Assembly: GCA_002506365.1 (NCBI GenBank)
Contig: DAXK01000024.1
Location: 30,944-94,943 of the forward strand
Direction: 5' to 3'
Length of the DNA stretch: 64,000 nucleotides
Origin: an archaeon UBA583
GTDB taxonomy: Archaea > Nanobdellota > Nanobdellia > Woesearchaeales > UBA583
A model generated the notes under the pieces. The model was not told the DNA's origin. It was given only the letters and a program-made list of their open reading frames with translations, and did no database searches. Below, piece by piece: positions 1 through 64,000 of the stretch (position 1 is the first letter of the stretch; each line of letters opens with the position of its first letter). The translations under genes and the position numbers were made by a program.

Positions 1-599
1 AAATCTAAACTTAAAATTAAATTTCTAAAAGAAGGTTCAGTTAAATCTAAAAATTGTGCATCAATCTTTTTAACATCATAAACTGGTAAAACTCTAAACT
101 CAACTGGAAAAAATTCAACTAAACCATTTGAATCATAAACAATAATATCTGAAGAAAATTTTTTATTAAATAAATTATTAGAATCTACTGAATCAGATAA
201 ATATAAACTCTTTGAAATCTTAAGTTTCTCCCCAGGTAAAATTCTATACTTCTCAACAGAACTAGAATTAAACTCACTAAAAAAAGAAAAAATTTCATCA
301 TAAGAAACATTAATAGTCATCTCATCTAATCCAACATTTTCAACTACCAAACTAAACATAGTATTTGAATTATTATAAATTCCAACATAACTATTTGACC
401 CATCAAAATTAATTTTATACACTAAAGAAGAATTCCCACAATCAATATAACAATTTAAAGAATTCTCTCCACTTGAACAAAAATTATCTCCACAAAAAAG
501 ATTTTCCTTAAAACCATCTTGTGCTGAAAAACCAACAAATGTAAAACTTAAAACTAATACAAAAAATAAAATAAATTTATTTAAAAAATTAAAATTCAT
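1..599 (-). CDS. Secreted protein, N-terminal part only (continues past the left edge): signal peptide, four-Cys module, beta-rich domain
   Basis: ATG at 597-599 on the minus strand lies 1 nt after the stop of 601..5634. My translation is MNFNFLNKFILFFVLVLSFTFVGFSAQDGFKENLFCGDNFCSSGENSLNCYIDCGN.... It is absent from the ORF track because it is open at the window edge. The Cys module matches those in the 1677-aa protein. Confidence 0.6.
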   Translation of the reverse strand, partial: MNFNFLNKFILFFVLVLSFTFVGFSAQDGFKENLFCGDNFCSSGENSLNCYIDCGNSSLVYKINFDGSNSYVGIYNNSNTMFSLVVENVGLDEMTINVSYDEIFSFFSEFNSSSVEKYRILPGEKLKISKSLYLSDSVDSNNLFNKKFSSDIIVYDSNGLVEFFPVEFRVLPVYDVKKIDAQFLDLTEPSFRNLILSLD

Positions 600-600
600 T

Positions 601-1776
601 TTAATTTTTCCCTCCATGTTTATTCATAAAATCCTTTAAATTCTCAATATACACTTCAACCATTCTAAATCTTCCTTCCTTTAATTTATTCTTAGCTAAC
701 TTTAAATCCATTCTAACATCTTCAACATTAGTCCCTCTAGCCTCTAAAGCATCAATAAACCCTGAAACTTGTTTTAAATAATTTGAATAATTCATATACT
801 TAACCAATAACTCATCAGATAACTTATGAGGATTATGAACAGGTGGTTTAATATCTACAAACCAAGGTCTTCCCTCATTATAATGAGGATTTTGAAATAA
901 CCCAGTCCCAATACTCATCCTAGTAATTCTCTCAGCATAAATTTCTCCATATTTAGATTTAGCCTTTGCAATATCAGACATACTCTTAGTATTTAATTGA
1001 ATCTCAGTTAAAACATTTCCTTGTAAAGCTTCCTTAAAATCCGCACTTACTTGTGAAACCATCAATACTCCAATTCCCCACTTTCTAAATTCTCTCGCTG
1101 CTTTCTCTAAAGCTAAATATCCCCCTGAACCTCCATACTTTTCTAACATCCTATGGATTTCATCAAACACTAAAAGCATCTTTAACCTATTAGCTTCTCC
1201 CCACTTCATTTGGAAAATTGTATCAACAATATTTGAAACAGCAATATCATACTCACCAGCTTTCAAATTATTTAAATTAAAAATTGTAACTTCACCTGGA
1301 TTCATATAATCCTTAAAATCTAAATCAAACTTAGGAGTATCAACATTATAAATAATTCCCTTATATGATTTAACATCATCCTCAGACATTCCAAACTTTT
1401 TAAAATACTTTAAAATATTTTCATCCTTATTACTACCTAAAAATCCAGTCCACTGCGCAGTTGGATCAAAAATTACTACAGGAATATTTTTATCTAAAAC
1501 TCCCTCAACAAATACTGAAGAAGTAACAGACTTACCTGAACCAGTAGAACCTGCAACCAAACCATGAGTTAAAAAATCATTAACATCAAAATAAGCTGGT
1601 TTATTAGTCCCACCAATCTTTCCAATTAAAACAGTTGAATCTCCATTAACAGGTAACTTTTTCAAATCAGGAATAATATATTTGGATTTTTTAAATAAAT
1701 TATCTCTATAATTTTTATAAAATCTATATCCAACATATACAACAATAGGAACAATAATAATTAATAATAATAAAAT
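601..1776 (-). other. TM helix (nt 1726-1776) plus cytoplasmic P-loop ATPase domain of FtsK/HerA/VirB4 type
   Basis: Walker A HGLVAGSTGSGKSV is at nt 1528-1551 and Walker B MLLVFDEIHR at nt 1159-1176. GIGVLMVSQ follows, then a C-terminal coiled-coil tail. The motif pattern matches DUF87/HerA-like ATPases as I recall them. Confidence 0.75.
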
Positions 1777-4700
1777 TTTTCTATCTGTTGTCCAAAAACT
1801 TACAGCATACTTAAAATTTTCTGAAATTTCAATTGTCTCAGACCCAACAGTCATAAAAACTGAAAACTTATACTCACCAATAGGTAAACTTGAATTTGCA
1901 AAATTACTAAACCCTAAAATCTTTTCATAATTTTTTCCATTCTCAACTAATAAACTTTCCTTTTTTTCTAAATAAATTGAATCATTTAAATTTGCACTAT
2001 CCCCAATACTTGAAATTACATACATAACCTCAGCATTAAATTTATCTGAATCCTTATTATCCACATCAAAATTAAACTCAAAATAATCTGAAGTAAAAAC
2101 ACTATCCTCAAGCTCTAAATTAATATCAATAGTTGACCTATTAATAATATTAATTGCTAAAGGTAATTGCTTTAACCCTCCTTTCTCTGAATACACTAAA
2201 ACATTTCCAGAAACTAAACCTAAATCAGAATCAGCTGGAATCTCAACTTTAAAATTTAATTGATTTTGAGTTCCAGGAACCAAAGTTAATTCTGTTTCCT
2301 CAAAAGTAATATATTCTTGTAAATTATTTGTAACACCAAATCTAAAAGTTTTCTCCTCCTCTAATTTTGAAATTAAATAATAAATAACATCCTTACTAGT
2401 TCCAACTTTAATATTTGGACTTAAATAATTTGTATAATGACCAAAAGGAAACTCTAAACAATCCTCAGCACAGTTTCTTAAATCCTCACCATTATCACAA
2501 ATAAAATTTCCACAAGTTAAATATAAAAAAGCTTGAGGACTACAATCCTCTGAACAACTTTGAGGATTCTCCCCAGTATTAACATCACAAATATTATCTC
2601 CACAACTTCCCTTAATATCAAATAAATCTTCAATAACTCCACCAGCACCACCAGCACCAGAAGCTGTAGCACCTGAACCTCCAGCCCCAGATGATGAACT
2701 ACTTGAAGAACTACTTCCTGAACTTGAACTTCCACCAGATGAACCTCCTGAACTTCCACCAGAACTTCCTCCTCCTGAAGAAGAACCTCCTGAACTTCCC
2801 CCATTAGAACCTCCAGAATTATCTTCATTCTCATTTCCTTGACCAGAATTTCCAGTATCACTATCACTAGCTAACTTTTGAGTTGTTAAAATATATGAAC
2901 TCATATTTTTAGTTGAAAAATATGCTAAAAAATTTTCTTCATCAATCTTAACCGGTCTTAAATCAACCCAATCACTAGCATTACAATCATTAGGATTAAA
3001 CTCACTACACTTTTTAAATAATAACTCACCTGGATTAAAAACCTGTGAATTTTCTAAAGATTTATCTAAAAACTTTTTATAATTAATTTTAATTTCAGCT
3101 TCACTAAAACTTGTTTTATTAGCATCAACTGAAAAAGTAAGTAAACTTGTATTTACAGGTAAATCAACTAAAACATCATTAAAATCTGTAACAACAACTG
3201 GATTTGAAACCGTATTTGTATTATTAATTAAATCAAAAGTTGAATCCTTAAATAAAATATTAACTTGATTAACATTTGAAACATCTTCTCTATCAGTAAT
3301 CTCAAAATCAACATTTAAATTAATTTTTCTATTTGAACTTTTAATATTTTGAGAATTATTATTATAATCCACAGTCACACTATCAAAAATTACCTCATTT
3401 GAATCTGGAGAAAATGAAGTTAAATTTAATTTCACATAAGGATTAGTATTATTAATTTTTAAAACAATCTCTGGAAAAGTATCTAAATAATTTGACTTTA
3501 AACCCCTATTAGAACTACTATCATTTGCAAAAGCAACTAAAATATATTCCTTATTTAAATTAAAATTATTTAAATCAAAACTATACTTATTTAACCCTAA
3601 ATCAGATGAAACTAAACTTGAAAATTCAGAAACATACTTCGCATTAAAACTTGACCTAAAAGATAAACTCTTATTTAAATCATTATTTTTAATAACAAAA
3701 GATACATCTTTCCCATTTAAAGATTCATAATTATAATAATTTCTAAAATTATCCAAACTTAACTTATAATCATAATCAACAACAATATTTTTAAATTCAA
3801 ATTGTCCTGGACTATTAGTAATTACTCTAACTGGAACTCTACAAGTATCCTCAATAATTGAATGCTCACTTAAAATTCCTAAACCATAAAGCATTGAATA
3901 ATCTAAACTATAAATGTCAAAAATATAATTAAACCTCCACTTATCAACCTCACAAGTTTTAAATCCTTTATTTAACTTTGAAATAAACTTAACATTTGAA
4001 AAAGTTTTACCAACAGTTAAATTTGAAACATTATCAATTAAAACTGAAGTATTTAAACCAACACTAATATTATAATTAATATTTTCATCAAAATCAATAA
4101 TTTCTAAATAATTACTAGTTAAAGTTTTCTTTGACTTTTGATACTCATCTAAAACATCAACTCTAAAATTTTTAGGTAAATAACTTCCAAGTTCACTAAA
4201 CCTTTTCAATTCCAAAAAAGAAGTAACTAAATCTTGATAAAAAACAATTTCCCCACCAGCTAAAGTAACTACAACAATATCCCTATTTAAACTATCTGTA
4301 TAAGTCTCAACTCCTTTAGGTCTTAAACCAGAAATTGAATCTAAATTATTAAAATTCCCAGCATCAAAAACTAAAACTCTATTATTCAAATAATCTGAAA
4401 TAAATAACTTTCCAAAATTAAACTCAACATCAATTGGAGACTTTATAAAATCCTCAGACCCAATCGCAAAAATTGATTGTGAAAAAGCTAAACTAGAAAA
4501 ATTCGTCTCAGAATTTGACATTAAAAAAGATACAACCTCCGAATTCCCAGAATCAATAGCAACTAAATTAATATTACCATTATAATCAAAAACCTCTAAA
4601 GAAGTTAAATAAGTAAAACTTAAATCCTCTGCCTTTCCAGTTATTTCATAAACCTCAGTAAAATTTAAATCTAAAACTTTAATAGAAGATGAATCTAAAT

Positions 4701-5634
4701 CAATAACAAAATAATTATCATTAAACTTTTTAATATCTGATAATTTATAATTAAAAGAATCCAAATTAAAAGTTGCTAAATCTTGAGAAAACCTAAAAGT
4801 TTTATTACTTGAAACATCAGTTGCAACAACTTTATTATCATAACTAAATAAACCTGAAACTAACTCAAACTCATTTGGAAAACTCCCGATAGAAAATGTT
4901 TTCAAATCTAAATTACTTAAATCAGAAACATCAACTCTATACAACCTTTTATCTAAACTCTCATAAAAATAAATTGAACCATTTAAATAAACTACATCTA
5001 AAATAGAACTAAACTTTTGAGAACCTATTTTTGGAACTAAATCAAAACTTAAATCTGACACAACTGAATTTTTAGGTAACTCAATATAAAAAACATCAGA
5101 ACTTAACCCATTTTTATTAAAATCAAAAGAATTTAAATTTTTATTATTATAATTAAAAGTATTAACCAAACCTAAATTATCTCTAGAAAAAATTACTCTA
5201 TCATTTAATAAAACATCAGCAGAACTACTCTCCCCAGAAAAAATTACATCTAAACTTCCATCAATTAAATAAGAATTACTTGGAACCGCATCAACAATAC
5301 TAACATTAGTATTAGCTGGTAAAGTTAAAGAAAAATTTTCTCCACCACCTAAAATATTAGAATTTAAAACTTTATCAAAATCATAAACTAATCCATAAAC
5401 AGAATCAATTGATGATAAGTCATCAACCATAAATTCTACATTATAAGAATCATTATTAATTCTAACCTTTGAAAAATTCTTAAAATTAGGAGAATAAACA
5501 TCCTTAAAACTAATTGAATCATTTGACTCAACTTCCACATAACCTCTATACTCAACACAATTTCCTATCCCAATAAATAAAATAAATAAAATAAAAATTA
5601 AATTAAATTTTCCTCCAATACTTGACTTATTCAT
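601..5634 (-). CDS. Giant type-I membrane protein: signal peptide, NHL-like beta-propeller ectodomain, G/S linker, two four-Cys modules, beta-sandwich, one TM helix, cytoplasmic FtsK/HerA-superfamily ATPase
   Basis: ORF track gives 1677 aa with an ATG start. N-terminal hydrophobic signal is FNLIFILFILFIGIGNC. NHL-type repeats are present (e.g. GKLFISDYLNNRVLVFD). The TM helix is ILLLLIIIVPIVVYVGY (aa 1287-1303). Walker A is GSTGSGKS and Walker B is LLVFDEIH. Confidence 0.9.
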   Translation of the reverse strand: MNKSSIGGKFNLIFILFILFIGIGNCVEYRGYVEVESNDSISFKDVYSPNFKNFSKVRINNDSYNVEFMVDDLSSIDSVYGLVYDFDKVLNSNILGGGENFSLTLPANTNVSIVDAVPSNSYLIDGSLDVIFSGESSSADVLLNDRVIFSRDNLGLVNTFNYNNKNLNSFDFNKNGLSSDVFYIELPKNSVVSDLSFDLVPKIGSQKFSSILDVVYLNGSIYFYESLDKRLYRVDVSDLSNLDLKTFSIGSFPNEFELVSGLFSYDNKVVATDVSSNKTFRFSQDLATFNLDSFNYKLSDIKKFNDNYFVIDLDSSSIKVLDLNFTEVYEITGKAEDLSFTYLTSLEVFDYNGNINLVAIDSGNSEVVSFLMSNSETNFSSLAFSQSIFAIGSEDFIKSPIDVEFNFGKLFISDYLNNRVLVFDAGNFNNLDSISGLRPKGVETYTDSLNRDIVVVTLAGGEIVFYQDLVTSFLELKRFSELGSYLPKNFRVDVLDEYQKSKKTLTSNYLEIIDFDENINYNISVGLNTSVLIDNVSNLTVGKTFSNVKFISKLNKGFKTCEVDKWRFNYIFDIYSLDYSMLYGLGILSEHSIIEDTCRVPVRVITNSPGQFEFKNIVVDYDYKLSLDNFRNYYNYESLNGKDVSFVIKNNDLNKSLSFRSSFNAKYVSEFSSLVSSDLGLNKYSFDLNNFNLNKEYILVAFANDSSSNRGLKSNYLDTFPEIVLKINNTNPYVKLNLTSFSPDSNEVIFDSVTVDYNNNSQNIKSSNRKINLNVDFEITDREDVSNVNQVNILFKDSTFDLINNTNTVSNPVVVTDFNDVLVDLPVNTSLLTFSVDANKTSFSEAEIKINYKKFLDKSLENSQVFNPGELLFKKCSEFNPNDCNASDWVDLRPVKIDEENFLAYFSTKNMSSYILTTQKLASDSDTGNSGQGNENEDNSGGSNGGSSGGSSSGGGSSGGSSGGSSGGSSSSGSSSSSSSSSGAGGSGATASGAGGAGGVIEDLFDIKGSCGDNICDVNTGENPQSCSEDCSPQAFLYLTCGNFICDNGEDLRNCAEDCLEFPFGHYTNYLSPNIKVGTSKDVIYYLISKLEEEKTFRFGVTNNLQEYITFEETELTLVPGTQNQLNFKVEIPADSDLGLVSGNVLVYSEKGGLKQLPLAINIINRSTIDINLELEDSVFTSDYFEFNFDVDNKDSDKFNAEVMYVISSIGDSANLNDSIYLEKKESLLVENGKNYEKILGFSNFANSSLPIGEYKFSVFMTVGSETIEISENFKYAVSFWTTDRKILLLLIIIVPIVVYVGYRFYKNYRDNLFKKSKYIIPDLKKLPVNGDSTVLIGKIGGTNKPAYFDVNDFLTHGLVAGSTGSGKSVTSSVFVEGVLDKNIPVVIFDPTAQWTGFLGSNKDENILKYFKKFGMSEDDVKSYKGIIYNVDTPKFDLDFKDYMNPGEVTIFNLNNLKAGEYDIAVSNIVDTIFQMKWGEANRLKMLLVFDEIHRMLEKYGGSGGYLALEKAAREFRKWGIGVLMVSQVSADFKEALQGNVLTEIQLNTKSMSDIAKAKSKYGEIYAERITRMSIGTGLFQNPHYNEGRPWFVDIKPPVHNPHKLSDELLVKYMNYSNYLKQVSGFIDALEARGTNVEDVRMDLKLAKNKLKEGRFRMVEVYIENLKDFMNKHGGKN
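2455..2610 (-). other. Two tandem four-Cys modules, C-G-[DN]-x-[IF]-C-x(2-4)-G-E-[ND]-x(2,3)-C-x2-D-C
   Basis: Translated as SCGDNICDVNTGENPQSCSEDC and TCGNFICDNGEDLRNCAEDC. A third copy, CGDNFCSSGENSLNCYIDC, is in the downstream ORF at about nt 437-499. Confidence 0.6.
2641..2868 (-). repeat. Low-complexity Gly/Ser-rich linker encoded by imperfect short tandem DNA repeats
   Basis: Encodes SDSDTGNSGQGNENEDNSGGSNGGSSGGSSSGGGSSGGSSGGSSGGSSSSGSSSSSSSSSGAGGSGATASGAGGAGG. The DNA shows reiterated ccagaacttcc/cctgaacttcc-like units. Confidence 0.8.
4230..5000 (-). other. NHL-like beta-propeller repeat region of the 1677-aa protein
   Basis: About six repeats of hydrophobic-x-D-x2-N/S-x-R/K-hydrophobic-x-hydrophobic-F/D type: SIYFYESLDKRLYRVD, VVATDVSSNKTFRF, YFVIDLDSSSIKVLD, LVAIDSGNSEVVSF, LFISDYLNNRVLVFD, VVVTLAGGEIVFY. 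Confidence 0.5.
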
Positions 5635-8600
5635 TTTGACTACCTCCTAAATTTACTCTCATTATTAAATCCTCTAACATATTTGACTTCACAAAAGGCA
5701 TCATACAACCAATGTTTAATCCATCTCCAACTCTCCCATAATAATCAGTTTCACAAACCTCATTAGCTACTTTAAACTCATAACCAAACTTATCAAACTC
5801 ACCATCATAACTCGCACTTGAATTAAACTCAACATTTGAATTTATTTCATAAACATTCGCTCCTAAAACATCAACCAATTTACTTGAACTTGTTGGATTA
5901 ATAACATTAATATTAACATCCACTAAAGTTAACTTAATTGGAACACTAATTGATTCACCAGACACAATATCAGTCACTAATAAAAATTCTTCTAATTGAG
6001 CTTTAACAATGTTTGTAGTATCAAAAGATACAATAAACTCAGATACTTTTGTATCCTCATCCATTTCAACAATTGTTGAATTTTTACCCTCAAAATTAAT
6101 TAAATTATTATTTGAACTACTAATATTAAATGTTCTACTTGAAGAAATTAAGTTATATAACTTAACAGTTTCCAATTCACCCTTAGCACCATTAGCTGAA
6201 ACATAATCACCCTCAATTAAATCCAATTCAAAACTTAAAACTGAACCAGCACTAGCAGCAGCTCCAGCAGCATCAGAAGCCCCTCCAGCACTCTCACCTG
6301 CATCAGCAGAAGAACCTGAATTAATTAATTTAATTATTTTCTCCTTTGAACTATTTTTAACTACATAATTAGCAACATCTGAAATTTCACAACTAAATCT
6401 AAAATCTCCATATTCATAAGGATGGAAATTTAAACTAGCCAAAGCATTTTCAGTTAAAACAGATTTAAATAACTCAAATCTATCAACATAAAAAGCACCC
6501 TCAACTGGATCTTGTCCAACATTTTCAAAACTTAAAACTAACTTATCTAAATTTGAATTACAAATTGAATTAAACTGACTTAAATTAATATCTGGATAAG
6601 ATAACTTACCTTTTACTTCTCCTAAATCAAAATTAACTAAACAATTAGTTTCATCTAAAATACTTACAGTCAAATTCAAAGTTAAATTATTTGGATTATT
6701 AACAACAAACCCTAAACTAGCAAAACTTGAAACATCATTTAAATTTGGACTATTCCACTCTAAATCCATAACACCATTAGTTGCAACACCAGAAACATTT
6801 AATCCTAAACTTCTATCACCATCCTCATTAAATTCACTTGAAGATAAACTATTAACATTAGCACTAGATCTAAATCCAATTGAATCCTCTCCAACAAAAT
6901 TTTCTAAATTACCAAACACTTCAGGATTACTTGAAAATTGACTACCTAAAATAATAGCTTCCCCAATCTCTAAAGTTTCCTCGGTAATTGTTTGTTCTAA
7001 AACAACTTTTGATAATTTTATACTAGCTCCAGCCCCACCATTAAATACAATATAAACATTTTTAATTTGTTTATTTGAACCAATAAATGCTGAATTTGAT
7101 AAAGAACTTTCTCCAGAAAATACTGTCTCAAATCCACTAGGAGTTTGAATTAATAAATCCCAAGTAGTTCCACCAGATAACTCATTAAACTCAACACTTA
7201 CAGTATCTAAATTATTAAAACCTAAATCCTCAACTGGAGAACTTGTTTCATAAACTGAAATATTTGTTTTAGTATCAAACCCTACAAATAACTCACTAAA
7301 TTGAGCAGTAACATTAGTTGCATCTTCACTATTCCAACTATAAATAACTCCATCAACATTCACAACAGACCCTAAAACATACTTAGGTAAAACTGCTGGT
7401 TTATGCATATAAAATTTAGTATCAAACTTTTCAGTTGGATTTGCTACAGTTTTATAAGATTCATAAACTTCACAAACTAAAGGCATATTAAATTGATTAG
7501 ACAATTCACCTGAAATTGTTGAAGGTGTATTCCACTTAGGTTCAACATATACTTTAACAGTTGCTAAATCACTAAAACTCTTATTATAATAATTTTGCTT
7601 TGAAACAAACGCAGATACATTATGAACTCCCGCTTCTAAATTAATACTTGGATTCCATAAAATCTTACAAGTTCCTAAAACATCAGTTTGACAAGTTCCT
7701 AAATCAGTAACTCCATTTAATTTAAACATCACATTTGAATTATTAACATTTAAACCAGTCGCACTATCAGTAACTAAAACACTAACATTACTTTGTGTAA
7801 TATCTAATATATCTAAAGACTCTCTAAATAAAATATCATTCTCAACTGTTAAACTCCCAATTAAAGTATCTCTAACAACAACAACATTTCTTTGAGCAAT
7901 AACTTCATCAGGACCAATTTGAATCTTAGCTGTTAAATTATAATTACCTAAAACAGTATTATCAATATTCCAATTAAAAGCTCTACTTGAACTTAAAACC
8001 TTTGAACCAGCTGAACTCTCTAAAGACCAAGTTGTATTATAAGATAATGAATTAGTAATATCAGACCCATCAATATCAGTTACTTCAAAATCAAAATTAT
8101 AATTATCTTGATAAATTAAAATATTATCTAATGGACTTAAAATCTTTAAACCATATCCACCTAAAATTTGAATTTCACTTGAAGTATTTCCACTATTATA
8201 ATAACTCTTACCTGCTAAAACTGAAACATTATAAATTCCAGCAGTTAAAACATCAGGATTCCAATTAATCTCACAAGTTCCTAAATTATCAGTATAACAA
8301 CTTCCAATTTGATCTAAAGTATTAAACTCAGTTGCATTAGTTGTAAAATTCACTTGTGAATTAATTACAGGATACCCATAAAAATCCTTTAAATTTACTG
8401 TAACATTTACATTATTACAAGCAATTGAATCATATAAATACAAACTACCTAAACAAGTAGCAGGATAATCATAACTAATAGTTGGAATAATATTTCCAAT
8501 TAAAGTTACATTTCTAACAGCTTGAGCTCCAGCTTTTACAAAATTTGAATCATCATCTTTTGGACGACAAATTAAACTATAATCTCCTGGACTATAAGTT

Positions 8601-11600
8601 GTAAAATTCCAAATATATTGTAAACTCCCTGGAACATTAGGTCCAGATAAATTATAAGTATTATTAGATAATAAAATACTCTCACCTAAATTTGAATCTA
8701 AAACTAATTCAGCTGGGTAATTTTGAATTAAACTATTAACATTTAAAGAATCAAAATATTTACAATGAAAATCAATAGCCCCTTGAGTTGCTAATAATGA
8801 AGTTACAACATTAGAAGATTTATCAATCACATTATTTAATGGAACAGTTTGAACAAAATCTGAATCTGCTTTTCCAAAAATTGAAATATTTGTAAATACA
8901 AAACTTCTACAAGTATCATCTAAACATTCAGTTGAATCAACTTTTAGATATCCATTATAATTTCCTCTAGCTGTAGCTGAAAACATATCCATTGAAAATG
9001 TCTTAGACTCAGAAACTGCTAAAGATGAATAACTAGCAGGAGTAAAAGAAATTGTAAAATCACTATTATCTAAACCTTGCTTTAAAGTTCCATTATAAAT
9101 TGAAATATCAACATTATCTAACTTATCATTACCATAATTTTGAATATTAACTAAACCAATATTTTGAGGATTAAAACCAACATTTAAATCAAATTTTTCT
9201 AATTCATTTGAAATAATTCTAACTCTATTAGTTGGATCAATATTAACTGTAAAAGTATCTGACACAAATCCATTACTTGAATCCACATTCTTCCAATTAC
9301 TTAAAACAAAAAATAACTTATTTCCATTTCCAACATTTTCATCTAATGTAACTCTAACTGTAGTTAAACAAAAATTCCCAGTTAAAATAGTTCCACAATT
9401 AACAATTGAATTTGTAGCATCAACCTTTAAACCATCACCACTAAAAATTAATTGTGAATTTTTCATTCTAGCTAAACCATCATTATCCAATTTAACTTGT
9501 AAATCAAAACTATAATCCTCTCCAACATAAATCGGATCAGCATTAGATACTTGAGGACTTAAAGTTAAACTTCCACTAGTTGTTCCAACCGCATTAAATA
9601 CATTTGTAAATGTTTGAGTTTGATTTTTATTTCCAATATTTGTAGCAACAACTTCAACTGAATGAAATCCAGCAACTCTAGGAGTAAAAGTATAACTATC
9701 AAAACTATCTGGTGAAGTAAAACCTCCTTGAGGGAAATTATAAACAAAAGTATTTCCATCAGGTTCAGCAATATTAAAAGTTAAATCTCTTAAAGTAACA
9801 GGAGTTGCTGTAATATTTGAAGTAATTACAACTGATTGTTCAGCAACTTCCAATAAAGCAACATCTGATGTAACTGAATTAATAACTGGAGGTGAATTTG
9901 AAATAAAAAATGTGAAATCATCTGTTCCAACATTTCCAACTAAATCTTGAGCAACAACTTCAAAAACAGTAGTTCCCTCAGTCCCTCCAAAATAAGTAGG
10001 TAATTTATCAGTTAATTCAAATCTATTAATTCCACCATTATATACTAAATCTTCTCTTAAATTAGTATCAACTCCAATTCCTGAAACTGGTCTAATATAT
10101 ACTCTAGATAAATTATTAACTCCGTTATTCTCATCAACCCAAGATGACCAACTCATATTCTTTAATGGACTAACTCCTGGAAATCCTCCAGTAACTGGTG
10201 AAGAGGGTTCAGCATTAGTAATTCCAAAACTTCTAATAATTGGAGCAGCATTATCTAAAACAAAATCATAACTCTTTACAGCCTTATTCCCTGCTCTATC
10301 AGTTAACTCAACTAAAATAAATTTATTACCTGAAACTCCAGCCCCCTCACTCATTGAATAAGTAGTTCCACAAGTATTTCCAGAAACTGCAACAGATACA
10401 ATTTCATCATCTCCACCATCTAATACACCATTATCACTATAAAAAACTTTACAAATATCATATAAAGGTTCTCCAGCAGTTAATGAAAATGTTTGTGAAT
10501 CCCCTGATTTAATTAAAGAACCAGAAAAAGATTCTCCAGTAATTACAGGATTTAAATTATCAACATTTAAACTTACAGTCTTACTATTTAAATTATCTAA
10601 AGTATCTTTAGCTTGAACTGTAAAAATATAAGTCCCATCAGAAATTCCAGTTGTATCAATTGTACATGAATAAGCATCAGCACCCTCACTAACCATATCA
10701 TAAGTAGTTCCATCAACAATACAATCATAAGTTGTATCAACTCCCTCATCAGCAGCATCATTAATAGTTGCAAATAATTTCATATTCCCTGAGATATAAT
10801 TTCCATCAATCCCTGAAGTATAAGCTCTCCCATCACTATTTGAAACTTTATAAATATTAATAGTAGGAGCATTATTATCAATTTTAAAATTTCTAACTAA
10901 AGATTTTTGATTTCCTGAATTATCAGTTGCTTTAACAGTTACAGAATGATCCCCATCTGAATATCCAGTTGTAATTACATCAAATTCACAATTTCTAGTT
11001 AAACCTGAACCAGAACAAATCATCAAAGTTTCAACTTCAGAATCAACTTTAGCTTTTGCATTTGCAAAATTTGCTTCAGTAATAGTTGCTAAAACTTTAT
11101 GAGTATTCTCCGTAACTAATCCATCAGCAGGATCACTAATTACAACAACAGGTAATGTATTATCAATTTTTAAATCAATAGACTGACTTCCAACTTTACC
11201 AGACTTATCAGTAGCTGAAACTGTTAAAGTTTTAGTTCCATCTCCACCAACACAAGGTTTTGTTGTATCAAAAGACTTTGAAAATTGATTTGCTGAAATA
11301 TATGTCATAGTTTCAGTACAACTTCCAATAGTAAAACTAACTAAACTATTATCTCTATTTACATCAACAACATTAGCTTTAACTGAAATTGAACCTTTAA
11401 CATATTGATCATTTACTAAAGTTGTAATAGTTACAACTGGTAAAGTTGTATCCAAATAAAAATCAAAATTCTTTGAAGTTGGATTATCTAAACTATCCTT
11501 AGCTGTAATAGTTACTGTATTTTTTCCTTCAACAAAACCACTCGCATCAATTGCAGCTGAAACTCCACAACTTTGTCCAGATGCAACACACTGATTTACA

Positions 11601-14600
11601 GATTGGGAAATAACTTCCTTTATAGTTAAATCAACATTTGAACTCACAGTCCCAGTAATATCTGCTGTATCTCCAGTCCCACTTAAATAAGTTTTACTTT
11701 GTGTTAAACTATTTAACACAACCCCAGTTTTAATAACCTTTAAATTAACTGTTGTAAATCCACGATTTCCAGCTTCATCCCAAGCTTCAAAAGTAATAGC
11801 ATAAGTTCCATCACCTAATGAATTTGTATTTTTCACCATATCTAATTTTGAAAAAGTTCCAGCATTTACTCCATTAGTCCCAGAATCATAAATATTACCT
11901 AATCCTGAACCTGTAACACGAACTCTATCAATTTGATTATCATCAGATACATCAATTTGAAAATTTGTATTTGGACTACAAGCAGTTCCATAAGTTAAAG
12001 GTAAACCTGCACAACCTGAATCAACAGTAGCAGTATTAATTGTAGGTTCTGTATCATCTACAAAAATACTAAATGTTTTATCATCTTTATATAAAGATTG
12101 ATCACGAATTCTTAAATTAAAAGTATTTGTTCCAGAACTTCCTGGAACTACAACACTAGCTGACCAATTACCCTCACTATCTTTTGAAAAAGATTTATCA
12201 TAAGCTGTATCTTCAGAATACCTTATATCTTTCATATCATTTAATCCATCAACTCCAATAGTTAAAGGATTTAAATTAACAAATACATTAGCATTAGCTC
12301 CAGGTTTATAATATGGTTTTTCAACTGTAATTGTTTGAACTTTTGGTCCAACATCATCAATATAAACTGTAACAGATTTTTCAAAAAATGATCCTTGAGA
12401 AACTAAACTCTCATCTTGAATTTTAACTTTAAAAGTATAAGCATTAACACCATTTGATTTAGTCATTGCTGAAAATCTAACACACTTACTATCAGCAGCT
12501 GCAATTAAACTACCTTCAGAAGGAGTAGGTCCTGGAAAACTCCCTGTAATTGGACTTTGTTCAATTCTATAACTTTGTAAATCATCACTTCCCTTTGAAG
12601 TTGAAAATCCAATATATACATCTCCGGCATTCGCACTCTTAACCCAAGTTACTGGTTGAGAACAACTTGAATCAGAATAGGCCCCAACACTTAAAGTTGG
12701 AAAAGTATAATTTTCAGGTAAATCTCCCCACCCAGTTCCTAAAGTTTCAGACATTAAAACATTTCTAGTAGCAGGACCAGAAACAACTAATCTATTACCA
12801 TTTCCAATATTTAATAAATTATCAACATCACAAGTAAAATCATAACTATTTCCATAATCAGATACAACTGGAGTTATATATTTTTCAATAATTCCTGTTG
12901 AATCCCCATTTTGAGTAATTGTTGGATTAATTGTATTACACCCATCACAACTTAATTTTGTTGGAGCATAAGGAACAGCTGTCCCATGGAAAGTTCTAAC
13001 TCTACAAACAAATTTCATTTTACCTGAGTTCTCACCAATATCAATTGGAGCAATAATTGCTGCTTCAGGTGTAATCATATCAACATTAACTGGGTAATCA
13101 AAATAAATATTATTTTCATCAATAAATGTTCTCTCCTTCCAAAAATAATTACAAGTATGAACTGGTCCTAACTCATAACTTGAATAAGTATCTAAAGTTT
13201 CATAAAAATCCCCATATGATTTTGTAAAAATTTTCCAATTATCATTAATTCTATAATCATTTACAACATAATTATTAATTGAATAAATATTCATTGTTTT
13301 TGCAAAAGTATTATCTGAACCTCCTGAAACTGTCCCCAAATAAACACCATAACAATTTTCTGAAGCATCTCTAATTAAATAATCTACAGATACACTTGAA
13401 CTATCTAATCTAGTTCCAAACTCATCATAGACATGAGTATTAAAATTATTATTTTGATTAACAACTAATCTTGCATTTTCAGCTGGAATTGTTAAAGTGG
13501 AATTTAAAATTCCCCAAATTTCAAAATCAGCATTATAAACTTCAGAAGTCCAACCAGTTTGACCTGGAACTGCTGCGCTAATTACAACATTATATTCTCC
13601 AACAGGTAAATTGTCTGGATTCCATTCTAAATTACAATTCTTTAAATGATAATTATCGATTGAATCTCTTGGATTTGTTAAACCTAAATTACTTTTATTA
13701 GGATCTTGAATACAAGAAACTGTATCAATTAAATTCCCATTTGAAGTTCTATAAATACTCATTGAAACATTAGCTCCATCAACTAAAATTTGTTGACCTT
13801 CCTTTGAAGTTCCAACAGCACCAATTGTTGCAAACTCAACTCCCGCATATAATTTTTCAGGTCCATATAATGGATAAATTGATTTTCTATAAACTGTATA
13901 ATTATTCATATTATGTGGGTAAATAATATTTCCAATTGAAGATTTAGTTAAATCATATTCCCGGTTTCCAAAAATAACATTTCCAATAATTGATAAATCA
14001 TCAGGTAAATTTAATTCTTTAAATTGATAAGTTGAATTATCAGCTTCAATTTTATAATTTGGATTTTCAAAATCATAAATTCTACAATAAACTTCTTGAG
14101 CTCCAGTATTTAAAGTATTTGAATTAATATTTAAAACTGCTAAACCATTTGAATCAGTTGAAACATTAAACCTATTTCCTCCAACATCAAACTCAGTTTG
14201 ATAAAAAGATAAATCAGAAACTCCGCTAACTGAAACTCTACAACTAATTTGATTCACAGCATTAGGAGTTAAATAACTTGGAACAATTAAATCTGTAATC
14301 TTTGCAGTATTTACAATTGTAATATTTTCAATAACATTTCCAAATCTATAATAAGTAGAATCATTTAAATTAACTACAACACTTGATGAACCCCTCATAA
14401 TTGAACTTGGAATATATGATACATTAAACCCGTCTCCAAATATTAAATCAACCCCTCTTGAAGAATCAACATAACTCCAAATTGGATTTGCAATAGAAGA
14501 TTCAAAATTATTACAAGAATCACTAAACTCTAAACTTAATTGGTTTTCATTTCCATAAAATACATCATCTGCTTGACCTGTTGTATACAATGGACTAATT

Positions 14601-17600
14601 CTTGGACTAATTTGAGCATTACTAAAATCATCATAAAAAACCACATCATTTTGTGAAACATTTTCAAATACTGGTAAAGTTGGATTTAAATTTCCTGATA
14701 AAATAACTCCCACTTTAAACTCACCAACATTATAATCACATGTAGGTTTTAAAGCACTAAAACATTGACCATTTGAATTTGTTAAAGAATCCTCATAAAT
14801 CGTTCTTTGCCCTAAACTATTTTCAACAAACCAATCACACCTATACCCAGACCAAGTTCCAGTATATTCTGAAGATGCAATAGCTAAACCATTTCCAGTG
14901 GTAATTTGAGCTGAAATACTTTCTAAAGAATTATTATGTCTAGAATACTCATCCTCTGTTGTAATTTGAATATTTAATACATCATCAACACTTAATAAAA
15001 CAGAAGTATTAACAACCGCATACATTAAAGAATCAACACTAGCTTGTAAATCAATTGAACCAAATACGTCAGCTGGAATAATCCAATTATCATTTTGTTT
15101 AGTTGAAATAACTGAAAAATCTCCAGTATCCGTTTCTAAATATTTCCAGAAAACATCACCATTATTAACATTTACAGAATTTCCACAAGAATCTAAAATT
15201 CCTAAATCAAAAACTAAATTATCTCCTGTATCATAAGCAATTGAATTAACTGGTGAATCAATAGATAAAGTAATATTATCTTTTAAGAATACTGAATCAG
15301 TTAAATTAGTATCTACAAAATACTTATTAGTATTATAATTAGTTAAATAAATTTCATAATTAATTTGACCTAAAGCAATTGAACACACATTTAAATTTGG
15401 AATATTTTTGATAAAACTTGTAAAAGTACACTTCCCATTTGAATCAGAAGTAACTGTTTTAGTTTCACCTAAAATTTCCAAATTACAATAAACTCCTTGT
15501 TCAGTAATAATATTATTCTCACTATTTGTTAAACTTACAACTAAATCCTCATTTGAAGTTCTAAAAATTGTAGCACCTAAATTAGCACTTGCAAGTAAAT
15601 CAGATTTAAAAGTTTGATTTAAAACTTCAGACTGAAAATCATCAAACCCTTTTGATGAAACAACAACATAATAATAATAAGTATCTGGATTATAAAAACT
15701 AGGTAATTGTAAACTACATGTTGAATTTCCAACATTTGATAAAGTATTTCCTAACAAACTAGGATTATTTCCAACTGAATCAGTTTGATAATAATTACAA
15801 ATAATATCTCCTAAATTTGGAGCATCTAAAGTCCCATTTTCATAAACATTAATTACTAAATCTCTAGATAAACCAGTATCAACTTTCACAATATCTAATT
15901 GTCTATTTAAAACTTCAAAAGTTCCTTGTTCAATAATTTTATCTCCTAAATAATTTTTAGAAACTCTCTCAAAATCTTTAACAATAATTTTATAATTAAC
16001 AATTCCAACATAATTATTTCCTAATTGAAAATTAACTTCTCTATTAACTCCAACACCAGGAGTTGTTGAAATATTTTCAACTGATAAATTTACCCACTTA
16101 CTTTGTTTTAAACTATAAACTTGAAAAATTACTTGAACATCATCACCCTCTAAATCTAAAACTGAATAATTTAATTTTTGATTTCTATTTCTCTCAAAAG
16201 AATATGAATCAAAAGTTACATTTGAAACACTAGGTCTATCATTAATTAAACCAAAAGTTCCATAAGAAATTTCTTCCCCATTATCTAATTGTTCAATAAC
16301 AAAATTAATTTCACTTACATTTTCATTAACAATTTGTGAACACGCATAATAATTTTTACCATTTAAATTAAACTTTGTATAAAAATCAGTTAATACTTTT
16401 TCAGATCCTTTCACAAAATCATCTAAATAACAATTATTAATTGGACTTAAACTAACATTTGAGATAGACAAATTATTTTCATCCTTAACTAAAAAATTAA
16501 TGCTTGAATAAGAATTATCAGATAAATCAATTGAATTAATTTTACTCACAACATAATTAATACTTGAAGTTGAATAACTTGAATTTAAACTAATTTTTTT
16601 ATTTAAATAATTTCCAAGTAAATTTGAATCTAAAGTGCTTGAACTCTCAATCACTGGAACTACTTTATCATTATATAAAAAATAATCCTTATCACGATTA
16701 ATAGAATAAAATAATCCAAAATCACATCCATTTGAAAACCCTTCTTTATCTAAATCTTGAAAACTTGAACTATCACAAGAATTTACAATTAAACTATTTT
16801 TATCATAAACTTCAATTCCTCCAACAACATAACCTGGTAAATTTGAAAACTTTTTAATTTTTAAAGGAGCAAAATCATTATTATAATTAATCTGAACCCC
16901 ATCAGCAAAATAACTTTGCCCAGCAAATAAATTTGATTTAAAATTAAAGTTATCAACTAAAACTTCACTAACTAATTCATCTGAATCTAAACTAAAAATC
17001 ATTGTTAAATCAGCTAAAAATTCTGGATTAAAATTTGAAGTTACAAATTTTAATGGAACAAAAATATCCATAATTCCAGAAAAGACTTCAGAACTCATAA
17101 AACTATTAACACTACCATTTAAATTCGGTAAAGTTATTTTATTCACAAAATCATCTACATAATTATAACTTGATACTCCATCAACTAATATTTCAATTCC
17201 ATCAATTGCAGATAAAGATAATTTAGTTACATCATAACCTGAACTTGCTAAAATAACTCCAGTAGTTGTCTTATCAACTTCAAAATTATTAAAATATTTA
17301 TCAATTGTTAAAACTCTTTTTTGTGAAAAAGTATTATCAAAAATTACAAACTTAGAAACTCCAGAATCTTTTGTAACCACAATAATTTCATCTCTTAAAT
17401 CTCCTAAAACATCAAGTTTTAAAACATCAACTAAAACACCATCCGCGTTTAATAAATTTCCAGTCTTAAAAACATTCAAATTATAATCATAAACTACATA
17501 ATTTAAATTAGAATTAATCACAAATAATTTATCAGTAACTTCAAATTTAGGTTTATTAAATCCTGTAAAAGAATCAATTAAATTCCCTTCACTTGAATAT

Positions 17601-20600
17601 ACAAATAACTCATTTTCATTTGAAACAAAAATTTCTTTCCCAATATCTGTTGTTAAATCATTTGAAACTAAATATCTATATGAAAACCCACTAATTGATT
17701 TCTCAAATAATTCATTTCCTAAAGAATCATAAGCTACTAAATTTCCTAAACTTGAAATTCCAACATACTCATCACCAACTAATTGTTCAAAATTATAATA
17801 TGAAAAATCAACTTCTCCTGACAATAAACTTAAAACTCCAGCAGTATCTGAAAAACTATTTCCAGACTTTGAACTAACTAAACCTAAATTAAACTGATTA
17901 TCTTGATCACAATTAAAACAACTAAAAGAAACATTCTTAGCTTGATTACAAGAAATAGGAACTGACACCTCACTAAAATCATAACTATTTGTAACCTTTA
18001 CATCTAAAATTAAACCACCATTTGTTGTTAAATTTCCTAAAGCTAAATTATCTGAACTTGTTAAAGTTTTAGCAAAAAATATATTTGCATTCTCAGAACA
18101 TAAATCACATTTAATATTTAACTTATCAGGAATTTGATTACAACTAACACTCACATCTAAACTACTATTATCTTCAAGATTAGTTCCTAATACATTAAAA
18201 TACGGACTCGAAGAAATTGAATTTGAATTATAATTAATTACTCCTTGTGAAACATTAAAAACTGGAACAGTATAATAATTATTTCCATCACAATTTGGAC
18301 AATTAAAATTATAACTCTTAGAAGATAAATCCTCACAAGAAACAGGAACTGAAACTTTATCAAAATTATAACTTGTATAAGTTTCATAAGAAACTTCCGC
18401 TGTAATATTTCCAACAACTCTTACACTATTTTGAGTATCACAACTAGCGCAACTTAAAGTTAAATCATTATTCTCTAAAGCATTACAACTAACTTTTCCA
18501 GTTACAACTTGATAATCTAAAGATTCTTTAGTATAAACTTCAAATAAAGGATTTAAATTATTTGTTGAATAATACTCTTTAGTTGAATTTCCATATTCAA
18601 TAAATGAATTTAAATCATACTTAGATTGATTTTGTAAACCTAACTCAAAATAATTACTATTATCACAACCTGAACAAGAAATTGAAACTTGAGGTTTAGT
18701 TTCCAACAATGAACAAGGAACATCAAACTCAACTGGACTAGCAGTTGGACTACAAGCTGAAACAGTATTTGAATCAATATTAAAAGTATTTGAACTAAAA
18801 AATACTTCTAAATTATTTGAACCAACTCCATTATAACAAGTATCCAATTTAACTTTACAAGTTTTAAACTTAGAAACATCACCAATAAATAAATTTGTAT
18901 CAAAAACAAAATTATCTGATAAACTAACTTCATTATTTTTACCAATTAAAACTGAATCAGATTTATCAAAACTATCTTGAGCTGTATACTCAATAAAATT
19001 CTTTTTACTAACAGTTGCTAATGAAACTAAATCTGAATCAGTAACTACATCAAAACTTAAATCTAATCCAGACATATCTCCAACTCCTACAACTCCAACT
19101 GAAACTTCACAAATTTCAGCATTAGTATTAGATAGATTATTTGAAATTACTTGAGTAGCAGAATCTAAATCAAAATAATTTATAACATTTAAAACATCAA
19201 AATTTTTATAGCTTTGGTATCCAGAACTTAAAATTGAATTAGTATCTAATTTAACTGAACTTGATCCAACATCTAAAAATAAATCATTTTTAACTCCAAC
19301 AGATGAAACTCCAAAATCAACATAACAAGCATCCCCGGACACACTAAAAGGAACATCAATTGTTAATTGAGAACTTGAAGTAATATCTAAAACAGACTTA
19401 GGAACTTCATTTGCAAAAGTTTTCTCATCAAAATTAGTAATTAATTTTAAATTAGATAAATCCATTGAAACTGTTGAATTATCCTTTAATTTAAATGTAA
19501 TATCATTCCCTAAAACTCCTAAATTATTAACTCCCGCCTTAAAACTTAAATCGCAAGTTTCCCCATTTAAATTTTTATAAGTTAAATCAGTTGATAATAA
19601 TTTATTTTTTAAAGATAAAAAACTATCAGGAGTTACTCCAGACTCAATATCATAATTTGAATCAAAAATAATTGAAGAATCAATTTGATAGTTATTACCA
19701 TCAATTGAAACATTAACATCAGGATTTCCTAATTTTGTTGATTTAAAAAACACATTACAACTATTCCCAACACCAATACCTAAAGAAGATAAATTTACAA
19801 AAATTTCTGAACTAGTATTTAAACTTAAAACTAAATCAGTTAAATCTGATTTTAAAACATTTGAATATCTTGTATAAGAACTAAAACTATCAAAAACATC
19901 ATACAAAATTAACTCATCATTTGAAATTTTACTAACACTTGAAAAATCATTAGTCCAAACACCTAAAGAATCCCCATAAATTAAAACATTACTCCTACCT
20001 CCAAACTCTCCAAAACTTAAAAAATTAATTTCATTGATAAACTCAGAACTCCACAAAACATTACTCAAATTATCTGAACTTAAAACTTTCAATTTATTAT
20101 TTGAAAAAACTGCAAAATTATTTTGATAAATTCCAGAATTTAAAAATAATAAATTATCAACATTAATTGAATATTTTTCTGACTCAATTGAATTTTTCTC
20201 AAAAGATAAAACAGACTCAGAATTTAAAACTACTTTACTTCCATTAACAAAAGCTGGAACTCTAAATAAATATTCTCCAGAATTATTAACTAACAAATAA
20301 GACTCATTATTTTCACAACCAACAACACCCAGTCCATAAAGACTACAACTCTCAATTAAAATTGAACCAGCTAAATCAAAATCTCCGGCTAATTTGTAAT
20401 CAATATATTTCAAACTAACAGTTTGAATTAAAGTATTTGATGAATCAAAAAAATTAATAGATGTATTTTCAAATAAATTTAAATTTTTATTTTCTAAAAT
20501 AACTTTCCACCTTTTTTTATAATAATCATCTGCAACTGTATAAGTTTGTCCTAAAACAGCTAAATTTTCTAAACTCCAAATTGGATCATTAGAACTTAGA

Positions 20601-20812
20601 TCTTTTGTTGAACTTATAGAAAGAACTTGTGAATTTAAATTTATAAATTCAAAACTCAATCCCATATCATCATAATCTAAAGTTTCAAAATAAATTGTAA
20701 CCTCACTAGAATTTTCTGATATGAAAACATCTCCAAACTGGAAACTGTAAACATTTGAAATAAACATTAAAAATGTTATGAAATAAATAATTTTGTGAAG
20801 TAATTTTTCCAT
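5627..20812 (-). CDS. Giant secreted surface/adhesin-like protein (about 5061 aa from the ATG)
   Basis: One uninterrupted ORF. The track start at 20818 is TTG. An in-frame ATG at 20810-20812 sits about 26 nt from a TATA-like box. N-terminal signal is LLHKIIYFITFLMFISNVYSF. Content includes beta-propeller-like repeats, many Ig/Big-like modules (TDSNGKCTF, TDNLGTCEINW, TDVLGTCKILW), a possible CBM-like module near nt 6470-6900 (..EGAFYVDRFELF) and an A/G/S linker (nt 6241-6310). No C-terminal TM helix is seen. The stop overlaps the next ATG. Confidence 0.9.
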   Translation of the reverse strand: MEKLLHKIIYFITFLMFISNVYSFQFGDVFISENSSEVTIYFETLDYDDMGLSFEFINLNSQVLSISSTKDLSSNDPIWSLENLAVLGQTYTVADDYYKKRWKVILENKNLNLFENTSINFFDSSNTLIQTVSLKYIDYKLAGDFDLAGSILIESCSLYGLGVVGCENNESYLLVNNSGEYLFRVPAFVNGSKVVLNSESVLSFEKNSIESEKYSINVDNLLFLNSGIYQNNFAVFSNNKLKVLSSDNLSNVLWSSEFINEINFLSFGEFGGRSNVLIYGDSLGVWTNDFSSVSKISNDELILYDVFDSFSSYTRYSNVLKSDLTDLVLSLNTSSEIFVNLSSLGIGVGNSCNVFFKSTKLGNPDVNVSIDGNNYQIDSSIIFDSNYDIESGVTPDSFLSLKNKLLSTDLTYKNLNGETCDLSFKAGVNNLGVLGNDITFKLKDNSTVSMDLSNLKLITNFDEKTFANEVPKSVLDITSSSQLTIDVPFSVSGDACYVDFGVSSVGVKNDLFLDVGSSSVKLDTNSILSSGYQSYKNFDVLNVINYFDLDSATQVISNNLSNTNAEICEVSVGVVGVGDMSGLDLSFDVVTDSDLVSLATVSKKNFIEYTAQDSFDKSDSVLIGKNNEVSLSDNFVFDTNLFIGDVSKFKTCKVKLDTCYNGVGSNNLEVFFSSNTFNIDSNTVSACSPTASPVEFDVPCSLLETKPQVSISCSGCDNSNYFELGLQNQSKYDLNSFIEYGNSTKEYYSTNNLNPLFEVYTKESLDYQVVTGKVSCNALENNDLTLSCASCDTQNSVRVVGNITAEVSYETYTSYNFDKVSVPVSCEDLSSKSYNFNCPNCDGNNYYTVPVFNVSQGVINYNSNSISSSPYFNVLGTNLEDNSSLDVSVSCNQIPDKLNIKCDLCSENANIFFAKTLTSSDNLALGNLTTNGGLILDVKVTNSYDFSEVSVPISCNQAKNVSFSCFNCDQDNQFNLGLVSSKSGNSFSDTAGVLSLLSGEVDFSYYNFEQLVGDEYVGISSLGNLVAYDSLGNELFEKSISGFSYRYLVSNDLTTDIGKEIFVSNENELFVYSSEGNLIDSFTGFNKPKFEVTDKLFVINSNLNYVVYDYNLNVFKTGNLLNADGVLVDVLKLDVLGDLRDEIIVVTKDSGVSKFVIFDNTFSQKRVLTIDKYFNNFEVDKTTTGVILASSGYDVTKLSLSAIDGIEILVDGVSSYNYVDDFVNKITLPNLNGSVNSFMSSEVFSGIMDIFVPLKFVTSNFNPEFLADLTMIFSLDSDELVSEVLVDNFNFKSNLFAGQSYFADGVQINYNNDFAPLKIKKFSNLPGYVVGGIEVYDKNSLIVNSCDSSSFQDLDKEGFSNGCDFGLFYSINRDKDYFLYNDKVVPVIESSSTLDSNLLGNYLNKKISLNSSYSTSSINYVVSKINSIDLSDNSYSSINFLVKDENNLSISNVSLSPINNCYLDDFVKGSEKVLTDFYTKFNLNGKNYYACSQIVNENVSEINFVIEQLDNGEEISYGTFGLINDRPSVSNVTFDSYSFERNRNQKLNYSVLDLEGDDVQVIFQVYSLKQSKWVNLSVENISTTPGVGVNREVNFQLGNNYVGIVNYKIIVKDFERVSKNYLGDKIIEQGTFEVLNRQLDIVKVDTGLSRDLVINVYENGTLDAPNLGDIICNYYQTDSVGNNPSLLGNTLSNVGNSTCSLQLPSFYNPDTYYYYVVVSSKGFDDFQSEVLNQTFKSDLLASANLGATIFRTSNEDLVVSLTNSENNIITEQGVYCNLEILGETKTVTSDSNGKCTFTSFIKNIPNLNVCSIALGQINYEIYLTNYNTNKYFVDTNLTDSVFLKDNITLSIDSPVNSIAYDTGDNLVFDLGILDSCGNSVNVNNGDVFWKYLETDTGDFSVISTKQNDNWIIPADVFGSIDLQASVDSLMYAVVNTSVLLSVDDVLNIQITTEDEYSRHNNSLESISAQITTGNGLAIASSEYTGTWSGYRCDWFVENSLGQRTIYEDSLTNSNGQCFSALKPTCDYNVGEFKVGVILSGNLNPTLPVFENVSQNDVVFYDDFSNAQISPRISPLYTTGQADDVFYGNENQLSLEFSDSCNNFESSIANPIWSYVDSSRGVDLIFGDGFNVSYIPSSIMRGSSSVVVNLNDSTYYRFGNVIENITIVNTAKITDLIVPSYLTPNAVNQISCRVSVSGVSDLSFYQTEFDVGGNRFNVSTDSNGLAVLNINSNTLNTGAQEVYCRIYDFENPNYKIEADNSTYQFKELNLPDDLSIIGNVIFGNREYDLTKSSIGNIIYPHNMNNYTVYRKSIYPLYGPEKLYAGVEFATIGAVGTSKEGQQILVDGANVSMSIYRTSNGNLIDTVSCIQDPNKSNLGLTNPRDSIDNYHLKNCNLEWNPDNLPVGEYNVVISAAVPGQTGWTSEVYNADFEIWGILNSTLTIPAENARLVVNQNNNFNTHVYDEFGTRLDSSSVSVDYLIRDASENCYGVYLGTVSGGSDNTFAKTMNIYSINNYVVNDYRINDNWKIFTKSYGDFYETLDTYSSYELGPVHTCNYFWKERTFIDENNIYFDYPVNVDMITPEAAIIAPIDIGENSGKMKFVCRVRTFHGTAVPYAPTKLSCDGCNTINPTITQNGDSTGIIEKYITPVVSDYGNSYDFTCDVDNLLNIGNGNRLVVSGPATRNVLMSETLGTGWGDLPENYTFPTLSVGAYSDSSCSQPVTWVKSANAGDVYIGFSTSKGSDDLQSYRIEQSPITGSFPGPTPSEGSLIAAADSKCVRFSAMTKSNGVNAYTFKVKIQDESLVSQGSFFEKSVTVYIDDVGPKVQTITVEKPYYKPGANANVFVNLNPLTIGVDGLNDMKDIRYSEDTAYDKSFSKDSEGNWSASVVVPGSSGTNTFNLRIRDQSLYKDDKTFSIFVDDTEPTINTATVDSGCAGLPLTYGTACSPNTNFQIDVSDDNQIDRVRVTGSGLGNIYDSGTNGVNAGTFSKLDMVKNTNSLGDGTYAITFEAWDEAGNRGFTTVNLKVIKTGVVLNSLTQSKTYLSGTGDTADITGTVSSNVDLTIKEVISQSVNQCVASGQSCGVSAAIDASGFVEGKNTVTITAKDSLDNPTSKNFDFYLDTTLPVVTITTLVNDQYVKGSISVKANVVDVNRDNSLVSFTIGSCTETMTYISANQFSKSFDTTKPCVGGDGTKTLTVSATDKSGKVGSQSIDLKIDNTLPVVVISDPADGLVTENTHKVLATITEANFANAKAKVDSEVETLMICSGSGLTRNCEFDVITTGYSDGDHSVTVKATDNSGNQKSLVRNFKIDNNAPTINIYKVSNSDGRAYTSGIDGNYISGNMKLFATINDAADEGVDTTYDCIVDGTTYDMVSEGADAYSCTIDTTGISDGTYIFTVQAKDTLDNLNSKTVSLNVDNLNPVITGESFSGSLIKSGDSQTFSLTAGEPLYDICKVFYSDNGVLDGGDDEIVSVAVSGNTCGTTYSMSEGAGVSGNKFILVELTDRAGNKAVKSYDFVLDNAAPIIRSFGITNAEPSSPVTGGFPGVSPLKNMSWSSWVDENNGVNNLSRVYIRPVSGIGVDTNLREDLVYNGGINRFELTDKLPTYFGGTEGTTVFEVVAQDLVGNVGTDDFTFFISNSPPVINSVTSDVALLEVAEQSVVITSNITATPVTLRDLTFNIAEPDGNTFVYNFPQGGFTSPDSFDSYTFTPRVAGFHSVEVVATNIGNKNQTQTFTNVFNAVGTTSGSLTLSPQVSNADPIYVGEDYSFDLQVKLDNDGLARMKNSQLIFSGDGLKVDATNSIVNCGTILTGNFCLTTVRVTLDENVGNGNKLFFVLSNWKNVDSSNGFVSDTFTVNIDPTNRVRIISNELEKFDLNVGFNPQNIGLVNIQNYGNDKLDNVDISIYNGTLKQGLDNSDFTISFTPASYSSLAVSESKTFSMDMFSATARGNYNGYLKVDSTECLDDTCRSFVFTNISIFGKADSDFVQTVPLNNVIDKSSNVVTSLLATQGAIDFHCKYFDSLNVNSLIQNYPAELVLDSNLGESILLSNNTYNLSGPNVPGSLQYIWNFTTYSPGDYSLICRPKDDDSNFVKAGAQAVRNVTLIGNIIPTISYDYPATCLGSLYLYDSIACNNVNVTVNLKDFYGYPVINSQVNFTTNATEFNTLDQIGSCYTDNLGTCEINWNPDVLTAGIYNVSVLAGKSYYNSGNTSSEIQILGGYGLKILSPLDNILIYQDNYNFDFEVTDIDGSDITNSLSYNTTWSLESSAGSKVLSSSRAFNWNIDNTVLGNYNLTAKIQIGPDEVIAQRNVVVVRDTLIGSLTVENDILFRESLDILDITQSNVSVLVTDSATGLNVNNSNVMFKLNGVTDLGTCQTDVLGTCKILWNPSINLEAGVHNVSAFVSKQNYYNKSFSDLATVKVYVEPKWNTPSTISGELSNQFNMPLVCEVYESYKTVANPTEKFDTKFYMHKPAVLPKYVLGSVVNVDGVIYSWNSEDATNVTAQFSELFVGFDTKTNISVYETSSPVEDLGFNNLDTVSVEFNELSGGTTWDLLIQTPSGFETVFSGESSLSNSAFIGSNKQIKNVYIVFNGGAGASIKLSKVVLEQTITEETLEIGEAIILGSQFSSNPEVFGNLENFVGEDSIGFRSSANVNSLSSSEFNEDGDRSLGLNVSGVATNGVMDLEWNSPNLNDVSSFASLGFVVNNPNNLTLNLTVSILDETNCLVNFDLGEVKGKLSYPDINLSQFNSICNSNLDKLVLSFENVGQDPVEGAFYVDRFELFKSVLTENALASLNFHPYEYGDFRFSCEISDVANYVVKNSSKEKIIKLINSGSSADAGESAGGASDAAGAAASAGSVLSFELDLIEGDYVSANGAKGELETVKLYNLISSSRTFNISSSNNNLINFEGKNSTIVEMDEDTKVSEFIVSFDTTNIVKAQLEEFLLVTDIVSGESISVPIKLTLVDVNINVINPTSSSKLVDVLGANVYEINSNVEFNSSASYDGEFDKFGYEFKVANEVCETDYYGRVGDGLNIGCMMPFVKSNMLEDLIMRVNLGGSQNE
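9870..12370 (-). repeat. Tandem array of about eight Ig-like (Big/cadherin-like) domains
   Basis: Eight domain boundaries recur roughly every 95-110 aa: YIDDVGPKV, FVDDTEPTI, YLDTTLPVV, KIDNTLPVV, KIDNNAPTI, NVDNLNPVI, VLDNAAPII, FISNSPPVI. Confidence 0.6.
17880..18730 (-). repeat. Five tandem 60-75-aa repeats, each carrying a C-x(9-12)-C-x2-C triad
   Basis: PCSLLETKPQVSISCSGCDNSNYF; SCNALENNDLTLSCASCDTQNSV; SCEDLSSKSYNFNCPNCDGNNYY; SCNQIPDKLNIKCDLCSENANIF; SCNQAKNVSFSCFNCDQDNQF. Confidence 0.65.
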
Positions 20813-20833
20813 ATACAAATTAATATCATTTTC

Positions 20834-20843
20834 TATTTAAAAA
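20834..20843 (-). promoter_or_regulatory. TATA-like box (TTTTTAAATA on the minus strand) upstream of the giant gene
   Basis: It is centred about 26 nt upstream of the ATG at 20812. The same spacing recurs at most genes in the window. Confidence 0.4.
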
Positions 20844-21115
20844 CATCAACATTAACTCTAGTTAGTGACAAACCAAAAGTCCAAATTTTAAACTAAAAAG
20901 CAGAATTTAAGATAGAATCAAGAATTTTAAATTAAAAAAATAACTATTTGAAAATCAAACTATCCACTAGAATTTTTCCTACCAAATATTGCGAGTGGAA
21001 CTAAATAAAAGTAAACTAAAATTTATTTTAAAATAACAACTCGAAAGTAAAATTAAAATGAAAATCAAATAATCTAAGATAAATATATATTAAAATAAAA
21101 ATGATTTAAAAAATA

Positions 21116-22006
21116 TTAATATTTTTCTAAATTTAAAGGATCTAAAATCCATGATAATAATTTAATTAAATATTCTAAAATATAATAATGAATTACTACA
21201 AAAATTGAACTTACAATAGAGCAAAATAAAATAATAAAACTAATCACAACTGAATAAATTAATTTTAAAATTTTAAAAGAATAATCTTCTTGAAAACTCT
21301 TTGCCAAAACTGCCTTATATGCCTTAACATCAAACAATTTATCATCCTCAGTATCTTTTAAATACCTATTAAAATCATCAAAAAACTCATCAAAATCTTT
21401 ACAATTTACAATTTCATTTTTCTGACAAGATTCAATATATCCAGTGATAAAACCTTGCTCATAAGCATCTAATTTATAAGGAACAATAATAGAACCAGAC
21501 TGCTCATTCATTTTATCAATAATTATTAAATATTCATCAACAAACCCAGAATCATCATAAGCAATAAAAAAAATTGTTGAAAATAAAACTCCCAAAATAA
21601 TTAAAACATAAGAATTTAAAATAATTAATTTATCCAAATTAAAATATCTATCTTGCTTAGAAAAATGATAAAAAATAAACAAACTTATAACAACAAAAAT
21701 TAAATAAAAACTACTTAAAGACAAATACCCTAAAGAAAAAGTTAAAATAGTTGAAATAAATAAAGAAATTATCACAAAAATAACCCCAACTAATTTTGAA
21801 AAATAATTTTTAAAAATAAAATATAAAACAAAATCTATCGATAAAAAAGTAAAGGACAAAATCCCCAAAAATAAAATTTCAAATGAACTAAAAAGACCAA
21901 AAACTTTATCATACAAAAAATCAAATAGTAAATTAAAACTTATAAAAGTTAAAGTTAAAAAAAATATAACTAAACTTGAAAAACCTACGAATTTTTTTGA
22001 AAACAT
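21116..22006 (-). CDS. Polytopic membrane protein, function unknown
   Basis: 296 aa with an ATG start. Several N-terminal hydrophobic helices are followed by an acidic soluble segment and a C-terminal helix. I recognise no motif. Confidence 0.6.
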   Translation of the reverse strand: MFSKKFVGFSSLVIFFLTLTFISFNLLFDFLYDKVFGLFSSFEILFLGILSFTFLSIDFVLYFIFKNYFSKLVGVIFVIISLFISTILTFSLGYLSLSSFYLIFVVISLFIFYHFSKQDRYFNLDKLIILNSYVLIILGVLFSTIFFIAYDDSGFVDEYLIIIDKMNEQSGSIIVPYKLDAYEQGFITGYIESCQKNEIVNCKDFDEFFDDFNRYLKDTEDDKLFDVKAYKAVLAKSFQEDYSFKILKLIYSVVISFIILFCSIVSSIFVVIHYYILEYLIKLLSWILDPLNLEKY

Positions 22007-22126
22007 AAATAAATATTATTTCAAGTTGTTAAATATTTAAACTACTACTTTAAAGTAAATTGAATTATTAAACTAAAATAATTAAAATTATTGAAAATAA
22101 AAATAATTTAAATAAAAATAAATTAC

Positions 22127-22975
22127 TTAACGTTTTTTACAAACCACCTTATTTCTACCTTCATCTTTTGCTTGATATAAAGCTGAATCAGCAAGTTCTT
22201 TTAAAACACTAGTATCCCTATAACTATTAGTATAACTTGATACTCCAAAACTACAAGTAATATTCCTATCAACAAAAAAAGAATCTAATTCATCACCAGA
22301 AGTCTCACCAACTATCAATAAATCTTGTCTATGTGAACTTGATAAATCATGAGCAGTAGTATGATTTAACCCATAGTGCCCAATAACTAATCTATCTTCA
22401 ATACTCTCACGAATTCTATTAGCTACAATACCAGCAGATGCTAAATTTGTTTCAGGAAGTAAAATTGAAAATTCCTCACCACCATACCTAAAAGCTACAT
22501 CCCTTGGCCGTAAATTATCCAAAATAATCTTCCCAAAAAGAGTTAAAGTATCATCACCAACAGAATGACCATAAGTATCATTAACAGCCTTAAAATTATC
22601 TAAATCACACATAATATAACTAAAATCAGATGAAGAACAATTCTGAAAATCAACTGACAAAGAATCCAATTTTCTTTCTAAAAAATCACGCTTTCTTAAA
22701 CAAGTTAATTCATCAACAGATAATTTATTAATCTCATTTAATAAATTGGCAGCTAAATCAAAATCACCATCAGCAATATGTTTATTATAACTAGGAGCAA
22801 ATCCATAAATCATAAAATTTTTAAAAAAATCATTTAATTGGCTAGATCTAGAAGTTCGATTTTTATCTAAATCATTAGGCGTTTTCAAAAAATCAATTAA
22901 ATCAAAAAATTCAGAACCACCTTTAAAACCTAAAGACAATTCAACTAAATTCCCAGACCTATCATATAATTTCAT
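22127..22975 (-). CDS. GGDEF-domain protein (putative diguanylate cyclase) with intact GGEEF active site and RxxD I-site
   Basis: DNFKAVNDTYGHSVGDDTL...LRPRDVAFRYGGEEFSILLPET...SFGVSSY...ADSALYQAKDEGRNKV. GGEEF is at nt 22469-22483. RPRD lies five residues upstream of it. Confidence 0.8.
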   Translation of the reverse strand: MKLYDRSGNLVELSLGFKGGSEFFDLIDFLKTPNDLDKNRTSRSSQLNDFFKNFMIYGFAPSYNKHIADGDFDLAANLLNEINKLSVDELTCLRKRDFLERKLDSLSVDFQNCSSSDFSYIMCDLDNFKAVNDTYGHSVGDDTLTLFGKIILDNLRPRDVAFRYGGEEFSILLPETNLASAGIVANRIRESIEDRLVIGHYGLNHTTAHDLSSSHRQDLLIVGETSGDELDSFFVDRNITCSFGVSSYTNSYRDTSVLKELADSALYQAKDEGRNKVVCKKR

Positions 22976-23070
22976 AAATACTTAAGTTTTTTAGCATATA
23001 TAAAGTTATCTCTTATAAGTAACAAAAAAATAAAGGAAATTATATTTATTTATACAATAAATAATTTAAA

Positions 23071-24753
23071 TTAAATAATATCGACAATATCTTCAACAAT
23101 TAACTCAAAAGCAACTACTGGAACTAATAAACCAAAATTATTCAAAACAACTGGTGATACCTCCCCAATAAATCCAACCGATTTACCACCAACTAAAATT
23201 TCAGCTGAACGACCAGCAATTAAAAACGGAATTTCATCATTAACTTTAATTTCAAAATCAATATTATTTAATTTCATAAATGTATCTAAAACTCCTTTAA
23301 TTTGTGTATAATTTGTTTTTGGATCAGCAATTGCAGAACAAATATGTCTTGTATTTTTAGCCCCAGTTTCACAAGATGAATCCTTTTGAATAGTAAACCC
23401 ATTTTCAAAAACTTTTTGCGGATATTTATTTTTTCTATTAATTAACAAAGATTCCAAAATCTCAGGTAAAATTCTAACTCTCAACATATTTAAACCTTGA
23501 TCCTCCGAATCAATTAATTTTTCAAATTCCTTATCAGGTTCATCAAAATTCATTTTATTAAATTGAGTTTTAGTTGAACTTAACATATAAGAATATAATT
23601 CTAAAAACCCAAAATTAACCATAGTTTGAGACAATCTTTGAGTAAAATCACAAACTTCTAATGTTGAACCAACTGTTGCAATTTCTGGTAAAGCTGGAAC
23701 AATATTATTATACCCATAAGCTCTCGCAATATCATCAGCAATATCAGAATCATGCCAAATATCAGCTCTAAAAGGTGGAATTAAAAAGGTAATTTCATCT
23801 CCTGAAACAGATTCAACTTCAAGCATAACTTTTAACGCTAAATCTTTAATTTCATCACTATCCACATTAATCCCAATTAATTTGTTAATATAATCTAAAG
23901 AAACAGTATCCTTTGAATTATCCAAATTTAATTCATAAACTTCCCCATCTGAATACTCAACAGATACAGCTTCAGCACTACACCCCAATTCTAAAAATGT
24001 AGTAGTTAAAACTTTCAATAAATTATCTAAATAAGTTAAATTAAAACCTGAAATCTCAACAAATAAATCTTTATGATGTAAATCAACCCTACCAGTTTTA
24101 TTTGAATTAATAACAGGAGGTAAACTTAAAACTTCATTATTTAAATCACGAAATACTGGAAAAACTTTGTGTCCAGATAATAAATGAGCAAACTTTTTCC
24201 CAGTCTCATGAGACTCTAAAATTTCATTTGCATTCATTTCACCCTCACCCTCAAGAGGAGCAAATACAATATCCTCAGGTTTCTCACCAGAAAATGTTAC
24301 TGGAAACTTAAATTCATCCATAGGATAAATTCCAATTGAAGCTTTTTTTCTATGACGTCCAAAACTATCATGAATTTTTTCCTGAATTTCAATCATCTCA
24401 TCTAATAACTCTTGAGTCATATTTACATCTCGTAAAATAACACAAACAGTTTTTGGACGAACTGAATCAACAGAAGACTTAACAATAACTTTATTTGTAG
24501 CAGGAGCTAATTTATAATTAGGCAAATTTTTAGAAATTCCCCTATAATATCTAATAGCCCTACCGATACCAACAGTTGATACCATATCCATTTTTTCAGC
24601 AGTAATTTCTACTTTCATCTCAGGATCTTTTTCATCTGAAATTCCCTTCATATCCATACCCATCTCCTTTAAAGTTGTATCAATTTGTTCAACTGATAAT
24701 TCTTCAAGAGCATATTCATTAATTTTTGATTGTTTTGCATATACATAAACCAT
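23071..24753 (-). CDS. pheT: Phenylalanine--tRNA ligase beta subunit, archaeal type
   Basis: 560 aa. Matches include LPPVINSNKTGRV and IPPFRADIWHDSDIADDIARAYGYNNI. It sits directly downstream of pheS. Confidence 0.9.
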   Translation of the reverse strand: MVYVYAKQSKINEYALEELSVEQIDTTLKEMGMDMKGISDEKDPEMKVEITAEKMDMVSTVGIGRAIRYYRGISKNLPNYKLAPATNKVIVKSSVDSVRPKTVCVILRDVNMTQELLDEMIEIQEKIHDSFGRHRKKASIGIYPMDEFKFPVTFSGEKPEDIVFAPLEGEGEMNANEILESHETGKKFAHLLSGHKVFPVFRDLNNEVLSLPPVINSNKTGRVDLHHKDLFVEISGFNLTYLDNLLKVLTTTFLELGCSAEAVSVEYSDGEVYELNLDNSKDTVSLDYINKLIGINVDSDEIKDLALKVMLEVESVSGDEITFLIPPFRADIWHDSDIADDIARAYGYNNIVPALPEIATVGSTLEVCDFTQRLSQTMVNFGFLELYSYMLSSTKTQFNKMNFDEPDKEFEKLIDSEDQGLNMLRVRILPEILESLLINRKNKYPQKVFENGFTIQKDSSCETGAKNTRHICSAIADPKTNYTQIKGVLDTFMKLNNIDFEIKVNDEIPFLIAGRSAEILVGGKSVGFIGEVSPVVLNNFGLLVPVVAFELIVEDIVDII

Positions 24754-24836
24754 TTTTTCACTTGTTAAAAAATGGCACCATTTTCCATTGGAAAATCTGT
24801 GCCTCGTTTTGATGACATTGTCATCACAACGAATTT

Positions 24837-26402
24837 TTACTCATTACCTCCAGTTCTTTTTACAATTTTTCTTGTCATCATTGGCCTATTCTTTAACCAA
24901 TCAAAATCACAAGTTGTCCCAGTAATATCCCTCATTGAAGCTTTCCCAGCAAGTAATGTTGCAACTCTACTTGCACCCATACCCCAAGCAATTACAGTTT
25001 TCCCTCCTAAACCTAATGGTTCTAAAGTTTCTTGTCTAAAAATTCCAGAATTAATTAAAGCATACCACTTATCCATTTTTTCATCATAATAATGTGCTTC
25101 CATTGAAGGTTCAGTATAAGGATTAAAAGTTGGTTTAAATCTAATTTTATCAATACCTAATTTATTATAATAATCACGAACAAATCCCATCAAATGTGCT
25201 AAACTTAAATTATCTCCAATAATAAAACCTTCTGCTTGAAAAAACTCAGCTAAATGAGTTGCATCAATTGCTTCATTACGAAAATTATGAGCAACATAAA
25301 AATACTTCCCATCAACATTCTGACCTCCCTTTAATTTCTCACCTAATTCAGCAAGAGTTCTAAAAGTTGTAGCAGTTGAATGAGTTCTAAGCAATCTCTT
25401 TGAAGTAATATCTTTTGACCATTCCCCCTTAGGAGTATGTGCTTTCTTTAATCCTGATTCATGCATAATTTTAACTTTCTCAACTAATTGAGCAGGAACT
25501 TTCGCTGACCCATCCAAATAAAAAGTATCTTGTTCATCTCTAGCAGGATGATCTTGTGGAATCCACATTGAATCCATATTCCAAAAAGCAGACTCAACCA
25601 TTGGCCCCTCCATCTCAGAAAATCCCATCTCAACAAAAACATTCTTTAAAATTGAATTTGCTTCAAGCATAGGGTGAAATCTTCCAATATTATCATACCC
25701 TGCTGAAACATCAACATCATAATGTCTAAACTCAATATTTTTCAAATTATCAGATTTTAACATCTCAGGTTCTAAAGCTTCCGCCAATTCTAAATCAGAA
25801 TACTTCCCATCAATCTCAGAACATACACTTTGACCAAGATCAGTTAAAGAAAAAGTAAAACCCTTAATGGAAATTTCTTTTAAAAATTTAGGACGCCTTT
25901 TTAATTCATTAAAACTAACTTGTAAATCTTCAGATAAATCCTTAACTAAAATACCATCTTTAAAAGCAGATAAAGGATTTACAAAATCATCAACAAATTG
26001 TTTAGCATTTTCATTAGCAGTAAAAATTTGTTCATCTTCTTTTCTAATTGAAATTAAATTATTTTTCTTTAAAATACCAAGAGCTGAACCAACTAAAGAT
26101 TTATCTAATTTTAACTCAGACATCTTTTTTTCACCATCCAACAATTCATTTAAAAATGTAATTTCAGGTAATTCAGATTTTAAAAATTCCTCACCAAATT
26201 TATCTAAAACAATCTTTTTTTCTTCAAACTTAGAAATAGAAACATATCCTTTTTGTTCAAGTAATTGAACTCCAGTTGTAACTTCTGCAATATTTAACCC
26301 TATTTTTTCACAGATTTGAGAAATATCTCCAATCGAAATTAAAGGTAAAACTTTTCTCTCCAAAGGATGAAGAGAATAAATAATTTTCTTTAAATCAGTC
26401 AT
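24837..26402 (-). CDS. pheS: Phenylalanine--tRNA ligase alpha subunit, archaeal/eukaryal type
   Basis: 521 aa. Matches include HPARDEQDTFY, LLRTHSTATT, FRNEAIDATHLAEFFQAEG and GMGASRV. Confidence 0.9.
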   Translation of the reverse strand: MTDLKKIIYSLHPLERKVLPLISIGDISQICEKIGLNIAEVTTGVQLLEQKGYVSISKFEEKKIVLDKFGEEFLKSELPEITFLNELLDGEKKMSELKLDKSLVGSALGILKKNNLISIRKEDEQIFTANENAKQFVDDFVNPLSAFKDGILVKDLSEDLQVSFNELKRRPKFLKEISIKGFTFSLTDLGQSVCSEIDGKYSDLELAEALEPEMLKSDNLKNIEFRHYDVDVSAGYDNIGRFHPMLEANSILKNVFVEMGFSEMEGPMVESAFWNMDSMWIPQDHPARDEQDTFYLDGSAKVPAQLVEKVKIMHESGLKKAHTPKGEWSKDITSKRLLRTHSTATTFRTLAELGEKLKGGQNVDGKYFYVAHNFRNEAIDATHLAEFFQAEGFIIGDNLSLAHLMGFVRDYYNKLGIDKIRFKPTFNPYTEPSMEAHYYDEKMDKWYALINSGIFRQETLEPLGLGGKTVIAWGMGASRVATLLAGKASMRDITGTTCDFDWLKNRPMMTRKIVKRTGGNE

Positions 26403-26545
26403 AGATAAAATTAAATCTTTTTAGTATATAAATATTACTTTAATTAACCTAAAAAAATAGTAAATTTCAAGTCCAAAATAAAAATAATATTAATCTAAAA
26501 TGATAAATATTTATAAAATAATTTAATTAATAATTAATTAATATA

Positions 26546-26884
26546 ATGGCAATAGCAATGATTACATCATTATTTGAAATTTGGGAAACTGTATTAGCAG
26601 TTTTACTTTTATTAGTAATTAGTACAGGAATTATTTTTGTATACAATCCAGACCTAATCCAAGCTAAAACTTTAAATAATGAATTATCATATATTGCAAG
26701 TATCAAAGGAGACAAAGATTTCCAAATTGTTTTAAATCTAGAAAATGCAGAAGAAATAAAACTTGAAAATAATAAAGATTTAAGTTCTATAAAATTAACA
26801 GTTGGAGAAAAATCAACAACAAAACAATACATTGGAACAGACATTAATATTAAAAAAGAAAATAATCAAATTTTAATTTCATAA
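26546..26884 (+). CDS. Small N-terminally anchored protein, function unknown
   Basis: 112 aa with an N-terminal hydrophobic segment (LFEIWETVLAVLLLLVISTGIIFVY) and a TATA-like box about 33 nt upstream. I prefer it to the overlapping antisense ORF 26527..26844, whose S/F/L-rich composition looks like a shadow frame. Confidence 0.45.
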   Translation: MAIAMITSLFEIWETVLAVLLLLVISTGIIFVYNPDLIQAKTLNNELSYIASIKGDKDFQIVLNLENAEEIKLENNKDLSSIKLTVGEKSTTKQYIGTDINIKKENNQILIS

Positions 26885-26945
26885 AAAACTTGAAAATAAA
26901 ATAAAAATTAAAACAAAATAAAAATTAAAACAAAATAAAATAAAA

Positions 26946-28955
26946 ATGTCAATAAATTATCAAAACCAAGAATTAGTATTAAAACTTTTATACAATTCAA
27001 TTAAAGATAATAATTTATATGAAAAAACTTCAATAAAACATTTTAAAGATGGAAAAAGAGTTTTACAAAAAAATACTAAAAAAATTAACCTAAACACAAA
27101 ACAAATTATCTCAAAATTAAAATTAGAAAATAAAAAAAACTTACTAGTTTTAGACTACCCAATTAATCAATTACTATCATATACAATACTATTAAATGAA
27201 AACACACAACTTTTTTCATTTAGAATAAAAGGTGATTTAGAAACTTATATTGGAACAGAACAAATAAAAGAAATATTTCAAAAAGAAAAATTAATTGAAG
27301 AAATTACAATAGAAAATATTTCTCCACAAGAAATAATTGGTCAAAAATTCCAAGTTAATTTTAAGCAACCAAAAAAAATTCAAGAAATTCAAGAATATAT
27401 ATTATCAACTAAAGAATTTATACCTGACACAATTAATAAAGCACCTGAAAATTTTGACCAAATTCAAAATTTTACACCAACACTAAAAAATACACATTTT
27501 AAACTTGCAGAAAAATTAAATATACCAATCATCCCACAAATTAAAAATGAATTTATAATTAATGAAAACATTAATGTATTCGACATAAATAAAATAATTG
27601 AAATATTAAACCCACTAAAAATAATTGATTCAAAGCATAAAGTTCCAGTGGAAAAATACACGTTAAAAAGAACATACTTAGACGTATCAACAACATACCA
27701 CTTAAAAATTGACACTGATAAATTAATTGAAAAAATAAACTTAGCACAAATTACATCTGAACCAAAAAATAAAATAATTAAAACAATCAAAAATTTAACT
27801 CAAACTGAAATTTCTCAAAACTTTGGAGAATACGAAATTCCACTATGGAAAATTCATAAAAATCAACAATTTATTAAAATTAAAGACTATAAAGAATTTA
27901 GAGAAATAACTGGAATAAATTTTCCAAAAACAAATGATAAAATTGAAGAAATCTATATTCAAGACCAAACTGGAGAAATTGGTTTTTTAAAACATCAATT
28001 TTTAAAAAAAAGATTTCAAAAAACATTAGAAACCTTGCCAGAAAATGAAATAATAGTTTATAGAAAACCACTAGATTTAGCAATAAAAGCATCCATTTGT
28101 GACAATATATCAATATTAATTAAATATCAAAAAGTTTCTGATAAACAAATAAATAAAATTTATGAATACATTAAAACACTAATTGAAATTACAATAATTG
28201 AAACAATTAAATTCAATAAACTACCTCAAAAAACACAAAATAATAATTTTAATTTAAATGAAAAATATTTTTCATCTCTCTCAATAAAATTAGAAAATGA
28301 TTTTAATAAATTTTTAAAACATCCAAAAAAAACACACCTAATCCATAAATTAAATAATGAACTAAAAACATTAAATAAATACATTAAAAAATCAACTATT
28401 AAGCAACAAGAAATTTTTTATTTATGTCAAATAATTTCACAATCACTAAACACATTAAAAATTTTTGACGATGAAAAAACAAATGAATTAAAAAATAGAT
28501 TTAAACAATATTTTAATTTAGAACTATTTAAAATTGAAACAGAAAATAAAAAGGAAATTATAAACCATTCAAAAGAATACAAATTTATTAAACAAATATT
28601 TTTAGCAAATAAATTAATTAAAAAAAATAAAACAAAAAACAAAATAATATTATTAGAAAAAAAAGAATTTGACAAACAATTATTAAATAAAGAAATTAAA
28701 TTTTTAGAAACTGAACCAGAATTCAAAATACACATTAAACCAAACTATAAAATATTAAAAAGTCAATTTAAATATAAATACAAAGAAATTGCAAAACAAA
28801 TACTATTAATTACACCAGGAATAATAAATCCAAAAATAACAATTGGTTCAACTCAAACAAATTTAAAAAAAGAATTTTGTAATATTTGTAAAATATATAC
28901 TAAATATAAAAGTATTTGTGAAAATGAATATTTTATTTTACTAAAAGAAAAATAA
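26946..28955 (+). CDS. Hypothetical K/N/I/Q-rich protein
   Basis: 669-aa uninterrupted ORF with no motif I recognise. The C-terminal sequence CNICKIYTKYKSIC provides a CxxC pair plus one further Cys. Confidence 0.6.
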   Translation: MSINYQNQELVLKLLYNSIKDNNLYEKTSIKHFKDGKRVLQKNTKKINLNTKQIISKLKLENKKNLLVLDYPINQLLSYTILLNENTQLFSFRIKGDLETYIGTEQIKEIFQKEKLIEEITIENISPQEIIGQKFQVNFKQPKKIQEIQEYILSTKEFIPDTINKAPENFDQIQNFTPTLKNTHFKLAEKLNIPIIPQIKNEFIINENINVFDINKIIEILNPLKIIDSKHKVPVEKYTLKRTYLDVSTTYHLKIDTDKLIEKINLAQITSEPKNKIIKTIKNLTQTEISQNFGEYEIPLWKIHKNQQFIKIKDYKEFREITGINFPKTNDKIEEIYIQDQTGEIGFLKHQFLKKRFQKTLETLPENEIIVYRKPLDLAIKASICDNISILIKYQKVSDKQINKIYEYIKTLIEITIIETIKFNKLPQKTQNNNFNLNEKYFSSLSIKLENDFNKFLKHPKKTHLIHKLNNELKTLNKYIKKSTIKQQEIFYLCQIISQSLNTLKIFDDEKTNELKNRFKQYFNLELFKIETENKKEIINHSKEYKFIKQIFLANKLIKKNKTKNKIILLEKKEFDKQLLNKEIKFLETEPEFKIHIKPNYKILKSQFKYKYKEIAKQILLITPGIINPKITIGSTQTNLKKEFCNICKIYTKYKSICENEYFILLKEK

Positions 28956-29001
28956 AAACAAATAAATAAAAAATACAAAAATAAATTTAAAAATAATATA
29001 T

Positions 29002-29568
29002 CTAAAAATAAACAACTAACATCCCACCACCAATTTTGATTAGTTCAGAATCATATTTTTTTAAGATATTTTTAACAAAATCCTCTAATTGTGAATGAGA
29101 AGTTACATTATCAAAAATAACAACACTATTTTTAGTCAATAACTTTCCATCAACCAATAAATCTAAAATATTTTGATACAAACAATGCCCAGCATCCACA
29201 AAAACAAAATCAAACTTCTCAGAAATTCCCTCTAAAAACTTTAAAGCATCAGAATTTACACAAATAAAATTTTTCAAACCAACTTGCTCAAAATTAACTT
29301 TTGCCAATTCATAACGAGTTTTATCAACTTCAACTGTCGTATACTTAGAACTTTCATCCAAATTTAAATTAAGCCACAATCCAGAAAACCCATTTGACGT
29401 TCCAATCTCTAAAACAGATTTTGGTTTTTTAAAATCAACTAAATTTGATAAAAATATCCCTTGTTCGTAAGATATGTTCCAATAGTTACTTGTAGAATTA
29501 ATTTTTTGTTTTTGTAAAAATGCGATTTTGGATAAAATCCTATCGCGAAAAGAATTAGAAATAATCAT
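29002..29568 (-). CDS. Class I SAM-dependent O-methyltransferase (family 3-like)
   Basis: The SAM-binding motif VLEIGTSNGFSGLWL and the acidic FDFVFVDAGH are typical of caffeoyl-CoA-OMT-like methyltransferases. Confidence 0.7.
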   Translation of the reverse strand: MIISNSFRDRILSKIAFLQKQKINSTSNYWNISYEQGIFLSNLVDFKKPKSVLEIGTSNGFSGLWLNLNLDESSKYTTVEVDKTRYELAKVNFEQVGLKNFICVNSDALKFLEGISEKFDFVFVDAGHCLYQNILDLLVDGKLLTKNSVVIFDNVTSHSQLEDFVKNILKKYDSELIKIGGGMLVVYF

Positions 29569-29578
29569 AATTTTAAAA

Positions 29579-29683
29579 TTATCTATTATTTCTTAACTTT
29601 CTCTTTCTTAGTCTCATGATTTTCTTTTGCCACTTCCATCTCATTTGACCCTTCTTCTTCCATCTTCTTGAACTTCTCTTCAT
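29579..29683 (-). CDS. rpl41e: 50S ribosomal protein L41e (34 aa, absent from the ORF track)
   Basis: My codon-by-codon translation is MKRSSRRWKKKGQMRWKWQKKIMRLRKRKLRNNR, ending at TAA. It matches the extremely basic archaeal L41e pattern as I recall it (KRSSRRWKKKG.MRWKW.KK..R.LKR). Confidence 0.75.
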   Translation of the reverse strand: MKRSSRRWKKKGQMRWKWQKKIMRLRKRKLRNNR

Positions 29684-29970
29684 TTTTATTATATAAACCT
29701 CTCAGATTTTTTTGTAATTAATTTTTGAAATTAACTATCATAATTAATAAATCCTAAGTAAATTAAATCCAACTTGCTTTTTAAATGTTTCTAAAGTCAA
29801 AATTAATATAAATAAACAAACAATAGATTCAACCATTATTAACTAAAATAAAAAACTAAAAATAAATTAAAAGATAATTAAACATCCCTTAAAACTAAGT
29901 TTATCCAAATAATTACTAACCACACAATAAGAATAAACCTATATAAACTAAAATAAATAAAATAAAGTAA

Positions 29971-30411
29971 ATGAATTATAAAAAAGGAGCAATCCCAGTA
30001 ATTAAAGTAATAGCTATTATATTCACAGTAGCTATATTTTTAATTTCATGGGTTTTAATCCTTAATATAAGTATTGCTGTTAATGAACAAAAAATTAACT
30101 CCCAACTAGCAATCAAAAAAATAATTGACTCAAACTGTTTCTCAAATGAATATGGAACAATTGAAGAATCAAAATTCAACCAAGATACACTACAATCATG
30201 TTATGGAAAAAATAACATTACAACCATGAAAATTATTTTTAACAAAACTAAATTATATACTAACAAAGAATTATTCACAGAACTTGCAAGTAAATGTTCA
30301 ATCACAAGTACAATTTTTTGCTCAGAAACAAAATATCCAATTATATACAAACAAGAAAATATAAATTCCCACCAAATCAAAGAACTTACAATACAAATTA
30401 TTACTAAATAA
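29971..30411 (+). CDS. Small secreted or membrane-anchored protein, possible class III (prepilin-like) signal
   Basis: N-terminus MNYKKG/AIPVIKVIAIIFTVAIFLISWVLIL has KKG followed by a hydrophobic stretch. A TATA-like box lies about 29 nt upstream. Confidence 0.35.
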   Translation: MNYKKGAIPVIKVIAIIFTVAIFLISWVLILNISIAVNEQKINSQLAIKKIIDSNCFSNEYGTIEESKFNQDTLQSCYGKNNITTMKIIFNKTKLYTNKELFTELASKCSITSTIFCSETKYPIIYKQENINSHQIKELTIQIITK

Positions 30412-30688
30412 ATTAAATAAATTCTAAAATAAAAACATATATTATTTTATATAAAATATCATAAATTACTTTAAAATTCTTAAAAAACAAACAAAATCCA
30501 AGGAAAATGCTATCACTTAGCAATAATAAAGCAAAGTTTTATAAAGGTAGTTAATCAGATTTTAGTATCAATTAAGTAGTTAATTGGTGTATTTAGATTA
30601 CAATGCTAACTAATTAGTGTAATCTTCAAGTCAAAAAACTAAGTAACATTTATAAAAAATACATTATTGTTACTATTATATTAAAAAA

Positions 30689-31489
30689 ATGATTGTAAAA
30701 GAAGAGTTTTTAAACATGTTAAGACAATACTTCAGTCTTAACCTATACGAAGTAAAAATCTGGACAGCTTTATTATCTAGAAAAGTTGCAACAGCCGGTG
30801 AATTATCAGATTTAGCAGTTGTTCCTAGATCCAGAACATATGACGTTTTAGAATCTTTAGAAAAGAAAGGATTCGTAATGGTAAAACTTGGTAAGCCAAT
30901 CAAATATATTGCAATTTCCCCAGCGGATGTAATTGACAGAGTTAAAAAGAGAATTGCTGAAAAATCTGAGGAGAGATTAGATAAGCTTGAAACTTTAAGA
31001 GATTCTGACGTTTTAAAAGATTTAGAACAATTACACGAACAAGGTATTCAATTAGTTGAACCATCAGATTTAAGTGGAGCCTTAAAAGGTAGATACAACT
31101 TGTATAACCACTTAGAAGCAATGGTTAAAGGTGCTGAGTCAGAAGTAATTATTATGACAACTTCAACTGGATTTTTAAGAAAAGTTGAAGCATTAAGAGG
31201 AGTATTTGAAGACTTACAAGAAAGAGGAGTCTCAATTAAAATTGCTTGTCCAAAGACTGAAAAGACTGATGGATTAGCTCAAAGATTAAAAGATATTGCA
31301 GAAGTTAGATTTACTGATGAAATCGAAGCTAGATTCTGTATTATCGATGGTGAAGAAGTTTTATTCATGACTTTACATGACAAAGACATTTATCCAGCTT
31401 ACGATATCGGAGTTTGGGTAAACACACCATTCTTTTCCCAAGCATTACAACAATTATTTGAAATTGCTTGGAGAGATATGAAGAATTAA
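30689..31489 (+). CDS. TrmB-family transcriptional regulator
   Basis: N-terminal wHTH: LNLYEVKIWTALLSRKVATAGELSDLAVVPRSRTYDVLESLEKKGFV. Length 266 aa, with a C-terminal TrmB-type domain. Confidence 0.8.
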   Translation: MIVKEEFLNMLRQYFSLNLYEVKIWTALLSRKVATAGELSDLAVVPRSRTYDVLESLEKKGFVMVKLGKPIKYIAISPADVIDRVKKRIAEKSEERLDKLETLRDSDVLKDLEQLHEQGIQLVEPSDLSGALKGRYNLYNHLEAMVKGAESEVIIMTTSTGFLRKVEALRGVFEDLQERGVSIKIACPKTEKTDGLAQRLKDIAEVRFTDEIEARFCIIDGEEVLFMTLHDKDIYPAYDIGVWVNTPFFSQALQQLFEIAWRDMKN

Positions 31490-31541
31490 TCTTCCTTATT
31501 AATTATAAATTAATAATTACATCATTTTTTGATTAAATTGG

Positions 31542-31559
31542 TTTTGGAAAACTCCAAAA
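31542..31559 (+). terminator. Hairpin (TTTTGGA-aaac-TCCAAAA) downstream of the TrmB-like gene
   Basis: Perfect 7-bp stem 53 nt after the stop codon, followed by T-rich sequence. Confidence 0.3.
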
Positions 31560-31693
31560 TCAAAAATCAATTTTATTTCTACTTAAAAAAATAAATTAAA
31601 ATTAATTAACTACAAAAAATAAAACATAATATAATTCTCAAAATATATAATTTAAACTAAAAATAAAATTATTAAAAAATAATAAATGAAAAT

Positions 31694-32116
31694 CTACTCA
31701 GATTTTCCTTTCAACTTTTGATTCTCATTATGTAAATAATGTAAACTCGCATTTGCTTGTCTTAATTGTTGAGCCATATGTAAAAACTTTGAACTCATAT
31801 CATTTAAAACACCATTAAATTCAGAAATATCAAATTTAAGTGTTTCAGGATCTTCAATTTCAACAGAATTTGGTGTATAATCTACAATAAATCCCATCAA
31901 TTTTTCAACTTTTTCAAACTTTAAAGTAACTTCAATTAAACCTGAATACATAGTTGATTCCTCATCCAACTCAGGAGTAATAATTTCACCATCTAAAAAC
32001 TTCCAATCCTTTGAATCCTTAATTTTTTTAAAAACTAAATCCAAAGCATTTTCTACATTCTCAACTGGTTTTCCAGCAATTTGTAACATAAATCTAGCTG
32101 TAATTTTTTGTGCCAT
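31694..32116 (-). CDS. Hypothetical protein
   Basis: 140-aa ORF with an ATG start and a coiled-coil-like C-terminus. No motif recognised. Confidence 0.5.
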   Translation of the reverse strand: MAQKITARFMLQIAGKPVENVENALDLVFKKIKDSKDWKFLDGEIITPELDEESTMYSGLIEVTLKFEKVEKLMGFIVDYTPNSVEIEDPETLKFDISEFNGVLNDMSSKFLHMAQQLRQANASLHYLHNENQKLKGKSE

Positions 32117-32140
32117 AATTAAATAAAAATTAGTAGGTAT

Positions 32141-32701
32141 TTAAACCTTTTTCTCAACTTTCCTAAGCCAATTTTCCAAAAACTCCTCATCTCTAGACCT
32201 CTTACTATACAAAACTTCAAAATTTTTTAATTTAATTCCACATAAAGAACAAGTTAACTTTAAAATATTCTTTCCAGCATCCCCAACAAACATATAATAA
32301 TACATTGGTCCATCACAAGTTGAAAACACTTGACAAGTCTTCCCTTTCAATAATTGTTTAGCCATCATAGAACCTTTTTCATATTTAAATGCAAATCCAG
32401 AAGTGAAAACTCTATCAATAAAATTTTTCATAATCCCTGGCATCGCATACCACCATTTTGGATACACAAAAACAATATTATCCGCTAACCTAATCTTATC
32501 CTGTAAATCTAAAACTACATCATCCATTGGAAATTTTCTAATATCCTCAAATTTTAAAAAATCCAATTTATACTTTGGATTATATAAATCTAAAATTTCT
32601 GCTTCATCACCTTTATCATGTGCCTTATGTAAAAATGCTTTCGCAATTCTATGTGTATATCCTTTAGTAGATGGATGTGCTGTAATTATTAAATGTCTCA
32701 T
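32141..32701 (-). CDS. Flavodoxin-like fold NAD(P)H-dependent oxidoreductase
   Basis: HLIITAHPSTKGYTHRIA...IVFVYPKWWYAMPGIMKNFIDRVF..GFAFKY is typical of the Flavodoxin_2/NQO-like family. Its ATG overlaps the rpiB stop (TAATG). Confidence 0.7.
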   Translation of the reverse strand: MRHLIITAHPSTKGYTHRIAKAFLHKAHDKGDEAEILDLYNPKYKLDFLKFEDIRKFPMDDVVLDLQDKIRLADNIVFVYPKWWYAMPGIMKNFIDRVFTSGFAFKYEKGSMMAKQLLKGKTCQVFSTCDGPMYYYMFVGDAGKNILKLTCSLCGIKLKNFEVLYSKRSRDEEFLENWLRKVEKKV

Positions 32702-33156
32702 TATTTCAAATCCTCAAAACTCATAACTTTATCAATTCTTTTTTGATGTCTATCTAATCCTGAAAACTCATTTTCAAAAAAAGCATTTAAAATTTCCCTA
32801 TACTTTGTATGATCAAACTCACGCGCACGCAAAGTTAAAACATTAGCATTATTATCTAATCTAGCAAACTTTGCTGAATAAGCATCATAAGAAAAACTCG
32901 CACGAATCCCGGAAAATTTATTAGCTGCAATCGCCATACCAGTTCCACTCCCACAAATTAAAATTCCCAAAGAATTACTCAAATCAGATTGAACTAATTC
33001 ACAAACTTTTTGAGCATAATCTGGATAATCAACAGACTCCTCAGAATCTGGACCCAAATCCTCAAAATTTATTCCCATCTCAACTAATAACTCACAAATA
33101 TCAGCTTTAGCCAAAAAACCTGCATGATCACTTGCGATAAATACTTTTTTATCCAT
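32701..33156 (-). CDS. rpiB: Ribose-5-phosphate isomerase B (RpiB/LacA/LacB family)
   Basis: KVFIASDHAGF...LGILICGSGTGMAIAANKFSGIRA...ARLDNNANVLTL. Confidence 0.85.
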   Translation of the reverse strand: MDKKVFIASDHAGFLAKADICELLVEMGINFEDLGPDSEESVDYPDYAQKVCELVQSDLSNSLGILICGSGTGMAIAANKFSGIRASFSYDAYSAKFARLDNNANVLTLRAREFDHTKYREILNAFFENEFSGLDRHQKRIDKVMSFEDLK

Positions 33157-33257
33157 AGAAAACTTTGAAAATCAAATTATATAAATGTTTGTTAAAATAA
33201 AAAGTAACTATTTCAAAAACAACAAAACCATTTAAATAAATAAAATAAAAATAAAAT

Positions 33258-34040
33258 ATGATACGAAAAAATCATAATTATTTTAAATATAAAAAACAAA
33301 TTAAATTTAAAAAAATAACAAAAATAATTTTTTCAACAATAATTCTAACTACATTAATAACACCAGTATATTCTCAAACTAATATTTCATATGAAATAAA
33401 AGGTTTCTGTAAAAATCAACCAATTGAAATTAACTTTTATAATTCCTCCCAATTTAAAGATAGAAAAAAAATTAAAAAAGAACTCTGTATAGATAGACAA
33501 ACGCCAAAAGAAGATAATTGTCTTGAATTTGATGAAATAAAACTCGAAGCTAAATTATATAATGGGCATAGTGATTACTTTGACCTTACAAAATCATTTT
33601 ACTTATCAGAAAATAAAATTGAATATACTTTTAAAGAATCAAAAGACTATTTATTAGAAATAATTCCATACGATAAAAACATTCCCGAATTTGAAATAAT
33701 TATCCCTATAGAAGAATGTAAAATATATAACGATAAACTAAAACAAATTGAAATAGAAAAAGAATTAGAAAAGAAAGAAAATGAAAAATACAAAGATTTA
33801 AATTTTAAAAATAAATCTGAAATAATTAACAAAAAACCAACTGAAAAAAATTTAACACAACAAGAAAAAATCCTTAAAGAAAACCCAGAATTTATTTTAA
33901 GAAATTTTCAACTAACACAATCAGCAAAATTAAATCCAGGATTAACTAAATTTGACAAAATTAGAATAGTTGGACTTATGTTAATTTTTTTAACAGTATT
34001 ATTTAGACTATATAAAATTAAAAAAGAATTAAAAAAATAA
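33258..34040 (+). CDS. Surface protein with signal peptide, conserved Cys domain and C-terminal TM anchor (paralog of 35586..36824)
   Basis: YEIKGFCKNQPIEINFYNSSQFKDRKKIKKELCIDRQTPKEDNCLEFDE..KLYNG aligns with the 35586 ORF. The C-terminal anchor is IRIVGLMLIFLTVLFRLY. Confidence 0.65.
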   Translation: MIRKNHNYFKYKKQIKFKKITKIIFSTIILTTLITPVYSQTNISYEIKGFCKNQPIEINFYNSSQFKDRKKIKKELCIDRQTPKEDNCLEFDEIKLEAKLYNGHSDYFDLTKSFYLSENKIEYTFKESKDYLLEIIPYDKNIPEFEIIIPIEECKIYNDKLKQIEIEKELEKKENEKYKDLNFKNKSEIINKKPTEKNLTQQEKILKENPEFILRNFQLTQSAKLNPGLTKFDKIRIVGLMLIFLTVLFRLYKIKKELKK

Positions 34041-34054
34041 ATCTCAAGATTTAT

Positions 34055-34534
34055 TTAGAAAGGCAAAAATGGGACTGTTTCAGATAAACCTTGAACAAAC
34101 GGCATTGCGTAAATAAAAACCATATAATAAGATGAAAACCCAATTAAACTTGAAATTAAAATTTTATGCCACCATTTTTCAGAAAATCCAGCTCCAGAAA
34201 CACCCTTAATAGCATGTGAAGCAACCATTTTAACCATCATAAATAAAGTAATAGCAATTGACACAATTAAAGAATTTCCATTTACATCAATCATTAATAA
34301 ATCCTTAACAAAACCTAAATTATCAAAAACTCCCTGACTTAACAACCAAGGAACATTTGTAGCAACTAAAACTCCAAAAATTGAAAATAATAAACCGTGC
34401 CACATATCACCGATAAATTGTTGACCAGAAGTCATATTCTCGTCCTCATACACAAAGTATGCTTCTACAATCCCAATAATAAAACCTACAATTATTGGTA
34501 AAACAATATGAATAGTTAATGTTTCTGTTGCCAT
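34055..34534 (-). CDS. Integral membrane protein (about 4 TM), function unknown
   Basis: 159 aa and hydrophobic throughout. Its start lies 2 nt after the scpA stop, so co-transcription is likely. Confidence 0.55.
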   Translation of the reverse strand: MATETLTIHIVLPIIVGFIIGIVEAYFVYEDENMTSGQQFIGDMWHGLLFSIFGVLVATNVPWLLSQGVFDNLGFVKDLLMIDVNGNSLIVSIAITLFMMVKMVASHAIKGVSGAGFSEKWWHKILISSLIGFSSYYMVFIYAMPFVQGLSETVPFLPF

Positions 34535-34536
34535 TT

Positions 34537-35496
34537 TTAATTATTTTTTTCCTCATCTAAAAACTCACCTAAATCATAAGGTAACTCAACTTTATCCTTA
34601 TGATGAATCTCTATATCATCAAAATGATTCTTTTGCTTTAAATAAACTTTGTCTTGATTGTGTAGATATAACAAAGGCATAAATTTCTCTAAAACCTCCA
34701 AAGTTGAACCAGCATCACCAGTAAATTTTGAAAAATGTATATGTGAATCTGCCTTATCTAACTCCATTAAAATCAAATCATGTAAATTCTCAATAATAGT
34801 TCCTAAATCCATCGGATTCTCCTCATACATTGGACCATCATACCCTAAATCATCCTCAAAATTACTCTCATTTCTTTGTAAAAAAGAACTTTTTCTTTTA
34901 TTACTTTGCTTAAATGTTTTCTCCAATAAATTAATTAAATCAAAAATATTTACTTTTCTCTTTCTAGCAATTGGATTACGAACTTTAATTTCGTAATTTT
35001 CACGTCGTCTTTTTTTTTCTAAATCTTCTAAATGTGAATCTAATTCCTCTAAAGTTTCCCAATCCCCATACATTGGATCATTTTCATCAATTTGAACTTG
35101 AGCAATTTGATCATCAATCCCACGTAAATCTCTCTCAACTAAATACTCTGCCTTAGTCTTTAATAAAAATACAGCAATCGTTAAAAATTTTCCAGTAATA
35201 TCAAAATCCACATTTGACATACTCTTAACAGCTTCCAAATATTTTTTAGTTAAAATTCCCAAATCAATATCCCAAGGATTTAAATTTTCATCATGAATCA
35301 ATTGATATAAAAAATTCTTCCAATCTAAAGAATCCTTATCTGTTGCAATATCATAAATCCTCTCCTCAGGTTTTAAATTTAAATTATTCATATCTTTAAT
35401 ATCTAAATTTTCTTCACTATCAGAATTCTCAGTTTTATTTAAAATATCATTCTCTAAATTCTCCTCAATAGAACTAGAAACTTGGGAATTTTCCAT
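34537..35496 (-). CDS. scpA: Segregation and condensation protein A (kleisin)
   Basis: NPWDIDLGILTKKYLEAVKSM..DFDITGKFLTIAVFLLKTKAEYLV matches the ScpA N-terminal signature. A C-terminal winged-helix-like region is present. Confidence 0.75.
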   Translation of the reverse strand: MENSQVSSSIEENLENDILNKTENSDSEENLDIKDMNNLNLKPEERIYDIATDKDSLDWKNFLYQLIHDENLNPWDIDLGILTKKYLEAVKSMSNVDFDITGKFLTIAVFLLKTKAEYLVERDLRGIDDQIAQVQIDENDPMYGDWETLEELDSHLEDLEKKRRRENYEIKVRNPIARKRKVNIFDLINLLEKTFKQSNKRKSSFLQRNESNFEDDLGYDGPMYEENPMDLGTIIENLHDLILMELDKADSHIHFSKFTGDAGSTLEVLEKFMPLLYLHNQDKVYLKQKNHFDDIEIHHKDKVELPYDLGEFLDEEKNN

Positions 35497-35585
35497 AATA
35501 AAAAATCAAAAAATACCTTTATAAATCTTTGTTCTAAAAAAATAAAATAATTAAACATTATATACCAAATACATATAAATATTAT

Positions 35586-36824
35586 ATGTTAAAAAAATTA
35601 TATTTTAAAATCACATTAATTATTTCAATTATTTTATTCTCTCAAACAACAGTCCTAGCCGCAAATGAAAACGCTACAGACATCATTGTTAAATATGAAG
35701 GATTTTGTGCTAACTACCCAATTAATTTTGTAATGTATAATCAAACTCAATATGATGATGTAAATAAAATTGAAGATAACCTCTGTGAAGATGGTGAAGA
35801 CCCTAAAGAAGATCGTTGTGACGAATGGGAATTATTTTCAGGAAAACTTAAAATATTTAATGGACCAATTGATGGGCTTCCAATATTAAAAGAATTTGAC
35901 CTAAAATCAAAAAGAGAATTTCAAGTAACATTTAGTGAGTTTAATTCATATTTAATCTCATATGAATCAAATGATGAGCAATACAACGACTGGGAAGAAT
36001 TAGTAGAACTAGCTGAATGTAAAAGAGCTGATAAAAATAAAGATAAATATCCTGAAGTTGAAGAAAAAACTGAAAAAGCAAAAACAAATCAAACATTTTT
36101 ATACAATAATAATGAATTTGTAATTGATATTAAAGATACATCAATTGAAAATCAAAATGAAATAACAATTCAAGAAATTCAAAACTCTCAAGTTGAAAAT
36201 TCAATTAAAACAATTGAAATATTAACAACTAACCAACAAACTGAATTCTCCAAAATAATAATTCAAACAAATATTAATTTAGAAAACAAAGAATTTGAAA
36301 TTAAAAAATTTAATGAAAATACAAACTTATGGCAAAATGTAAATTTAAATATTATTGAACAAACTCAAACATCAATTAAATTTGAAATTACATCATTTGG
36401 AAAATACTCAATTTCTCAAAAACAAAAAGAAGTTGTAATTGACAATCAAAACAACATTGAAAATCAAACAAATCAAAATACACAACTAAATGAAAATCAA
36501 AAAAACAAAAATGATGAATTAGTCCCAATCGAATTAGACCTAGGAAAAGCAAAAACACAAAGTCAAATTAACCCAATTTTAATTGGAGGGATTGTAGTAT
36601 TCGTATTAATTATTGTTGGATTTTTATTTATCCCTAAACAAAGAAAAGATACTGATATGAGTGGATACCAAAATAAACCAATTAATAACGAAACATACAG
36701 AAAAACAAAAGAATATGTTCAAAAATACAAAACTCAATACAACCAAGAACAAATTAAAACAAGTTTAATCCAAGGAAAAATTGACAAAGAAATAATTGAT
36801 AAAGTTTTAAAAGAAGAATTTTAA
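35586..36824 (+). CDS. Surface protein with signal peptide, conserved Cys domain, Q/N-rich region and C-terminal TM anchor (paralog of 33258..34040)
   Basis: VKYEGFCANYPINFVMYNQTQYDDVNKIEDNLCEDGEDPKEDRCDEWE..KIFNG. The anchor is ILIGGIVVFVLIIVGFLFI. Confidence 0.65.
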   Translation: MLKKLYFKITLIISIILFSQTTVLAANENATDIIVKYEGFCANYPINFVMYNQTQYDDVNKIEDNLCEDGEDPKEDRCDEWELFSGKLKIFNGPIDGLPILKEFDLKSKREFQVTFSEFNSYLISYESNDEQYNDWEELVELAECKRADKNKDKYPEVEEKTEKAKTNQTFLYNNNEFVIDIKDTSIENQNEITIQEIQNSQVENSIKTIEILTTNQQTEFSKIIIQTNINLENKEFEIKKFNENTNLWQNVNLNIIEQTQTSIKFEITSFGKYSISQKQKEVVIDNQNNIENQTNQNTQLNENQKNKNDELVPIELDLGKAKTQSQINPILIGGIVVFVLIIVGFLFIPKQRKDTDMSGYQNKPINNETYRKTKEYVQKYKTQYNQEQIKTSLIQGKIDKEIIDKVLKEEF

Positions 36825-37068
36825 AAATATTATAATTTAATTTTTTAAAACTAAAATAAATGATTAAATAATTTTAAACTTAACCAACATAAAAATACAC
36901 AAAATAAAAATAATCTTGGATTAAAAGTATTCATAGAAATTACAGTCAAATAAACTGTAAATATAAAAAATAAAATAAATAACTTTTTCTTTTTTTCCAC
37001 TCGAAAATTAAAAAAATTAAAATGAGCTTTTAAACATTAACTATACAAAAATAAATTCAATAAATAAA

Positions 37069-37380
37069 CTAAAATTTATCCCACTTATGAACTGAATTAA
37101 AAGTTAAACTCTCAACCGATGTGCTTGATATATACTCACCCATTTTTTTACACTCCTCAAAATCATTAAATATCTTTCGAGCATTCTCTAAATCTAATAA
37201 TGACTCCCAATGTAATATATCAGCCCTAATATTTTTCTCATTATCCAAACAACTCTCCCAACAAATAAATCCTTTTTGTTTTTTAGCAAATACCTCAACA
37301 ACCTTTTTTTGAACTTCAATAAACTCAATTAACTTAGATTCATCAACTAATTTATACTTTACATATTCAATTACAACCAT
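37069..37380 (-). CDS. Small alpha+beta protein, possibly ABM/Dabb-like (tandem paralog 1)
   Basis: 103 aa. It shares YKL..F..V..F.K.Q.GFI..NEKNI..I..W.S.L with the neighbouring ORF. Confidence 0.4.
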   Translation of the reverse strand: MVVIEYVKYKLVDESKLIEFIEVQKKVVEVFAKKQKGFICWESCLDNEKNIRADILHWESLLDLENARKIFNDFEECKKMGEYISSTSVESLTFNSVHKWDKF

Positions 37381-37448
37381 AATTAAAATAATAAGAAAAT
37401 AAATAATATAAAATAAATGTTTAAAATTGAAACTCTAATAAAAATAAA

Positions 37449-37742
37449 TTAAATAAAGTTTAATTCAGTCATAGTCATACTTGTTAAATCAATATTTCCA
37501 AATTGTTCAGCACAAATATCATTCTCCATAAATTTTTTATGAATATCATCAGTAAACAATTTAGATTTCCATACATGAATTTCATAAAAAATATTTTCTT
37601 TTTCATTATATCCCATATTAATTGAAATAAATCCATCTTGAATTTTATAAAAATCTTTTACAATTAATTCCATAGATTTTTTAAAATATTCCTTGTTAAC
37701 TCCTTCTTTTAATTTATAGCTTAATAAAAAATTATATGTCAT
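37449..37742 (-). CDS. Small alpha+beta protein, possibly ABM/Dabb-like (tandem paralog 2)
   Basis: 97 aa and alignable with 37069..37380. Confidence 0.4.
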   Translation of the reverse strand: MTYNFLLSYKLKEGVNKEYFKKSMELIVKDFYKIQDGFISINMGYNEKENIFYEIHVWKSKLFTDDIHKKFMENDICAEQFGNIDLTSMTMTELNFI

Positions 37743-37817
37743 ATAAAATAAATAAAATAAAAGTATAAATAACTGTGTAATCTAGAAATAAATAAAAAAT
37801 AAGTTTTAAAATTAAAC

Positions 37818-39818
37818 TTATTTAATTAATTTTTGAATTTTAGCTTTTGTTTTAGCATCAGCCTTTTTCCAATCTAAAATCTCAACTAAAACTTCAGCAA
37901 AAGTTTTTACTGGAATAATCTTAATCTTCTTTCTAACTTCATCTGAAATAACTAAATCTTGTAAATTTGAATAAGGAATAATCGCAGTCTTCATACCAGC
38001 AACCACTGCACCCTCAATTTTAGCAGAAACTCCACCAATAGGTAAAACTTCACCTAAAATAGATAAACTCCCCGTTAAAGCAACCTCTTGCTTAATCGGA
38101 ATATTCTTTAAAGCTGAAACAATACTAGTTGCAATCGCAATAGATGCACTATCCCCTTCCACTCCGGAATGAGTTTGAATAAATTGCACAAAAATACTAT
38201 GGTCCTTTGTTAAATCCTCACCAAATACCTTTTGAATAACTGCTGAAACATTAGTAACACTCTCCTTTGCAATTTCCCCTAATTTTCCAGTCGCTGTAAA
38301 AGTAACTCCCTTAGCACCCTTAACAACTGAAGACTCAATTGGCATAACCATACCCGCATAAGGTGGAGTTTGACCAACAACAGCAAGACCATTAATCTTT
38401 CCAACAACAGACCCAGTATTATTAATAATTGAATATTTCTTCTTTACATCAACATACTTTTTAATCATTTGAGATTCAATTGTTAAAACTTTTTCTAAAG
38501 CATCCTTAACATCTTGTTTAGTTGTAACTTTATGATTCATCTCAACTGCAATATCTCCAGCTGCACGAATAATTCCACCTAACTCTCTAAACCTAGCAGT
38601 TAACTTTCCACCCTTATCAGCTCTCTTTTTAGCTTCTTCAATAATAAGTGCGCAAGCTTCAGGACTAAAATGAGGAATCTTTTTATCACCCTTAACTTCT
38701 TGAGCAATTAACTTAATTAAATTTTTTCTATTCTCAACAGTATCATCCATAACCTCATTCATATAAATTTCATAACCATAACCACGAATTCTAGAACGTA
38801 AAGCAGGATGCATATGTTTTAAAGTATCCATATTTCCAGCAGCCACTAAAATAAAATCAGTAGGCACAGGAGTTGACCGAACCATAGCACCAGCAGATCT
38901 TTCAGACCTCCCAGTAATTGGCATTTCTTTTTCTTGCATAGCAGTTAATAACTCTTGTTGCATCTCAGGTTTTAAAGTTGCAATTTCATCAATAAATAAA
39001 ACTCCACCATGAGCCTTATGAATCATTCCACTAACAACTCTTTGATGAGCTGGAGTTCCTAATCCACCACTTTGAAATGGATCATGTAAAACATCTCCTA
39101 ACAAAGCACCCTCGTGAGCACCAGAAGCATCTTCAAAAATATATTTTTTATTTGAATTATCAACAAATAACTTTGGAGTCCCAGCATCAGGATTACCACC
39201 TAGTCCACCAGCCTTTTTAGCTAAACTTGCAGATAAAACTAAAATAAATAATAAAAACCCAATAATAATTACATCAGCAACAATCCATGCAGCATAAACT
39301 ACATCCGGAATTAACCCAGAAGACCATTTCCAATAATGATAATATGAAATTGCTAAACCAATTAAAATAAAAACAATAGTAATTGTTCCTTGACCCTTCC
39401 CCATATTTTTTAAATTTACACTTCGTGAAGCATCAACAATTTTTTGACCATCACCAGCTTTTGTAACTTTAACAATTGGATTATTTTCATCCTTAGGATT
39501 TTGATAAGCTAACATATCAACTGCATTTTTAACAGATAAAATTTCAGCTAAAGCTTTTCCAAGCATAGACTTTCCAGTCCCAGGTTCCCCCAATAATAAA
39601 ACATGTCTTCTTTGAGCAGCTGATTTTTTAATAATCTCTAAAGCATCATCTTGCCCAATAACTTTATTTACAAGTTTTTCATCAACTACAATTTCTGAAG
39701 TATCTTTAAAATTTAAATAATCATTAGATTTATTTGAAACTTTTTTAGTTACTTTCTTAACTGATTTCTCAGTAGATTTCACATCAGAAGTTGTAGAAAC
39801 TTTTTTTTTAATAGCCAT
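37818..39818 (-). CDS. lonB: Archaeal membrane-bound Lon protease (LonB)
   Basis: Walker A LLGEPGTGKS. A two-helix membrane insertion lies inside the AAA+ module (ITIVFILIGLAISYY.., VIIIGFLLFILVLSASL). The protease domain has VEGDSASIAIATSIVSAL and GGVSAKIEGA. Confidence 0.9.
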   Translation of the reverse strand: MAIKKKVSTTSDVKSTEKSVKKVTKKVSNKSNDYLNFKDTSEIVVDEKLVNKVIGQDDALEIIKKSAAQRRHVLLLGEPGTGKSMLGKALAEILSVKNAVDMLAYQNPKDENNPIVKVTKAGDGQKIVDASRSVNLKNMGKGQGTITIVFILIGLAISYYHYWKWSSGLIPDVVYAAWIVADVIIIGFLLFILVLSASLAKKAGGLGGNPDAGTPKLFVDNSNKKYIFEDASGAHEGALLGDVLHDPFQSGGLGTPAHQRVVSGMIHKAHGGVLFIDEIATLKPEMQQELLTAMQEKEMPITGRSERSAGAMVRSTPVPTDFILVAAGNMDTLKHMHPALRSRIRGYGYEIYMNEVMDDTVENRKNLIKLIAQEVKGDKKIPHFSPEACALIIEEAKKRADKGGKLTARFRELGGIIRAAGDIAVEMNHKVTTKQDVKDALEKVLTIESQMIKKYVDVKKKYSIINNTGSVVGKINGLAVVGQTPPYAGMVMPIESSVVKGAKGVTFTATGKLGEIAKESVTNVSAVIQKVFGEDLTKDHSIFVQFIQTHSGVEGDSASIAIATSIVSALKNIPIKQEVALTGSLSILGEVLPIGGVSAKIEGAVVAGMKTAIIPYSNLQDLVISDEVRKKIKIIPVKTFAEVLVEILDWKKADAKTKAKIQKLIK

Positions 39819-40031
39819 ACAAATTTCTAGGAGAATTTACTTTAAAAAGCTTTGTCAAATTTAATTTGACAACGAATTAAAGATTCAATTTTCACAAAAA
39901 TACAATAAAAATAAATTTATTAAATTTATTATAAATAATTAAATATATTCTCACATACTTTGAAAATCAAATAAAAAAATCTAACAAAAATCAAACAAAA
40001 ACTACTTAAACATTAAAACCCATTCCAAATA

Positions 40032-40604
40032 ATGGAATCAATAAAAAAATCCAAACTAGAAATACAAGATTTAATATTAATTAATATTAATCAATTAAAC
40101 CAAACTCAAAAAGAACTATTTGCAAAACAACAAATAATAGAATTTGAAGATGAAGAAATATTAAACAACACAACAATCTGTGAATTTTTAAATGGTAGAA
40201 AATACACATTAAAAGATTCACTAGATTTTATTAATTTAAAAACAGATAGATACATATTTGTAATATATAACACCCAAAATAAATTAATAGGAGTAATAGG
40301 TATTGACTCAATAAATAGATTCAACAACTCTGGAAGTTTAGGATATTGGATTGCTAAAAATCAAAGGGGAAATGGATACATATCTAAATCAGTTAAAATA
40401 TTTATCCAAAGTTGCTTTCAAGATTTAAAAATAAATAAAATCAACTCCTCAGCTTTTGACTATAACATAGGATCAAATAAAGTTTTACAAAAATATGGAT
40501 TTACACAAATCGGAATTAAAAAAGAAAATAGATTTAGAAATAATAAATACTGTGATGAAAATATGTATGAATTATTAAAATCAGAGTGGGAAAAAGAAAA
40601 TTAA
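40032..40604 (+). CDS. GNAT-family N-acetyltransferase (RimJ/RimL-like)
   Basis: GSLGYWIAKNQRGNGYISKSVKIFIQ...SSAFDYNIGSNKVLQKYGFTQIG. Confidence 0.7.
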   Translation: MESIKKSKLEIQDLILININQLNQTQKELFAKQQIIEFEDEEILNNTTICEFLNGRKYTLKDSLDFINLKTDRYIFVIYNTQNKLIGVIGIDSINRFNNSGSLGYWIAKNQRGNGYISKSVKIFIQSCFQDLKINKINSSAFDYNIGSNKVLQKYGFTQIGIKKENRFRNNKYCDENMYELLKSEWEKEN

Positions 40605-40652
40605 AAATAAATAATAAATAAAAATAATAAAGAATTAAAAATAAATCAAAAA

Positions 40653-41369
40653 TTATTTTTTAGATTTTTTAAATCTTTCATAAACTCCAACAGAACCACA
40701 TAAAGCAGATACTGCCAAAGTTACACCAAGACCAGTTTCAACCATATTAACATCTAATCCTAAAGTATCTTCAAAAGCAACCATTGACGCATAACTAATA
40801 TGAACTCCTGTTTGTAACCCAGTTTTAATTTTTCCAAACCAATTAGCCTTTAATTTTTCAGACCTATTTTCATTTAAAATTTTAGTTTCTAAATTATTAT
40901 TTTTTTCATCTAACGTTGATAAATTTGGATTTAAAACAACATCATAAGCTTCATCAAACTGTTTTAAAATATCTCCTCTTTGTTTTTGAGAAATATGGTC
41001 AACCCCAACACTCAAAACAGATCCAACCAACATATATGGATTTGCTAAACTTCCTAAAATTCCAGCTGTTGCCACAAATCCAACATTCTTTACCTTATCA
41101 AATAAAGGATCAAGTTTTGCTCCTTGAACTGAAGATAAATCAAAACTTCTAGCAACAGCCCCATCAGCAACATCACAACCAAAACCTACTCCTAAAAAAA
41201 ATAAACTAGCTGGAGCAGTAACTGGATTTGCTAAACAACCAAAACCAACACCAGATGCTACAGCTCCATAAAAAGAAATCCTATTTGGATGAAACGGAGC
41301 ATCTTGGTCTTTTCTAGTTCCAACATAAGGTCTCATAATTTTTTTCATATAAGTTGTCATTTTATTCAT
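40653..41369 (-). CDS. CDP-alcohol phosphatidyltransferase-family membrane protein
   Basis: Exact family motif D-G-x2-A-R-x8-G-x3-D-x3-D in DVADGAVARSFDLSSVQGAKLDPLFD. Its start overlaps the trmY stop (ATGAATAA). Confidence 0.75.
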   Translation of the reverse strand: MNKMTTYMKKIMRPYVGTRKDQDAPFHPNRISFYGAVASGVGFGCLANPVTAPASLFFLGVGFGCDVADGAVARSFDLSSVQGAKLDPLFDKVKNVGFVATAGILGSLANPYMLVGSVLSVGVDHISQKQRGDILKQFDEAYDVVLNPNLSTLDEKNNNLETKILNENRSEKLKANWFGKIKTGLQTGVHISYASMVAFEDTLGLDVNMVETGLGVTLAVSALCGSVGVYERFKKSKK

Positions 41370-41967
41370 TAACCTCCGCTGGATTTAAATACTCATAACT
41401 ATCAATTTCATAATTAATAATCATAATAGCCTGCGATGTAAAATACATTTGTTCCCCTAAACTCATCCTATTAACAGACTTTTTCAAATACTTTCTCTTT
41501 TGTTTATCAAATCCATCATGGTCCCCTAAAATAAAAACTCCATTTTGAACTTTAGATCCATCTATATTTTTAATATGCGTTCCCGCAAAATCAAGCATAT
41601 AAATATCTTCATTATTGTCTTTAAACTCATCAACTAAATTTTCTAAAGTTTTATCATCAACAAAAACTCCTGGATGTGCCTCAATAGTATTTCCTTTCTT
41701 AAACTTCTTTAAACAAATTTCAATTAATCTCTTCAAATTCTTCTTTGAAATTGTATTATCTGGATGTGCTACAATTTTAATATGTCTAGGCGCATAAGGT
41801 GGTCCCATTAAAATTAAATGTAACTCTACATCCTCCCTATATGTATGTGATGCAAACATTGCAGAAATAATAGAATGTAACAAAATATCAATACGCCCCG
41901 CAGCTTTCAAATCCCCAATTTTTGGTGAAGTGCAAGCATTTTCAGAATATACTACAAATTTTCTCAT
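41362..41967 (-). CDS. trmY: tRNA (pseudouridine54-N1)-methyltransferase-like SPOUT protein
   Basis: MRKFVVYS...LKAAGRIDILLHSIISAMFASHTYREDVELHLILMGPP resembles the archaeal TrmY (DUF358) N-terminus. Confidence 0.6.
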   Translation of the reverse strand: MRKFVVYSENACTSPKIGDLKAAGRIDILLHSIISAMFASHTYREDVELHLILMGPPYAPRHIKIVAHPDNTISKKNLKRLIEICLKKFKKGNTIEAHPGVFVDDKTLENLVDEFKDNNEDIYMLDFAGTHIKNIDGSKVQNGVFILGDHDGFDKQKRKYLKKSVNRMSLGEQMYFTSQAIMIINYEIDSYEYLNPAEVNE

Positions 41968-42074
41968 AAAATAAATTAACTACTAGCTATTTAAATAAAC
42001 TTTCATAAAATTAAGTCACTTTTATAAATTAAAATCCACTAATTAATACTAGAGATACCAAAAAGGTCAAAAAA

Positions 42075-43088
42075 ATGGGAAAAAAACAAAAACAACAAAG
42101 AAAAAATAACGATATGGGAATTCCATTAAAAGAACAAATTAAACCAATTTTCAAAGAAAGATTTCTACAAATGTTAGGAAGTGAACAAGAATATCAAAAA
42201 TTTGAAGATTGTATTTTAACACCACAAAGAAAATCATTTAGAATCAACTCATTAAGAGTTGAAGAACCAAAACAATTAGCGCAACAAATTAAAGATAAAG
42301 GAATTAAAATTAGTGAAGTTCCATGGTGTAAAAACGCTTACTTTACTGAATACGATAAAGAAGCAAGAAGTGACTTAGGAAATTTATACGAACACTTCAC
42401 AGGAAGAATTTATGTTCAAGAAGCAACATCCATGTCCCCACCAGAATTATTAGAAATCCCAGAATCAATTGACAATAATTTTAAAGTTTTAGATATGTGT
42501 TCAAGTCCAGGAAGTAAAACAACACAAATTGCTGACTTAATGAAAGGAGAAGGAATCTTAGTTGCTAACGAATTAGATTTTAAAAGATTAGGACCATTAA
42601 AAATCAACCTTGAGCGAGCAGGATATACAAATATTGTAATCACAAACCAAGATGCAAGTAGAATTCAAGGTGAAGAAATATTTGATAGAATTTGTTGTGA
42701 TGCACCATGTTCAGGAAGTGGAGTAATCAGAAAATCTCCTAAAACAATTAAAACATACAATCCTAAAAAATTACACCAAATTCAAAATTTACAAATCTCA
42801 ATTTTACAAAGAGGATTTGAATTATTAAAAAAAGGAGGAATTATTACATACTCAACTTGTTCAATTGACCCAGAAGAAAATGAATTATGTGTAAAAAGAT
42901 TTTTAGAAGAAAATCCAACAGCGATTTTAGAACAAGCAACATTACCAGGTTTAATTTTAAACAACAAATTAACTAAATTTTACAATACAGAAATTCCTAA
43001 AGAAATTACTGAAAAAACAATTAGAATTTGGCCACAAGATAATGATACAAATGGTTTCTATGTAGCTAAAATTCGAAAGTCTGAGTAA
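42075..43088 (+). CDS. NOL1/NOP2/Sun-family RNA (cytosine-C5)-methyltransferase
   Basis: VLDMCSSPGSKTTQIA, DRICCDAPCSGSGVIRKSP, GGIITYSTCSIDPEENE. Confidence 0.9.
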   Translation: MGKKQKQQRKNNDMGIPLKEQIKPIFKERFLQMLGSEQEYQKFEDCILTPQRKSFRINSLRVEEPKQLAQQIKDKGIKISEVPWCKNAYFTEYDKEARSDLGNLYEHFTGRIYVQEATSMSPPELLEIPESIDNNFKVLDMCSSPGSKTTQIADLMKGEGILVANELDFKRLGPLKINLERAGYTNIVITNQDASRIQGEEIFDRICCDAPCSGSGVIRKSPKTIKTYNPKKLHQIQNLQISILQRGFELLKKGGIITYSTCSIDPEENELCVKRFLEENPTAILEQATLPGLILNNKLTKFYNTEIPKEITEKTIRIWPQDNDTNGFYVAKIRKSE

Positions 43089-43162
43089 AATTACTCAGAC
43101 CTCCACGAACCATTGTGTTCGTGTGAGAGTCAATTTCTAAATCCATTGGATTTAAAATGATA
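43081..43162 (+). repeat. Structured intergenic element, copy 1 (three hairpins)
   Basis: H0 CTGAGTAA-aa-TTACTCAG overlaps the stop codon. ACCTCC follows. H1 is CACGAAC-cattgt-GTTCGTG (43104-43123), then TGAGAGTCAATTTC, then H2 TAAATCCA-t-TGGATTTA (43138-43154), then AAATGAT. Confidence 0.6.
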
Positions 43163-43263
43163 TAATAATTAAAATAAACAAAAAACTTAACAAATAAATT
43201 AATGATTAATTATTAAACTAATTTTTTAAAATAAAAATATAGTTTAATATTTTAACCAATATT

Positions 43264-43470
43264 TTAACCAATATTAGAAAATACATCAGTTACTTCATCT
43301 TTCTGAGACCCAATTTCTCCACCAATCATAACTGAAACAATATAAATTAAAATTATAAATAAAATTACACCAATAATTAATTTTCCCAACTCATCCATCT
43401 CAAGAGCACCTGACTTACTTTTTCTTAAACCATTATAATTTTTTAAAACTTTTAAACTTGTAAATAACAT
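43264..43470 (-). CDS. Small protein with class III (archaeal prepilin-like) signal peptide
   Basis: ..LRKSKSG/ALEMDELGKLIIGVILFIILIYIV fits the QxSxExxxL-type class III motif, with E and L at the right spacing, followed by a hydrophobic helix. A TATA-like box lies about 25 nt upstream. Confidence 0.4.
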   Translation of the reverse strand: MLFTSLKVLKNYNGLRKSKSGALEMDELGKLIIGVILFIILIYIVSVMIGGEIGSQKDEVTDVFSNIG

Positions 43471-43555
43471 AAAAATAAAAATAAAAATAACTTATAAAAA
43501 GATTTGCTGTATAAAATAAAAATAAAATTGAATTTGAATAAAAATATTTAAATTA

Positions 43556-44404
43556 TTAAATAATAAAAACCGAAAATTTACCCTTATTTAATTCCTTCTT
43601 TGCTCCCTCAACTAGATACCCAACAGGACCAATCACAAACTTATTAGCCTTTAAAACTAACTTAGGTTTATTAGACATAACCTTTGTATAAATTTGCATT
43701 GCTGATCCCATATCCATATCTGCTACATCAAATTCATCATCCTTTGAAGTTTCAATAGATGCAATTCTTAACTCACCTAATTCCTTTTTCAAATTCTCAA
43801 TTTCCTTATTTTGTTTCTTCCAATCATTAAAAAACTTTTCAGAAGTTCTAACAATTGAAGATTTATCAACTGAAAATACATCACAACTTTCTTTTAATAA
43901 AACTTCATTAGCATAAATTGCATCAAGCGCAAATTCATTAACAACATATTTTAATCTTACAACTCCATCTTGAATTTTTGAAGTTTCAACAATTTTAATT
44001 AAACCAATACCACCAGTAGACTCCATATGAATTCCTCCACAAGCCTCAATATCAGAATCTTCAACAGAAATAACTCTTAAAGTTTTCATAGGAATTGCTC
44101 CTCCTTGATACAAAGTAAAACCATATTTCTCTTCAGCCTTATCTCTTGATAACTCATCAATTTTAACTTTTTTATTTTCAAAAACTGTTTTATTTGCTAA
44201 TTTTTCAATTTCAAAAATTTCTTCCATTGTTAAATTATTATAATGAGTAATATCTAATGTCCCAAATTCAGGTTTTAAATTTGACCCATTTTGCCAAACA
44301 TGATTCCCCAAAACTTGTCTTGCACAATGATTAACAACATGAGTTGTTGTATGTAATCTTCTTAACTTTTCCCTATTTTCTAAATCAATTTTAATATTTA
44401 CCAT
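43556..44404 (-). CDS. alaX: AlaX-like alanyl-tRNA editing protein (or the C-terminal half of a split AlaRS)
   Basis: Zinc/editing motifs HTTTH (HxxxH) and CGGIH (CxxxH), then a coiled coil and a C-terminal domain. 282 aa. Confidence 0.7.
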   Translation of the reverse strand: MVNIKIDLENREKLRRLHTTTHVVNHCARQVLGNHVWQNGSNLKPEFGTLDITHYNNLTMEEIFEIEKLANKTVFENKKVKIDELSRDKAEEKYGFTLYQGGAIPMKTLRVISVEDSDIEACGGIHMESTGGIGLIKIVETSKIQDGVVRLKYVVNEFALDAIYANEVLLKESCDVFSVDKSSIVRTSEKFFNDWKKQNKEIENLKKELGELRIASIETSKDDEFDVADMDMGSAMQIYTKVMSNKPKLVLKANKFVIGPVGYLVEGAKKELNKGKFSVFII

Positions 44405-44434
44405 TTTTTTATATTTTTTAATTTTTTATATTTT

Positions 44435-44498
44435 AAAATTGACACCATAAACCATTGGTTTATCTGTGTCTCAATTCGATTACACAGTAATTGAATTT
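44435..44498 (+). repeat. Structured intergenic element, copy 4 (core), flanked by 47-bp direct repeats
   Basis: H1 ATAAACC-att-GGTTTAT, then CTGTGTCTCAATTC, then GATTACACAGTAATTGAA. This aligns with copy 2 (AATACACTGTATTGAA). The flanks 44388-44434 and 44499-44544 are near-identical. Confidence 0.55.
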
Positions 44499-44542
44499 AT
44501 TTTAATCTTTACCATTTTTTATATTTTTTAATTATTTTATAT

Positions 44543-44803
44543 TTAATAATTTAATAACATTCCAACTAATAAAAAAAGAACTCCCAAAATAACATAATTT
44601 AAACCATTTGCTAATTCAGGGAAATAAAATCCAAGTAAATCTGCTATTCCAAAAGAAATTAAAAACATTGCTAAAACAACTAAAGCAGAAATTTCTCCAA
44701 ACTTAATTAAATTTTTTTTAATCTTCTCACCAGCATAAGCTTTTGCAGCATCAACAACTTCAGCCTCAACTCTTTCAAAGATTCCCTTTTTTTCCTTAAC
44801 CAT
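44543..44803 (-). CDS. Small membrane protein, function unknown
   Basis: The track start at 44824 is TTG. The in-frame ATG at 44801-44803 (MVKEKKG..) sits about 27 nt from a TATA box. Two C-terminal hydrophobic helices are present. Confidence 0.5.
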   Translation of the reverse strand: MVKEKKGIFERVEAEVVDAAKAYAGEKIKKNLIKFGEISALVVLAMFLISFGIADLLGFYFPELANGLNYVILGVLFLLVGMLLNY

Positions 44804-44825
44804 AAAAAATAAAAAAATAATCAAG

Positions 44826-44835
44826 TATATAAATA
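44826..44835. promoter_or_regulatory. Single AT-palindromic TATA box (TATATAAATA) shared by divergent genes
   Basis: It is centred about 27 nt from the minus-strand ATG at 44803 and about 25 nt from the plus-strand ATG at 44855. The intergenic distance is only 51 bp. Confidence 0.45.
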
Positions 44836-44854
44836 TTATTAAACTCTAATTACT

Positions 44855-45454
44855 ATGACAACTTTAATTGCAACCGGAGCAGAATCAGAAATCCATAAAA
44901 TTAATGATACAACTCTAAAAAAAATCAGACTTGCAAAAACATACAGAATCCCAGAAATCGACTTAAAACTAAGAAAATTTCGTAATAGAAGAGAATTCAA
45001 AATATTACAAAAACTACACACCGAAAATATTTTAGTCCCAGAACCATACAAAATAATTGAAGATAAACGTATTGATGAAATAAGCTTTGAATTTGAATTT
45101 TTAACTGGACAAGTTTTAAAAAACTGTTTAACAAAAGAATTATTATTTAAAGCATTTAACCAAATAATTCAAATGCACAAATTTGAAGTTACACACTCAG
45201 ACCTTACAACATTAAATATGATTTGTCAAAATAATGAAATTTATTTAATTGATTTTGGACTTGGAGAATTTTCAGTAAAACCAGAAGATAGAGCAGTTGA
45301 CTTAAACCTATTTTTCAACTGTATCAAAAACGAGCACCCTGAATTTTATAAATATAAAGATGAATTAAAACAAATTTACTTTAAATTTAACCAAAGAGTA
45401 TTACACAATCTAGAAAAATTAGAACACAGAGGAAGAAATAAAAGTAAGAATTAA
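44855..45454 (+). CDS. bud32: Bud32/PRPK-type atypical kinase (KEOPS subunit)
   Basis: LIATGAESEIHK..., RNRREFKILQKL, HSDLTTLNMI..IYLIDFGLGE....EDRAVDL. Confidence 0.85.
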   Translation: MTTLIATGAESEIHKINDTTLKKIRLAKTYRIPEIDLKLRKFRNRREFKILQKLHTENILVPEPYKIIEDKRIDEISFEFEFLTGQVLKNCLTKELLFKAFNQIIQMHKFEVTHSDLTTLNMICQNNEIYLIDFGLGEFSVKPEDRAVDLNLFFNCIKNEHPEFYKYKDELKQIYFKFNQRVLHNLEKLEHRGRNKSKN

Positions 45455-45533
45455 TCTTTGATTAATTTTACCTCCACTAACCGTTGTGTTAGTGTGATAT
45501 TCAATTTATCAATACACTGTATTGAAAATGATA
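45449..45533 (+). repeat. Structured intergenic element, copy 2
   Basis: H0 AATTAATC-ttt-GATTAATT overlaps the stop codon. TTACCTCC follows. H1 is CACTAAC-cgttgt-GTTAGTG (45475-45494), then TGATATTCAATTTATC, then H2 TCAATAC-act-GTATTGA (45509-45525), then AAATGAT. Confidence 0.6.
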
Positions 45534-45548
45534 AAAATTAATATAAAA

Positions 45549-45935
45549 TTAATTTTCAACCTCATTACAAAGTTCAATTAAAACTCCACAAGGAGATTTA
45601 ATATAACTTACAATTTGACCCCACGGTTTCTTTTCAGGTTTACTTAATTCAACACCACCAAATTTTAAACATTTATTAAATGAATCCTCAACATTATCAC
45701 AAACTAAAGTAATTTCACAACCAATTAAACCCTTAGAACAAAAATTAATATTATCAAACTTAATTGGTAAATTAGAATCCAAACTAAAAGCTAAAACTGT
45801 ATGACCAGTTTCCAATTCCGCATAAGAATTATCTTCAAAAACAAACTTTCTCTTAAAACCAAAACTATTTTCAAAAAACTCAATAGTTCCCATAACATCA
45901 TTAACATAATAAATAGTATAACCAAACTTCACCAT
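45549..45935 (-). CDS. VOC-family (glyoxalase/bleomycin-resistance fold) protein
   Basis: FGYTIYYVNDVMGTIEFFENSFGF...AELETGHTVLAF...PWGQIVSYIKSPCGVLIELC. Confidence 0.75.
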   Translation of the reverse strand: MVKFGYTIYYVNDVMGTIEFFENSFGFKRKFVFEDNSYAELETGHTVLAFSLDSNLPIKFDNINFCSKGLIGCEITLVCDNVEDSFNKCLKFGGVELSKPEKKPWGQIVSYIKSPCGVLIELCNEVEN

Positions 45936-46000
45936 AAAAATACAAATTTAAAAGAAAATAAAAATATATATTACTACTAAAAATAATAAAATGAAAAAAT

Positions 46001-46993
46001 TTATTTAGAAAAAACTAATTTCATAATAATTTTGGCTAAATTCTCTGGATTATGACGAACTAGTTTATTTTCATCAATCAAATTACCCTTAACTAATTTA
46101 ATATTTCTCAAATTATCCTCATCAATCGCTACAGGATGTTTATTTTCTTTTTGATACTCTCCTAATGCAACACTTGCTGGCACATGAGTATTAGAAATCA
46201 CATGAGTAATTGGAGCTTTTAAATACTTTTCAATTTCACGTTTAAAATCTGAAACTACAAACCCATCCGTTTCCCCAGGCTTACTCATAACAGGACTAAT
46301 CAAAACTTTTTTAGCCCTAACATTTGAATTAATAGCTCGTCTAACCTTAGGAAATAATAAATTTGGTAAAATACTTGTATATAAATCACCTGGACCAAAA
46401 ATAATTATATCAGCCTCAACTAAAGCTTTTACTGCTGAAGGATTTGTTTTCCCCTCACTCTTTAAATAAATCTCATCAATTTTTTTATCAGGAGTTGTAT
46501 CAATTACCGCCTCAGAAACTAATTCACGACCATCATCACATTTTGCAATTAAAGTATTTTTCTCTAAACTTACAGGGATTACCTCTCCACGAATCCTTAA
46601 AATTCTACTAGCCTCACGAACCCCACTAGCAAAATCACCAGTTATCTTAGTAAGAGCTGTAATAATTAAATTTCCAAAATTATGATTATCCATTTGATCA
46701 TCAAATCTATACTGAAACAATTCAGCTAAAACTTTTGACTCATCAGACAAAGCAACCATACAATTTCTAATATCACCTGGGGGTAAAACTCCATATTGAG
46801 TAATTAACTTACCAGAACTCCCTCCAGAATCTAAAGTAGTGATAATTGCTTTAATATTTCTTGAAGAATCAGCATATTCTTTCAAACCTGAAAGAAGAGA
46901 AAATAATCCAGTCCCTCCACCAATACAAACAATTTTTTTGTTCTTAAGTGACTTTGGAACTTGTGTGTTTTTAGTAAAAAATCTACTAATCAT
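46001..46993 (-). CDS. YvcK/CofD-family (UPF0052) protein
   Basis: KIVCIGGGTGLFSLLSGLKEY, TTLDSGGSSGKL, PPGDIRNCMVAL. Confidence 0.8.
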   Translation of the reverse strand: MISRFFTKNTQVPKSLKNKKIVCIGGGTGLFSLLSGLKEYADSSRNIKAIITTLDSGGSSGKLITQYGVLPPGDIRNCMVALSDESKVLAELFQYRFDDQMDNHNFGNLIITALTKITGDFASGVREASRILRIRGEVIPVSLEKNTLIAKCDDGRELVSEAVIDTTPDKKIDEIYLKSEGKTNPSAVKALVEADIIIFGPGDLYTSILPNLLFPKVRRAINSNVRAKKVLISPVMSKPGETDGFVVSDFKREIEKYLKAPITHVISNTHVPASVALGEYQKENKHPVAIDEDNLRNIKLVKGNLIDENKLVRHNPENLAKIIMKLVFSK

Positions 46994-47082
46994 TAGAAAA
47001 TTAAATGTTTTAACCTATATAAAGCTAACTAAAAAATAAAATAAAAGTAAAATGAACTCTAAAAAAAAATAATTTAATAAAA

Positions 47083-47823
47083 TTACTTCTTTTTACCAAA
47101 CATATCCACAAACTCAGTTGGAAAGAAAATAAACTTTTGTGATGGATCAGGTGAAATATCATTAATAGTTTGTAAAGTTCTTAACTGCATAGCACCAGGA
47201 GTTACAGCCATAAGTTTAGCAGCAGCAGCTAAATTCTTAGCAGCCTCAACCTCTCCAGAAGACTTAATAATAATTCCTCTTTTTTCTCTCTCAGCCTCAG
47301 CTTCTCTAGCCATAATTCTCTTCATATCTGAAGGTAACTCAACGTGCTTTAACTCAACTCTCTCAACCTTTAATCCCCAAGCATCAGATGCTTTATCAAT
47401 AACTAATCTAATCTTGTCAGAAATTTGATCCCTATTTGCTAATAATTCATCTAATGAAACTTCACCAACAACATCCCTCATTGTAGTTTGAGATAATTGG
47501 CTCATAGCATAATAAAAATCCTCAACATTTAAAATTGACTTCTCAACATCTTGCACAAAATAATAAGTAACTGCATCAACATTCACAGACACATTATCTT
47601 TAGTAATACAATCTTGCTTTGGAACATCAATTGTCTTAACTCTTGTATCAACTTTTTGATAAGTTTGAAAAATTGGAATCACAATATTTAACCCTGGACC
47701 CATAAGTCCAGTATATTTTCCTAAAGTAAACCTTAGTCCTTGTTCATACTCATAAATAATTTTAATTCCTGATAAAACAAAAATTAAAACTAAAATCCCT
47801 AAAATAATAAACATTTCTGCCAT
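47083..47823 (-). CDS. SPFH/band-7 (stomatin/prohibitin-like) membrane protein
   Basis: N-terminal TM helix, then EYEQGLRFTLGKY, ITKDNVSVNVDAVTYY, and a C-terminal REAEAEREKR coiled coil. Confidence 0.9.
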   Translation of the reverse strand: MAEMFIILGILVLIFVLSGIKIIYEYEQGLRFTLGKYTGLMGPGLNIVIPIFQTYQKVDTRVKTIDVPKQDCITKDNVSVNVDAVTYYFVQDVEKSILNVEDFYYAMSQLSQTTMRDVVGEVSLDELLANRDQISDKIRLVIDKASDAWGLKVERVELKHVELPSDMKRIMAREAEAEREKRGIIIKSSGEVEAAKNLAAAAKLMAVTPGAMQLRTLQTINDISPDPSQKFIFFPTEFVDMFGKKK

Positions 47824-47937
47824 AATGAAAACTTAAAAAAATATACTTATAAAATAATGTAATTACTTTGAATAATAAAATTAAAAACTAAATTTTGTTT
47901 AATTAGAATAAATAAAAAATTGTATATTAATTAAAAA

Positions 47938-49011
47938 TTAATAAACACTTGAAATTCCTAAATCATTAGAAATTTTATTTCCAGACTCAATTTTTTCAGT
48001 CTTAGTCTCATGACCTAAAATATGAGGTGATTGAACACCAGTCATAATACTCATAATAGTTACTCTCTTTGCATGTGAGTTATCAACTCTAGCTCCCCAA
48101 ATTACATTCGCATCAGCATGTAATGATTGAGTAATTAATTGACCAGCTCTATCAATTTCTTCTAAAGTCATATCATCCCCACCAGTAATATGGATTAAAG
48201 CACCAGTTGCACCAGCGTAATCAATATCTAATAATGGATTTCCTAAAGCTTCTTCAACAGCCTCATCAACTCTTCTCGCAGTATCAGAAGTTCCCATACC
48301 AACAGTAGCTACTCCACCTGAAGTCATGATAGCCTTTACATCCGCAAAGTCTAAGTTAACTAATGAAGGAGTAGAAATAATTTCAACAATTCCCTTAATC
48401 ATAACAGAAACTAACTCATTAGCAACAGCAAAAGCTTGCTTAACAGGTAAATTTCCAGCAATTTTAACTAATCTATTATTATCAATAACAACCACAGTAT
48501 CAGCATTACCTCTTAATTGTTGTAATCCATACTCAGCTTTATCAATTCTAGCTCTCTCAATACTAAAAGGCATAGTAACAACTCCAATCACAATAGCACC
48601 CATGTCTCTTGCAATCTTTGCAATCATAGCAGCAGCACCAGTTCCAGTACCTCCACCCATACCAGCACAAACAAAAACCATGTCTGAACCTTTAATAGCA
48701 TCCTTAACTTCAGAAATAGATTCCTTAACAGCTTCAGCTCCCTTTTCAGGTCTTCCACCAGCACCTAATCCTCTAGTTACTTCCTTTCCAATTAAAATCT
48801 TCTTATCAGCGTTTTTTAATTTCAAATCTTGTAAGTCTGTATTAATAGCTACAATTTCTGCCCCGTTAATTCCTTTTGAATATAGCCAATCAACCATATT
48901 TTGACCTGAACCACCAACACCGATAACAGTCATTCTTGCTTGACCTACTTCGAATTGATCTAAGTTCTCCTCAGTCATATTTTGTAATGCGTCTTTTACT
49001 AAAAAATCCAT
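47938..49011 (-). CDS. ftsZ: Cell division GTPase FtsZ
   Basis: IGVGGSGQNMV, the tubulin signature GMGGGTGTGAAAMIA, and NLDFADV. Confidence 0.95.
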   Translation of the reverse strand: MDFLVKDALQNMTEENLDQFEVGQARMTVIGVGGSGQNMVDWLYSKGINGAEIVAINTDLQDLKLKNADKKILIGKEVTRGLGAGGRPEKGAEAVKESISEVKDAIKGSDMVFVCAGMGGGTGTGAAAMIAKIARDMGAIVIGVVTMPFSIERARIDKAEYGLQQLRGNADTVVVIDNNRLVKIAGNLPVKQAFAVANELVSVMIKGIVEIISTPSLVNLDFADVKAIMTSGGVATVGMGTSDTARRVDEAVEEALGNPLLDIDYAGATGALIHITGGDDMTLEEIDRAGQLITQSLHADANVIWGARVDNSHAKRVTIMSIMTGVQSPHILGHETKTEKIESGNKISNDLGISSVY

Positions 49012-49033
49012 TTTTTAAATTACCTTTAAAGTT

Positions 49034-49071
49034 AATTTCAAAATTTTTAAAAAAATCAAAAATTTGAAATT
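49034..49071. promoter_or_regulatory. Imperfect 14-15-bp-arm inverted repeat just upstream of ftsZ
   Basis: AATTTCAAAATTTTT-n9-AAAAATTTGAAATT, 23-60 nt upstream of the ftsZ ATG. The arms differ by one indel. Confidence 0.35.
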
Positions 49072-49180
49072 AGAGCTAAAACTTGTTTAGAGTCTTATAA
49101 ATTAAAAATTCAAGTTAATACTATTAAAAACATCGTATTCCCTTATCAGTAAATACTTACTAAAAAGTTACAAAAATAAG

Positions 49181-49199
49181 ATACTCAAAAAATGAGTAT
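49181..49199 (-). terminator. Hairpin plus T-tract downstream of scpB
   Basis: ATACTCA-aaaaa-TGAGTAT, 14 nt after the scpB stop, followed on the minus strand by CTTATTTTTG. Confidence 0.35.
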
Positions 49200-49212
49200 A
49201 AAAAATCACTAA

Positions 49213-50004
49213 TTATAATTTATTTTCTAATTCATCTTTTGAATTATCTTTTTGAGTTAAATCATTAGATGATTGTGTATCAGCTTCATCAATTAATTCT
49301 TCAACTAAATCTTCTTTTAATTCCTTTCCATTCTCTAACTCCTCAATTAAAGTATCTTCTGATTCTTCACTAGAACCATCATCTGAATTTTCATCAAAAT
49401 CCATAACTTGTGGCTTTTCAACTAAATCCTCACCTAACCCAATTTCTAAATTATCATCCTCCTTTGGAATATTCATTGGAACAGGTTCCTCTAAATGAGT
49501 ATCAATATTTTTATTTGCTGCTTTTCTAAAATCATCTTCCTCAATTTTAAAATAATCATAAAACTTCTTTGTAACCTTATAATATTTCCCAATACCCTTT
49601 TTTTGATAAGAAACAAACTTAGCCTTATACAAATAATCAACCTCAGTTTTAACATATTTTCCTAAAATCTCAGATAATCTTGTTTTAGTAATTGGTTGCT
49701 CATACGCAATAACAGATAAAACCTTTAAAACATTCCTAGGAATCTCAGTTCCAGAAATTAATGAAGTTACAACTTGATCATACTCAGAATGTAAAGTCAT
49801 TCTATACTTTCCATCTTCCTCCTCAATTAAAAAAGAAAACCCTTCTTTAAACTTTGGAACCAATTCTTCCATCGCATTTCTAACTAAAATTTCTGAATCA
49901 ATCTCTAAACTATCCATAAGTTCAGAAACGGTAATCCAATCACCATAAGAAAATAAAATTGCCTCAATTCTAGCTTTCACTTCCTCAAAATTTAAATCAT
50001 TCAT
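49213..50004 (-). CDS. scpB: Segregation and condensation protein B
   Basis: RIEAILFSYGDWITVSEL and VLSVIAYEQPITKTRLSEILG match ScpB winged-helix signatures. It has an acidic C-terminal tail. Confidence 0.75.
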   Translation of the reverse strand: MNDLNFEEVKARIEAILFSYGDWITVSELMDSLEIDSEILVRNAMEELVPKFKEGFSFLIEEEDGKYRMTLHSEYDQVVTSLISGTEIPRNVLKVLSVIAYEQPITKTRLSEILGKYVKTEVDYLYKAKFVSYQKKGIGKYYKVTKKFYDYFKIEEDDFRKAANKNIDTHLEEPVPMNIPKEDDNLEIGLGEDLVEKPQVMDFDENSDDGSSEESEDTLIEELENGKELKEDLVEELIDEADTQSSNDLTQKDNSKDELENKL

Positions 50005-50141
50005 ACTAATTAAATCATAAAAACATAATATAAAGTTGTGTTGTATAGCTACGATGACATCAAAATATAATTTATTATAACAATACTTTAAAAATTATAA
50101 AAATTATAAAAAAATAAATTTAAATATTAAAGCTTGAAAAA

Positions 50142-51005
50142 TTACTCTAAAACCTTCAAAAATTGATCTAATTCCATAAGTTCTGATTTTTTTAATAAAT
50201 CTGGACTAATAATCATAATAGCTACTCCATTAAACTTTTGAGTTCTCCCAGCCACATACTTTAAAAATTCTAAAGCAATATAAAATGAATTTAATCTAAA
50301 TAATAAATTACAATCAACCATAATTAATGGACTTGAACTTTGATCTAAAAAATTATCAACAAAAGTAATCAAATTATTTACTTGTAACGGATCCACAATA
50401 TCTGAATTTTCATCTAAAGAATCTTTTAAATAGTTCCCTTGAATATTTTTATCAATTTGGGATAACCAAGCAATCGGAGTTTTAGCTAACTTAAACCTAG
50501 TTCTCACTTCTTTTGGATTATCCTCACTAATTAAAAAACCTTGAAATCCTTGTTTTGTAGCTAAACTAAATTGTTCATACATAAAATGTCTATCCTTTTT
50601 ATAACTTAAATAAGAAGTCCCATTTGCTAAATTAATATCTAAATCTCCAGTAGCACTCCCCTCCTCAACTGGAATAAACTTAATCTTTACAAATTTACCC
50701 TTATAATATCTTAAAATTAAAAATTCTAATAATAACCCATAACTTAAAAATGCTAAACTAAAAAATACTAAAGAATAAATAATTCCTTCAGTAATTGCAA
50801 TTGTTCCCACAATATAATTTTGTGAATAATAAAAAAATCTTAAAAGTTCAGATAAAGAAAGCGAAATCGCAGCTGTCCCAATATATAACCAAGGTTTTCT
50901 ATGTTTTTCAGTATATACTTTTTGCATAATTGCAAAAACTAAATAAATTGCAACAATCGACATAATAAACGATAATAAAGAAACTGCTGAAACATTAAAT
51001 GCCAT
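50142..51005 (-). CDS. Membrane protein with a C-terminal DUF835-like domain
   Basis: The track start at 51014 is TTG. The ATG at 51003-51005 (MAFNVSAV..) has a TATA box about 29 nt upstream. Three or four N-terminal TM helices are present. The C-terminus (PLIMVDCNLLFRLNSF..FLKYVAGRTQKFNGVAIMIISPDLL) resembles archaeal DUF835. Confidence 0.55.
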   Translation of the reverse strand: MAFNVSAVSLLSFIMSIVAIYLVFAIMQKVYTEKHRKPWLYIGTAAISLSLSELLRFFYYSQNYIVGTIAITEGIIYSLVFFSLAFLSYGLLLEFLILRYYKGKFVKIKFIPVEEGSATGDLDINLANGTSYLSYKKDRHFMYEQFSLATKQGFQGFLISEDNPKEVRTRFKLAKTPIAWLSQIDKNIQGNYLKDSLDENSDIVDPLQVNNLITFVDNFLDQSSSPLIMVDCNLLFRLNSFYIALEFLKYVAGRTQKFNGVAIMIISPDLLKKSELMELDQFLKVLE

Positions 51006-51050
51006 AATAAACAAAATATATCAAAATTCCATTATAAATAATTAGTTTAA

Positions 51051-51058
51051 TTTATAAA
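51051..51058 (+). promoter_or_regulatory. TATA box of rps6e
   Basis: TTTATAAA is centred about 25 nt upstream of the ATG at 51080, implying a leaderless transcript. Confidence 0.45.
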
Positions 51059-51079
51059 TAGATATACATTAATATTAGT

Positions 51080-51487
51080 ATGGCTATCAAATTAGTTATG
51101 GGAACAAAATCTGGAAAAACATTCCAAAAGGAATTATCCAGTACAGAAGCTGAGTCTCTTTACGGAAGAGTTCTCGGGGAAGAATTAAACGGTGAAATGT
51201 TTGGTTACTCCGGTGTGAAATTATCCATCTCAGGTGGAAGTGACGCACAAGGATTCCCTATGAGAAAAGATTTAACTGGAACTAATAGAAAATCTTTATT
51301 AATCGCTAAATCCACTGGATTTAAAGGTAAATTAAGAGGAAAAAGATTCGGTGGTCTAAGAATTAAAAGAACTGTTGCTGGTAACACTGTTCATGAAAAA
51401 ACTCACCAATTAAATTTAAAAGTAACTGAAGGAGCTGACAAATTAGAAGCTGCTTTCGCACCTGCTGAAGAACCAGCAGCTGAATAA
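51080..51487 (+). CDS. rps6e: 30S ribosomal protein S6e
   Basis: KLVMGTKSGKTFQKEL...ISGGSDAQGFPMRKDL.GT.RKSLL...GFKGKLRGKRFGGLRIKRTVAGN. Confidence 0.9.
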   Translation: MAIKLVMGTKSGKTFQKELSSTEAESLYGRVLGEELNGEMFGYSGVKLSISGGSDAQGFPMRKDLTGTNRKSLLIAKSTGFKGKLRGKRFGGLRIKRTVAGNTVHEKTHQLNLKVTEGADKLEAAFAPAEEPAAE

Positions 51488-51585
51488 TAATAAATTTATT
51501 TATTATTATTTAACTTTTTAAAACTATATTTCTAAATTAAAAACAAAATAAACTTAAAATTTTTCTATGTTCAAATTAAATATAA

Positions 51586-51867
51586 TTAATCAATATCAGG
51601 ATTAATTTGATAAGGACCTTCAATATCTGGTCTAACACAAATTCCACCACCCTCCTCATATCCCTCAGGTTTTTCACAAATTAATCCTGGTTTGCAAGAA
51701 CTCCCATAACCACAAGGTTCACCAACCCCCAAATATACTACTGGTTGCTCTAAACCTTCCGCTTTAAGTTCATCAACACCAGATAAAGAAATATCAGATT
51801 TTGTAAAAATAAATAAAAATAAAGTAAATAAAATTCCAATTCCAACAATTATTTTCCAAAAACTCAT
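51586..51867 (-). CDS. Small secreted or anchored Cys-rich protein
   Basis: The track start is TTG. The in-frame ATG at 51865-51867 gives MSFWKIIVGIGILFTLFLFIF... The C-terminal part has four Cys (EPCGYGSSCKPGLICEKPEGYEEGGGICV). Confidence 0.5.
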   Translation of the reverse strand: MSFWKIIVGIGILFTLFLFIFTKSDISLSGVDELKAEGLEQPVVYLGVGEPCGYGSSCKPGLICEKPEGYEEGGGICVRPDIEGPYQINPDID

Positions 51868-52129
51868 TTTCAAGATTTAACTATAATTTTAATCCAAATT
51901 TTAAATTTAAATAAATTAAGAGTCACCAAACGATAAATAATAATAATATAATATATTCTAAAAATAAATAAAATCAAATAAAAATATATAAATAGACATA
52001 TGAAAATTTATAAAAATCATATAAACCAATTAAAAATAAAATTAAAATACCATAATTTTTAAGATTATATAAATTATATAACTAAACAAAATTAAATAAT
52101 ATTAAAAATAAAAAAATATTATTTAAATT

Positions 52130-53446
52130 ATGACTCAAAACTTAGCAATTTTATTTTCCGGTGGAAAAGATTCAAATTATGTAACATATTTAGCAAAACA
52201 GACAAATAATAATGTATCTTGCTTAATTACACTAAGTTCTAAAAATCCAAATTCTTACATGTTCCAATCTGTTGGAAATGAAATAATTAAAGTTCAAGCA
52301 AAATCTATGAATATTCCTCTGCTTGAATATCAAACTGAAGGTGAAAAAGAAAAAGAATTAGAAGATTTAAAATCAGCTCTAAAACTTGCAAAAGAGAAAT
52401 ATAATATTGAAGGTGTATGTTCCGGAGCAATTAAATCCGCATACCAATCAAGTAGAATTCAAGACATATGTAAACAATTAGATTTATTTTGCTACAATCC
52501 AATTTGGCAAATAGATGAAGATGAATATATGGACAAATTATTAGAAAATAATTTTGAAATCTCAATATTTGGAATTTTTTCATACCCATTTGAAAAAACA
52601 TTACTTGGAAAAACAATTAATCAAAACCAACTAAACAAATTAAAACAACTTAGATCTGAATTTGAAATATCAATAGCTGGTGAAGGTGGAGAATATGAAA
52701 GTTTTATTTTAGATAGTCCACTATTTTCACAAAAAATCCAAATAAAACAATTCAACTCAAAAATGGATTCTGAAAATTCAGGAATAATCACAAATTGTAA
52801 AGTTGAATTAATTAAAAAAGAAAATCAAAATAAAATAAATAAAGTTTTAACAAATCAAAACAATAAAGATAAAATAAATAATGAAAAAAATGAAGAAATA
52901 TTAGTTATTAATTTAAACAAAAAAGAAAATAAATTATATGAACTTGAATATGTAAAACCAATAACACAAATTATTCAATCTCAAAATAAAACATTTAAAG
53001 TTTTAAATTATATAGATTTAAATGATAAAATAATTACCAAATATAATAAGATAATTTTATCAGGAACACCACTAAAAGAATTTGAATATTTAAAACACTT
53101 AGATAAATTTAACTGGATTAAACAAAAAGAAAATTCAAATAAACACATATTAGGAATTTGTGCAGGTTGTCAAATTATTCAAAAAATATTTGGAGCTAAC
53201 GAAATAAATTTTTCAGAAATTGGACTAAAAAATCCAGAAATATTAATTCAAGATAAAATATTAAATAGAGAATCTCTAAAAGAAATTTATACTCTTCATT
53301 CAAAAAGTTTTCAAATACCTAAAGAATTTGAAATAATTGCAAAAACCTCAATTCCACAAATAATTAAATATAATAATATCTATGGAACTTTATTTCATCC
53401 AGAAGTTAGAAACCACCAAATTATTACAAACTTTTTAAACTTTTAA
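52130..53446 (+). CDS. Fusion protein: MJ0570/Dph6-like PP-loop ATP pyrophosphatase (N-terminal) plus class I glutamine amidotransferase (C-terminal)
   Basis: N-terminal half: LAILFSGGKDSNYV, SYMFQSVG, GVCSGAIKSAYQSSRIQDICKQL, IAGEGGEYESFILDSPLF. C-terminal half: ILGICAGCQII (nucleophile Cys, about nt 53150-53175) and GTLFHPEV (His-Glu, about nt 53393-53407), ending ..ITNFLNF. An N/K-rich linker lies between them. Confidence 0.8.
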   Translation: MTQNLAILFSGGKDSNYVTYLAKQTNNNVSCLITLSSKNPNSYMFQSVGNEIIKVQAKSMNIPLLEYQTEGEKEKELEDLKSALKLAKEKYNIEGVCSGAIKSAYQSSRIQDICKQLDLFCYNPIWQIDEDEYMDKLLENNFEISIFGIFSYPFEKTLLGKTINQNQLNKLKQLRSEFEISIAGEGGEYESFILDSPLFSQKIQIKQFNSKMDSENSGIITNCKVELIKKENQNKINKVLTNQNNKDKINNEKNEEILVINLNKKENKLYELEYVKPITQIIQSQNKTFKVLNYIDLNDKIITKYNKIILSGTPLKEFEYLKHLDKFNWIKQKENSNKHILGICAGCQIIQKIFGANEINFSEIGLKNPEILIQDKILNRESLKEIYTLHSKSFQIPKEFEIIAKTSIPQIIKYNNIYGTLFHPEVRNHQIITNFLNF

Positions 53447-53476
53447 AATCAATTACTTCAAACTATTAAAGAAAAG

Positions 53477-53487
53477 TTTTATAAATA
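53477..53487 (+). promoter_or_regulatory. BRE/TATA of the tfs gene
   Basis: GAAAAG followed by TTTTATAAATA, centred about 25 nt upstream of the ATG at 53507. Confidence 0.45.
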
Positions 53488-53506
53488 TAAAACTTAATAT
53501 TTTACT

Positions 53507-53824
53507 ATGGTAGATTTTTGTAAAAATTGTGGAGCCATCATTATGGGTTCCAAAGGAGATGAAGTAGATTGCCCAAGTTGTGGACAAGCTCAAAAAGCAA
53601 AAACAGAGATGAAATTTTCAGAAAAAGTTGCAAAAGTAGAAGAAAAAGAAATTGTTGACACTAACGAAGCTGCTGAAATTAACCCAATCACTGATGCTGA
53701 ATGCCCAGAATGTAAAAGCCCTAAAGCTTACTATTGGACAAAACAAACAAGAGCTGGTGACGAACCAGAAACACAATTTTTCAAATGTGTTGAATGTGCT
53801 CACCAATGGCGTGATTACAGATAA
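53507..53824 (+). CDS. tfs: Transcription factor S (TFIIS/RpoM-like cleavage factor)
   Basis: N-terminal Zn ribbon CKNCGA..CPSCG. C-terminal Zn ribbon CPECKS..TRAGDEPETQFFKCVECAHQW carries the acidic DE hairpin. Confidence 0.9.
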   Translation: MVDFCKNCGAIIMGSKGDEVDCPSCGQAQKAKTEMKFSEKVAKVEEKEIVDTNEAAEINPITDAECPECKSPKAYYWTKQTRAGDEPETQFFKCVECAHQWRDYR

Positions 53825-53907
53825 ATCTTTGATTTATATGTAATTAATTCGTGAAACATTGTTTCACGTGAATGTCAAATTTTCAAACCATTGATTTGAA
53901 AATGATT
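53821..53907 (+). repeat. Structured intergenic element, copy 3
   Basis: H0 ATAAATC-ttt-GATTTAT overlaps the stop codon. H1 is CGTGAAAC-att-GTTTCACG (53850-53868), then TGAATGTCAAATT, then H2 TTTTCAAA-ccattga-TTTGAAAA, then ATGAT. Confidence 0.6.
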
Positions 53908-54085
53908 TCAGATAATTTTAAAATTTTATAAATAAAAAATTTTAAATTTTTAAAAACTAATATTAAATAAATATAAAAATTAATTCTAAACATCTAAATG
54001 TAAAAAAATAAAAATATAACTTTATAATTATATTATTAATATAACTATAAAAAAAATAAAAAAATAAATTTAATTATTAAAAAAA

Positions 54086-55192
54086 TTACCAAAATTTCCA
54101 AAATGGTTTTTTCTTTTTAGACCTAAACCTTTCAAGTTGTTCGCGTGAAGTTGTAGAATTCACTCTAGGTTTAACTTGATTAAAATCAGGTTCATTAACA
54201 GGTTCAAGTTCTAATGCCATTGAACTTTTTCTAAGCTTTTTATAATCATCAGATTTAACTCCAAATTTATTCATCATAAAGATTTTTAATTCATCAGTAT
54301 CTTTATGCCCTGGACTTAATCTATTAACACTAAAACTATGAACTGGAAGTTTAAATGAACCAGATTTAATTCCATCAACTAAATTATCATAAAATACAAC
54401 TGGATGACCTAAACCAACCAAAGCAGAAATCCCTTTAAACAAAGATTGTTTTCTACCTGTCCTCTCCAAAGTTAAAGATTTCCACTCTCCCATAGGAGGT
54501 AAAATAAAAGTATTTGTAATATGAGGATCAAACCCTACAGCCAAACTAGGAGTTTTTTCATCTGAATTAAATTTTCTTAAAAAACTCATCTCCGACTCAT
54601 TTAAAATTTCATTAAATTTTGAATCATAATTTAAAGAATACAAATTATAATTACTACCTTCTTTTTTCATAACTAAAAAATTCTTAACTACATCAGTATA
54701 AAATTGTTCTTTAGAATAAACTGCTAATTTTTTTAATAAAATTTGTCTTAATTGTTTTAACTCTGTTGATAATCCAATATCAACTTTACACAATTTTAAA
54801 GGTAACTCTAAATTTCCAGACTTTAAAGCTGATTTAAAATCTGATAATTCAATAACTGGAATTTCAGTTTTAATTAAATCAGTTAAACCATAATTAATAG
54901 ACTCTAAACCTTTTGATGATTTTAAACTTAAAGAACTCCAAACTTCACTTGGAGGTAAAACTGAATATTCATCAATTTCTTTTAAATCCTCAATCACTGG
55001 ATGTTTTAAAGTATTAATTTTATCTAAAGCTAATTTCTCTGAAACATTTATATCTAATCCAAAACTATCATCCTTTAATTTTAAACTTAAAAGAGTATAT
55101 CCTGGATACCCTAATCCAGATTCATTACCCTCATTTTTTGAAACAAATAAAAAATGGTTCACAATATTCTCAAAAAATTCTCTCTTATCCAT
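54086..55192 (-). CDS. Hypothetical protein with an internal duplication
   Basis: 368 aa. The two halves share F(F/Y)..(I/V)V(N/K).FL...K.EG, (V/I)LPP..EW.SL(S/T)L and KSG..(E/K)LP. The C-terminus is basic. Confidence 0.55.
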   Translation of the reverse strand: MDKREFFENIVNHFLFVSKNEGNESGLGYPGYTLLSLKLKDDSFGLDINVSEKLALDKINTLKHPVIEDLKEIDEYSVLPPSEVWSSLSLKSSKGLESINYGLTDLIKTEIPVIELSDFKSALKSGNLELPLKLCKVDIGLSTELKQLRQILLKKLAVYSKEQFYTDVVKNFLVMKKEGSNYNLYSLNYDSKFNEILNESEMSFLRKFNSDEKTPSLAVGFDPHITNTFILPPMGEWKSLTLERTGRKQSLFKGISALVGLGHPVVFYDNLVDGIKSGSFKLPVHSFSVNRLSPGHKDTDELKIFMMNKFGVKSDDYKKLRKSSMALELEPVNEPDFNQVKPRVNSTTSREQLERFRSKKKKPFWKFW

Positions 55193-55243
55193 AAATACAT
55201 TTTAAATCCATAATATATAAAGATTATGTATCAATTAATAAAA

Positions 55244-55753
55244 TTACAAACCAATTTCTAATAATGTGTTATCTCCAACAAAAGTAGTTTTTTTAAAATT
55301 TAAACTAAATTTTTCTGAAAAATTTAAACACCCATTTAAACATATATCTAAATATTCTTTTTGAGATTTTAAATTAAAATCATAATCAACTGCATCAAAA
55401 TGTCTCATCCTAAAAAAATATCCTCTTGACTTTGAATTCTCATTATCAAAATCCTCAAACTCTGCACTAATTAATTCAAATTCAGTAAATATTTCAGATA
55501 ATTTATTTAAATCCCCAACACAAATCTTAACTAAAACACCGCAAACCATCTCATCAAGCTCCCCTTTATCAATATTTAAATAAGTGCAATCAAATCCAAA
55601 TTTAGAATTAAATAAATCACAATCTTTAAAATTAAAAACTCTAACAAAACCATGTAATCTTGCTAATTTTTCAAATTCAAAATCTATTTTAAACTTAGAA
55701 AAATATTCTAAATTCATTAAAAAATCATACAAAAATAAATTTACTTTTTTCAT
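55244..55753 (-). CDS. Hypothetical protein (weak resemblance to the AIG2/GGCT-like fold)
   Basis: 169 aa. LFLYDFLM...ARLHGFVRVFN...MVCGVLVKICVGDLNKL loosely fits the GGCT-like pattern. The fit is not secure. Confidence 0.45.
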   Translation of the reverse strand: MKKVNLFLYDFLMNLEYFSKFKIDFEFEKLARLHGFVRVFNFKDCDLFNSKFGFDCTYLNIDKGELDEMVCGVLVKICVGDLNKLSEIFTEFELISAEFEDFDNENSKSRGYFFRMRHFDAVDYDFNLKSQKEYLDICLNGCLNFSEKFSLNFKKTTFVGDNTLLEIGL

Positions 55754-55759
55754 GTAACT

Positions 55760-56149
55760 CTAAATTCTCCGTCCAATAAAATTATTTAACTTTTCAATCA
55801 CATCATCAATATTAGTTCCAACATAATCATCAATTAAATCATCACATAAAATAACAAAAAATGATTCATCATCATTTAAAGCAGACAAATTTAATTCATC
55901 ATCCAAACAATCAGATTTATTGTTATAAAAATCAACAAAAAAAGCTTCACAACTCCCAGTTTTTTTATTATCGAAAGTTATTTGCCAATGAAAATGTTTA
56001 TTTTTTTCCAACGCTTCAAACCCAGTTTTAAATAAATTTTGCACTCCACCGTTTTTTAAACTAGAATTATTTGCCCTTCCAATAATATCATCGATATTAA
56101 TTCTTAATGCTGTAACTTTATCAATTAAACTCTCTTTTCTCCCAAACAT
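55760..56149 (-). CDS. Hypothetical acidic protein
   Basis: 129-aa ORF, first gene of a three-gene co-oriented set with 6-51-nt gaps. Confidence 0.45.
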   Translation of the reverse strand: MFGRKESLIDKVTALRINIDDIIGRANNSSLKNGGVQNLFKTGFEALEKNKHFHWQITFDNKKTGSCEAFFVDFYNNKSDCLDDELNLSALNDDESFFVILCDDLIDDYVGTNIDDVIEKLNNFIGRRI

Positions 56150-56243
56150 ATTAAATAATAAAAATTTCTATATATAAAATTTTACTATAACTTTACCTAA
56201 AACTAAAAATAAATAGAAAATAAAAAGAACAAAAAATAAAAAA

Positions 56244-56372
56244 CTAAATTGAAAGAATTCTTTTTCTCTCAATTCTTCTTTTTTCCAAACAATCACTACA
56301 ATGAGACTTATTTATCTCAATTAAATCTTGTTCTCCGCACATATCACAATATTTAATTTCTCTATCACTCAT
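56244..56372 (-). CDS. Small zinc-ribbon protein (42 aa, absent from the ORF track)
   Basis: My translation is MSDREIKYCDMCGEQDLIEINKSHCSDCLEKRRIERKRILSI, ending at TAG. It has two CxxC pairs. Confidence 0.4.
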   Translation of the reverse strand: MSDREIKYCDMCGEQDLIEINKSHCSDCLEKRRIERKRILSI

Positions 56373-56415
56373 AAGATTAATAAGTTATTTAAACCTTAAA
56401 AACTTAACTTTAATT

Positions 56416-57594
56416 ATGGGAGACTTTAGCAATAAAAAAATCATAAACCACACAAAAAATGCATTTTTTAAACAAGTTAAAGCATATCAAAAAACTCTAA
56501 AACCAACAAAAGAAATTGAAGGATTTGGAAGTGCACCAATTGTTGGAGAAAAAAACTATCCATTTTTACAAATTCACAATTCATCTAATGAAGATAAATC
56601 TAATAATTTTATGAAAGCAAATGAAATTGTAAAAAAAGGTTACAAAGACATATTTGAATTAAAAGCAAAAAACATTCTTGGAAGCACTCAAAACACACAC
56701 ATTAGAAAAACTACAGATAGAATCAATAATGAAATCATAGATATTTATAAATCTAAAAAAGCAATAGAATTTAACTCAACTTTTGAAACCGAGATTAAAT
56801 TTGACAAAGTATTAACAAATAAAATGGCAGGAGTTATGGGTTCAAAAAATGAACTAGAATCATTAAATGCTACTGAAAATACAGCTACATCAAAACAAAT
56901 TGAAAAATACTCTAGCAATGATGCTAAAGCAAAAGAAGCATGTATTAAATTATACGAGCAAGGTAAAAATGAACAACAAATAATTCACCTATTAGCTCTT
57001 GGAGTTTTTGGAGTTAATATAAATAAAAAATTAGTTCCAAGTAGATGGGCAATTACAGCTTATGATAAAATGATTGAATCTCACCTTCACAAACAAATTT
57101 TAAAATACAATCCAATTAATCAATACGAAGTTTACTATTGTCAAAATAAATCTGACACTCATGTAAACATTTTATTACCTGATTATTATATGGGAACTCA
57201 TACAGAAGATTGGTCAAATTCAGGAACAGAGGAGTGGGGAGGACACAATACAGACATATTTAACAATCAAAATAAAATACCAACTCCAGAACCATTGAAT
57301 TCAGGGGGGTATTACGCAACTAAGATTGCGCTTAATGAACACTTACAAAAAAGAAAAAAACAAGCTGCCGCAATTATGATTAGAGTTATTCGAGATTACG
57401 ATGTTCCACTTGGAGTTGTATTTGTTCGTGAATGTGTTAGAGAAAGTTTTCAAAATCAAATATTTAAAACTTCTAGTTTTAAAGAACTAGATAATTTTAT
57501 TAAAACTAAATTCCCAACACACTACAAATACTTCATCAATTCAAATGTATTAAAAGAACAACGTAAACAAACAAAATTAACTCAATTTTATTAA
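56416..57594 (+). CDS. nreA: Nre-family DNA repair protein (NreA-like)
   Basis: FGSAPIVGEKNYPFLQI, LVPSRWAITAYDKMI, SGGYYATKIALNEHL..KKQAAAIMIRVIRDYDVPLGVVFVRECVRE. Confidence 0.65.
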   Translation: MGDFSNKKIINHTKNAFFKQVKAYQKTLKPTKEIEGFGSAPIVGEKNYPFLQIHNSSNEDKSNNFMKANEIVKKGYKDIFELKAKNILGSTQNTHIRKTTDRINNEIIDIYKSKKAIEFNSTFETEIKFDKVLTNKMAGVMGSKNELESLNATENTATSKQIEKYSSNDAKAKEACIKLYEQGKNEQQIIHLLALGVFGVNINKKLVPSRWAITAYDKMIESHLHKQILKYNPINQYEVYYCQNKSDTHVNILLPDYYMGTHTEDWSNSGTEEWGGHNTDIFNNQNKIPTPEPLNSGGYYATKIALNEHLQKRKKQAAAIMIRVIRDYDVPLGVVFVRECVRESFQNQIFKTSSFKELDNFIKTKFPTHYKYFINSNVLKEQRKQTKLTQFY

Positions 57595-57663
57595 AAATTA
57601 GTAAATAAAAATAAATTAGAAAAGTAACTAATATTTAAAAAATCAAAAATTAGTTAATTATTT

Positions 57664-58560
57664 ATGACAACTAGAAATGTATCAGTTTCAGAGCTGATTA
57701 ATTTTAAAATTCACAACTGTGAACTATCTTTAGAATTAACTCAAATATTATATACTGCTATTAAAACATTACCAAATAGCCCAGAATATAAAACACTAGA
57801 AGTTAAAAATATTTTAAAATTCTTAAAAAATATTGACTTATACCTAATTAAAGAAAAAAATCAAAGTGCCGCATACTATAAAGACAATATGATTTATTTT
57901 AATGTTGAAAACATATTAACTGAAATAAAAAATATAAAACCTCATCAAATAAATCCAATTATTCAAACTTCAATTAATCATGAAGTAACACATCTATTTC
58001 AAGACATTAAAACACAATACATTCAAAGATTTAAATTTAGAAGTAATAAATTGAAAAAAAAATTACAACCAACTTTTTTTGGAAAAATATTCCCAATAAA
58101 TAATAATAATTGGAAAAGAGAAGAATTATTTGAATTAATAAATAAAATATACTTAGAAGGTCTCGCTATGTATATTGAATATATTGGAAAAGATGTAGAC
58201 TTAGACCAATTACAATCAAACTGTAAAAAAATAATCCTACAAACTAAAAACAATTATTTAAATTATAATCAAACTAATAAAGTTGAAAACAATAATTTAG
58301 ATAAATATAGTCTAGGACTATTAATGTCAATAATAATATTACAAGATACAAAATTAAATTTATCATTTGAACAATTATCAAATGTTGGATTTAAACAATT
58401 TATAGAATATTATGAAAAATCAGCACAAAACCAAAGTTATGAAATCTTAATTTCATACTCATCTAACAAAGGTATTTTTGATTACCAAAGTTTAATTAAA
58501 TATTGGAAACAAGAAAAAAGAGAACTAAAAAATAAGAATACAAAAAATATATCAAATTAA
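57664..58560 (+). CDS. Putative zinc metallopeptidase (peptidase MA-like)
   Basis: HExxH in SINHEVTHLFQ, plus the downstream YLEGLAMYIEY (EGxAxY third-ligand motif). Confidence 0.4.
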   Translation: MTTRNVSVSELINFKIHNCELSLELTQILYTAIKTLPNSPEYKTLEVKNILKFLKNIDLYLIKEKNQSAAYYKDNMIYFNVENILTEIKNIKPHQINPIIQTSINHEVTHLFQDIKTQYIQRFKFRSNKLKKKLQPTFFGKIFPINNNNWKREELFELINKIYLEGLAMYIEYIGKDVDLDQLQSNCKKIILQTKNNYLNYNQTNKVENNNLDKYSLGLLMSIIILQDTKLNLSFEQLSNVGFKQFIEYYEKSAQNQSYEILISYSSNKGIFDYQSLIKYWKQEKRELKNKNTKNISN

Positions 58561-58605
58561 AAAAAACACTAAAAATATATAAACTAAAAATAATAAAAAT
58601 AAAAT

Positions 58606-59202
58606 ATGCAAGCAGATAGAATTTTTATGTTAGATTTTTTTAAACAATTAAATGAAAAAATAGTTGAAAAATATGGACCAACAATTCAAATTAAATTTTA
58701 CATTTTAGGTGGAACTTTTTTTGTAATGAACAGTTTAAGAAATAATAGTCCTGACATTGACATTTTATGTCCTGAAGGACAATCATATAAAATACTAACT
58801 CAAATTGGAATCCCATTAGCTAAAGAATTTGAAATTAGTTTAGACTTATTATATAAAAATACATTAGACTGTACATTTTTACCAAAAAATTACTCCAGAT
58901 TAGCAAGACCTTACAAAAGAGAAAGAAGTAACCACCCAAATTTGAAAATTTGGACTCTTTCCCCATACCACATCATACTATCCAAACTTGCAAGATACTC
59001 ACCAAAAGATGTAAATGATATTAACTTAATTATGACTAGTGGAAAATTTAAAATTCGTAAAAAAGAATTATTAAAACAAAAAAACCTTTATGATTATTCA
59101 GCTATAAAAAGTAAATTTGAAAATAACTTTAAAGAATTTCTAAACAAATACGAACCAATTTTAAAAAAAAGTTGGTTAGAAGAATTATTAGATAATTCTT
59201 AA
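58606..59202 (+). CDS. Putative minimal nucleotidyltransferase-fold protein
   Basis: YILGGTFFVMNSLRNNSPDIDIL fits the G-[GS]-x(9-13)-D-x-D NTase motif. Confidence 0.4.
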   Translation: MQADRIFMLDFFKQLNEKIVEKYGPTIQIKFYILGGTFFVMNSLRNNSPDIDILCPEGQSYKILTQIGIPLAKEFEISLDLLYKNTLDCTFLPKNYSRLARPYKRERSNHPNLKIWTLSPYHIILSKLARYSPKDVNDINLIMTSGKFKIRKKELLKQKNLYDYSAIKSKFENNFKEFLNKYEPILKKSWLEELLDNS

Positions 59203-59243
59203 AATAAATAAGTGAAAATAAATAAATAAAATTAAAAATAATT

Positions 59244-59732
59244 TTATCTTGTAATAATAACTCTTGGTTTTTTAATTAACTTTCCTCTAAACCTAAAACC
59301 TTTTCTAACTGTCTTTAAAATTAAATTTTGAGCAAGACCATTTGCTGGAGCATAACTTGCAATCTCTGCATCTTGTTCACTATAAAACTTATTCTCTGCT
59401 TGAATTGGTTCAAGTTCTAAATCATGCATTACCTTTAACATACATTTCTCAGTTTGAGTAATACCCATCATAACTTTTTGAGTATCAGGGTCAACAGATT
59501 TAATTTTATAAGTATCTCTTTTAGTTTCCTCAATTTTTTCAAATAAAGTAATTAAATTTCTAGCAGTAGATAACTTAACTTCATGTTCTAAATCATTCAT
59601 CTTTCCACTATGTTGTTCCCTTAAATTCTTATTATCTAATCTCAACTTAGAATACTTATGATATAAAACTTCATATTTTTCACTTGTCGGATTAAGTGCT
59701 CTCTTAATCTTATCTAAAACCATAAATATCAT
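59244..59732 (-). CDS. grpE: GrpE-like nucleotide exchange factor
   Basis: N-terminal coiled coil, then LELEPIQAENKFYSEQDAEIA and VRKGFRFRGKLIKKPRVII, matching the GrpE C-terminal beta-domain pattern. No dnaK or dnaJ is in the window. Confidence 0.5.
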   Translation of the reverse strand: MIFMVLDKIKRALNPTSEKYEVLYHKYSKLRLDNKNLREQHSGKMNDLEHEVKLSTARNLITLFEKIEETKRDTYKIKSVDPDTQKVMMGITQTEKCMLKVMHDLELEPIQAENKFYSEQDAEIASYAPANGLAQNLILKTVRKGFRFRGKLIKKPRVIITR

Positions 59733-59875
59733 ACAACAAACTACATTTATAAATTTTTGTCAAACCTTATCTTAAATTTATCTAAAAGATATTAAAAAGT
59801 TAAAATACAAGTAAAATAATAAACTATTTAAACTACCTTAATCTAATTTTTATTAGATATATATAAAATAAAAAA

Positions 59876-61309
59876 ATGGATTTTTTAGAGATAGCCCAAT
59901 TATTTGAAAAACTAGAAATTACTTCAAAAAGATTAAACAAAATTTTAATTTTAAGAGACTTTTTAGAAAAAGACCAAAAAATCGCAGAATTAATATTTGA
60001 TATAATTTGTGGTAATTTCCAAAGAGAAAATAATAAAAAATCTATTGGAATTTCATTAAAAACACTATTCTCAGTAATTAGTTTTTTATCTCAAAAATCA
60101 GAACTACAAGTTGAAAAAGAATTTAATAAAATCGGAGACATTGGAGAAGTTGCAAGTAAATTAATTTCTCAAGTAAAACAATCATCATTATTAACTCAAA
60201 AATTAACTATTAATCAAATTACACAATCACTTCAAAAGATTTCTCAAACAAATGGAAATAACTCAAATAAAATTAAAAAAGAAATCTTAGGAAACTTATT
60301 TTTAAATGCTACAACAGATTTAGAATATAAATTTTTAGCAAGATTATTAATTGATGATTTAAGAATTGGAGTATCCGAAGGAGTATTAAAAGAAGCATCA
60401 GTAAATTATTTATTTCCAAAGATAATTGGAATTCATAACTCATGTTCAAAATGTTTTTATATTAATTTAAATTCTAAAAATTGTCTAAATTGTAACGATG
60501 TAATTAATCCAGACGCTCAACAAGAAATATTTGAAAATAGATTTAAAATTGTAGAAATTGGAACTCCAAAAGAAATAATTGGTCTTGACAAATTTATTGT
60601 AAATGAACAAAAAGAAATTGAAATCTTAAAATTCGCATTTAGATTAAATCCAAAAACACATATTATTCAAACTCAAGACACAAGATATTTTTACAAAAAA
60701 TTTTTAGAAACTTTTGAAAAAAAATATAATACTTTAAACTCATTTTCAGAAATTATTTCTGATACAAAAAAAGATTTATCATCAATATTAAAAGTAAATA
60801 TTAAATATTTTAGACCAATTAAATCAATGCTTGGAGTAAGATCTAATACTGTAGAAGATAGTTTTGAAGTTTCAGGTATGCCAGCAGTATTAGATTATAA
60901 ATACGATGGATTAAGAGTTCAAATTCATTCTCACAAAGGTGAAATTCAATTATTTTCTCGAAACTTAGATAATATCACAAAACAATTTCCAGAAGTTTTA
61001 GAATTTATTAAATTAAACTTTCCAAAAACTGATTTTGTTTTAGATTCTGAAACAGTAGGATACGATTTTGAAAATCAAAAATTTTTACCATTTCAAATGT
61101 TATCTAAAAGAATTTTATCAAAAAATATTGGAGAAGTAAATCATATTAAAGTAGTAGTAAAAGCATTTGATATATTAAAATTAAACAATGAAACACTTGT
61201 AGATTTTCCATATCAAAAAAGAAGAGATATGTTAGAAGAATTATTTGTAAATACACCAATTAGAGAAAAGATTAAATTTGATTTAGATAAATTAAAACAA
61301 ATAAAATAA
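59876..61309 (+). CDS. lig: ATP-dependent DNA ligase, N-terminal fragment (DBD plus motifs I-IIIa only) with a zinc-ribbon insertion
   Basis: Motif I is LDYKYDGLRVQIH (Lys codon at nt 60899-60901), motif III is FVLDSETVGY, motif IIIa is VKAFDIL. The ORF stops about 45 aa later, before motifs IV-VI and the OB domain. An extra roughly 90 aa with CSKC..CLNC (nt 60440-60493) lies between the DBD and the adenylation domain. Confidence 0.8.
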   Translation: MDFLEIAQLFEKLEITSKRLNKILILRDFLEKDQKIAELIFDIICGNFQRENNKKSIGISLKTLFSVISFLSQKSELQVEKEFNKIGDIGEVASKLISQVKQSSLLTQKLTINQITQSLQKISQTNGNNSNKIKKEILGNLFLNATTDLEYKFLARLLIDDLRIGVSEGVLKEASVNYLFPKIIGIHNSCSKCFYINLNSKNCLNCNDVINPDAQQEIFENRFKIVEIGTPKEIIGLDKFIVNEQKEIEILKFAFRLNPKTHIIQTQDTRYFYKKFLETFEKKYNTLNSFSEIISDTKKDLSSILKVNIKYFRPIKSMLGVRSNTVEDSFEVSGMPAVLDYKYDGLRVQIHSHKGEIQLFSRNLDNITKQFPEVLEFIKLNFPKTDFVLDSETVGYDFENQKFLPFQMLSKRILSKNIGEVNHIKVVVKAFDILKLNNETLVDFPYQKRRDMLEELFVNTPIREKIKFDLDKLKQIK

Positions 61310-61310
61310 A

Positions 61311-61652
61311 ATGGCAAAATTTGAAGGCACATATAGAGAATTTAAAACTCATTGTATGGCAAGTATTACAAATAAAGTCCAATCAATCGCAAAAAAAGAA
61401 AAAGAAAAAAGAAATTATATTTGTGAAAATTGCAATAAAAATATGTCGAAAGATAAATTAAATTATCAGGCAGCCCATTACCCAGATTCCAGAATTAAAA
61501 TAGTCGAAGAAATTTTAGAAAAATATAAACTTAATGATATAATTTTATGTGATTTAAATAAAGTTCAAAAAGAATTTATCGAAATTCATACTCCAATAAC
61601 AAATGTTTGTAAATTTGTTTGTAAAACTTGTCACAAATTGGAATTCAAGTAA
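61311..61652 (+). CDS. Cys-rich protein, possible HNH-type nuclease
   Basis: 113 aa. YICENCNK..NYQAAHYPD...NVCKFVCKTCHKLE gives C-x2-C ... H ... N-x5-C-x2-C-H. It starts 1 nt after the ligase stop. Confidence 0.35.
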   Translation: MAKFEGTYREFKTHCMASITNKVQSIAKKEKEKRNYICENCNKNMSKDKLNYQAAHYPDSRIKIVEEILEKYKLNDIILCDLNKVQKEFIEIHTPITNVCKFVCKTCHKLEFK

Positions 61653-61703
61653 ACTATTCAATTACAAAAAATAATTATATAATTAATATAATTACATATT
61701 TTT

Positions 61704-62477
61704 ATGTTTAAAAAAAACCAAAAACAAACTTTAGTTTTATCCGGAGGAGGAGCATTAGGATTTGCTCACATCGGAATAATCAAAGCTTTAGAAGAAAAAG
61801 AAATCTCATATAACGAAATAATTGGAACTTCAATGGGAGCAATAGTTGGAGCATTTTTATCCATTGGATATACATATAAACAAATTATTGAAATAATTAA
61901 AGAATTAAATTATAGAAAACTTCTAAAAATAAATATATTACACCTCAATTCCTTAATTGACCAAAAAAACATTAGAAAATTTTTAACTGAAAAAATAGGA
62001 GAAATTACATTTAACCAAACACAAATTGAACTAAAAATTATAGCAACAAACCTTGAAACTGGAAAATCAAAAATATTTGATAAAACAACAAATATAAAAA
62101 TTGTTGACGCAATTTGTGCAAGTTTAGCAATTCCAGGAATATTTAAACCATACCCAATTGAAAATCAAATATACATTGATGGATTTCTAAGTTCAAACCT
62201 CCCATTTGAATTTTCAACAAATAAAAAAATATTAGCAATAGATATTAATACAGAAAAATATATCCAAAGTCACAAACATAAATTTGCTCCCCAAATTTTA
62301 GAAAAATCGGTCCACATAATGATACTAAACCAAACTAGAGATAAATTAAAACATAATAAAAATAAACAATTAAAAATAATTGGAATAAATTTAGAAAAAT
62401 TTAAAACATATGACTTCCACAACTGGGAAAAAATATTAAATCAAGGATATAAACAATTTATTGAAAATTATCAATAA
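61704..62477 (+). CDS. Patatin-like phospholipase
   Basis: [22 protein letters not shown] (oxyanion motif), [10 protein letters not shown] (GxSxG) and [11 protein letters not shown] (catalytic Asp motif). Confidence 0.85.
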
Positions 62478-62536
62478 ATTAAAAATAAATTTTAACTAAT
62501 AATAATAAAAAAAAAAATATAAATTATATAATATAA

Positions 62537-63199
62537 CTAAGCTGCCACATTAAATTCTTCAGCAGGTTTTGTATTATTTAAATCTCTAACTTTTTCTAAA
62601 ACTACTTTCATATAATTATACTCAGAAACTAAATTTTCAAATAACTCTGAAAACTTAATATACTCTAAATTAAAACTATTCAAAGAAGAATTTAAATTAC
62701 CTCTATTTGGGTTTAATTTTAAATACACACAATTTTTATATAAAGTTTCACAAACCACAAACTGTTTTCTCATTTGAGCAAAATTATCAACAAAATCACT
62801 AGACAAACCAGAATTTTTAAAAAGTTCCAAATCACTTTTCATCAAATTATTCAAACTAATTACAATTAAATCTAAACAAGTTTTATATCCATAAAATTTT
62901 TCATCAAATGATTTTGTAAAAGTTTTATCCAAATCAACTGTTTTTGACAAACCAAAAAATTTTGAATTATAATAAATCTTCTCCCTCATAAATTTAGAAT
63001 AATCAATCAAAAAACTTACATTTTCTAAAACTGCTAAAAAGTTTTGTAAAAAATCTTTAGAAGTATCATACTTTCTTAATTTAAATTTCTTAATAAACAA
63101 ATCAAACCTAGAATCACCTAAATTTGAATTATTACTATCGCTATTTAATTTTGCTGTTTTCGCAAGTTCATTATTTGCCCACATTTCAGATCTTACCAT
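62537..63199 (-). CDS. Hypothetical protein
   Basis: 220-aa ORF with a TATA-like box about 27 nt upstream. No motif recognised. Confidence 0.5.
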   Translation of the reverse strand: MVRSEMWANNELAKTAKLNSDSNNSNLGDSRFDLFIKKFKLRKYDTSKDFLQNFLAVLENVSFLIDYSKFMREKIYYNSKFFGLSKTVDLDKTFTKSFDEKFYGYKTCLDLIVISLNNLMKSDLELFKNSGLSSDFVDNFAQMRKQFVVCETLYKNCVYLKLNPNRGNLNSSLNSFNLEYIKFSELFENLVSEYNYMKVVLEKVRDLNNTKPAEEFNVAA

Positions 63200-63303
63200 A
63201 ACTACTATAAAAAATTATCATATATAAATTTAAGTTATAAAAAAATAAAATAAAAGAAATATCAATAAATAAAATTGTAATTATATAAATTATATAATTA
63301 AAT

Positions 63304-63612
63304 TCAATCTACAGTAAATAAAACTGAATCATGCTCAACATCCCACAATCCAATCCTAGCACCAGCATCAAGCCAACCATGCGCATAATTTAAACTCGCA
63401 AAAGCATTAATATAATCATTATTATCTCTAAAATGTTGAGCATCACCAAAATAACTCTCAGCCATCAATAAATAATCTTTAGCCATCTTATCCAAATGAG
63501 TTTTATCAGGGCAACATAATTTTAATTTTTTTAAAGCTCTCCCAGTCACATCAAAATACTTATCTAATTTCTCATCAGAAATCAGATTTTGTAAAGGTTT
63601 ATCACTTGTCAT
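63304..63612 (-). CDS. DUF357-family protein
   Basis: AESYFGDAQHFRDNNDYINAFASLNYAHGWLDAGARIGL matches the DUF357 signature as I recall it. Confidence 0.7.
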   Translation of the reverse strand: MTSDKPLQNLISDEKLDKYFDVTGRALKKLKLCCPDKTHLDKMAKDYLLMAESYFGDAQHFRDNNDYINAFASLNYAHGWLDAGARIGLWDVEHDSVLFTVD

Positions 63613-63627
63613 TTTAAATTCTCAAAT

Positions 63628-64000
63628 TTATAATCTAGGAATACTAGCTTCATGACCACAAGCATTACACTTTAAACTAATTCCATTATTAGCAAAAACA
63701 GTATCAGGACTTTGACAATGTGAACACTTCACAAATTGTTCAAAATACTTATTAACTGATTTATTTAAACCTTCAGGTTGAAATCTAGAATGTAAAATTA
63801 AATCTCCTCTATTCCCAACTTCTCCTCTCACTCCTAAATCCTTTAACATAAACTTTGAAAAATGATCTGTTTCTCTTTCAATATGCTTAGCAATCGCTGT
63901 GAAATTTGTAATAATAGTTCTTGACTTAATCAGCTTACCTTTAACAGCAGGCACTTCAAATCTTTCCTTTTTGTATAAAACTTCTGGTAATTCAGCATAA
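63628..64000 (-). CDS. eif2b: Translation initiation factor aIF2 beta subunit (N-terminus beyond the right edge)
   Basis: The frame stays open to nt 64000 (..YAELPEVLYKKERFEVPAVKGK..), and the track start is a GTG artefact. The C-terminal Zn ribbon is CSHCQSPDT....LKCNACGH. Confidence 0.85.
   Translation of the reverse strand, partial: YAELPEVLYKKERFEVPAVKGKLIKSRTIITNFTAIAKHIERETDHFSKFMLKDLGVRGEVGNRGDLILHSRFQPEGLNKSVNKYFEQFVKCSHCQSPDTVFANNGISLKCNACGHEASIPRL

Follow-up and report, generated by a model that had tools for sequence, protein, structure and literature searches.

A split SPEARE-type giant-protein locus with a membrane-anchored HerA-type ATPase in a low-GC archaeon

Introduction

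What kind of system is encoded where a giant secreted protein lies next to a membrane protein carrying a P-loop ATPase, and has anything like it been described before? The question is raised by one end of the window (the whole 64,000-nt stretch of archaeal DNA analysed here), for which the original prediction knew of no characterised system with this organisation. A published locus does have it. The SPEARE protein family, known from Nanohaloarchaeota and other DPANN archaea, was published by Hamm et al. (2019; PMC6642349) and re-read by Reva et al. (2023; PMC10266531) as a giant adhesin with a VirB4/TraG-like ATPase and a downstream paralog; the latter report states that SPEARE-type loci have two ATPase genes in tandem and disputes the existence of some domains ascribed to these proteins. 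The KA27 and KA24 loci of EX4484-52 MAGs have likewise been called SPEARE (PMC8470020). The C-terminus of the 9409-aa protein SVXNc_0300 matches the ATPase encoded in the window at 46% identity (E 1e-144). The locus is a real, well-conserved copy of the described SPEARE locus, not a new kind of system, and the region in the window is quite probably the upstream two-thirds of such a locus from a low-GC, DPANN-like archaeon.

Layout of the locus and its neighbours

ORF calling places five co-oriented genes on the minus strand across window positions 1-22975, just where they had been predicted:

1-599, minus strand: open ORF, the first 199 codons of the 681-aa short paralog P0001, with the remainder outside the window
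601-5634, minus strand: gene for the 1677-aa protein, the membrane-anchored half of a split giant (signal peptide, variable ectodomain, conserved module, TM helix, HerA-type ATPase)
5627-20818, minus strand: gene for the giant, 5063 aa from a TTG or 5061 aa from the ATG at 20812
21116-22006, minus strand: gene for a 296-aa polytopic membrane protein with 5 hydrophobic segments
22127-22975, minus strand: gene for a 282-aa GGDEF diguanylate cyclase (Pfam GGDEF)

The cluster runs about 10 kb further past the window start on a public contig (L002) that is 100% identical to window 1-10599. Also encoded there are a 647-aa coiled-coil protein, a 1633-aa surface protein and a second GGDEF protein; the 681-aa, 647-aa and 1633-aa genes lie wholly or partly outside the window. 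The fifth gene had been taken for a secreted protein because the window edge cuts it, and on L002 it proves to be the truncated start of a paralog of the ectodomain-TM-HerA type. The full product, P0001, has a signal peptide, a Cys module (CGDNFCSSGENSLNCYIDC), an Ig-like ectodomain, a TM helix, a HerA ATPase (DUF87, E 9e-11) and a coiled-coil tip. Its gene starts immediately downstream of the 1677-aa gene, after a 1-nt gap. The 1633-aa surface protein is anchored at its C-terminus and is common only to Woese-like relatives.

At the other end of the cluster, the 282-aa protein is a predicted bacterial-type GGDEF diguanylate cyclase (Pfam GGDEF, E 2e-38; TIGR00254, 135 bits), with an RYGGEEF active site and an RPRD (RxxD) I-site read from the sequence. 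The cluster is bracketed by two such genes, the far-end paralog on L002 being 40% identical to the window copy. The 296-aa polytopic protein has no family match in Pfam or NCBIfam. The GGDEF and polytopic genes had been counted as parts of the machine, a reading that found no support: neither has a homologue in 79 related loci and each is set off by its own AT-rich spacer. They are neighbours and not demonstrated components. A bacterial giant adhesin under c-di-GMP control is known in LapA (with LapD and LapG), and by analogy the present cluster could be likened to it in having a giant Ig-repeat surface adhesin beside GGDEF genes; it differs in that LapD, LapG and T1SS genes are absent here and the GGDEF neighbourhood is not kept in other loci.

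The membrane-anchored protein

The 1677-aa protein was divided as follows:

2605-5634, minus strand: variable ectodomain, residues 1-1010, own signal peptide included
1786-2604, minus strand: conserved membrane-proximal ecto module, residues ~1011-1283 (consensus, AF2, Foldseek)
1723-1785, minus strand: single TM helix, residues ~1284-1304 (hydropathy; a helix in the AF2 models)
604-1722, minus strand: cytoplasmic HerA-clade P-loop ATPase (Pfam, PDB phmmer and profile searches, AF2, Foldseek, invariant columns)

Topology was judged from hydropathy, the K/R flank and the distribution of cysteines. The protein has a signal peptide and one TM segment at residues ~1283-1303, next to which comes a K/R-rich cytoplasmic flank, and 13 cysteines lie in the ectodomain with none in the C-terminal domain. 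By these measures the bulk of the protein is predicted to lie outside the cell, with one TM helix near the C-terminus and the ATPase inside. The variable ectodomain is weakly collinear with an internal part of the fused giants in three related loci (L006, L074, L076). The conserved ecto module consists of a G/S-rich linker, two CGxxxCxxxExxxxCxxDC Cys motifs and two tandem Ig/FnIII-like beta-sandwiches; its AF2 model has a pLDDT of 85, and the best Foldseek matches are WxLIP and RbmA. No channel-like fold was found in it by Foldseek, only plain Ig-like sandwiches.

Class of the ATPase

The C-terminal domain had been predicted to be a cytoplasmic ATPase of the FtsK/HerA superfamily, and Pfam, PDB profile searches and AF2 with Foldseek agree. 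Its Walker A (GSTGSGKS), Walker B (LLVFDEIH) and the Arg positions are invariant across the aligned homologues, as is an REFRKWG motif, and it ends in a three-helix coiled-coil tip. Pfam gives DUF87/HerA (E 2e-11) together with HerA_C and FtsK_SpoIIIE matches on the 1677-aa protein. The PDB profile search ranks HerA first (8e-10 to 1e-6), then DotL (0.01) and FtsK (0.08). The AF2 model of the domain (pLDDT 89) has HerA 4d2i as its best Foldseek match (E 3e-12), with HerA throughout the top of the ranking, followed by FtsK and TcpA. The sequence comparisons and the model show a HerA-type fold with catalytic motifs intact. Scores against family models are low: NCBIfam HerA models give 18-38 bits against cut-offs of at least 800, CedD gives 28-36 bits against 600, and the FtsK_SpoIIIE match reaches 24.2 bits against 24 while spanning only 45 residues.

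The domain resembles HerA (of HerA-NurA and of the anti-phage SIR2-HerA and DUF4297-HerA systems) in its RecA-like core, Walker A/B motifs and helical C-terminal extension, HerA being its best profile and fold match. It differs from HerA in being membrane-anchored with an extracellular domain and in the N-terminal HAS barrel, which is absent from the AF2 model: the TM helix (residues 5-38 of the modelled piece) leads almost directly into the core at ~56. No NurA, Mre11/Rad50, SIR2 or DUF4297 partner was found in the window, L002 or the related loci. An N-terminal anchor followed by a cytoplasmic ring ATPase of the same superfamily is a plan shared with FtsK/SpoIIIE, VirD4/TraD, the Ced ATPase and EssC of the T7SS; FtsK/SpoIIIE, TraD and CedD models match the window ATPase weakly, and FtsK and TcpA are among its fold matches. 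Here, however, there is one TM helix instead of 2-5 and a large extracellular domain, and compared with FtsK, VirD4 and Ced, a gamma/DNA-recognition domain, a relaxase and a CedA-like polytopic partner are all lacking (no gene resembling CedA was identified).

Two published readings of the domain can be weighed here. Hamm et al. (2019) took it for a domain of restriction endonuclease type that breaks down host DNA after its import, and reported a ResIII (PF04851) match (PMC6642349). A weak ResIII match over the P-loop region does recur, but this model describes helicases/ATPases, not nucleases; DUF87/HerA outscores it, and in the window proteins it falls short of its own cut-off. No nuclease domain was found in Pfam, NCBIfam or the fold search of the ATPase domain. 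These findings contradict the assignment, which Reva et al. also reject (PMC10266531) and which we consider extremely improbable.

Reva et al. (2023; PMC10266531) instead proposed a type IV secretion-like “straw”, in which the giant binds the host and VirB4/TraG-like ATPases inject effectors. Consistent with this are weak P-loop matches to TrwB_AAD_bind, T4SS-DNA_transf, TraD and TraC models, the TcpA coupling protein among the fold matches, and the tandem arrangement of two ATPase genes (PMC10266531). Yet HerA outranks every T4SS ATPase by profile and by fold, VirB4 gave no match in the PDB by profile search or Foldseek, and the T4SS models match only the P-loop region, at or below their own cut-offs. 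The VirB4 N-domain (PF03135), which the short paralog had been reported to carry, was not recovered from the published short paralogs P0093 and P0084 (to E=1) or from the window paralog (to 0.05). The membrane-proximal ectodomain, two solid Ig-like sandwiches, offers no conduit, and no VirB6, VirB8 or VirB10-like gene, pilin or relaxase is conserved in the neighbourhood of the related loci. A straw of this kind is quite unlikely. The assignment to the HerA clade, lacking the VirB4 N-domain, is possibly new.

The giant and its split

The giant has a signal-like segment at its N-terminus and no further hydrophobic segment by hydropathy, which agrees with the prediction that it lacks a membrane anchor of its own. 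Two features were located in and before its gene:

9593-12370, minus strand: tandem Ig-like (Big) run of ~8-9 units, residues ~2815-3740
20834-20841, minus strand: TATA-like TTTAAATA, 22-29 nt upstream of the giant ATG, a candidate promoter element

Of the domains ascribed to the giant, the roughly eight Ig-like ones stood up, with ~8-9 units, matches to Pfam Big_13 and Big_3_3, and boundaries marked by a periodic [VIL]D[DN]xxPx[IV] at ~100 aa spacing, while the propeller and CBM assignments found no Pfam confirmation. Residues ~3490-4430 align with distal parts of fused SPEARE-type giants. The single TATA-like box noted upstream is present; the motif has 62 copies in the window against 41 expected, a second copy lies upstream of the 296-aa gene, and in such AT-rich DNA the box is weak evidence for a promoter.

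In most relatives the ectodomain and the ATPase belong to one very long polypeptide; here they are divided between a 5061-aa ORF that lacks an anchor and a 1677-aa ORF that has the ATPase. Since the two proteins are collinear with single fused giants in four related loci (L006, L007, L074, L076), they appear from the alignment to be a split version of one giant. Both predicted junctions are there, the 1-nt gap and, between the giant and 1677-aa genes, an 8-nt overlap (ATGAATAA) in different frames. Before the second gene lies a further element:

5642-5647, minus strand: Shine-Dalgarno-like GGAGGT, with a 7-nt spacer before the 1677-aa ATG, within the end of the giant gene

The GGAGGT and the overlap together indicate translational coupling of the two genes. 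Could the two-gene layout have come from a single gene through misassembly or a spurious frameshift, or could giant and ATPase be neighbours by coincidence? Collinearity with fused ORFs and an overlap in different frames are what an artefact might leave, but the 1677-aa ORF opens with a canonical signal peptide and has GGAGGT before its start, two assemblies (99.8% and 100% identical), made from different samples, agree on the gene structure, and another locus (L072) also has a large ORF without an ATPase upstream of the ATPase gene. Coincidence is excluded by conservation across dozens of loci, and on the whole this explanation is very unlikely. The split gene structure of the giant is possibly new.

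Conservation across relatives

Homologues of the ATPase number more than 266, share ~50% identity with it and come from Woese-, Nanohalo-, Aenigmat- and Nanoarchaeia, and the survey of species-representative genomes covers at least 584 loci. Identity is 46-49% to SVXNc_0300, SVXNc_0299, BNXNv and SG9 proteins and 49% to the short paralogs of N. occultus and N. haloferacivicina; the homologues include SG9 AQV86_02330 (49% identical), a SPEARE gene listed in PMC6642349, and the KA27 and KA24 loci are among the matches. The pairing of giant with ATPase is strongly conserved: of 78 related archaeal loci, 48 have this ATPase at the C-terminal end of an ORF that reaches 2000 aa or more. Because giant and ATPase are one polypeptide or adjacent genes in relatives, a functional link between them, as originally predicted, is supported by these comparisons; the prediction also stands in that the domain matches P-loop profiles, is placed inside the cell and keeps its pairing.

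With the published SPEARE proteins the window locus shares a signal peptide, a huge Ig-rich and propeller-containing ectodomain, one TM helix on the C-terminal side, a highly conserved cytoplasmic P-loop domain with a coiled-coil tip, a short ATPase paralog encoded immediately downstream (here P0001) and the same downstream coiled-coil gene. It differs in that the giant is split into a secreted 5061-aa and an anchored 1677-aa protein, the lineage that carries it is a bioreactor archaeon of 26% GC instead of a halophile, and the cluster has the 1633-aa anchored protein and two flanking bacterial-type GGDEF genes. Pfam and NCBIfam searches detected no laminin-G, protease or toxin domain here.

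The one conserved neighbour of the ATPase is the coiled-coil protein, joined in some lineages by anchored surface proteins. In 61 of 69 loci, the published SVXNc locus included (hhalign 99.9%), the gene directly downstream encodes a homologue of the coiled-coil protein, and this near-universal partner is possibly new. Tandem pairs of a long and a short ATPase occur in 13 of 79 loci. P0001 is little more than the core module, and its ATPase domain is 80% identical to that of the 1677-aa protein (86% in nucleotides); within one genome such pairs are 65-97% identical, usually above their identity to any other genome. As judged from sequence, this is compatible with co-assembly of the paralogs, or it could instead reflect recent independent duplications. 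The signs of concerted evolution in the tandem ATPase domains are again possibly new.

What the ATPase might do

The core of the system is a conserved module of ~660 aa: a small Cys motif and two Ig-like sandwiches outside, one TM helix, and inside a HerA-clade P-loop ATPase with a coiled-coil tip. In most relatives this module closes off, at the C-terminus, a single giant that is exported by Sec, measures 2000 to more than 9000 aa and consists of Ig-like and propeller-like domains. As in other FtsK/HerA-superfamily enzymes, the ATPase domains may assemble into a hexameric ring beneath the membrane, perhaps mixed from long and short paralogs and with the coiled-coil protein at its tip. Outside, the fibre would keep hold of a partner cell or surface, and ATP hydrolysis would move a macromolecule across the archaeon's membrane at the contact. 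Argued by analogy, this mechanism is a tentative possibility, in which the affinity to HerA/FtsK would make nucleic acid the best-fitting substrate. Several observations tell against transport of a macromolecule: a ring has at most six TM helices, hard to square with a DNA-sized pore; the ecto module is made of Ig-like sandwiches and is not channel-like; the conserved neighbours of the related loci include no nuclease, relaxase, pilin or polytopic channel protein; and the domain lacks the HAS barrel that bona fide HerA has.

An alternative is an adhesin with a servicing motor, in which the ring would transport nothing and ATP would serve to assemble, tension, retract, cluster or release the fibre, or to signal engagement through the coiled-coil partner. 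One TM helix per protomer and no channel partner fit such a role, as do the covalent fusion of ATPase to fibre in most genomes and a conserved cytoplasmic coiled-coil protein that could be a scaffold or adaptor. The presence of the family in Hydrothermarchaeum (L022), a non-DPANN archaeon and not a known symbiont, fits it as well, and means that a strictly host-directed role is not assured. On the other side, known rings of the HerA/FtsK superfamily act on a polymer threaded through the ring, and we know of no precedent for one as a pure mechanical anchor. The ATPase is moreover ~50% conserved across phyla with many invariant residues, which suggests a conserved interaction with a substrate. 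A purely servicing motor is somewhat doubtful, though well within consideration.

The contact-held ring can be extended to a bolder proposal, again by analogy: the conserved module might be an unrecognised, DPANN-wide, contact-dependent nucleic-acid pump, made up of an Ig-like stalk, the TM helix, the HerA-type ring, the coiled-coil tip and the universally linked cytoplasmic coiled-coil protein. Its mixed ring of long and short paralogs would import or export DNA or RNA where the fibre holds the host, and in this lineage horizontally acquired c-di-GMP cyclases would have gained control of it. This is unlikely as it stands. If it were true, the pump would supply nucleotides and genes to genome-reduced archaea, and would stand as the archaeal equivalent of conjugation or Ced, with components not homologous to those of the T4SS.

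Gene content of the cluster

The window is about 26% GC and archaeal, encoding LonB, Nre, a diphthamide synthase, an ATP-dependent DNA ligase, an archaeal-type PheRS and FtsZ; tRNA and Rfam scans of it returned no matches. An ORF check found all five minus-strand genes of the original prediction where it had placed them. The largest (window 5627-20812, minus strand, ATG at 20812) encodes a 5061-aa giant with a single N-terminal signal-like hydrophobic stretch and no further membrane segment. In Pfam and NCBIfam the giant matched only Big_13 and Big_3_3 (both Pfam), plus PliI below threshold, and the profiles spoke neither for nor against the propeller and CBM modules that had been called in it. 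A motif scan picked out about eight to nine Ig-like units with a period of roughly 100 aa at residues ~2815-3740; self-BLAST of the giant gave no repeat pairs at E<=1e-4 because the repeats are too divergent, and the periodicity is visible by motif scan only.

The next gene (601-5634, minus strand) encodes a 1677-aa protein with a signal peptide, a ~1280-aa ectodomain that contains Cys, a single TM helix flanked on its C-terminal side by a K/R-rich stretch, and a Cys-free C-terminal domain that matches DUF87/HerA (E 2e-11), HerA_C and FtsK_SpoIIIE in Pfam. The two genes overlap by ATGAATAA, with GGAGGT 7 nt 5' of the second ATG, and a gap of 1 nt separates the 1677-aa gene from the fifth ORF (window 1-599, minus strand), which is cut by the window start.

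Two public contigs carry the cluster further: L002, from a bioreactor metagenome filed under AYRE01 / PRJNA226580, is 100% identical to window 1-10599, and L001, from a different sample, is 99.8% identical. On both, the fifth ORF continues into a full 681-aa protein (P0001) with a signal peptide, a Cys motif, a ~250-aa ectodomain, a TM helix and a HerA-type ATPase like that of the 1677-aa protein (ATPase domains 80% identical in protein and 86% in nucleotide sequence). Next, in the same orientation, lie genes for a 647-aa coiled-coil protein, a 1633-aa secreted protein and a second GGDEF protein (40% identity to the first); beyond them the strand switches and housekeeping genes begin (HIT, pyruvate kinase). 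The contigs thus show that the fifth gene, taken for a secreted protein, had been misread from its truncated start, and that the cluster, co-oriented as predicted, extends past the proposed 23 kb.

Genes of the cluster other than the ATPase and giant genes
Window 22127-22975, minus strand: GGDEF diguanylate-cyclase gene 1, with RxxD I-site and GGEE[FI]
L002 12227-14170, plus strand of L002: 647-aa coiled-coil protein, beyond the window start, without signal peptide or TM helix
L002 14179-19080, plus strand of L002: 1633-aa secreted protein with C-terminal anchor and repeated CxF..D.SC motifs
L002 19193-20047, plus strand of L002: GGDEF diguanylate-cyclase gene 2, with RxxD I-site and GGEE[FI]

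A split member of the SPEARE-type family

Giant surface proteins of this kind have been described as SPEARE proteins in Nanohaloarchaeota: they reach up to 8553 aa, are mostly extracytoplasmic and have a TM helix near the C-terminus, followed by a highly conserved cytoplasmic part that was interpreted as a type III restriction enzyme (Hamm et al., 2019, PMC6642349). That paper also states that the proteins are expressed and reports homologues from Altiarchaeales and from Woese-, Aenigm- and Micrarchaeota (PMC6642349). A later reading of the architecture comprised a signal peptide, Ig, two propellers, ~75 Ig domains, a TM helix, an ATPase called “VirB4/TraG-like” and a coiled-coil tip, with another such ATPase encoded by the next gene (Reva et al., 2023, PMC10266531). 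With the C-terminus of one such protein, the 9409-aa SVXNc_0300 of Ca. Nanohalococcus occultus, the window ATPase shares 46% identity (E 1e-144), and with AQV86_02330, a SPEARE gene listed in PMC6642349, it shares 49%; the EX4484-52 MAGs KA27 and KA24, also in our locus set, have been called SPEARE-bearing (PMC8470020). Given these papers and identities, the organisation of the locus is already described, with a putative function, and its presentation as novel was wrong. A literature search on DPANN giant transmembrane HerA proteins returned nothing relevant outside the SPEARE papers. What the original prediction had right was the link between giant and ATPase and the HerA-type motor; an organisation without precedent did not hold, and membership of the GGDEF and polytopic membrane proteins was not supported.

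The linkage is kept across related loci. More than 266 proteins from Woese-, Nanohalo-, Aenigmat- and Nanoarchaeia are close homologues of the ATPase (~50% identity), and their usual length is 620-690 aa. When one genome per species was scanned, at least 584 loci emerged, 79 of which were fetched; in 48 of 78 the ATPase motif lies on an ORF of 2000 aa or more, many of these ORFs being cut by the 10-kb flank (one measures 9407 aa), and in 13 loci a short paralog directly follows the long ATPase-bearing ORF. On the single giant ORFs of four loci (L006, L007, L074 and L076), residues ~3490-4430 of the window giant align with order kept, as do residues 226-494, 588-927 and 1011-1672 of the 1677-aa protein. 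From this in-order alignment, the window pair (5061 + 1677 aa) is a split form of one polypeptide found elsewhere and the locus, by sequence comparison, a new, split member of the known family. The split is genuine and not an artefact, since the 1677-aa half comes with a signal peptide and a ribosome-binding site of its own and the gene structure is the same in two independent assemblies. A fibre separable from its anchor implies a non-covalent docking interface that can be mapped. The locus adds no new kind of system; comparison with its relatives sharpens the picture.

The tandem ATPases also bear on how the family evolves. Within one genome the paired ATPase domains are 65-97% identical, usually above their identity to any other genome (the pairs from L002, L004, L005, L006, L014, L062, L071 and L075 are 76-97% identical, and their best match elsewhere is often 58-82%), and the ectodomains of long and short partners are far more divergent. 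Such within-pair identity points to concerted evolution or gene conversion, or to repeated recent duplication, and near-identical domains in the long and short paralogs suggest that the two may co-assemble.

A HerA-type motor

The FtsK/HerA-type cytoplasmic ATPase of the original prediction was borne out by Pfam, PDB profiles and structural modelling. HerA proteins were the only confident PDB matches by phmmer and family profile (S. solfataricus HerA 4d2i, SIR2-HerA 8wiv, HerA-DUF4297, HerA-NurA and YjgR); DotL (0.01) and FtsK (0.08) were marginal by profile, and neither search matched VirB4. An AF2 model of the TM helix and ATPase built with 20 homologues (pLDDT 89, pTM 0.86) shows a long TM helix; a RecA-like core begins ~20 residues beyond it, and a three-helix coiled coil forms the C-terminus. 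Foldseek placed HerA structures at the top (E 3e-12), then FtsK and TcpA, a coupling protein. All family members share Walker A (GSTGSGKS), Walker B (VFDEIH) and several Arg residues without variation. NCBIfam gave partial matches to HerA, CedD and TraD, all far under cut-off. Unlike HerA sensu stricto, the ATPase here has no HAS barrel and no NurA neighbour, and so is better called HerA-like.

Two published readings can be weighed against this. The ResIII match spans the P-loop region only; the restriction-endonuclease reading was rejected on that ground, and we consider it very improbable. The T4SS-like injection “straw” put forward by Reva et al. (2023, PMC10266531) sits with the coupling-protein matches of the Foldseek search, but HerA is consistently the nearest relative, PF03135 (the VirB4 N-domain, claimed in the literature for the short paralog) was not recovered up to E=1, and no T4SS channel genes are conserved near the related loci; we regard the straw as improbable. 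By profiles and model, the motor belongs to the HerA clade and has no VirB4 N-domain, and the “type IV secretion” label is the weaker for it.

Conserved and lineage-specific partners

In 61 of the 69 loci with enough sequence, the gene that directly follows the ATPase gene encodes a homologue of the core of the coiled-coil protein (residues ~170-395); the Ca. Nanohalococcus occultus locus from the literature is one of them (hhalign 99.9%). The SPEARE papers (PMC6642349, PMC10266531, PMC8470020) do not mention this cytoplasmic partner, and its profile drew only generic coiled-coil matches from PDB and Pfam (MCP, SNAP-25, Baculo_PEP_C and similar), with no family. Many copies have a small terminal “GW...I” helical motif. 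Two AT-hook-like motifs (KGRPKK, KRGRPKKK) lie in the K/E-rich tail of the 647-aa copy and are absent from the homologues compared.

Other neighbours are restricted to lineages. Homologues of the 1633-aa protein occur in about nine Woese-like loci only (including L003, L005, L006, L007, L009, L010, L017 and L065); sub-threshold matches to (alpha/alpha)6-type domains (GH127 catalytic, C5-epimerase) mean that it might be a glycan-active surface protein. Aenigmatarchaeota loci carry another conserved gene upstream of a ~2950-aa ATPase-bearing giant, whose ~650-aa product is secreted, anchored by a TM segment at its C-terminal end, equipped with a basic tail and 37-63% identical between loci.

Conserved upstream gene in Aenigmatarchaeota
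About 1-2100, plus strand: gene upstream of the giant in L019, L021, L027, L036, L039, L042 and L056

The genes upstream of the window giant fare differently. The 282-aa product, which carries RYGGEEF and an RxxD I-site, is identified by Pfam as a GGDEF protein (E 2e-38); the 296-aa product has five hydrophobic segments by hydropathy and no family match in Pfam or NCBIfam. Neither these two nor GGDEF2 has a homologue in the 79 related loci, where the giant gene often takes up the upstream flank and upstream sampling is poor, and they were rejected as conserved components. The closest full-length homologues of GGDEF1 are in Psychromonas, a gammaproteobacterium (50-55% identity), so the gene may have been acquired horizontally; in the related archaeal contig L083 a copy with 67% identity follows PheRS alpha/beta, with synteny as in the window. 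Two GGDEF genes bracket the cluster in an archaeon, and to our knowledge c-di-GMP signalling in archaea is essentially undescribed.

TATA-like motifs
Window 20834-20841, minus strand: TTTAAATA, 22-29 nt upstream of the giant's ATG
Window 22034-22041, minus strand: TTTAAATA, 28-35 nt upstream of the 296-aa gene's ATG

These two copies hint at separate promoters, in which case the upstream genes need not share the giant's transcript. With 62 copies in the 64 kb of the window, the motif is too frequent in this DNA for a TATA-like box to serve as evidence of one operon, and that use was dropped.

Possible mechanism

Among the devices by which DPANN archaea might attach to their hosts and take up material from them, SPEARE-type giants are the foremost candidate. 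Enzymes of the FtsK/HerA superfamily form a hexameric ring that works on a polymer. Beyond the topology, fold, catalytic motifs and linkage established for the locus, and by analogy with that superfamily, the ATPase domains may form a hexameric ring beneath the membrane that acts on a polymer. Both long and short paralogs could contribute to the ring, and the coiled-coil protein could sit at its tip; through coupling to a fibre attached to a partner cell, the ring would move nucleic acid or another macromolecule. We favour this ring-fibre translocation tentatively, as a possible reading with the odds against it. One difficulty is structural: protomers with a single TM helix each, below a stalk of plain Ig-like domains, would make no obvious pore. 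The ecto module, whose family consensus starts with CGxxxCxxxExxxxCxxDC, was modelled (residues 1005-1300 of the 1677-aa protein, pLDDT 85) as two tandem Ig/FnIII-like sandwiches followed by the TM helix; its best Foldseek matches are WxLIP and RbmA. It is a stalk or scaffold, with no feature suggesting a conduit. A second is distribution: L022 (Candidatus Hydrothermarchaeum profundi JdFR-18, a 1.9-Mb contig) encodes an ATPase giant of more than 3700 aa with a coiled-coil partner. The contig comes from a non-DPANN archaeon, and we do not know of Hydrothermarchaeum as a symbiont. Some ATPase matches also carry Heimdallarchaeota or Methanosarcinales MAG labels, given here as in the records. The main rival, a motor that services the adhesin or takes part in signalling, we hold to be rather unlikely too. 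The family is biologically important and unsolved, and although a specialist would recognise the locus, the comparison gives testable details: the cytoplasmic domain with or without its partner, and the split interface, are concrete constructs for biochemistry or structure. A function, if shown, would explain a protein that occupies 3-4% of some of the smallest archaeal genomes.

Elsewhere in the window, the DNA ligase ORF (59876-61309, plus strand, 477 aa) stops within the adenylation domain (Pfam positions 2-152 of 204), and an OB-fold domain is absent after it in every frame; the next ORF encodes an unrelated Cys-rich 113-aa protein.

What the first reader, a model, noticed from the sequence alone, without database searches (positions are those of the whole stretch)
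601..5634. Single polypeptide joining a roughly 1260-aa extracellular region to a cytoplasmic HerA/FtsK-like ATPase through one TM helix
Seen in sequence, in order:
- signal peptide
- NHL-like propeller (nt 4230-5000)
- G/S linker (2641-2868)
- two four-Cys modules (2455-2610)
- beta-sandwich-like segment
- TM helix ILLLLIIIVPIVVYVGY (1726-1776) followed by basic residues (RFYKNYR), consistent with an N-out/C-in topology
- Walker A GSTGSGKS (1528-1551) and Walker B LLVFDEIH (1159-1176)
- coiled-coil tail

HerA/FtsK-family motors act as ring hexamers. Hexamerisation here would cluster six large ectodomains around a membrane-proximal ring. A motor physically fused to an adhesin-like ectodomain is an unusual architecture, and I cannot match it to a described family.
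Basis: partly seen in the sequence, partly recalled or inferred. Interest (0 to 1): 0.85.

Follow-up and report, generated by a model that had tools for sequence, protein, structure and literature searches.

The report
SPEARE-type surface protein with HerA ATPase
This gene from a tiny symbiotic (DPANN) archaeon encodes a real surface protein tied through one membrane helix to an internal HerA-type motor, but the design is already described as the "SPEARE" giant proteins and is common in these archaea, so this is a new member rather than a new kind.

Summary
ORF 601..5634 (-) is an intact 1677-aa type-I membrane protein. In order it has a signal peptide, an orphan ectodomain of about 900 aa, a G/S linker, two four-Cys modules, two Ig-like beta-sandwiches, one TM helix, a cytoplasmic P-loop ATPase and a helical tail.

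The ATPase belongs to the HerA clade of the FtsK-HerA superfamily. Walker A, Walker B, the sensor residues and a trans-acting Arg/Lys finger are all invariant in a 64-sequence family alignment.

The claim that the architecture matches no described family does not hold. It is the SPEARE / "giant membrane-anchored" family of DPANN archaea (Hamm 2019; Reva 2023).
- An exhaustive search found 341 cluster representatives at E<=1e-30.
- Among 139 newly retrieved representatives the median length is 1646 aa, the longest is 7878 aa, and 111 of 116 have a TM helix just upstream of Walker A.
- At least 584 stretches in a scan of species-representative (GTDB) genomes encode a relative.

As in published loci, a short paralogue (681 aa) follows directly. 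Within a genome the cytoplasmic domains of the long and short copies are 64-96% identical, with gene-conversion tracts, while their ectodomains are only 22-29% identical. A third soluble coiled-coil gene is conserved downstream.

The likely function is inferred, not shown: a membrane-anchored ring translocase at the host contact site. Novelty: new member of a known kind. Interest is about 0.3.

The parts
601..5634 (-). Complete ORF of 1677 aa: a SPEARE-type type-I membrane protein
   Evidence: One search lists the ORF. The same DNA is present in public contig L002. The start ATG overlaps the stop of the upstream giant gene by 8 nt (ATGAATAA), and a GGAGGT Shine-Dalgarno-like motif lies upstream.
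5551..5634 (-). Signal peptide (aa 1-~28; hydrophobic core aa 10-26)
   Evidence: It is one of only two hydrophobic segments in the protein. Family members start with comparable signal peptides.
2839..5550 (-). Orphan N-terminal ectodomain (aa 29-932), S/N-rich with many N-glycosylation sequons. It includes six NHL-like repeats at aa ~213-480 (nt ~4195-4996) that remain unverified.
   Evidence: No homologues were found in the word-indexed database search. None were found among 259 family proteins or the neighbouring giant proteins. No Pfam domain passed threshold. The AlphaFold2 single-sequence model of aa 190-500 had pLDDT 36.8.
2638..2838 (-). G/S-rich flexible linker (aa 933-999) joining the variable ectodomain to the conserved family module
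   Evidence: Located. An equivalent G/S/A linker sits at the same position in the 9409-aa Nanohalococcus giant and the 15808-aa Woesearchaeote giant.
2458..2604 (-). Two four-Cys modules (CGDNICD..C..DC and CGNFICD..C..DC), aa 1011-1059
   Evidence: Located. The family consensus is CGxxxCxxxExxxxCPxDC. The family ectodomain HMM matches both copies. The L004 giant and P0001, P0004 and P0007 carry the same modules.
1807..2445 (-). Two membrane-proximal Ig-like beta-sandwich domains (aa 1064-1276), ending just before the conserved (P)FWT motif
   Evidence: The AlphaFold2 blocks covering this region have pLDDT mostly 80-95. Foldseek's best matches are WxLIP and RbmA tandem sandwiches, E about 1e-13 to 1e-12. 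The family HMM matches aa 1035-1281 at 1.2e-53.
1726..1776 (-). Single TM helix (aa 1287-1303), followed by the basic stretch RFYKNYR...KKSK
   Evidence: the modelled helix spans aa 1283-1316. A TM segment lies within 120 aa upstream of Walker A in 111 of 116 family representatives.
838..1635 (-). Cytoplasmic HerA-clade RecA-like ATPase core (aa 1334-1599), with no HAS-barrel. Walker A is at nt 1528-1551 (K1368). Walker B is at nt 1153-1176 (D1491/E1492). The trans-acting finger R1517/K1518 is at nt 1081-1086. The sensor S1527/Q1528 is at nt 1051-1056. The invariant Q1394 sits in the motif FDPTxQW.
   Evidence: Pfam DUF87 1.7e-13 and HerA_C 2.7e-9. PDB hits to HerA entries 4d2i and 8wiv. Foldseek matches to HerA hexamers. 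PADLOC HerA 1.7e-15. The invariant columns are listed.
613..816 (-). C-terminal three-helix tail (aa 1607-1674), the 'coiled-coil' of the published descriptions
   Evidence: AlphaFold2 helices at model residues 608-633, 639-653 and 657-675 have pLDDT above 90. The consensus motif KLKEGxFKM is near-invariant, with one invariant Gly. Reva et al. describe the same tail.
1..599 (-). Start of the tandem short paralogue (P0001, 681 aa: signal peptide, Cys module, beta-sandwiches, TM, ATPase). Its ATG lies one base after the stop codon of the 1677-aa ORF.
   Evidence: Its cytoplasmic domain is 78% identical to that of the 1677-aa protein, and its ectodomain is 22% identical.
5627..20818 (-). Upstream 5063-aa secreted giant protein with Ig-like domains. 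It has no TM helix or ATPase at its C-terminus and is translationally coupled to the 1677-aa ORF.
   Evidence: C-terminal sequence. One search gives Big_13 and Big_3_3 hits. One search shows no match to the family's membrane-proximal module.

Best explanation
**Shown.**
- The ORF is a genuine, mid-sized member of the SPEARE-type family of DPANN-archaeal type-I membrane proteins.
- A Sec signal peptide exports a lineage-specific, glycosylation-sequon-rich ectodomain of about 900 aa. A G/S linker joins it to a conserved membrane-proximal module of Cys modules plus two Ig-like sandwiches.
- One TM helix leads directly into a cytoplasmic HerA-clade ATPase that lacks HerA's N-terminal HAS-barrel.
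- That ATPase keeps every catalytic residue, including a trans-acting Arg/Lys finger, and ends in a conserved helical tail.
- The gene sits in a translationally coupled operon: a 5063-aa Ig-rich secreted giant, then this protein, then a 681-aa short paralogue. In the public contig a conserved soluble coiled-coil protein follows.

**Inferred (about 40-45% for the mechanism as a whole).**
- The finger acts in trans, and every solved relative that matched (the HerA structures) is a ring. The cytoplasmic domains therefore probably assemble into a ring lying flat under the membrane, with the TM helices bundled where HerA carries its HAS-barrel.
- The ring probably mixes long and short paralogues. 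This would explain why their ATPase domains are kept alike by gene conversion while their ectodomains diverge freely.
- ATP hydrolysis would then drive a polymer through or along the ring axis at the contact site that the ectodomains make with the host cell. Given the HerA affinity, the polymer is most likely nucleic acid, taken up from the host by an organism that, like DPANN archaea in general, probably has little capacity to make its own nucleotides.
For: **Identity and topology.**

**HerA-clade assignment.**
- Pfam DUF87 and HerA_C pass their cut-offs.
- A profile search against PDB sequences gives HerA at 2.6e-10 to 4e-6. IcmO (0.004), FtsK (0.05) and TraD-like coupling proteins (0.17) match only the P-loop.
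- All ATPase matches in the Foldseek top 50 are HerA hexamer structures.
- PADLOC HerA models match.

**Catalytic competence and oligomer signature.**
- K1368, D1491/E1492, S1527/Q1528 and R1517/K1518 are invariant in 64 sequences.
- R1517/K1518 align to the trans-acting R455/K456 of 8xau (PMC11291478).

**Family membership.**
- The cytoplasmic domain is 47-56% identical to those of the Nanohalococcus SVXNc_0300 and Woesearchaeote giants, which share the same linker/sandwich/FWT/TM/ATPase/tail order.
- P0089 is AQV86_02330, listed by Hamm et al..

**Ubiquity.**
- 1133 representatives at E<=1e-3 and 341 at E<=1e-30, in proteins up to 7878 aa.
- At least 584 stretches matched in the genome scan.

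**Pairing with a short paralogue.**
- 16 of 83 loci have a tandem pair. One of them is a fragmented gene and two are the same contig, leaving 14 distinct pairs.
- Cytoplasmic identity within a genome is 64-96%, against 47-56% between phyla, while ectodomain identity is 22-29%.
- Runs of 44 and 34 identical synonymous codons occur in two pairs (p about 0.0005).

**Operon coupling.**
Against: - No experiment exists for any family member beyond proteomic detection.
- One TM helix per subunit gives only six helices per ring, which is few for a channel.
- No nuclease (NurA-like) or channel partner was found among the neighbours scanned.
- Many Aenigmatarchaeota loci have a lone long gene with no tandem short paralogue inside the 10-kb flanks, so a mixed ring cannot be obligatory.
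- High paralogue identity in the window pair could reflect a recent duplication plus ectodomain swapping rather than conversion. Synonymous identity there is uniform, with no significant tract.
- The family replaces HerA's class-specific Glu (E180 of Sulfolobus solfataricus HerA) with an invariant Gln (Q1394). The effect on catalysis is unknown.
- No hexamer model could be computed with the tools available.
Confidence: 0.6

Rival explanations
1. A type IV-secretion-like 'straw' (Reva et al. 2023). The ATPase is a VirB4/TraG-type secretion ATPase. Together with the downstream second ATPase, it pumps protein effectors out of the symbiont into the host, through or along the giant ectodomain.
For: - This is the published reading of the homologous nanohaloarchaeal proteins.
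- VirB4 and the coupling proteins belong to the same FtsK-HerA superfamily.
- There are weak sub-threshold hits to T4SS-DNA_transf, TrwB_AAD_bind, AAA_10, TraD and VirB4-like models.
- The tandem arrangement of two ATPases is conserved.
Against: - Every sequence, profile and fold comparison ranks HerA first. Hits to coupling proteins and FtsK cover only the P-loop.
- No VirB4 structure appears in the Foldseek top 50.
- No PF03135 (CagE/TrbE/VirB4) hit was obtained for the window protein.
- No VirB3, VirB6 or VirB8, pilin or relaxase homologue was seen among the neighbours scanned in the window or in loci L001, L003 and L004.
- The beta-sandwich and Ig ectodomains give no sign of a hollow conduit.
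Confidence: 0.2
2. No conduit is involved. The ring ATPase does mechanical or housekeeping work on the surface protein itself. Candidates are clustering the ectodomains into an attachment patch, transmitting or resetting a conformational state across the membrane, or extracting or turning over the giant proteins.
For: - A single TM helix per subunit is a poor basis for a channel.
- The conserved soluble coiled-coil partner gene and the helical tail suggest a cytoplasmic scaffold.
- The ectodomains are adhesin-like: Ig-like sandwiches in this protein and Big_13/Big_3_3 in the upstream giant.
Against: - To my knowledge, characterised FtsK-HerA-superfamily ATPases translocate a polymer through a central pore.
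- No precedent is known to me for such a motor acting only as a clustering device.
- Strict conservation of the full catalytic set implies repeated ATP turnover.
Confidence: 0.15
3. The original SPEARE reading (Hamm et al. 2019): the cytoplasmic domain is a type III restriction-enzyme domain that degrades imported DNA.
For: - There is a weak Pfam ResIII hit, E 0.0055 and 17.1 bits against a cut-off of 22.5, spanning Walker A to Walker B.
- ResIII also appears among the precomputed Pfam hits of many homologues.
Against: - ResIII is a helicase/ATPase module, not a nuclease, and the hit is below threshold.
- HerA models score far better.
- No nuclease motif or domain was found.
- Reva et al. reached the same conclusion.
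Confidence: 0.03
4. An artefact: an assembly chimera or frameshift has fused a surface-protein gene to a separate ATPase gene.
For: - The locus contains two 78%-identical ATPase segments that can confuse assemblers.
- One public assembly (L001) carries a 207-nt tract of the short paralogue's sequence inside the long gene.
Against: - The SPAdes and MEGAHIT contigs agree on the whole 1677-aa frame.
- The fusion point is a G/S linker followed by the family's own Cys module, as in independent giants from other phyla.
- 107 of 139 family representatives exceed 1000 aa with the same order.
- The swapped tract is in frame and lies inside the ATPase, not at the fusion point.
Confidence: 0.02

Closest known systems
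SPEARE proteins / giant membrane-anchored proteins of Nanohaloarchaeota (Hamm et al. 2019 PNAS, PMC6642349; Reva et al. 2023 Front Microbiol, PMC10266531; e.g. NAR1_1133, SVXNc_0300, BNXNv_0298)
   Same: - The order of parts is the same: signal peptide, large adhesin-like ectodomain, G/S linker, membrane-proximal sandwiches, FWT motif, one TM helix, cytoplasmic ATPase, helical tail.
- The cytoplasmic domain is 47-50% identical.
- A short paralogous ATPase gene follows immediately, then a conserved coiled-coil gene.
   Different: - This protein is much smaller, 1677 aa against 4000-9400 aa.
- Its distal ectodomain is an orphan sequence with no laminin-G, protease-like or Ig-repeat array.
- The truly giant Ig-rich protein here (5063 aa) is a separate upstream gene without TM or ATPase.
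- The host organism is a low-GC, Woesearchaeota/Nanoarchaeia-like DPANN archaeon from a bioreactor metagenome, not a halophile.
HerA (archaeal HerA-NurA DNA-end resection helicase, PDB 4d2i and 9x1m; bacterial anti-phage HerA of the SIR2-HerA and DUF4297-HerA systems, PDB 8wiv and 8xau)
   Same: - It shares the RecA-like core fold, Walker A and B, the ...RE(G/F)RK(F/W)G...SQ finger/sensor block and C-terminal helices.
- HerA gives the best sequence, profile and fold matches.
   Different: - It has no HAS-barrel; a TM helix and an exported N-terminal region take its place.
- No NurA, SIR2 or DUF4297 partner is present.
- An invariant Gln (Q1394) replaces the class-specific Glu (E180 of Sulfolobus solfataricus HerA).
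- NCBIfam equivalog scores are far below cut-off (38 bits against 800).
Membrane-anchored FtsK-HerA-superfamily translocases (FtsK/SpoIIIE, Streptomyces TraB, type IV coupling proteins TrwB/VirD4, T7SS EssC/EccC, Sulfolobales CedB/CedD)
   Same: The general plan is shared: an N-terminal membrane anchor followed by a cytoplasmic ring ATPase whose axis is perpendicular to the membrane. There are weak hits to CedD (4.4e-10, 38.9 bits), TraD, TraB and FtsK models.
   Different: - Those proteins have 2-4 or more TM helices and little or no ectodomain. This one has a single TM helix and an ectodomain of about 1260 aa.
- Similarity to them is limited to the P-loop region.
- All hits are far below the family cut-offs.

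Membership tests
SPEARE-type giant membrane-anchored ATPase proteins (DPANN) | Most of the protein is extracytoplasmic, with one TM helix near the C-terminus and the C-terminal region in the cytoplasm | tested here: met
   - The only hydrophobic segments are the signal peptide and a single TM helix at aa 1287-1303.
- The sequon and Cys distribution and the basic residues after the TM helix support this topology.
- The AlphaFold2 model agrees.
SPEARE-type giant membrane-anchored ATPase proteins (DPANN) | A conserved cytoplasmic domain homologous to that of published SPEARE proteins, followed by a coiled-coil tail | tested here: met
   - 47% identity over 370 aa to the C-terminus of SVXNc_0300 (L003) and 50% to SVXNc_0299/P0093.
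- P0089 (AQV86_02330) matches at E 2.2e-122 with 49% identity.
- The helical tail is modelled with pLDDT above 90.
SPEARE-type giant membrane-anchored ATPase proteins (DPANN) | A second, shorter ATPase paralogue is encoded immediately downstream | tested here: met
   P0001 (681 aa) starts one base after the stop codon, at window 1-599.
SPEARE-type giant membrane-anchored ATPase proteins (DPANN) | A giant ectodomain (over 3000 aa) with laminin-G, Ig-like adhesion and protease-like domains | tested here: not met
   - The ectodomain is about 1260 aa, and its distal 900 aa have no detectable domains or homologues.
- Size is not constant in the family, which spans roughly 550-7878 aa. This is a difference in degree, not an exclusion.
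HerA clade of the FtsK-HerA superfamily | A RecA-like P-loop core with Walker A, Walker B (hhhhDE), a trans-acting Arg finger before the sensor strand and a polar sensor residue | tested here: met
   K1368, D1491/E1492, R1517/K1518 and S1527/Q1528 are invariant and aligned to HerA in 4d2i, 8wiv and 8xau. Foldseek matches HerA hexamers.
HerA clade of the FtsK-HerA superfamily | An N-terminal HAS-barrel domain | tested here: not met
   Only about 30 residues separate the TM helix from the first core strands. The HerA alignment begins at HerA residue ~116, after the barrel.
HerA clade of the FtsK-HerA superfamily | Hexameric ring assembly and a nuclease or effector partner (NurA, SIR2 or DUF4297) | not testable with these tools
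   - No multimer prediction tool was available.
- No partner of these kinds was detected in the neighbours, but only sequence profiles were used.
Type IV secretion system ATPases (VirB4 / VirD4-TraG) | Best similarity to VirB4 or coupling-protein families, and co-occurrence with other T4SS components | tested here: not met
   - VirB4 and coupling-protein hits are sub-threshold and limited to the P-loop.
- The Foldseek top 50 contains no VirB4 or VirD4.
- No T4SS genes were found in the neighbours scanned.
   - Six motif-like repeats are visible by eye.
- There is no Pfam hit even at E<=10.
- No periodicity reached z>2.5.
- The AlphaFold2 model has pLDDT 36.8.

The most novel reading that the evidence does not exclude
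The long (ectodomain-rich) and short paralogues co-assemble into one hetero-oligomeric, membrane-anchored HerA-type ring. Ongoing gene conversion keeps their cytoplasmic domains interchangeable, while their ectodomains diversify freely. The ring, docked under a host-contact patch made by the giant surface proteins, imports host nucleic acid into the DPANN cell. That would make it a previously unrecognised, HerA-based inter-cellular DNA/RNA uptake machine, distinct from the Ced/Ted systems and from type IV secretion.
Probability: 0.2. Interest if true: 0.75.

Novelty: new member of a known kind. Interest (0 to 1): 0.3.

Why it matters
DPANN archaea depend on physical contact with host cells, and how material crosses between the two cells is an open question. 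SPEARE-type proteins are the most conspicuous candidate machinery. They are the largest genes in these tiny genomes, and no function has been shown for any of them.

This window adds a compact, tractable 1677-aa member from a non-halophilic lineage. The work done here sharpens the published picture in four ways:
- The motor is HerA-like rather than VirB4/TraG-like or a restriction enzyme.
- Its catalytic residues and trans-acting finger are invariant.
- It is typical of a very large family: at least 584 matching stretches in species-representative genomes and 341 cluster representatives at E<=1e-30.
- In several lineages it comes as a long/short tandem whose motor domains evolve in concert.

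It does give concrete hypotheses for the field to test.

Tried and rejected
1. **Homologues of the distal ectodomain (aa 1-932).** The word-indexed search gave nothing at E<=1e-3. A local phmmer search against 259 family proteins and the neighbouring giants gave nothing at E<=1. The region is treated as an orphan.

2. **The NHL propeller.** No hit appeared in Pfam at E<=10. An autocorrelation test found no lag with z>2.5. The AlphaFold2 single-sequence model had pLDDT 36.8. The question stays open.

3. **The idea that the upstream 5063-aa giant is a SPEARE that lost its TM helix and ATPase.** Its C-terminus does not match the family's membrane-proximal module, so the idea was dropped.

4. **Restriction-enzyme reading.** The ResIII hit is sub-threshold and is a helicase module. 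Rejected.

5. **Anti-phage HerA system.** PADLOC matches only the HerA component, and no effector partner is present. Rejected as a defence system.

6. **tRNA and Rfam scans of the window.** Nothing was found.

7. **Exact-sequence look-up of the 1677-aa protein.** The sequence is not in the protein collection, although its contig is public.

8. **A deep split between 'long' and 'short' ATPase clades.** Nearest neighbours mix the two types across genomes, so either concerted evolution or repeated duplication is favoured. Between close relatives (two Nanohalobium MAGs), long pairs with long and short with short. This shows the duplication predates their split.

Full report
**1. The observation**

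ORF 601..5634 on the minus strand is uninterrupted and encodes 1677 aa.
- hydrophobic signal-peptide core at aa 10-26;
- G/S-rich run at aa 933-999 (nt 2638-2838);
- two four-Cys modules at aa 1011-1059;
- the only internal hydrophobic segment at aa 1287-1303 (nt 1726-1776), followed by RFYKNYR;
- Walker A GSTGSGKS at nt 1528-1551;
- Walker B LLVFDEIH at nt 1153-1176.

The region N-terminal to the TM helix carries 26 N-x-S/T sequons and every Cys. The C-terminal 368 aa carry one sequon and no Cys. This fits an N-out/C-in type-I topology.

The window is archaeal and DPANN-like. It encodes archaeal LonB, TrmB, Nre, PheRS alpha and beta, FtsZ and diphthamide synthase, and its GC content is about 26%.

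**2. Structure and family of the conserved C-terminal 680 aa**

A search with aa 1279-1677 returned 316 proteins at E<=1e-3. The named ones come from Woesearchaeota, Nanoarchaeia, Aenigmatarchaeota and Nanohaloarchaea.

I aligned aa 1000-1677 with 63 of them (A1). AlphaFold2 on that alignment gave mean pLDDT 87.6. The model shows:
- two beta-sandwiches (aa 1064-1276);
- a 34-residue helix crossing the membrane (aa 1283-1316);
- a RecA-like core (aa 1334-1599);
- three C-terminal helices (aa 1607-1674).

Foldseek against the PDB matched the sandwiches to WxLIP and RbmA. It matched the ATPase to HerA hexamers (4d2i, 8xau, 8wiv, 9x1m, 7f6d). No VirB4, VirD4 or FtsK structure appeared in the top 50.

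The other comparisons agree:
- Pfam gives DUF87/HerA at 1.7e-13, HerA_C at 2.7e-9 and FtsK_SpoIIIE just above threshold.
- NCBIfam gives only weak, far sub-threshold hits to HerA, CedD, TraD, VirB4-like and FtsK models.
- PADLOC gives HerA models.
- A profile of A1 against all PDB sequences ranks HerA entries at 2.6e-10 to 4e-6. IcmO/DotL (0.004), FtsK (0.05) and TraD-like coupling proteins (0.17) match only the P-loop.

The motor is therefore a HerA-clade member of the FtsK-HerA superfamily.

**3. Catalytic and oligomerisation residues**

Invariant columns in A1 include K1368 (Walker A), D1491/E1492 (Walker B), R1514, R1517, K1518 and S1527/Q1528.

In the HMMER alignment to 8xau, the block REFRKWG aligns with KEGRKYG. 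Counting from residue 411 places R1517/K1518 on R455/K456. Those two residues contact ATP in trans from the neighbouring subunit, and mutating them drastically reduces ATPase activity (PMC11291478). The same block aligns to AREGRKFG of Sulfolobus solfataricus HerA.

A conserved trans-acting finger is the sequence signature of a ring or other oligomer. The hexamer itself could not be modelled here.

Two differences from HerA stand out:
- There is no HAS-barrel. The alignment starts after it, and the TM helix occupies its place.
- An invariant Gln (Q1394, motif FDPTxQW) stands where S. solfataricus HerA has its class-specific Glu180 (role of Glu180 from bioRxiv 10.1101/2022.06.23.497301).

**4. 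The architecture is already described**

Hamm et al. 2019 defined the SPEARE proteins of Nanohaloarchaeota. These are very long proteins, mostly extracytoplasmic, with a TM helix near the C-terminus and a conserved cytoplasmic region. The authors read that region as a type III restriction enzyme. They also noted it in Woesearchaeota, Aenigmarchaeota, Micrarchaeota and Altiarchaeales (PMC6642349).

Reva et al. 2023 re-analysed these proteins as Ig-like repeats, then a TM helix, then a VirB4/TraG-like ATPase, then a coiled coil. They pointed out that the next gene encodes another ATPase of the same family (PMC10266531).

That downstream protein of Ca. Nanohalococcus occultus is my hit P0093. The giant upstream of it, in locus L003, ends with G/S linker, sandwiches, SFWT, TM, ATPase and tail. 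This is the same order as the window protein. A 15808-aa Woesearchaeote giant (L004) even has the same two Cys modules after its linker.

Cytoplasmic identity of the window protein to these proteins is 47-56%. P0089 is AQV86_02330, listed by Hamm et al.. The sub-threshold ResIII hit that presumably produced the 'restriction' reading is reproduced. It spans Walker A to Walker B and is a helicase module, not a nuclease.

**5. How common it is**

An exhaustive phmmer search of 1.84 billion cluster representatives with aa 1304-1677 found 1133 proteins at E<=1e-3 and 341 at E<=1e-30.

Among the 139 newly retrieved representatives:
- 107 exceed 1000 aa, 64 exceed 2000 aa and 21 exceed 4000 aa;
- the median is 1646 aa and the longest is 7878 aa;
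- 111 of the 116 with a recognisable Walker A have a TM segment within 120 aa upstream.

The window protein, at 1677 aa, sits near the median.

A scan of one genome per GTDB species found at least 584 stretches that encode a relative. They lie mostly in Aenigmatarchaeota, Woesearchaeota, Nanohaloarchaea and 'Nanobdellati', with one in Hydrothermarchaeum profundi. In the 80 loci fetched, the ATPase lies at the C-terminus of a long ORF in nearly all cases.

**6. The locus**

The window's contig is public as a MEGAHIT contig from SRR1023996 (a bioreactor metagenome), which is identical over the ORF. A SPAdes contig is identical over 22 kb except for 24 sites.

The gene order is:
- 5063-aa giant, with a signal peptide and Big_13/Big_3_3 Ig-like domains but no TM helix or ATPase;
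- the 1677-aa protein;
- P0001, 681 aa, a canonical short member;
- a 647-aa soluble protein;
- a 1633-aa surface protein anchored by a C-terminal TM helix.

The first three genes are tightly coupled. The giant's stop overlaps our ATG by 8 nt, with GGAGGT upstream. The ATG of P0001 lies one base after our stop codon, with GGAGGG upstream.

The 647-aa protein has homologues at the same position in L003 (512 aa) and L004 (696 aa). BLASTP E-values are 1e-17 to 1e-24 over a coiled-coil core of about 200 aa. It matches no Pfam, PADLOC or PHROG family.

**7. Concerted evolution of the motor domains (to my knowledge not in the papers read)**

In three distant genomes the long and short paralogues are 78%, 84% and 88% identical in the cytoplasmic domain. 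They are only 22-29% identical in the membrane-proximal ectodomain. Between genomes the cytoplasmic identity is 47-56%.

Fifteen tandem pairs were compared, two of which are the same contig, leaving 14 distinct pairs. Across them the within-pair identity is 64-96% and is often the highest to any sequence in the set. In two closely related Nanohalobium MAGs, however, long matches long (88%) and short matches short (86%). The duplication therefore predates their split.

At synonymous positions the Nanohalococcus and Woesearchaeote pairs show runs of 44 and 34 identical codons. The background is about 40%, equal to the between-genome baseline, and permutation gives p about 0.0005. Identical nucleotide runs reach 152 and 106 nt. 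This is the pattern expected from gene-conversion tracts.

In the window pair, synonymous identity is uniformly high (80%) with no significant tract. That fits a recent duplication, or conversion of the whole domain.

The only differences between the two public assemblies are 24 sites in a 207-nt tract (aa 1456-1524). In that tract one assembly carries exactly the short paralogue's sequence, at 24 of 24 sites. This is either a conversion variant or an assembler switching between repeats. Only the reads can decide.

**8. Mechanism**

*Shown:* topology; the HerA-type core with a complete catalytic set and a trans-acting finger; operon coupling; family-wide conservation of the module.

*Inferred:*
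- The cytoplasmic domains form a ring under the membrane, with the TM helices where HerA has its HAS-barrel.
- Long and short paralogues may share the ring, which would explain the homogenised motors and the free-running ectodomains.
- The ring drives a polymer, most likely nucleic acid given the HerA affinity, at a host-contact site built by the adhesin-like ectodomains.

I put this at about 40-45%.

*Rivals:*
- Type IV-like effector secretion (Reva et al.), about 20%. It is weakened by the HerA-first rankings and by the lack of any other T4SS gene.
- A non-conduit mechanical or scaffolding role, about 15%.
- A restriction enzyme, about 3%.
- An assembly artefact, about 2%.

*Weak points of the favoured model:*
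- One TM helix per subunit is thin for a channel.
- Many Aenigmatarchaeota loci lack a tandem short gene.
- No nuclease or channel partner was found.

**9. Verdict**

The novelty claim is not. This is a compact new member of the SPEARE-type family, in a non-halophilic DPANN lineage, with an orphan distal ectodomain.

The family remains uncharacterised and biologically interesting. The HerA placement, the invariant finger, the concerted evolution of the tandem motors and the conserved third gene are useful refinements. Interest for this finding as stated is about 0.3.

Noticed in passing
window 1-599 (-); L001/L002 10001-12046: A second, canonical 681-aa family member (P0001) starts one base after the stop codon of the 1677-aa ORF. 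It has a signal peptide, a Cys module, sandwiches, a TM helix and a HerA-like ATPase. Its ATPase domain is 78% identical to the long protein's, and its ectodomain only 22%.
   Followed up: yes
window ~1063-1269 (aa 1456-1524 of the ORF); L001 vs L002: The two public assemblies of this contig differ at only 24 sites in 22 kb, all inside one 207-nt tract of the ATPase. At all 24 sites one assembly carries the short paralogue's sequence. This is either a gene-conversion variant or an assembler switching between repeats.
   Followed up: partly
L003 (Ca. Nanohalococcus occultus CP104395) and L004 (Woesearchaeote JAIPIC010000001), last ~1.1 kb of the giant gene vs the next gene: Mosaic nucleotide identity between tandem long and short ATPase domains. 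Blocks of 95-100% identity sit next to blocks of 52-75%. Runs of 44 and 34 identical synonymous codons occur (p about 0.0005). This indicates concerted evolution confined to the cytoplasmic domain.
   Followed up: yes
L001 12227-14170; L003 11917-13455; L004 12097-14187: A soluble, acidic coiled-coil protein (647, 512 and 696 aa) is conserved directly downstream of the short ATPase in three distant lineages (BLASTP E 1e-17 to 1e-24). It matches no Pfam, PADLOC or PHROG family and is a likely third component of the system.
   Followed up: partly
window 22127-22975 (-) and L001 19199-20047 (+): Two paralogous 282-aa GGDEF (diguanylate cyclase) genes, 40% identical, bracket the surface-protein locus. 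To my knowledge GGDEF domains are uncommon in archaea, and their presence in a DPANN genome next to this locus may be worth a look.
   Followed up: partly
window 5627-20818 (-): The 5063-aa upstream giant has Big_13 and Big_3_3 Ig-like domains and a G/S/A linker about 330 aa from its end, but no TM helix or ATPase. In other lineages the giant region and the ATPase form one polypeptide. Here they are split into two coupled genes, each with its own signal peptide.
   Followed up: partly
window aa 1394 of the ORF (nt 1453-1455): Throughout the family an invariant Gln (motif FDPTxQW) occupies the position of HerA's class-specific Mg-water-coordinating Glu (E180 in Sulfolobus solfataricus HerA).
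   Followed up: no
L059 (Ca. Hydrothermarchaeum profundi MTMF02000009, 1115440-1136840): A family member of at least 3803 aa occurs on a 1.9-Mb scaffold of a non-DPANN archaeon. Small contigs binned as Heimdallarchaeota or Methanosarcinales also carry members; these may be mis-binned DPANN contigs.
   Followed up: no
window 1-64000: GC skew is negative in every 2-kb bin but one across the whole 64 kb (cumulative -9.3). This coincides with most long ORFs lying on the minus strand. No tRNA or Rfam family was detected anywhere in the window.
   Followed up: no

What the first reader, a model, noticed from the sequence alone, without database searches (positions are those of the whole stretch)
22127..22975. 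Apparently active GGDEF diguanylate cyclase in an archaeal genome, directly upstream of the giant surface-protein cluster
Seen in sequence: a complete GGDEF domain with GGEEF (nt 22469-22483), the RxxD inhibitory site (RPRD) exactly five residues upstream, and conserved DxLT/GD and YxAK segments. The gene lies between unambiguous archaeal genes on the same strand. Its composition looks like its neighbours, which argues against contamination.

Established knowledge: c-di-GMP signalling is essentially bacterial, and GGDEF proteins are, to my knowledge, very rare in archaea. In bacteria c-di-GMP classically controls giant adhesins, as in the Lap system.

Inference: the protein may regulate the adjacent surface cluster, or it may make a nucleotide signal aimed at a bacterial partner. 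The roughly 115-aa N-terminal region has no recognisable sensor domain.
Basis: partly seen in the sequence, partly recalled or inferred. Interest (0 to 1): 0.7.

Follow-up and report, generated by a model that had tools for sequence, protein, structure and literature searches.

The report
Genuine diguanylate cyclase gene in DPANN archaeon
A small archaeon of the Nanoarchaeota/Woesearchaeota group really does carry an intact, selection-maintained copy of a bacterial-type c-di-GMP synthase whose only other relatives are in the marine bacterial genus Psychromonas, but nothing ties it functionally to the giant surface proteins next door.

Summary
Window 22127-22975 (-) encodes a 282-aa protein with a full GGDEF domain (Pfam 2.4e-38). 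GGEEF lies at 22469-22483 and RPRD five residues upstream. Every PleD catalytic, guanine-binding and I-site residue is conserved, and the AF2 model has the canonical fold.

The gene is not contamination. Its GC3 (0.117) matches its neighbours. The PheS-PheT-GGDEF order recurs in six further independent assemblies. dN/dS against a 98.6%-identical strain is 0.21.

New findings:
- The protein belongs to a family with a unique 86-aa N-terminal domain. That domain is found only in this archaeal clade and in Psychromonas (47-56% identity over the full length).
- The locus after PheT is hypervariable within the archaeal clade. It holds three allele classes only 30-37% identical, distributed incongruently with PheT, plus one pseudogene and one loss.
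- The direction of transfer is unresolved. NJ trees nest Psychromonas inside an archaeal grade, but long-branch attraction is likely.
- The giant-protein cluster follows the gene only in the window's sublineage. No EAL, HD-GYP, PilZ, LapD/G or riboswitch is present in the window.

Verdict: a probably active stand-alone diguanylate cyclase shared between domains by horizontal transfer. It is a new member of a known kind in an unusual host, of moderate interest. The proposed link to the surface proteins is unsupported.

The parts
22127..22975 (-). GGDEF diguanylate-cyclase gene, 282 aa plus stop (type A allele of the clade-specific locus)
   Evidence: ORF. Pfam and NCBIfam matches. An identical protein occurs in the AYRE01 contig and in Logan SRR5037119. 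dN/dS is 0.21 against strain L092.
22718..22975 (-). Family-specific N-terminal domain, aa 1-86: a beta-hairpin plus four helices, the last of which (72-85) leads into the GGDEF domain. Probably a dimerisation or partner-binding module (inferred).
   Evidence: AF2 models have pLDDT 82-96 over this region. There is no PDB fold match. A profile of this domain finds only 2 clusters among 1.84 billion representatives, both from this family. There are zero non-synonymous changes against L092.
22130..22717 (-). GGDEF catalytic domain, aa 87-282
   Evidence: Pfam PF00990 matches in two stretches. Foldseek finds 3ign and 5euh at TM 0.88 and PleD at E 3e-15.
22469..22483 (-). A-site motif GGEEF (aa 165-169)
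   Evidence: Read directly from the sequence and aligned to PleD G368-F372.
22499..22510 (-). I-site RxxD (RPRD, aa 156-159), five residues before GGEEF. The partner Arg (R187, equivalent to PleD R390) is also present.
22271..22384 (-). 38-aa insertion in the beta4-beta5 hairpin region (aa 198-235). The motif GHYGLNxxTAxDL is conserved in the family. A low-confidence loop spans residues 220-226.
   Evidence: Split Pfam and PDB alignments, the family alignment and the AF2 secondary structure.
22997..23004 (-). TATA-box-like TTTATATA, ending 22 nt upstream of the ATG. This fits an archaeal promoter with a leaderless or near-leaderless mRNA (inferred). There is no Shine-Dalgarno sequence.
   Evidence: Sequence. 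The element is kept at the same spacing in L001, whose coding sequence is 67% identical. This is weak evidence in 26% GC DNA.
21116..22006 (-). 296-aa multi-pass membrane protein with no family match. It follows the type A GGDEF allele in the window, L083, L092 and L001 only.
   Evidence: No Pfam, NCBIfam or PADLOC hit. The ortholog is 85-90% identical in L001 and 98.7% in L092. It is absent from the other relatives' loci.
23071..24753 (-). Archaeal-type PheRS beta subunit, the conserved upstream anchor of the locus
   Evidence: TIGR00471 scores 429 bits. Relatives are listed.
24837..26402 (-). Archaeal-type PheRS alpha subunit
   Evidence: PRK04172 scores 410 bits.
5627..20818 (-). 5063-aa giant ORF with bacterial Ig-like domains. 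Context only; no demonstrated link to the GGDEF gene.
   Evidence: Big_13 and Big_3_3 matches. No homolog lies next to the GGDEF gene in any other locus.
601..5634 (-). 1677-aa ORF with a C-terminal HerA/FtsK-type ATPase. Context only.

Best explanation
The gene encodes a cytoplasmic, stand-alone diguanylate cyclase and is a genuine resident of a DPANN (Nanoarchaeota/Woesearchaeota-type) genome.

It belongs to a small protein family with two parts. The first is a unique 86-aa N-terminal domain. The second is a GGDEF domain carrying a conserved 38-aa hairpin insertion. The family exists only in this genus-level archaeal clade and in the bacterial genus Psychromonas, so it crossed the domain boundary by horizontal transfer. 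Bacterium to archaeon is the more likely direction, but this is not settled.

Inferred mechanism, from conserved residues and fold:
- Two monomers pair through the N-terminal helices.
- Each GGDEF domain binds GTP-Mg2+ through the residues equivalent to PleD D327, E370, N335, D344, K442 and R446.
- The dimer condenses two GTP into c-di-GMP.
- The product feeds back on the RxxD/R187 I-site.

In the window's lineage the gene is kept by purifying selection and appears to have its own archaeal-type promoter. Across the clade the locus is a recombining, hypervariable accessory locus with three deeply divergent allele classes, one pseudogene and one loss.

What the c-di-GMP acts on in the archaeon is unknown. 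No receptor or phosphodiesterase is visible in the 64-kb window.
For: Domain, motifs and fold:
- (details in the observation check).

Native to the archaeon:
- GC3 is 0.117, against 0.08-0.21 for the neighbours and 0.32 for the Psychromonas aquimarina homolog. RSCU correlation with the window pool is 0.87.
- The PheS-PheT-GGDEF order recurs in independent assemblies: L001, L083, L092, L087, L093, L094 and the pseudogene in L085/L086.

Selection:
- Against L092 there are 24 synonymous and 21 non-synonymous changes, giving dN/dS 0.21.
- Against L001, dN/dS is 0.42, compared with 0.22-0.27 for PheS/PheT.

Family restriction:
- All full-length hits at 47-55% identity that carry a name are Psychromonas. 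The next hits drop to 36% identity and cover the domain only.
- The N-terminal profile hits 2 clusters in 1.84 billion representatives.
- The metagenome scan returned 16 loci, all 41-48% identical to the query's N-terminal region, which is the Psychromonas-type range.

Clade distribution and allele classes:
-.
- L001 and L094 have 89% identical PheT but 36% identical GGDEF.
- L093 and L094 have 80% identical PheT and 50% identical GGDEF.

Recombination:
- dS is 0.19 in nt 227-776 of the gene, against 0.014-0.046 in the flanking genes.
Against: - No enzymatic evidence exists. c-di-GMP has never been detected in any archaeon (PMC10249747).
- No EAL, HD-GYP, PilZ or riboswitch lies in the window. 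A signalling circuit therefore cannot be closed, although only 64 kb of the genome could be searched.
- Loss, pseudogenisation and near-neutral divergence in sister lineages (dN/dS 0.84 for type A against type C) show the gene is dispensable.
- NJ trees place Psychromonas inside an archaeal grade. Support for A+Psychromonas is 86-98% and for archaeal monophyly 0-1%.
- The Psychromonas-type gene is AT-richer than its neighbours in 9 of 9 loci.
- Both of the last two points fit the opposite direction of transfer.
Confidence: 0.65

Rival explanations
1. The cyclase controls the adjacent giant surface-protein cluster, in the way c-di-GMP controls LapA-type adhesins.
For: The gene is adjacent to the cluster on the same strand. 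The type A allele is always followed by the 296-aa membrane protein in the three lineages where the downstream DNA is known: window/L083, L092 and L001. Allele class therefore co-varies with downstream content.
Against: - Type B and type C alleles at the same locus are followed by unrelated genes.
- The giant ORFs have no homolog in the flanks of any other locus fetched.
- No LapD, LapG, PilZ or T1SS component is present.
- T-rich tracts after the stop codon, and a conserved TATA-like element in front of the membrane-protein gene, suggest separate transcription units.
- From established knowledge, the Lap mechanism needs a periplasm and an outer membrane.
- The adjacency is seen only among close relatives, where linkage alone explains it.
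Confidence: 0.1
2. The gene is a non-catalytic or decaying remnant. On this view it is a horizontally acquired passenger drifting towards loss, or a GGDEF domain used only as a nucleotide-binding or protein-interaction module.
For: - A pseudogene with frameshifts and stop codons in L085/L086, and a deletion in L088.
- dN/dS of 0.84 between type A and type C.
- Type B alleles have GGEEI or GGDEI and lack the Lys equivalent to PleD K332. L094 also lacks the R366 equivalent.
- The protein changes about six times faster than PheT between close strains: 20 of 282 residues differ, against 7 of 560.
Against: In the window's own lineage every catalytic and I-site residue is intact. dN/dS is 0.21, and 0 over the N-terminal domain. 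The L001 ortholog, 67% identical, also keeps the Asp, Lys, Asn, GGEEF, I-site, Lys and Arg positions in the family alignment, which has PleD numbering.
Confidence: 0.15
3. The origin is reversed. The family diversified in the archaeal clade, after an older acquisition of a GGDEF domain, and a type-A-like allele was later passed from the archaeon to the ancestor of Psychromonas.
For: - With generic GGDEFs as outgroup, the NJ topology is (C,(B,(A,Psychromonas))). A+Psychromonas has 86-98% support under three distance corrections.
- Archaeal alleles at one syntenic locus are far more diverse (30-93% identity) than the sequenced Psychromonas alleles.
- The Psychromonas-type gene has lower GC3 than the mean of its neighbours in 9 of 9 loci.
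Against: - Types B and C are long, apparently relaxed branches. Attraction to the distant outgroup is expected with NJ at 65-70% divergence.
- By local BLAST and phmmer, type C is closest to the archaeal type A proteins (140-144 bits), ahead of Psychromonas (124-137 bits).
- GGDEF domains are overwhelmingly bacterial.
- The gene is widespread in Psychromonas. Eight named species or strains carry it, with partly conserved synteny.
- Low GC3 can also reflect low expression.
Confidence: 0.25
4. The gene is an assembly chimera or bacterial contamination of an archaeal bin.
For: The closest named homologs are bacterial. The literature warns that archaeal GGDEF hits may be contamination (PMC5847659).
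Against: - The same gene order appears in at least seven independent assemblies from different runs and sources: NCBI AYRE01, Logan SRR5037119, ERR13834999, ERR13913584/6 and SRR28416765, three JGI metagenomes, and ENA ERZ23488174.
- GC3 and codon usage are native.
- No composition break occurs at the gene.
Confidence: 0.01
5. The enzyme is a Hypr-type GGDEF making cGAMP, or part of a cyclic-nucleotide anti-phage system in which the downstream membrane protein is the effector.
For: The arrangement of a stand-alone cyclase followed by a multi-pass membrane protein resembles CBASS or Pycsar operons in layout. The locus is hypervariable and recombining, as defence islands are.
Against: - The Asp aligned to PleD D344 is retained. 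From established knowledge (Hallberg et al. 2016), Hypr enzymes have Ser at that position.
- PADLOC gives no hit for the cyclase or the membrane protein.
- The membrane protein does not accompany type B or C alleles or the Psychromonas genes.
Confidence: 0.04

Closest known systems
Uncharacterised Psychromonas GGDEF family of 272-275 aa (for example the P. aquimarina protein P0007, and those of P. hadalis and P. marina)
   Same: The full-length architecture is shared. This covers the unique N-terminal domain, the GGDEF domain with the GHYGLN..TA.DL hairpin insertion, the RxxD motif and GGEEF. Identity is 47-56% over 98-99% of the length.
   Different: The host domain of life differs. The archaeal gene has GC3 of 0.12 against 0.25-0.34. 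The genomic context also differs: the archaeal gene follows PheT, whereas the context in Psychromonas is variable. No member of the family has been characterised.
PleD / WspR / GcbC / Marinobacter 3ign GGDEF domains (structurally solved diguanylate cyclases)
   Same: The catalytic domain fold matches (TM 0.88 to 3ign and 5euh). All A-site, guanine-binding, phosphate-binding and I-site residues are shared.
   Different: There is no REC, GAF, PAS or transmembrane input domain. An orphan 86-aa N-terminal domain takes their place. There is also an extra 38-aa insertion after helix alpha-3.
SiaD and DgcB: small DGCs with an N-terminal helical stalk, controlled by partner proteins or dimerisation
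   Same: They are similar in size, with a helical N-terminal stalk leading into the GGDEF domain. Foldseek covers 215-228 columns against 7e6g and 6ttr.
   Different: The N-terminal part shows no sequence or fold similarity. No SiaC-like partner gene is nearby.
Previously listed archaeal GGDEF proteins: Methanocella arvoryzae CAJ37382, and the REC-GGDEF (inactivated) of Ca. Micrarchaeum acidiphilum
   Same: These are also GGDEF domains annotated in archaeal genomes (PMC5847659).
   Different: The Micrarchaeum domain is described as inactivated, and the authors regarded such genes in unfinished archaeal genomes as possible contamination. The protein here has an intact active site, native composition, multi-assembly synteny and measurable purifying selection. 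I did not compare the sequences directly.
LapD/LapG/LapA c-di-GMP-controlled adhesin system
   Same: The only shared feature is a cyclase gene lying near a giant repetitive surface protein.
   Different: There is no LapD, LapG or T1SS, no outer membrane, and the adjacency is not conserved.

Membership tests
GGDEF diguanylate cyclase (PF00990 / TIGR00254) | A significant match to the family profile, above the curated cut-off | tested here: met
   PF00990 scores 131.9 bits against a cut-off of 23.8. TIGR00254 scores 134.8 against 37.4.
GGDEF diguanylate cyclase (PF00990 / TIGR00254) | A-site motif GG[D/E]EF with the metal-binding acidic residues (PleD D327, E370, E371) | tested here: met
   GGEEF is at residues 165-169. 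D124 aligns to PleD D327.
GGDEF diguanylate cyclase (PF00990 / TIGR00254) | Guanine-specifying Asn and Asp (PleD N335, D344) and phosphate-binding Lys and Arg (K442, R446) | tested here: met
   N132, D141, K270 and R274 align to these positions. They are invariant or nearly invariant in the family alignment.
GGDEF diguanylate cyclase (PF00990 / TIGR00254) | Palm-like beta-alpha-alpha-beta-beta-alpha-beta fold | tested here: met
   The AF2 model has pLDDT 88.8. Foldseek finds PleD at E 3e-15 and 3ign/5euh at TM 0.88. This rests on a prediction, not a solved structure.
GGDEF diguanylate cyclase (PF00990 / TIGR00254) | Product-inhibition I-site: RxxD five residues before the A-site | tested here: met
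   R156-P-R-D159 is followed by five residues and then G165. R187 aligns to PleD R390.
GGDEF diguanylate cyclase (PF00990 / TIGR00254) | Synthesis of c-di-GMP from two GTP by a homodimer | not testable with these tools
   This needs recombinant protein and HPLC or LC-MS.
Hypr GGDEF (cGAMP synthase, GacA type) | Ser in place of the guanine-specifying Asp (PleD D344 position) | tested here: not met
   Asp141 is retained. The criterion itself comes from established knowledge (Hallberg et al. 2016, cited in PMC10249747).
Response-regulator DGCs (PleD / WspR) | An N-terminal REC receiver domain | tested here: not met
   No PF00072 match was found. PleD-family NF007135 scores 137 bits against a cut-off of 474.
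Lap-type c-di-GMP-controlled adhesin system | The LapD receptor (degenerate GGDEF-EAL), the LapG protease and a T1SS next to the adhesin | tested here: not met
   No such domains occur in the non-overlapped window ORFs of at least 90 aa that were scanned. Only the 64-kb window was searched.
Complete c-di-GMP signalling module | A phosphodiesterase (EAL or HD-GYP) and a receptor (PilZ, MshEN or riboswitch) in the same genome | tested here: inconclusive
   None is in the window (Pfam calls as above; Rfam) or in the flanks of the relatives' loci.
Cyclic-nucleotide anti-phage systems (CBASS / Pycsar-like) | A cyclase and effector recognised by defence-system models | tested here: not met
   PADLOC gives no hit for the GGDEF protein or the 296-aa membrane protein.

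The most novel reading that the evidence does not exclude
The exclusive sharing of this protein family may record a physical association between a DPANN archaeon and a bacterial genus. The supporting pattern is a family restricted to one Nanoarchaeota genus-level clade and Psychromonas, a recombining and hypervariable archaeal locus, and trees that nest Psychromonas inside the archaeal alleles. On this reading the archaeon either donated the gene to Psychromonas, or uses c-di-GMP (a bacterial lifestyle signal) to manipulate a bacterial partner. It would be the first indication of c-di-GMP acting across domains, and of a bacterium-associated DPANN lineage.
Probability: 0.08. Interest if true: 0.85.

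Novelty: new member of a known kind. Interest (0 to 1): 0.5.

Why it matters
Reviews of archaeal signalling state that c-di-GMP has never been detected in archaea. They also say that the few GGDEF hits in archaeal contigs still need confirmation as genuine (PMC5847659, PMC10086821, PMC10249747).

This locus is a well-controlled positive case. The gene has an intact active site and native codon usage. It holds a conserved position in several independent assemblies and shows measurable purifying selection. It therefore gives a concrete protein to express and assay for the first archaeal diguanylate cyclase activity.

It also offers a specific inter-domain gene-sharing pair, a Nanoarchaeota clade and Psychromonas, whose ecology could be examined.

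It does not yet show that archaea use c-di-GMP signalling, because no receptor or phosphodiesterase was found.

Tried and rejected
- Genome-contig scan with the full protein.
- Paper searches for the WGS prefix AYRE01 and for the run and sample accessions. The lineage was inferred from named PheT relatives instead.
- Foldseek of the isolated N-terminal domain. It gave no meaningful match, so no sensor type could be assigned.
- PADLOC scan for defence systems. It was negative for the cyclase and the membrane protein.
- Large-database search with the L087 allele. It listed only generic GGDEFs of at most 105 bits, which suggested an independent origin. Local BLAST and phmmer then showed that the window family scores higher (124-144 bits). 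The word prefilter had missed these proteins, so the independent-acquisition idea was dropped.
- The first bootstrap tree with Biopython timed out. It was replaced by a numpy NJ implementation. No ML software was available, so the rooting and the direction of transfer remain open.
- Simple vertical inheritance of one acquired copy was considered and rejected. GGDEF identities do not track PheT identities. Recombination, or differential loss of old paralogs, is required.
- The sigma-70 promoter and intrinsic-terminator scanner was not used, because it does not model archaeal signals.
Full report
**1. The observation**

The minus-strand ORF at 22127..22975 encodes 282 aa. It matches Pfam GGDEF at E 2.4e-38 (131.9 bits, cut-off 23.8) and TIGR00254 at 134.8 bits.

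- RPRD (residues 156-159) lies five residues upstream.
- DELT and YQAK are present.
- Aligned to PleD, all named functional residues are conserved: D327, K332, N335, D344, R359xxD362, R366, GGEEF, R390, K442 and R446.
- An AlphaFold2 model built on a 27-sequence family alignment has mean pLDDT 88.8. It superposes on solved cyclase domains (3ign and 5euh at TM 0.88, PleD at E 3e-15).

There are two corrections.

- The pre-domain region is about 86 aa, not about 115.
- The domain carries a 38-aa insertion (residues 198-235) after helix alpha-3. This splits all profile alignments into two stretches.

**2. The genome is archaeal and the gene is native**

The window carries many archaeal genes:

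- PheS and PheT of archaeal type
- TrmB regulators and LonB
- ribosomal protein S6e
- diphthamide synthase
- Nre, TFS and aIF2-beta
- ATP-dependent DNA ligase

Named relatives of its PheT (55-58% identity) are Woesearchaeota/Nanoarchaeota MAGs. The exact protein is on a 116,864-bp contig of WGS AYRE01.

The gene's GC3 is 0.117. That is within the window range of 0.08-0.21 and far from the 0.32 of the Psychromonas aquimarina homolog. Codon usage correlates with the window pool at r = 0.87. No compositional break occurs at the gene.

A TTTATATA element ends 22 nt before the ATG and is kept at the same spacing in a relative with 67% protein identity. This fits an archaeal promoter and a leaderless mRNA. 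It is an inference, and a weak one in 26% GC DNA.

The order PheS-PheT-GGDEF recurs in independent assemblies from other runs: L083, L092, L001, L087, L093, L094, and the pseudogene in L085/L086. Contamination or chimerism is therefore excluded for practical purposes.

**3. Relatives of the protein**

The only full-length homologs are a tight family of 272-275-aa proteins. Identity is 47-56% at 98-99% coverage. Every named member is from Psychromonas. The next hits are generic GGDEF domains at no more than 36% identity.

Both the N-terminal domain and the hairpin insertion (motif GHYGLN..TA.DL) are conserved across the family.

A profile of the N-terminal 92 residues, searched against 1.84 billion representative proteins, hits two clusters only. 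One is the Psychromonas-type cluster and the other is the archaeal one. The isolated N-terminal model (pLDDT 82) has no PDB fold match.

A metagenome scan with N-terminal patterns returned 16 loci. All are 41-48% identical to the query's N-terminal region, the Psychromonas-type range.

The family is thus shared exclusively between one bacterial genus and one archaeal clade.

**4. Distribution within the archaeal clade**

I walked the contigs of PheT relatives and checked them by tblastn and translation.

| Lineage | PheT identity to window | State of GGDEF after PheT |
|---|---|---|
| L092 | 99% | intact |
| L001 | 83% | intact |
| L094 | 84% | intact |
| L087 | 82% | intact |
| L093 | 81% | intact |
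| L085/L086 | 82% | pseudogene with frameshifts and stops |
| L088 | 84% | absent |
| L091 | 79% | absent |
| L089 | 66% | absent |
| L090 (1.2-Mb contig) | 62% | absent |

The archaeal proteins fall into three classes:

- **Type A**: window, L092 and L001, 67-93% identical to each other.
- **Type B**: L093 and L094, 50% identical to each other. They carry GGEEI or GGDEI, and the Lys equivalent to PleD K332 is lost.
- **Type C**: L087 and the L085 pseudogene. GGEEF is kept, but 7 extra residues sit between RxxD and the A-site.

Classes are only 30-37% identical to one another. All share the family's N-terminal motifs. By local BLAST and phmmer, type C is closer to this family than to any other protein retrieved.

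Class membership does not follow the PheT tree. L001 (type A) and L094 (type B) have 89% identical PheT but 36% identical GGDEF.

Between the window and the 98.6%-identical strain L092, all 45 differences in the gene fall in nt 227-776. dS there is 0.19, against 0.014-0.046 in the flanking genes. This indicates recombination with a divergent allele.

The locus is therefore a recombining, hypervariable accessory locus. Alternatively, it is the residue of old tandem paralogs that were sorted differently in each lineage.

**5. Selection**

All values use Nei-Gojobori/Jukes-Cantor estimates. dS is probably underestimated at GC3 near 0.1, so comparisons among genes are safer than absolute values.

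- Window against L092: dN/dS is 0.21 over the gene and 0 over the N-terminal domain.
- Window against L001: 0.42, compared with 0.22-0.27 for PheS/PheT.
- Type A against type C: 0.84.

The gene is under purifying selection in the window's lineage. It is relaxed or decaying elsewhere.

**6. Direction of transfer**

NJ trees under three distance corrections, with generic GGDEFs as outgroup, give (C,(B,(A,Psychromonas))). A+Psychromonas has 86-98% bootstrap support and archaeal monophyly 0-1%. In addition, the Psychromonas-type gene has lower GC3 than the mean of its neighbours in 9 of 9 loci.

Read literally, this favours transfer from archaeon to bacterium. Against that reading:

- Types B and C are long branches with signs of relaxed constraint, so attraction to the outgroup is expected.
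- Type C's best matches are the archaeal type A proteins.
- GGDEF domains are overwhelmingly bacterial.
- The gene is widespread in Psychromonas.

I rate bacterium to archaeon as more likely, roughly 60:25, with the remainder for a third-party donor. I regard the question as open.

**7. Link to the giant surface proteins**

In the window the gene is followed by three ORFs:

- a 296-aa membrane protein with no family match
- a 5063-aa ORF with Ig-like domains
- a 1677-aa ORF ending in a HerA/FtsK-type ATPase

The membrane protein also follows type A alleles in L092 and L001. Type B and C alleles are instead followed by GH15, or by the 70-aa/HIT/pyruvate kinase genes. Those genes are not in the window. 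The giant ORFs have no homolog in any other locus fetched.

No EAL, HD-GYP, PilZ, LapD or LapG domain was found in the scanned window ORFs, and no c-di-GMP riboswitch. From established knowledge, a Lap-type mechanism needs a periplasm and an outer membrane.

The proposed regulatory link therefore rests on adjacency in one sublineage only.

**8. Mechanism**

Shown:

- a canonical cyclase active site
- an intact I-site
- guanine-specifying Asp rather than the Hypr Ser
- no signal peptide or transmembrane segment in the model

Inferred:

- The N-terminal helices (57-85) mediate the dimerisation that GGDEF catalysis requires, as in the stalk-containing DGCs SiaD and DgcB, which appear among the Foldseek hits.
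- Two GTP are condensed to c-di-GMP.
- The product inhibits the enzyme through RxxD and R187.
- The conserved hairpin insertion and the orphan N-terminal domain are the likely control points. Their ligand or partner is unknown.

**9. Comparison and novelty**

The protein passes every sequence and fold criterion for membership of the GGDEF diguanylate cyclase family. Enzymatic activity could not be tested. It fails the criteria for Hypr, REC-coupled, Lap-associated and defence-system variants.

The literature treats archaeal GGDEF genes as nearly non-existent and unconfirmed (PMC5847659, PMC10086821, PMC10249747). One survey reports c-di-GMP-related genes in 6% of cold-seep archaeal MAGs (PMC12781772).

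This case is a well-validated new member of a known enzyme kind in an unusual host. It adds two points of its own: an exclusive archaeal-clade/Psychromonas family, and a hypervariable locus.

I score interest at 0.5. The finding would be useful to signalling and DPANN specialists and can be tested directly. It does not yet show archaeal c-di-GMP signalling, and the surface-protein hypothesis is not supported.

Noticed in passing
window 601-5634 (-) and 5627-20818 (-): The 5063-aa giant ORF overlaps by 8 nt a 1677-aa ORF whose C-terminus (about aa 1335-1553) is a HerA/FtsK-type P-loop ATPase. The ATPase matches Pfam DUF87/HerA_C and PADLOC HerA/mad8. A giant Ig-domain protein coupled to a membrane-anchored translocase-like ATPase may be a DPANN cell-contact or DNA/protein-transfer apparatus.
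   Followed up: partly
window 22200-22749 (nt 227-776 of the GGDEF gene) against L092:6536-7085: All 45 nucleotide differences between two strains that are 98.6% identical overall are concentrated in the GGDEF-domain part of the gene. dS there is 0.19, against 0.014-0.046 in the flanking genes, and the N-terminal 86 codons have no amino-acid change. This looks like recombination with a divergent allele.
   Followed up: partly
L084, L095, L098, L099, L103-L106, L108 (Psychromonas-type loci): The bacterial homolog has lower GC and lower GC3 than the mean of its neighbouring genes in 9 of 9 loci, by 0.025-0.10 in GC3. This could reflect low expression or an AT-rich foreign origin. It remains unexplained.
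   Followed up: partly
window 26546-26884 (+) and 26946-28955 (+): A 112-aa and a 669-aa ORF with no Pfam, NCBIfam or PADLOC match lie next to PheS on the opposite strand. A same-sized pair of unannotated ORFs holds that position in L085-L088, L090 and L092, and homology was confirmed for L085, L087 and L088 at 64-86% identity. This is a clade-conserved pair of unknown function.
   Followed up: no
whole window: There is a strong and persistent strand asymmetry. GC skew is about -0.25 to -0.5 across most of the 64 kb, and overall GC is 26%.
   Followed up: no
L087:6880-7830, L089:7371-7886, L094:242-640: Some relatives carry an extra unannotated ORF of 130-316 aa between PheS and PheT. It is absent from the window. 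The PheS-PheT pair is therefore itself a site of insertions.
   Followed up: no
window 21116-22006 (-): The 296-aa multi-pass membrane protein is far better conserved between the window and L001 (about 85-90% over the available 85 aa) than the GGDEF gene next to it (67%). Its upstream region, including a TTTAAATA element, is also conserved.
   Followed up: partly
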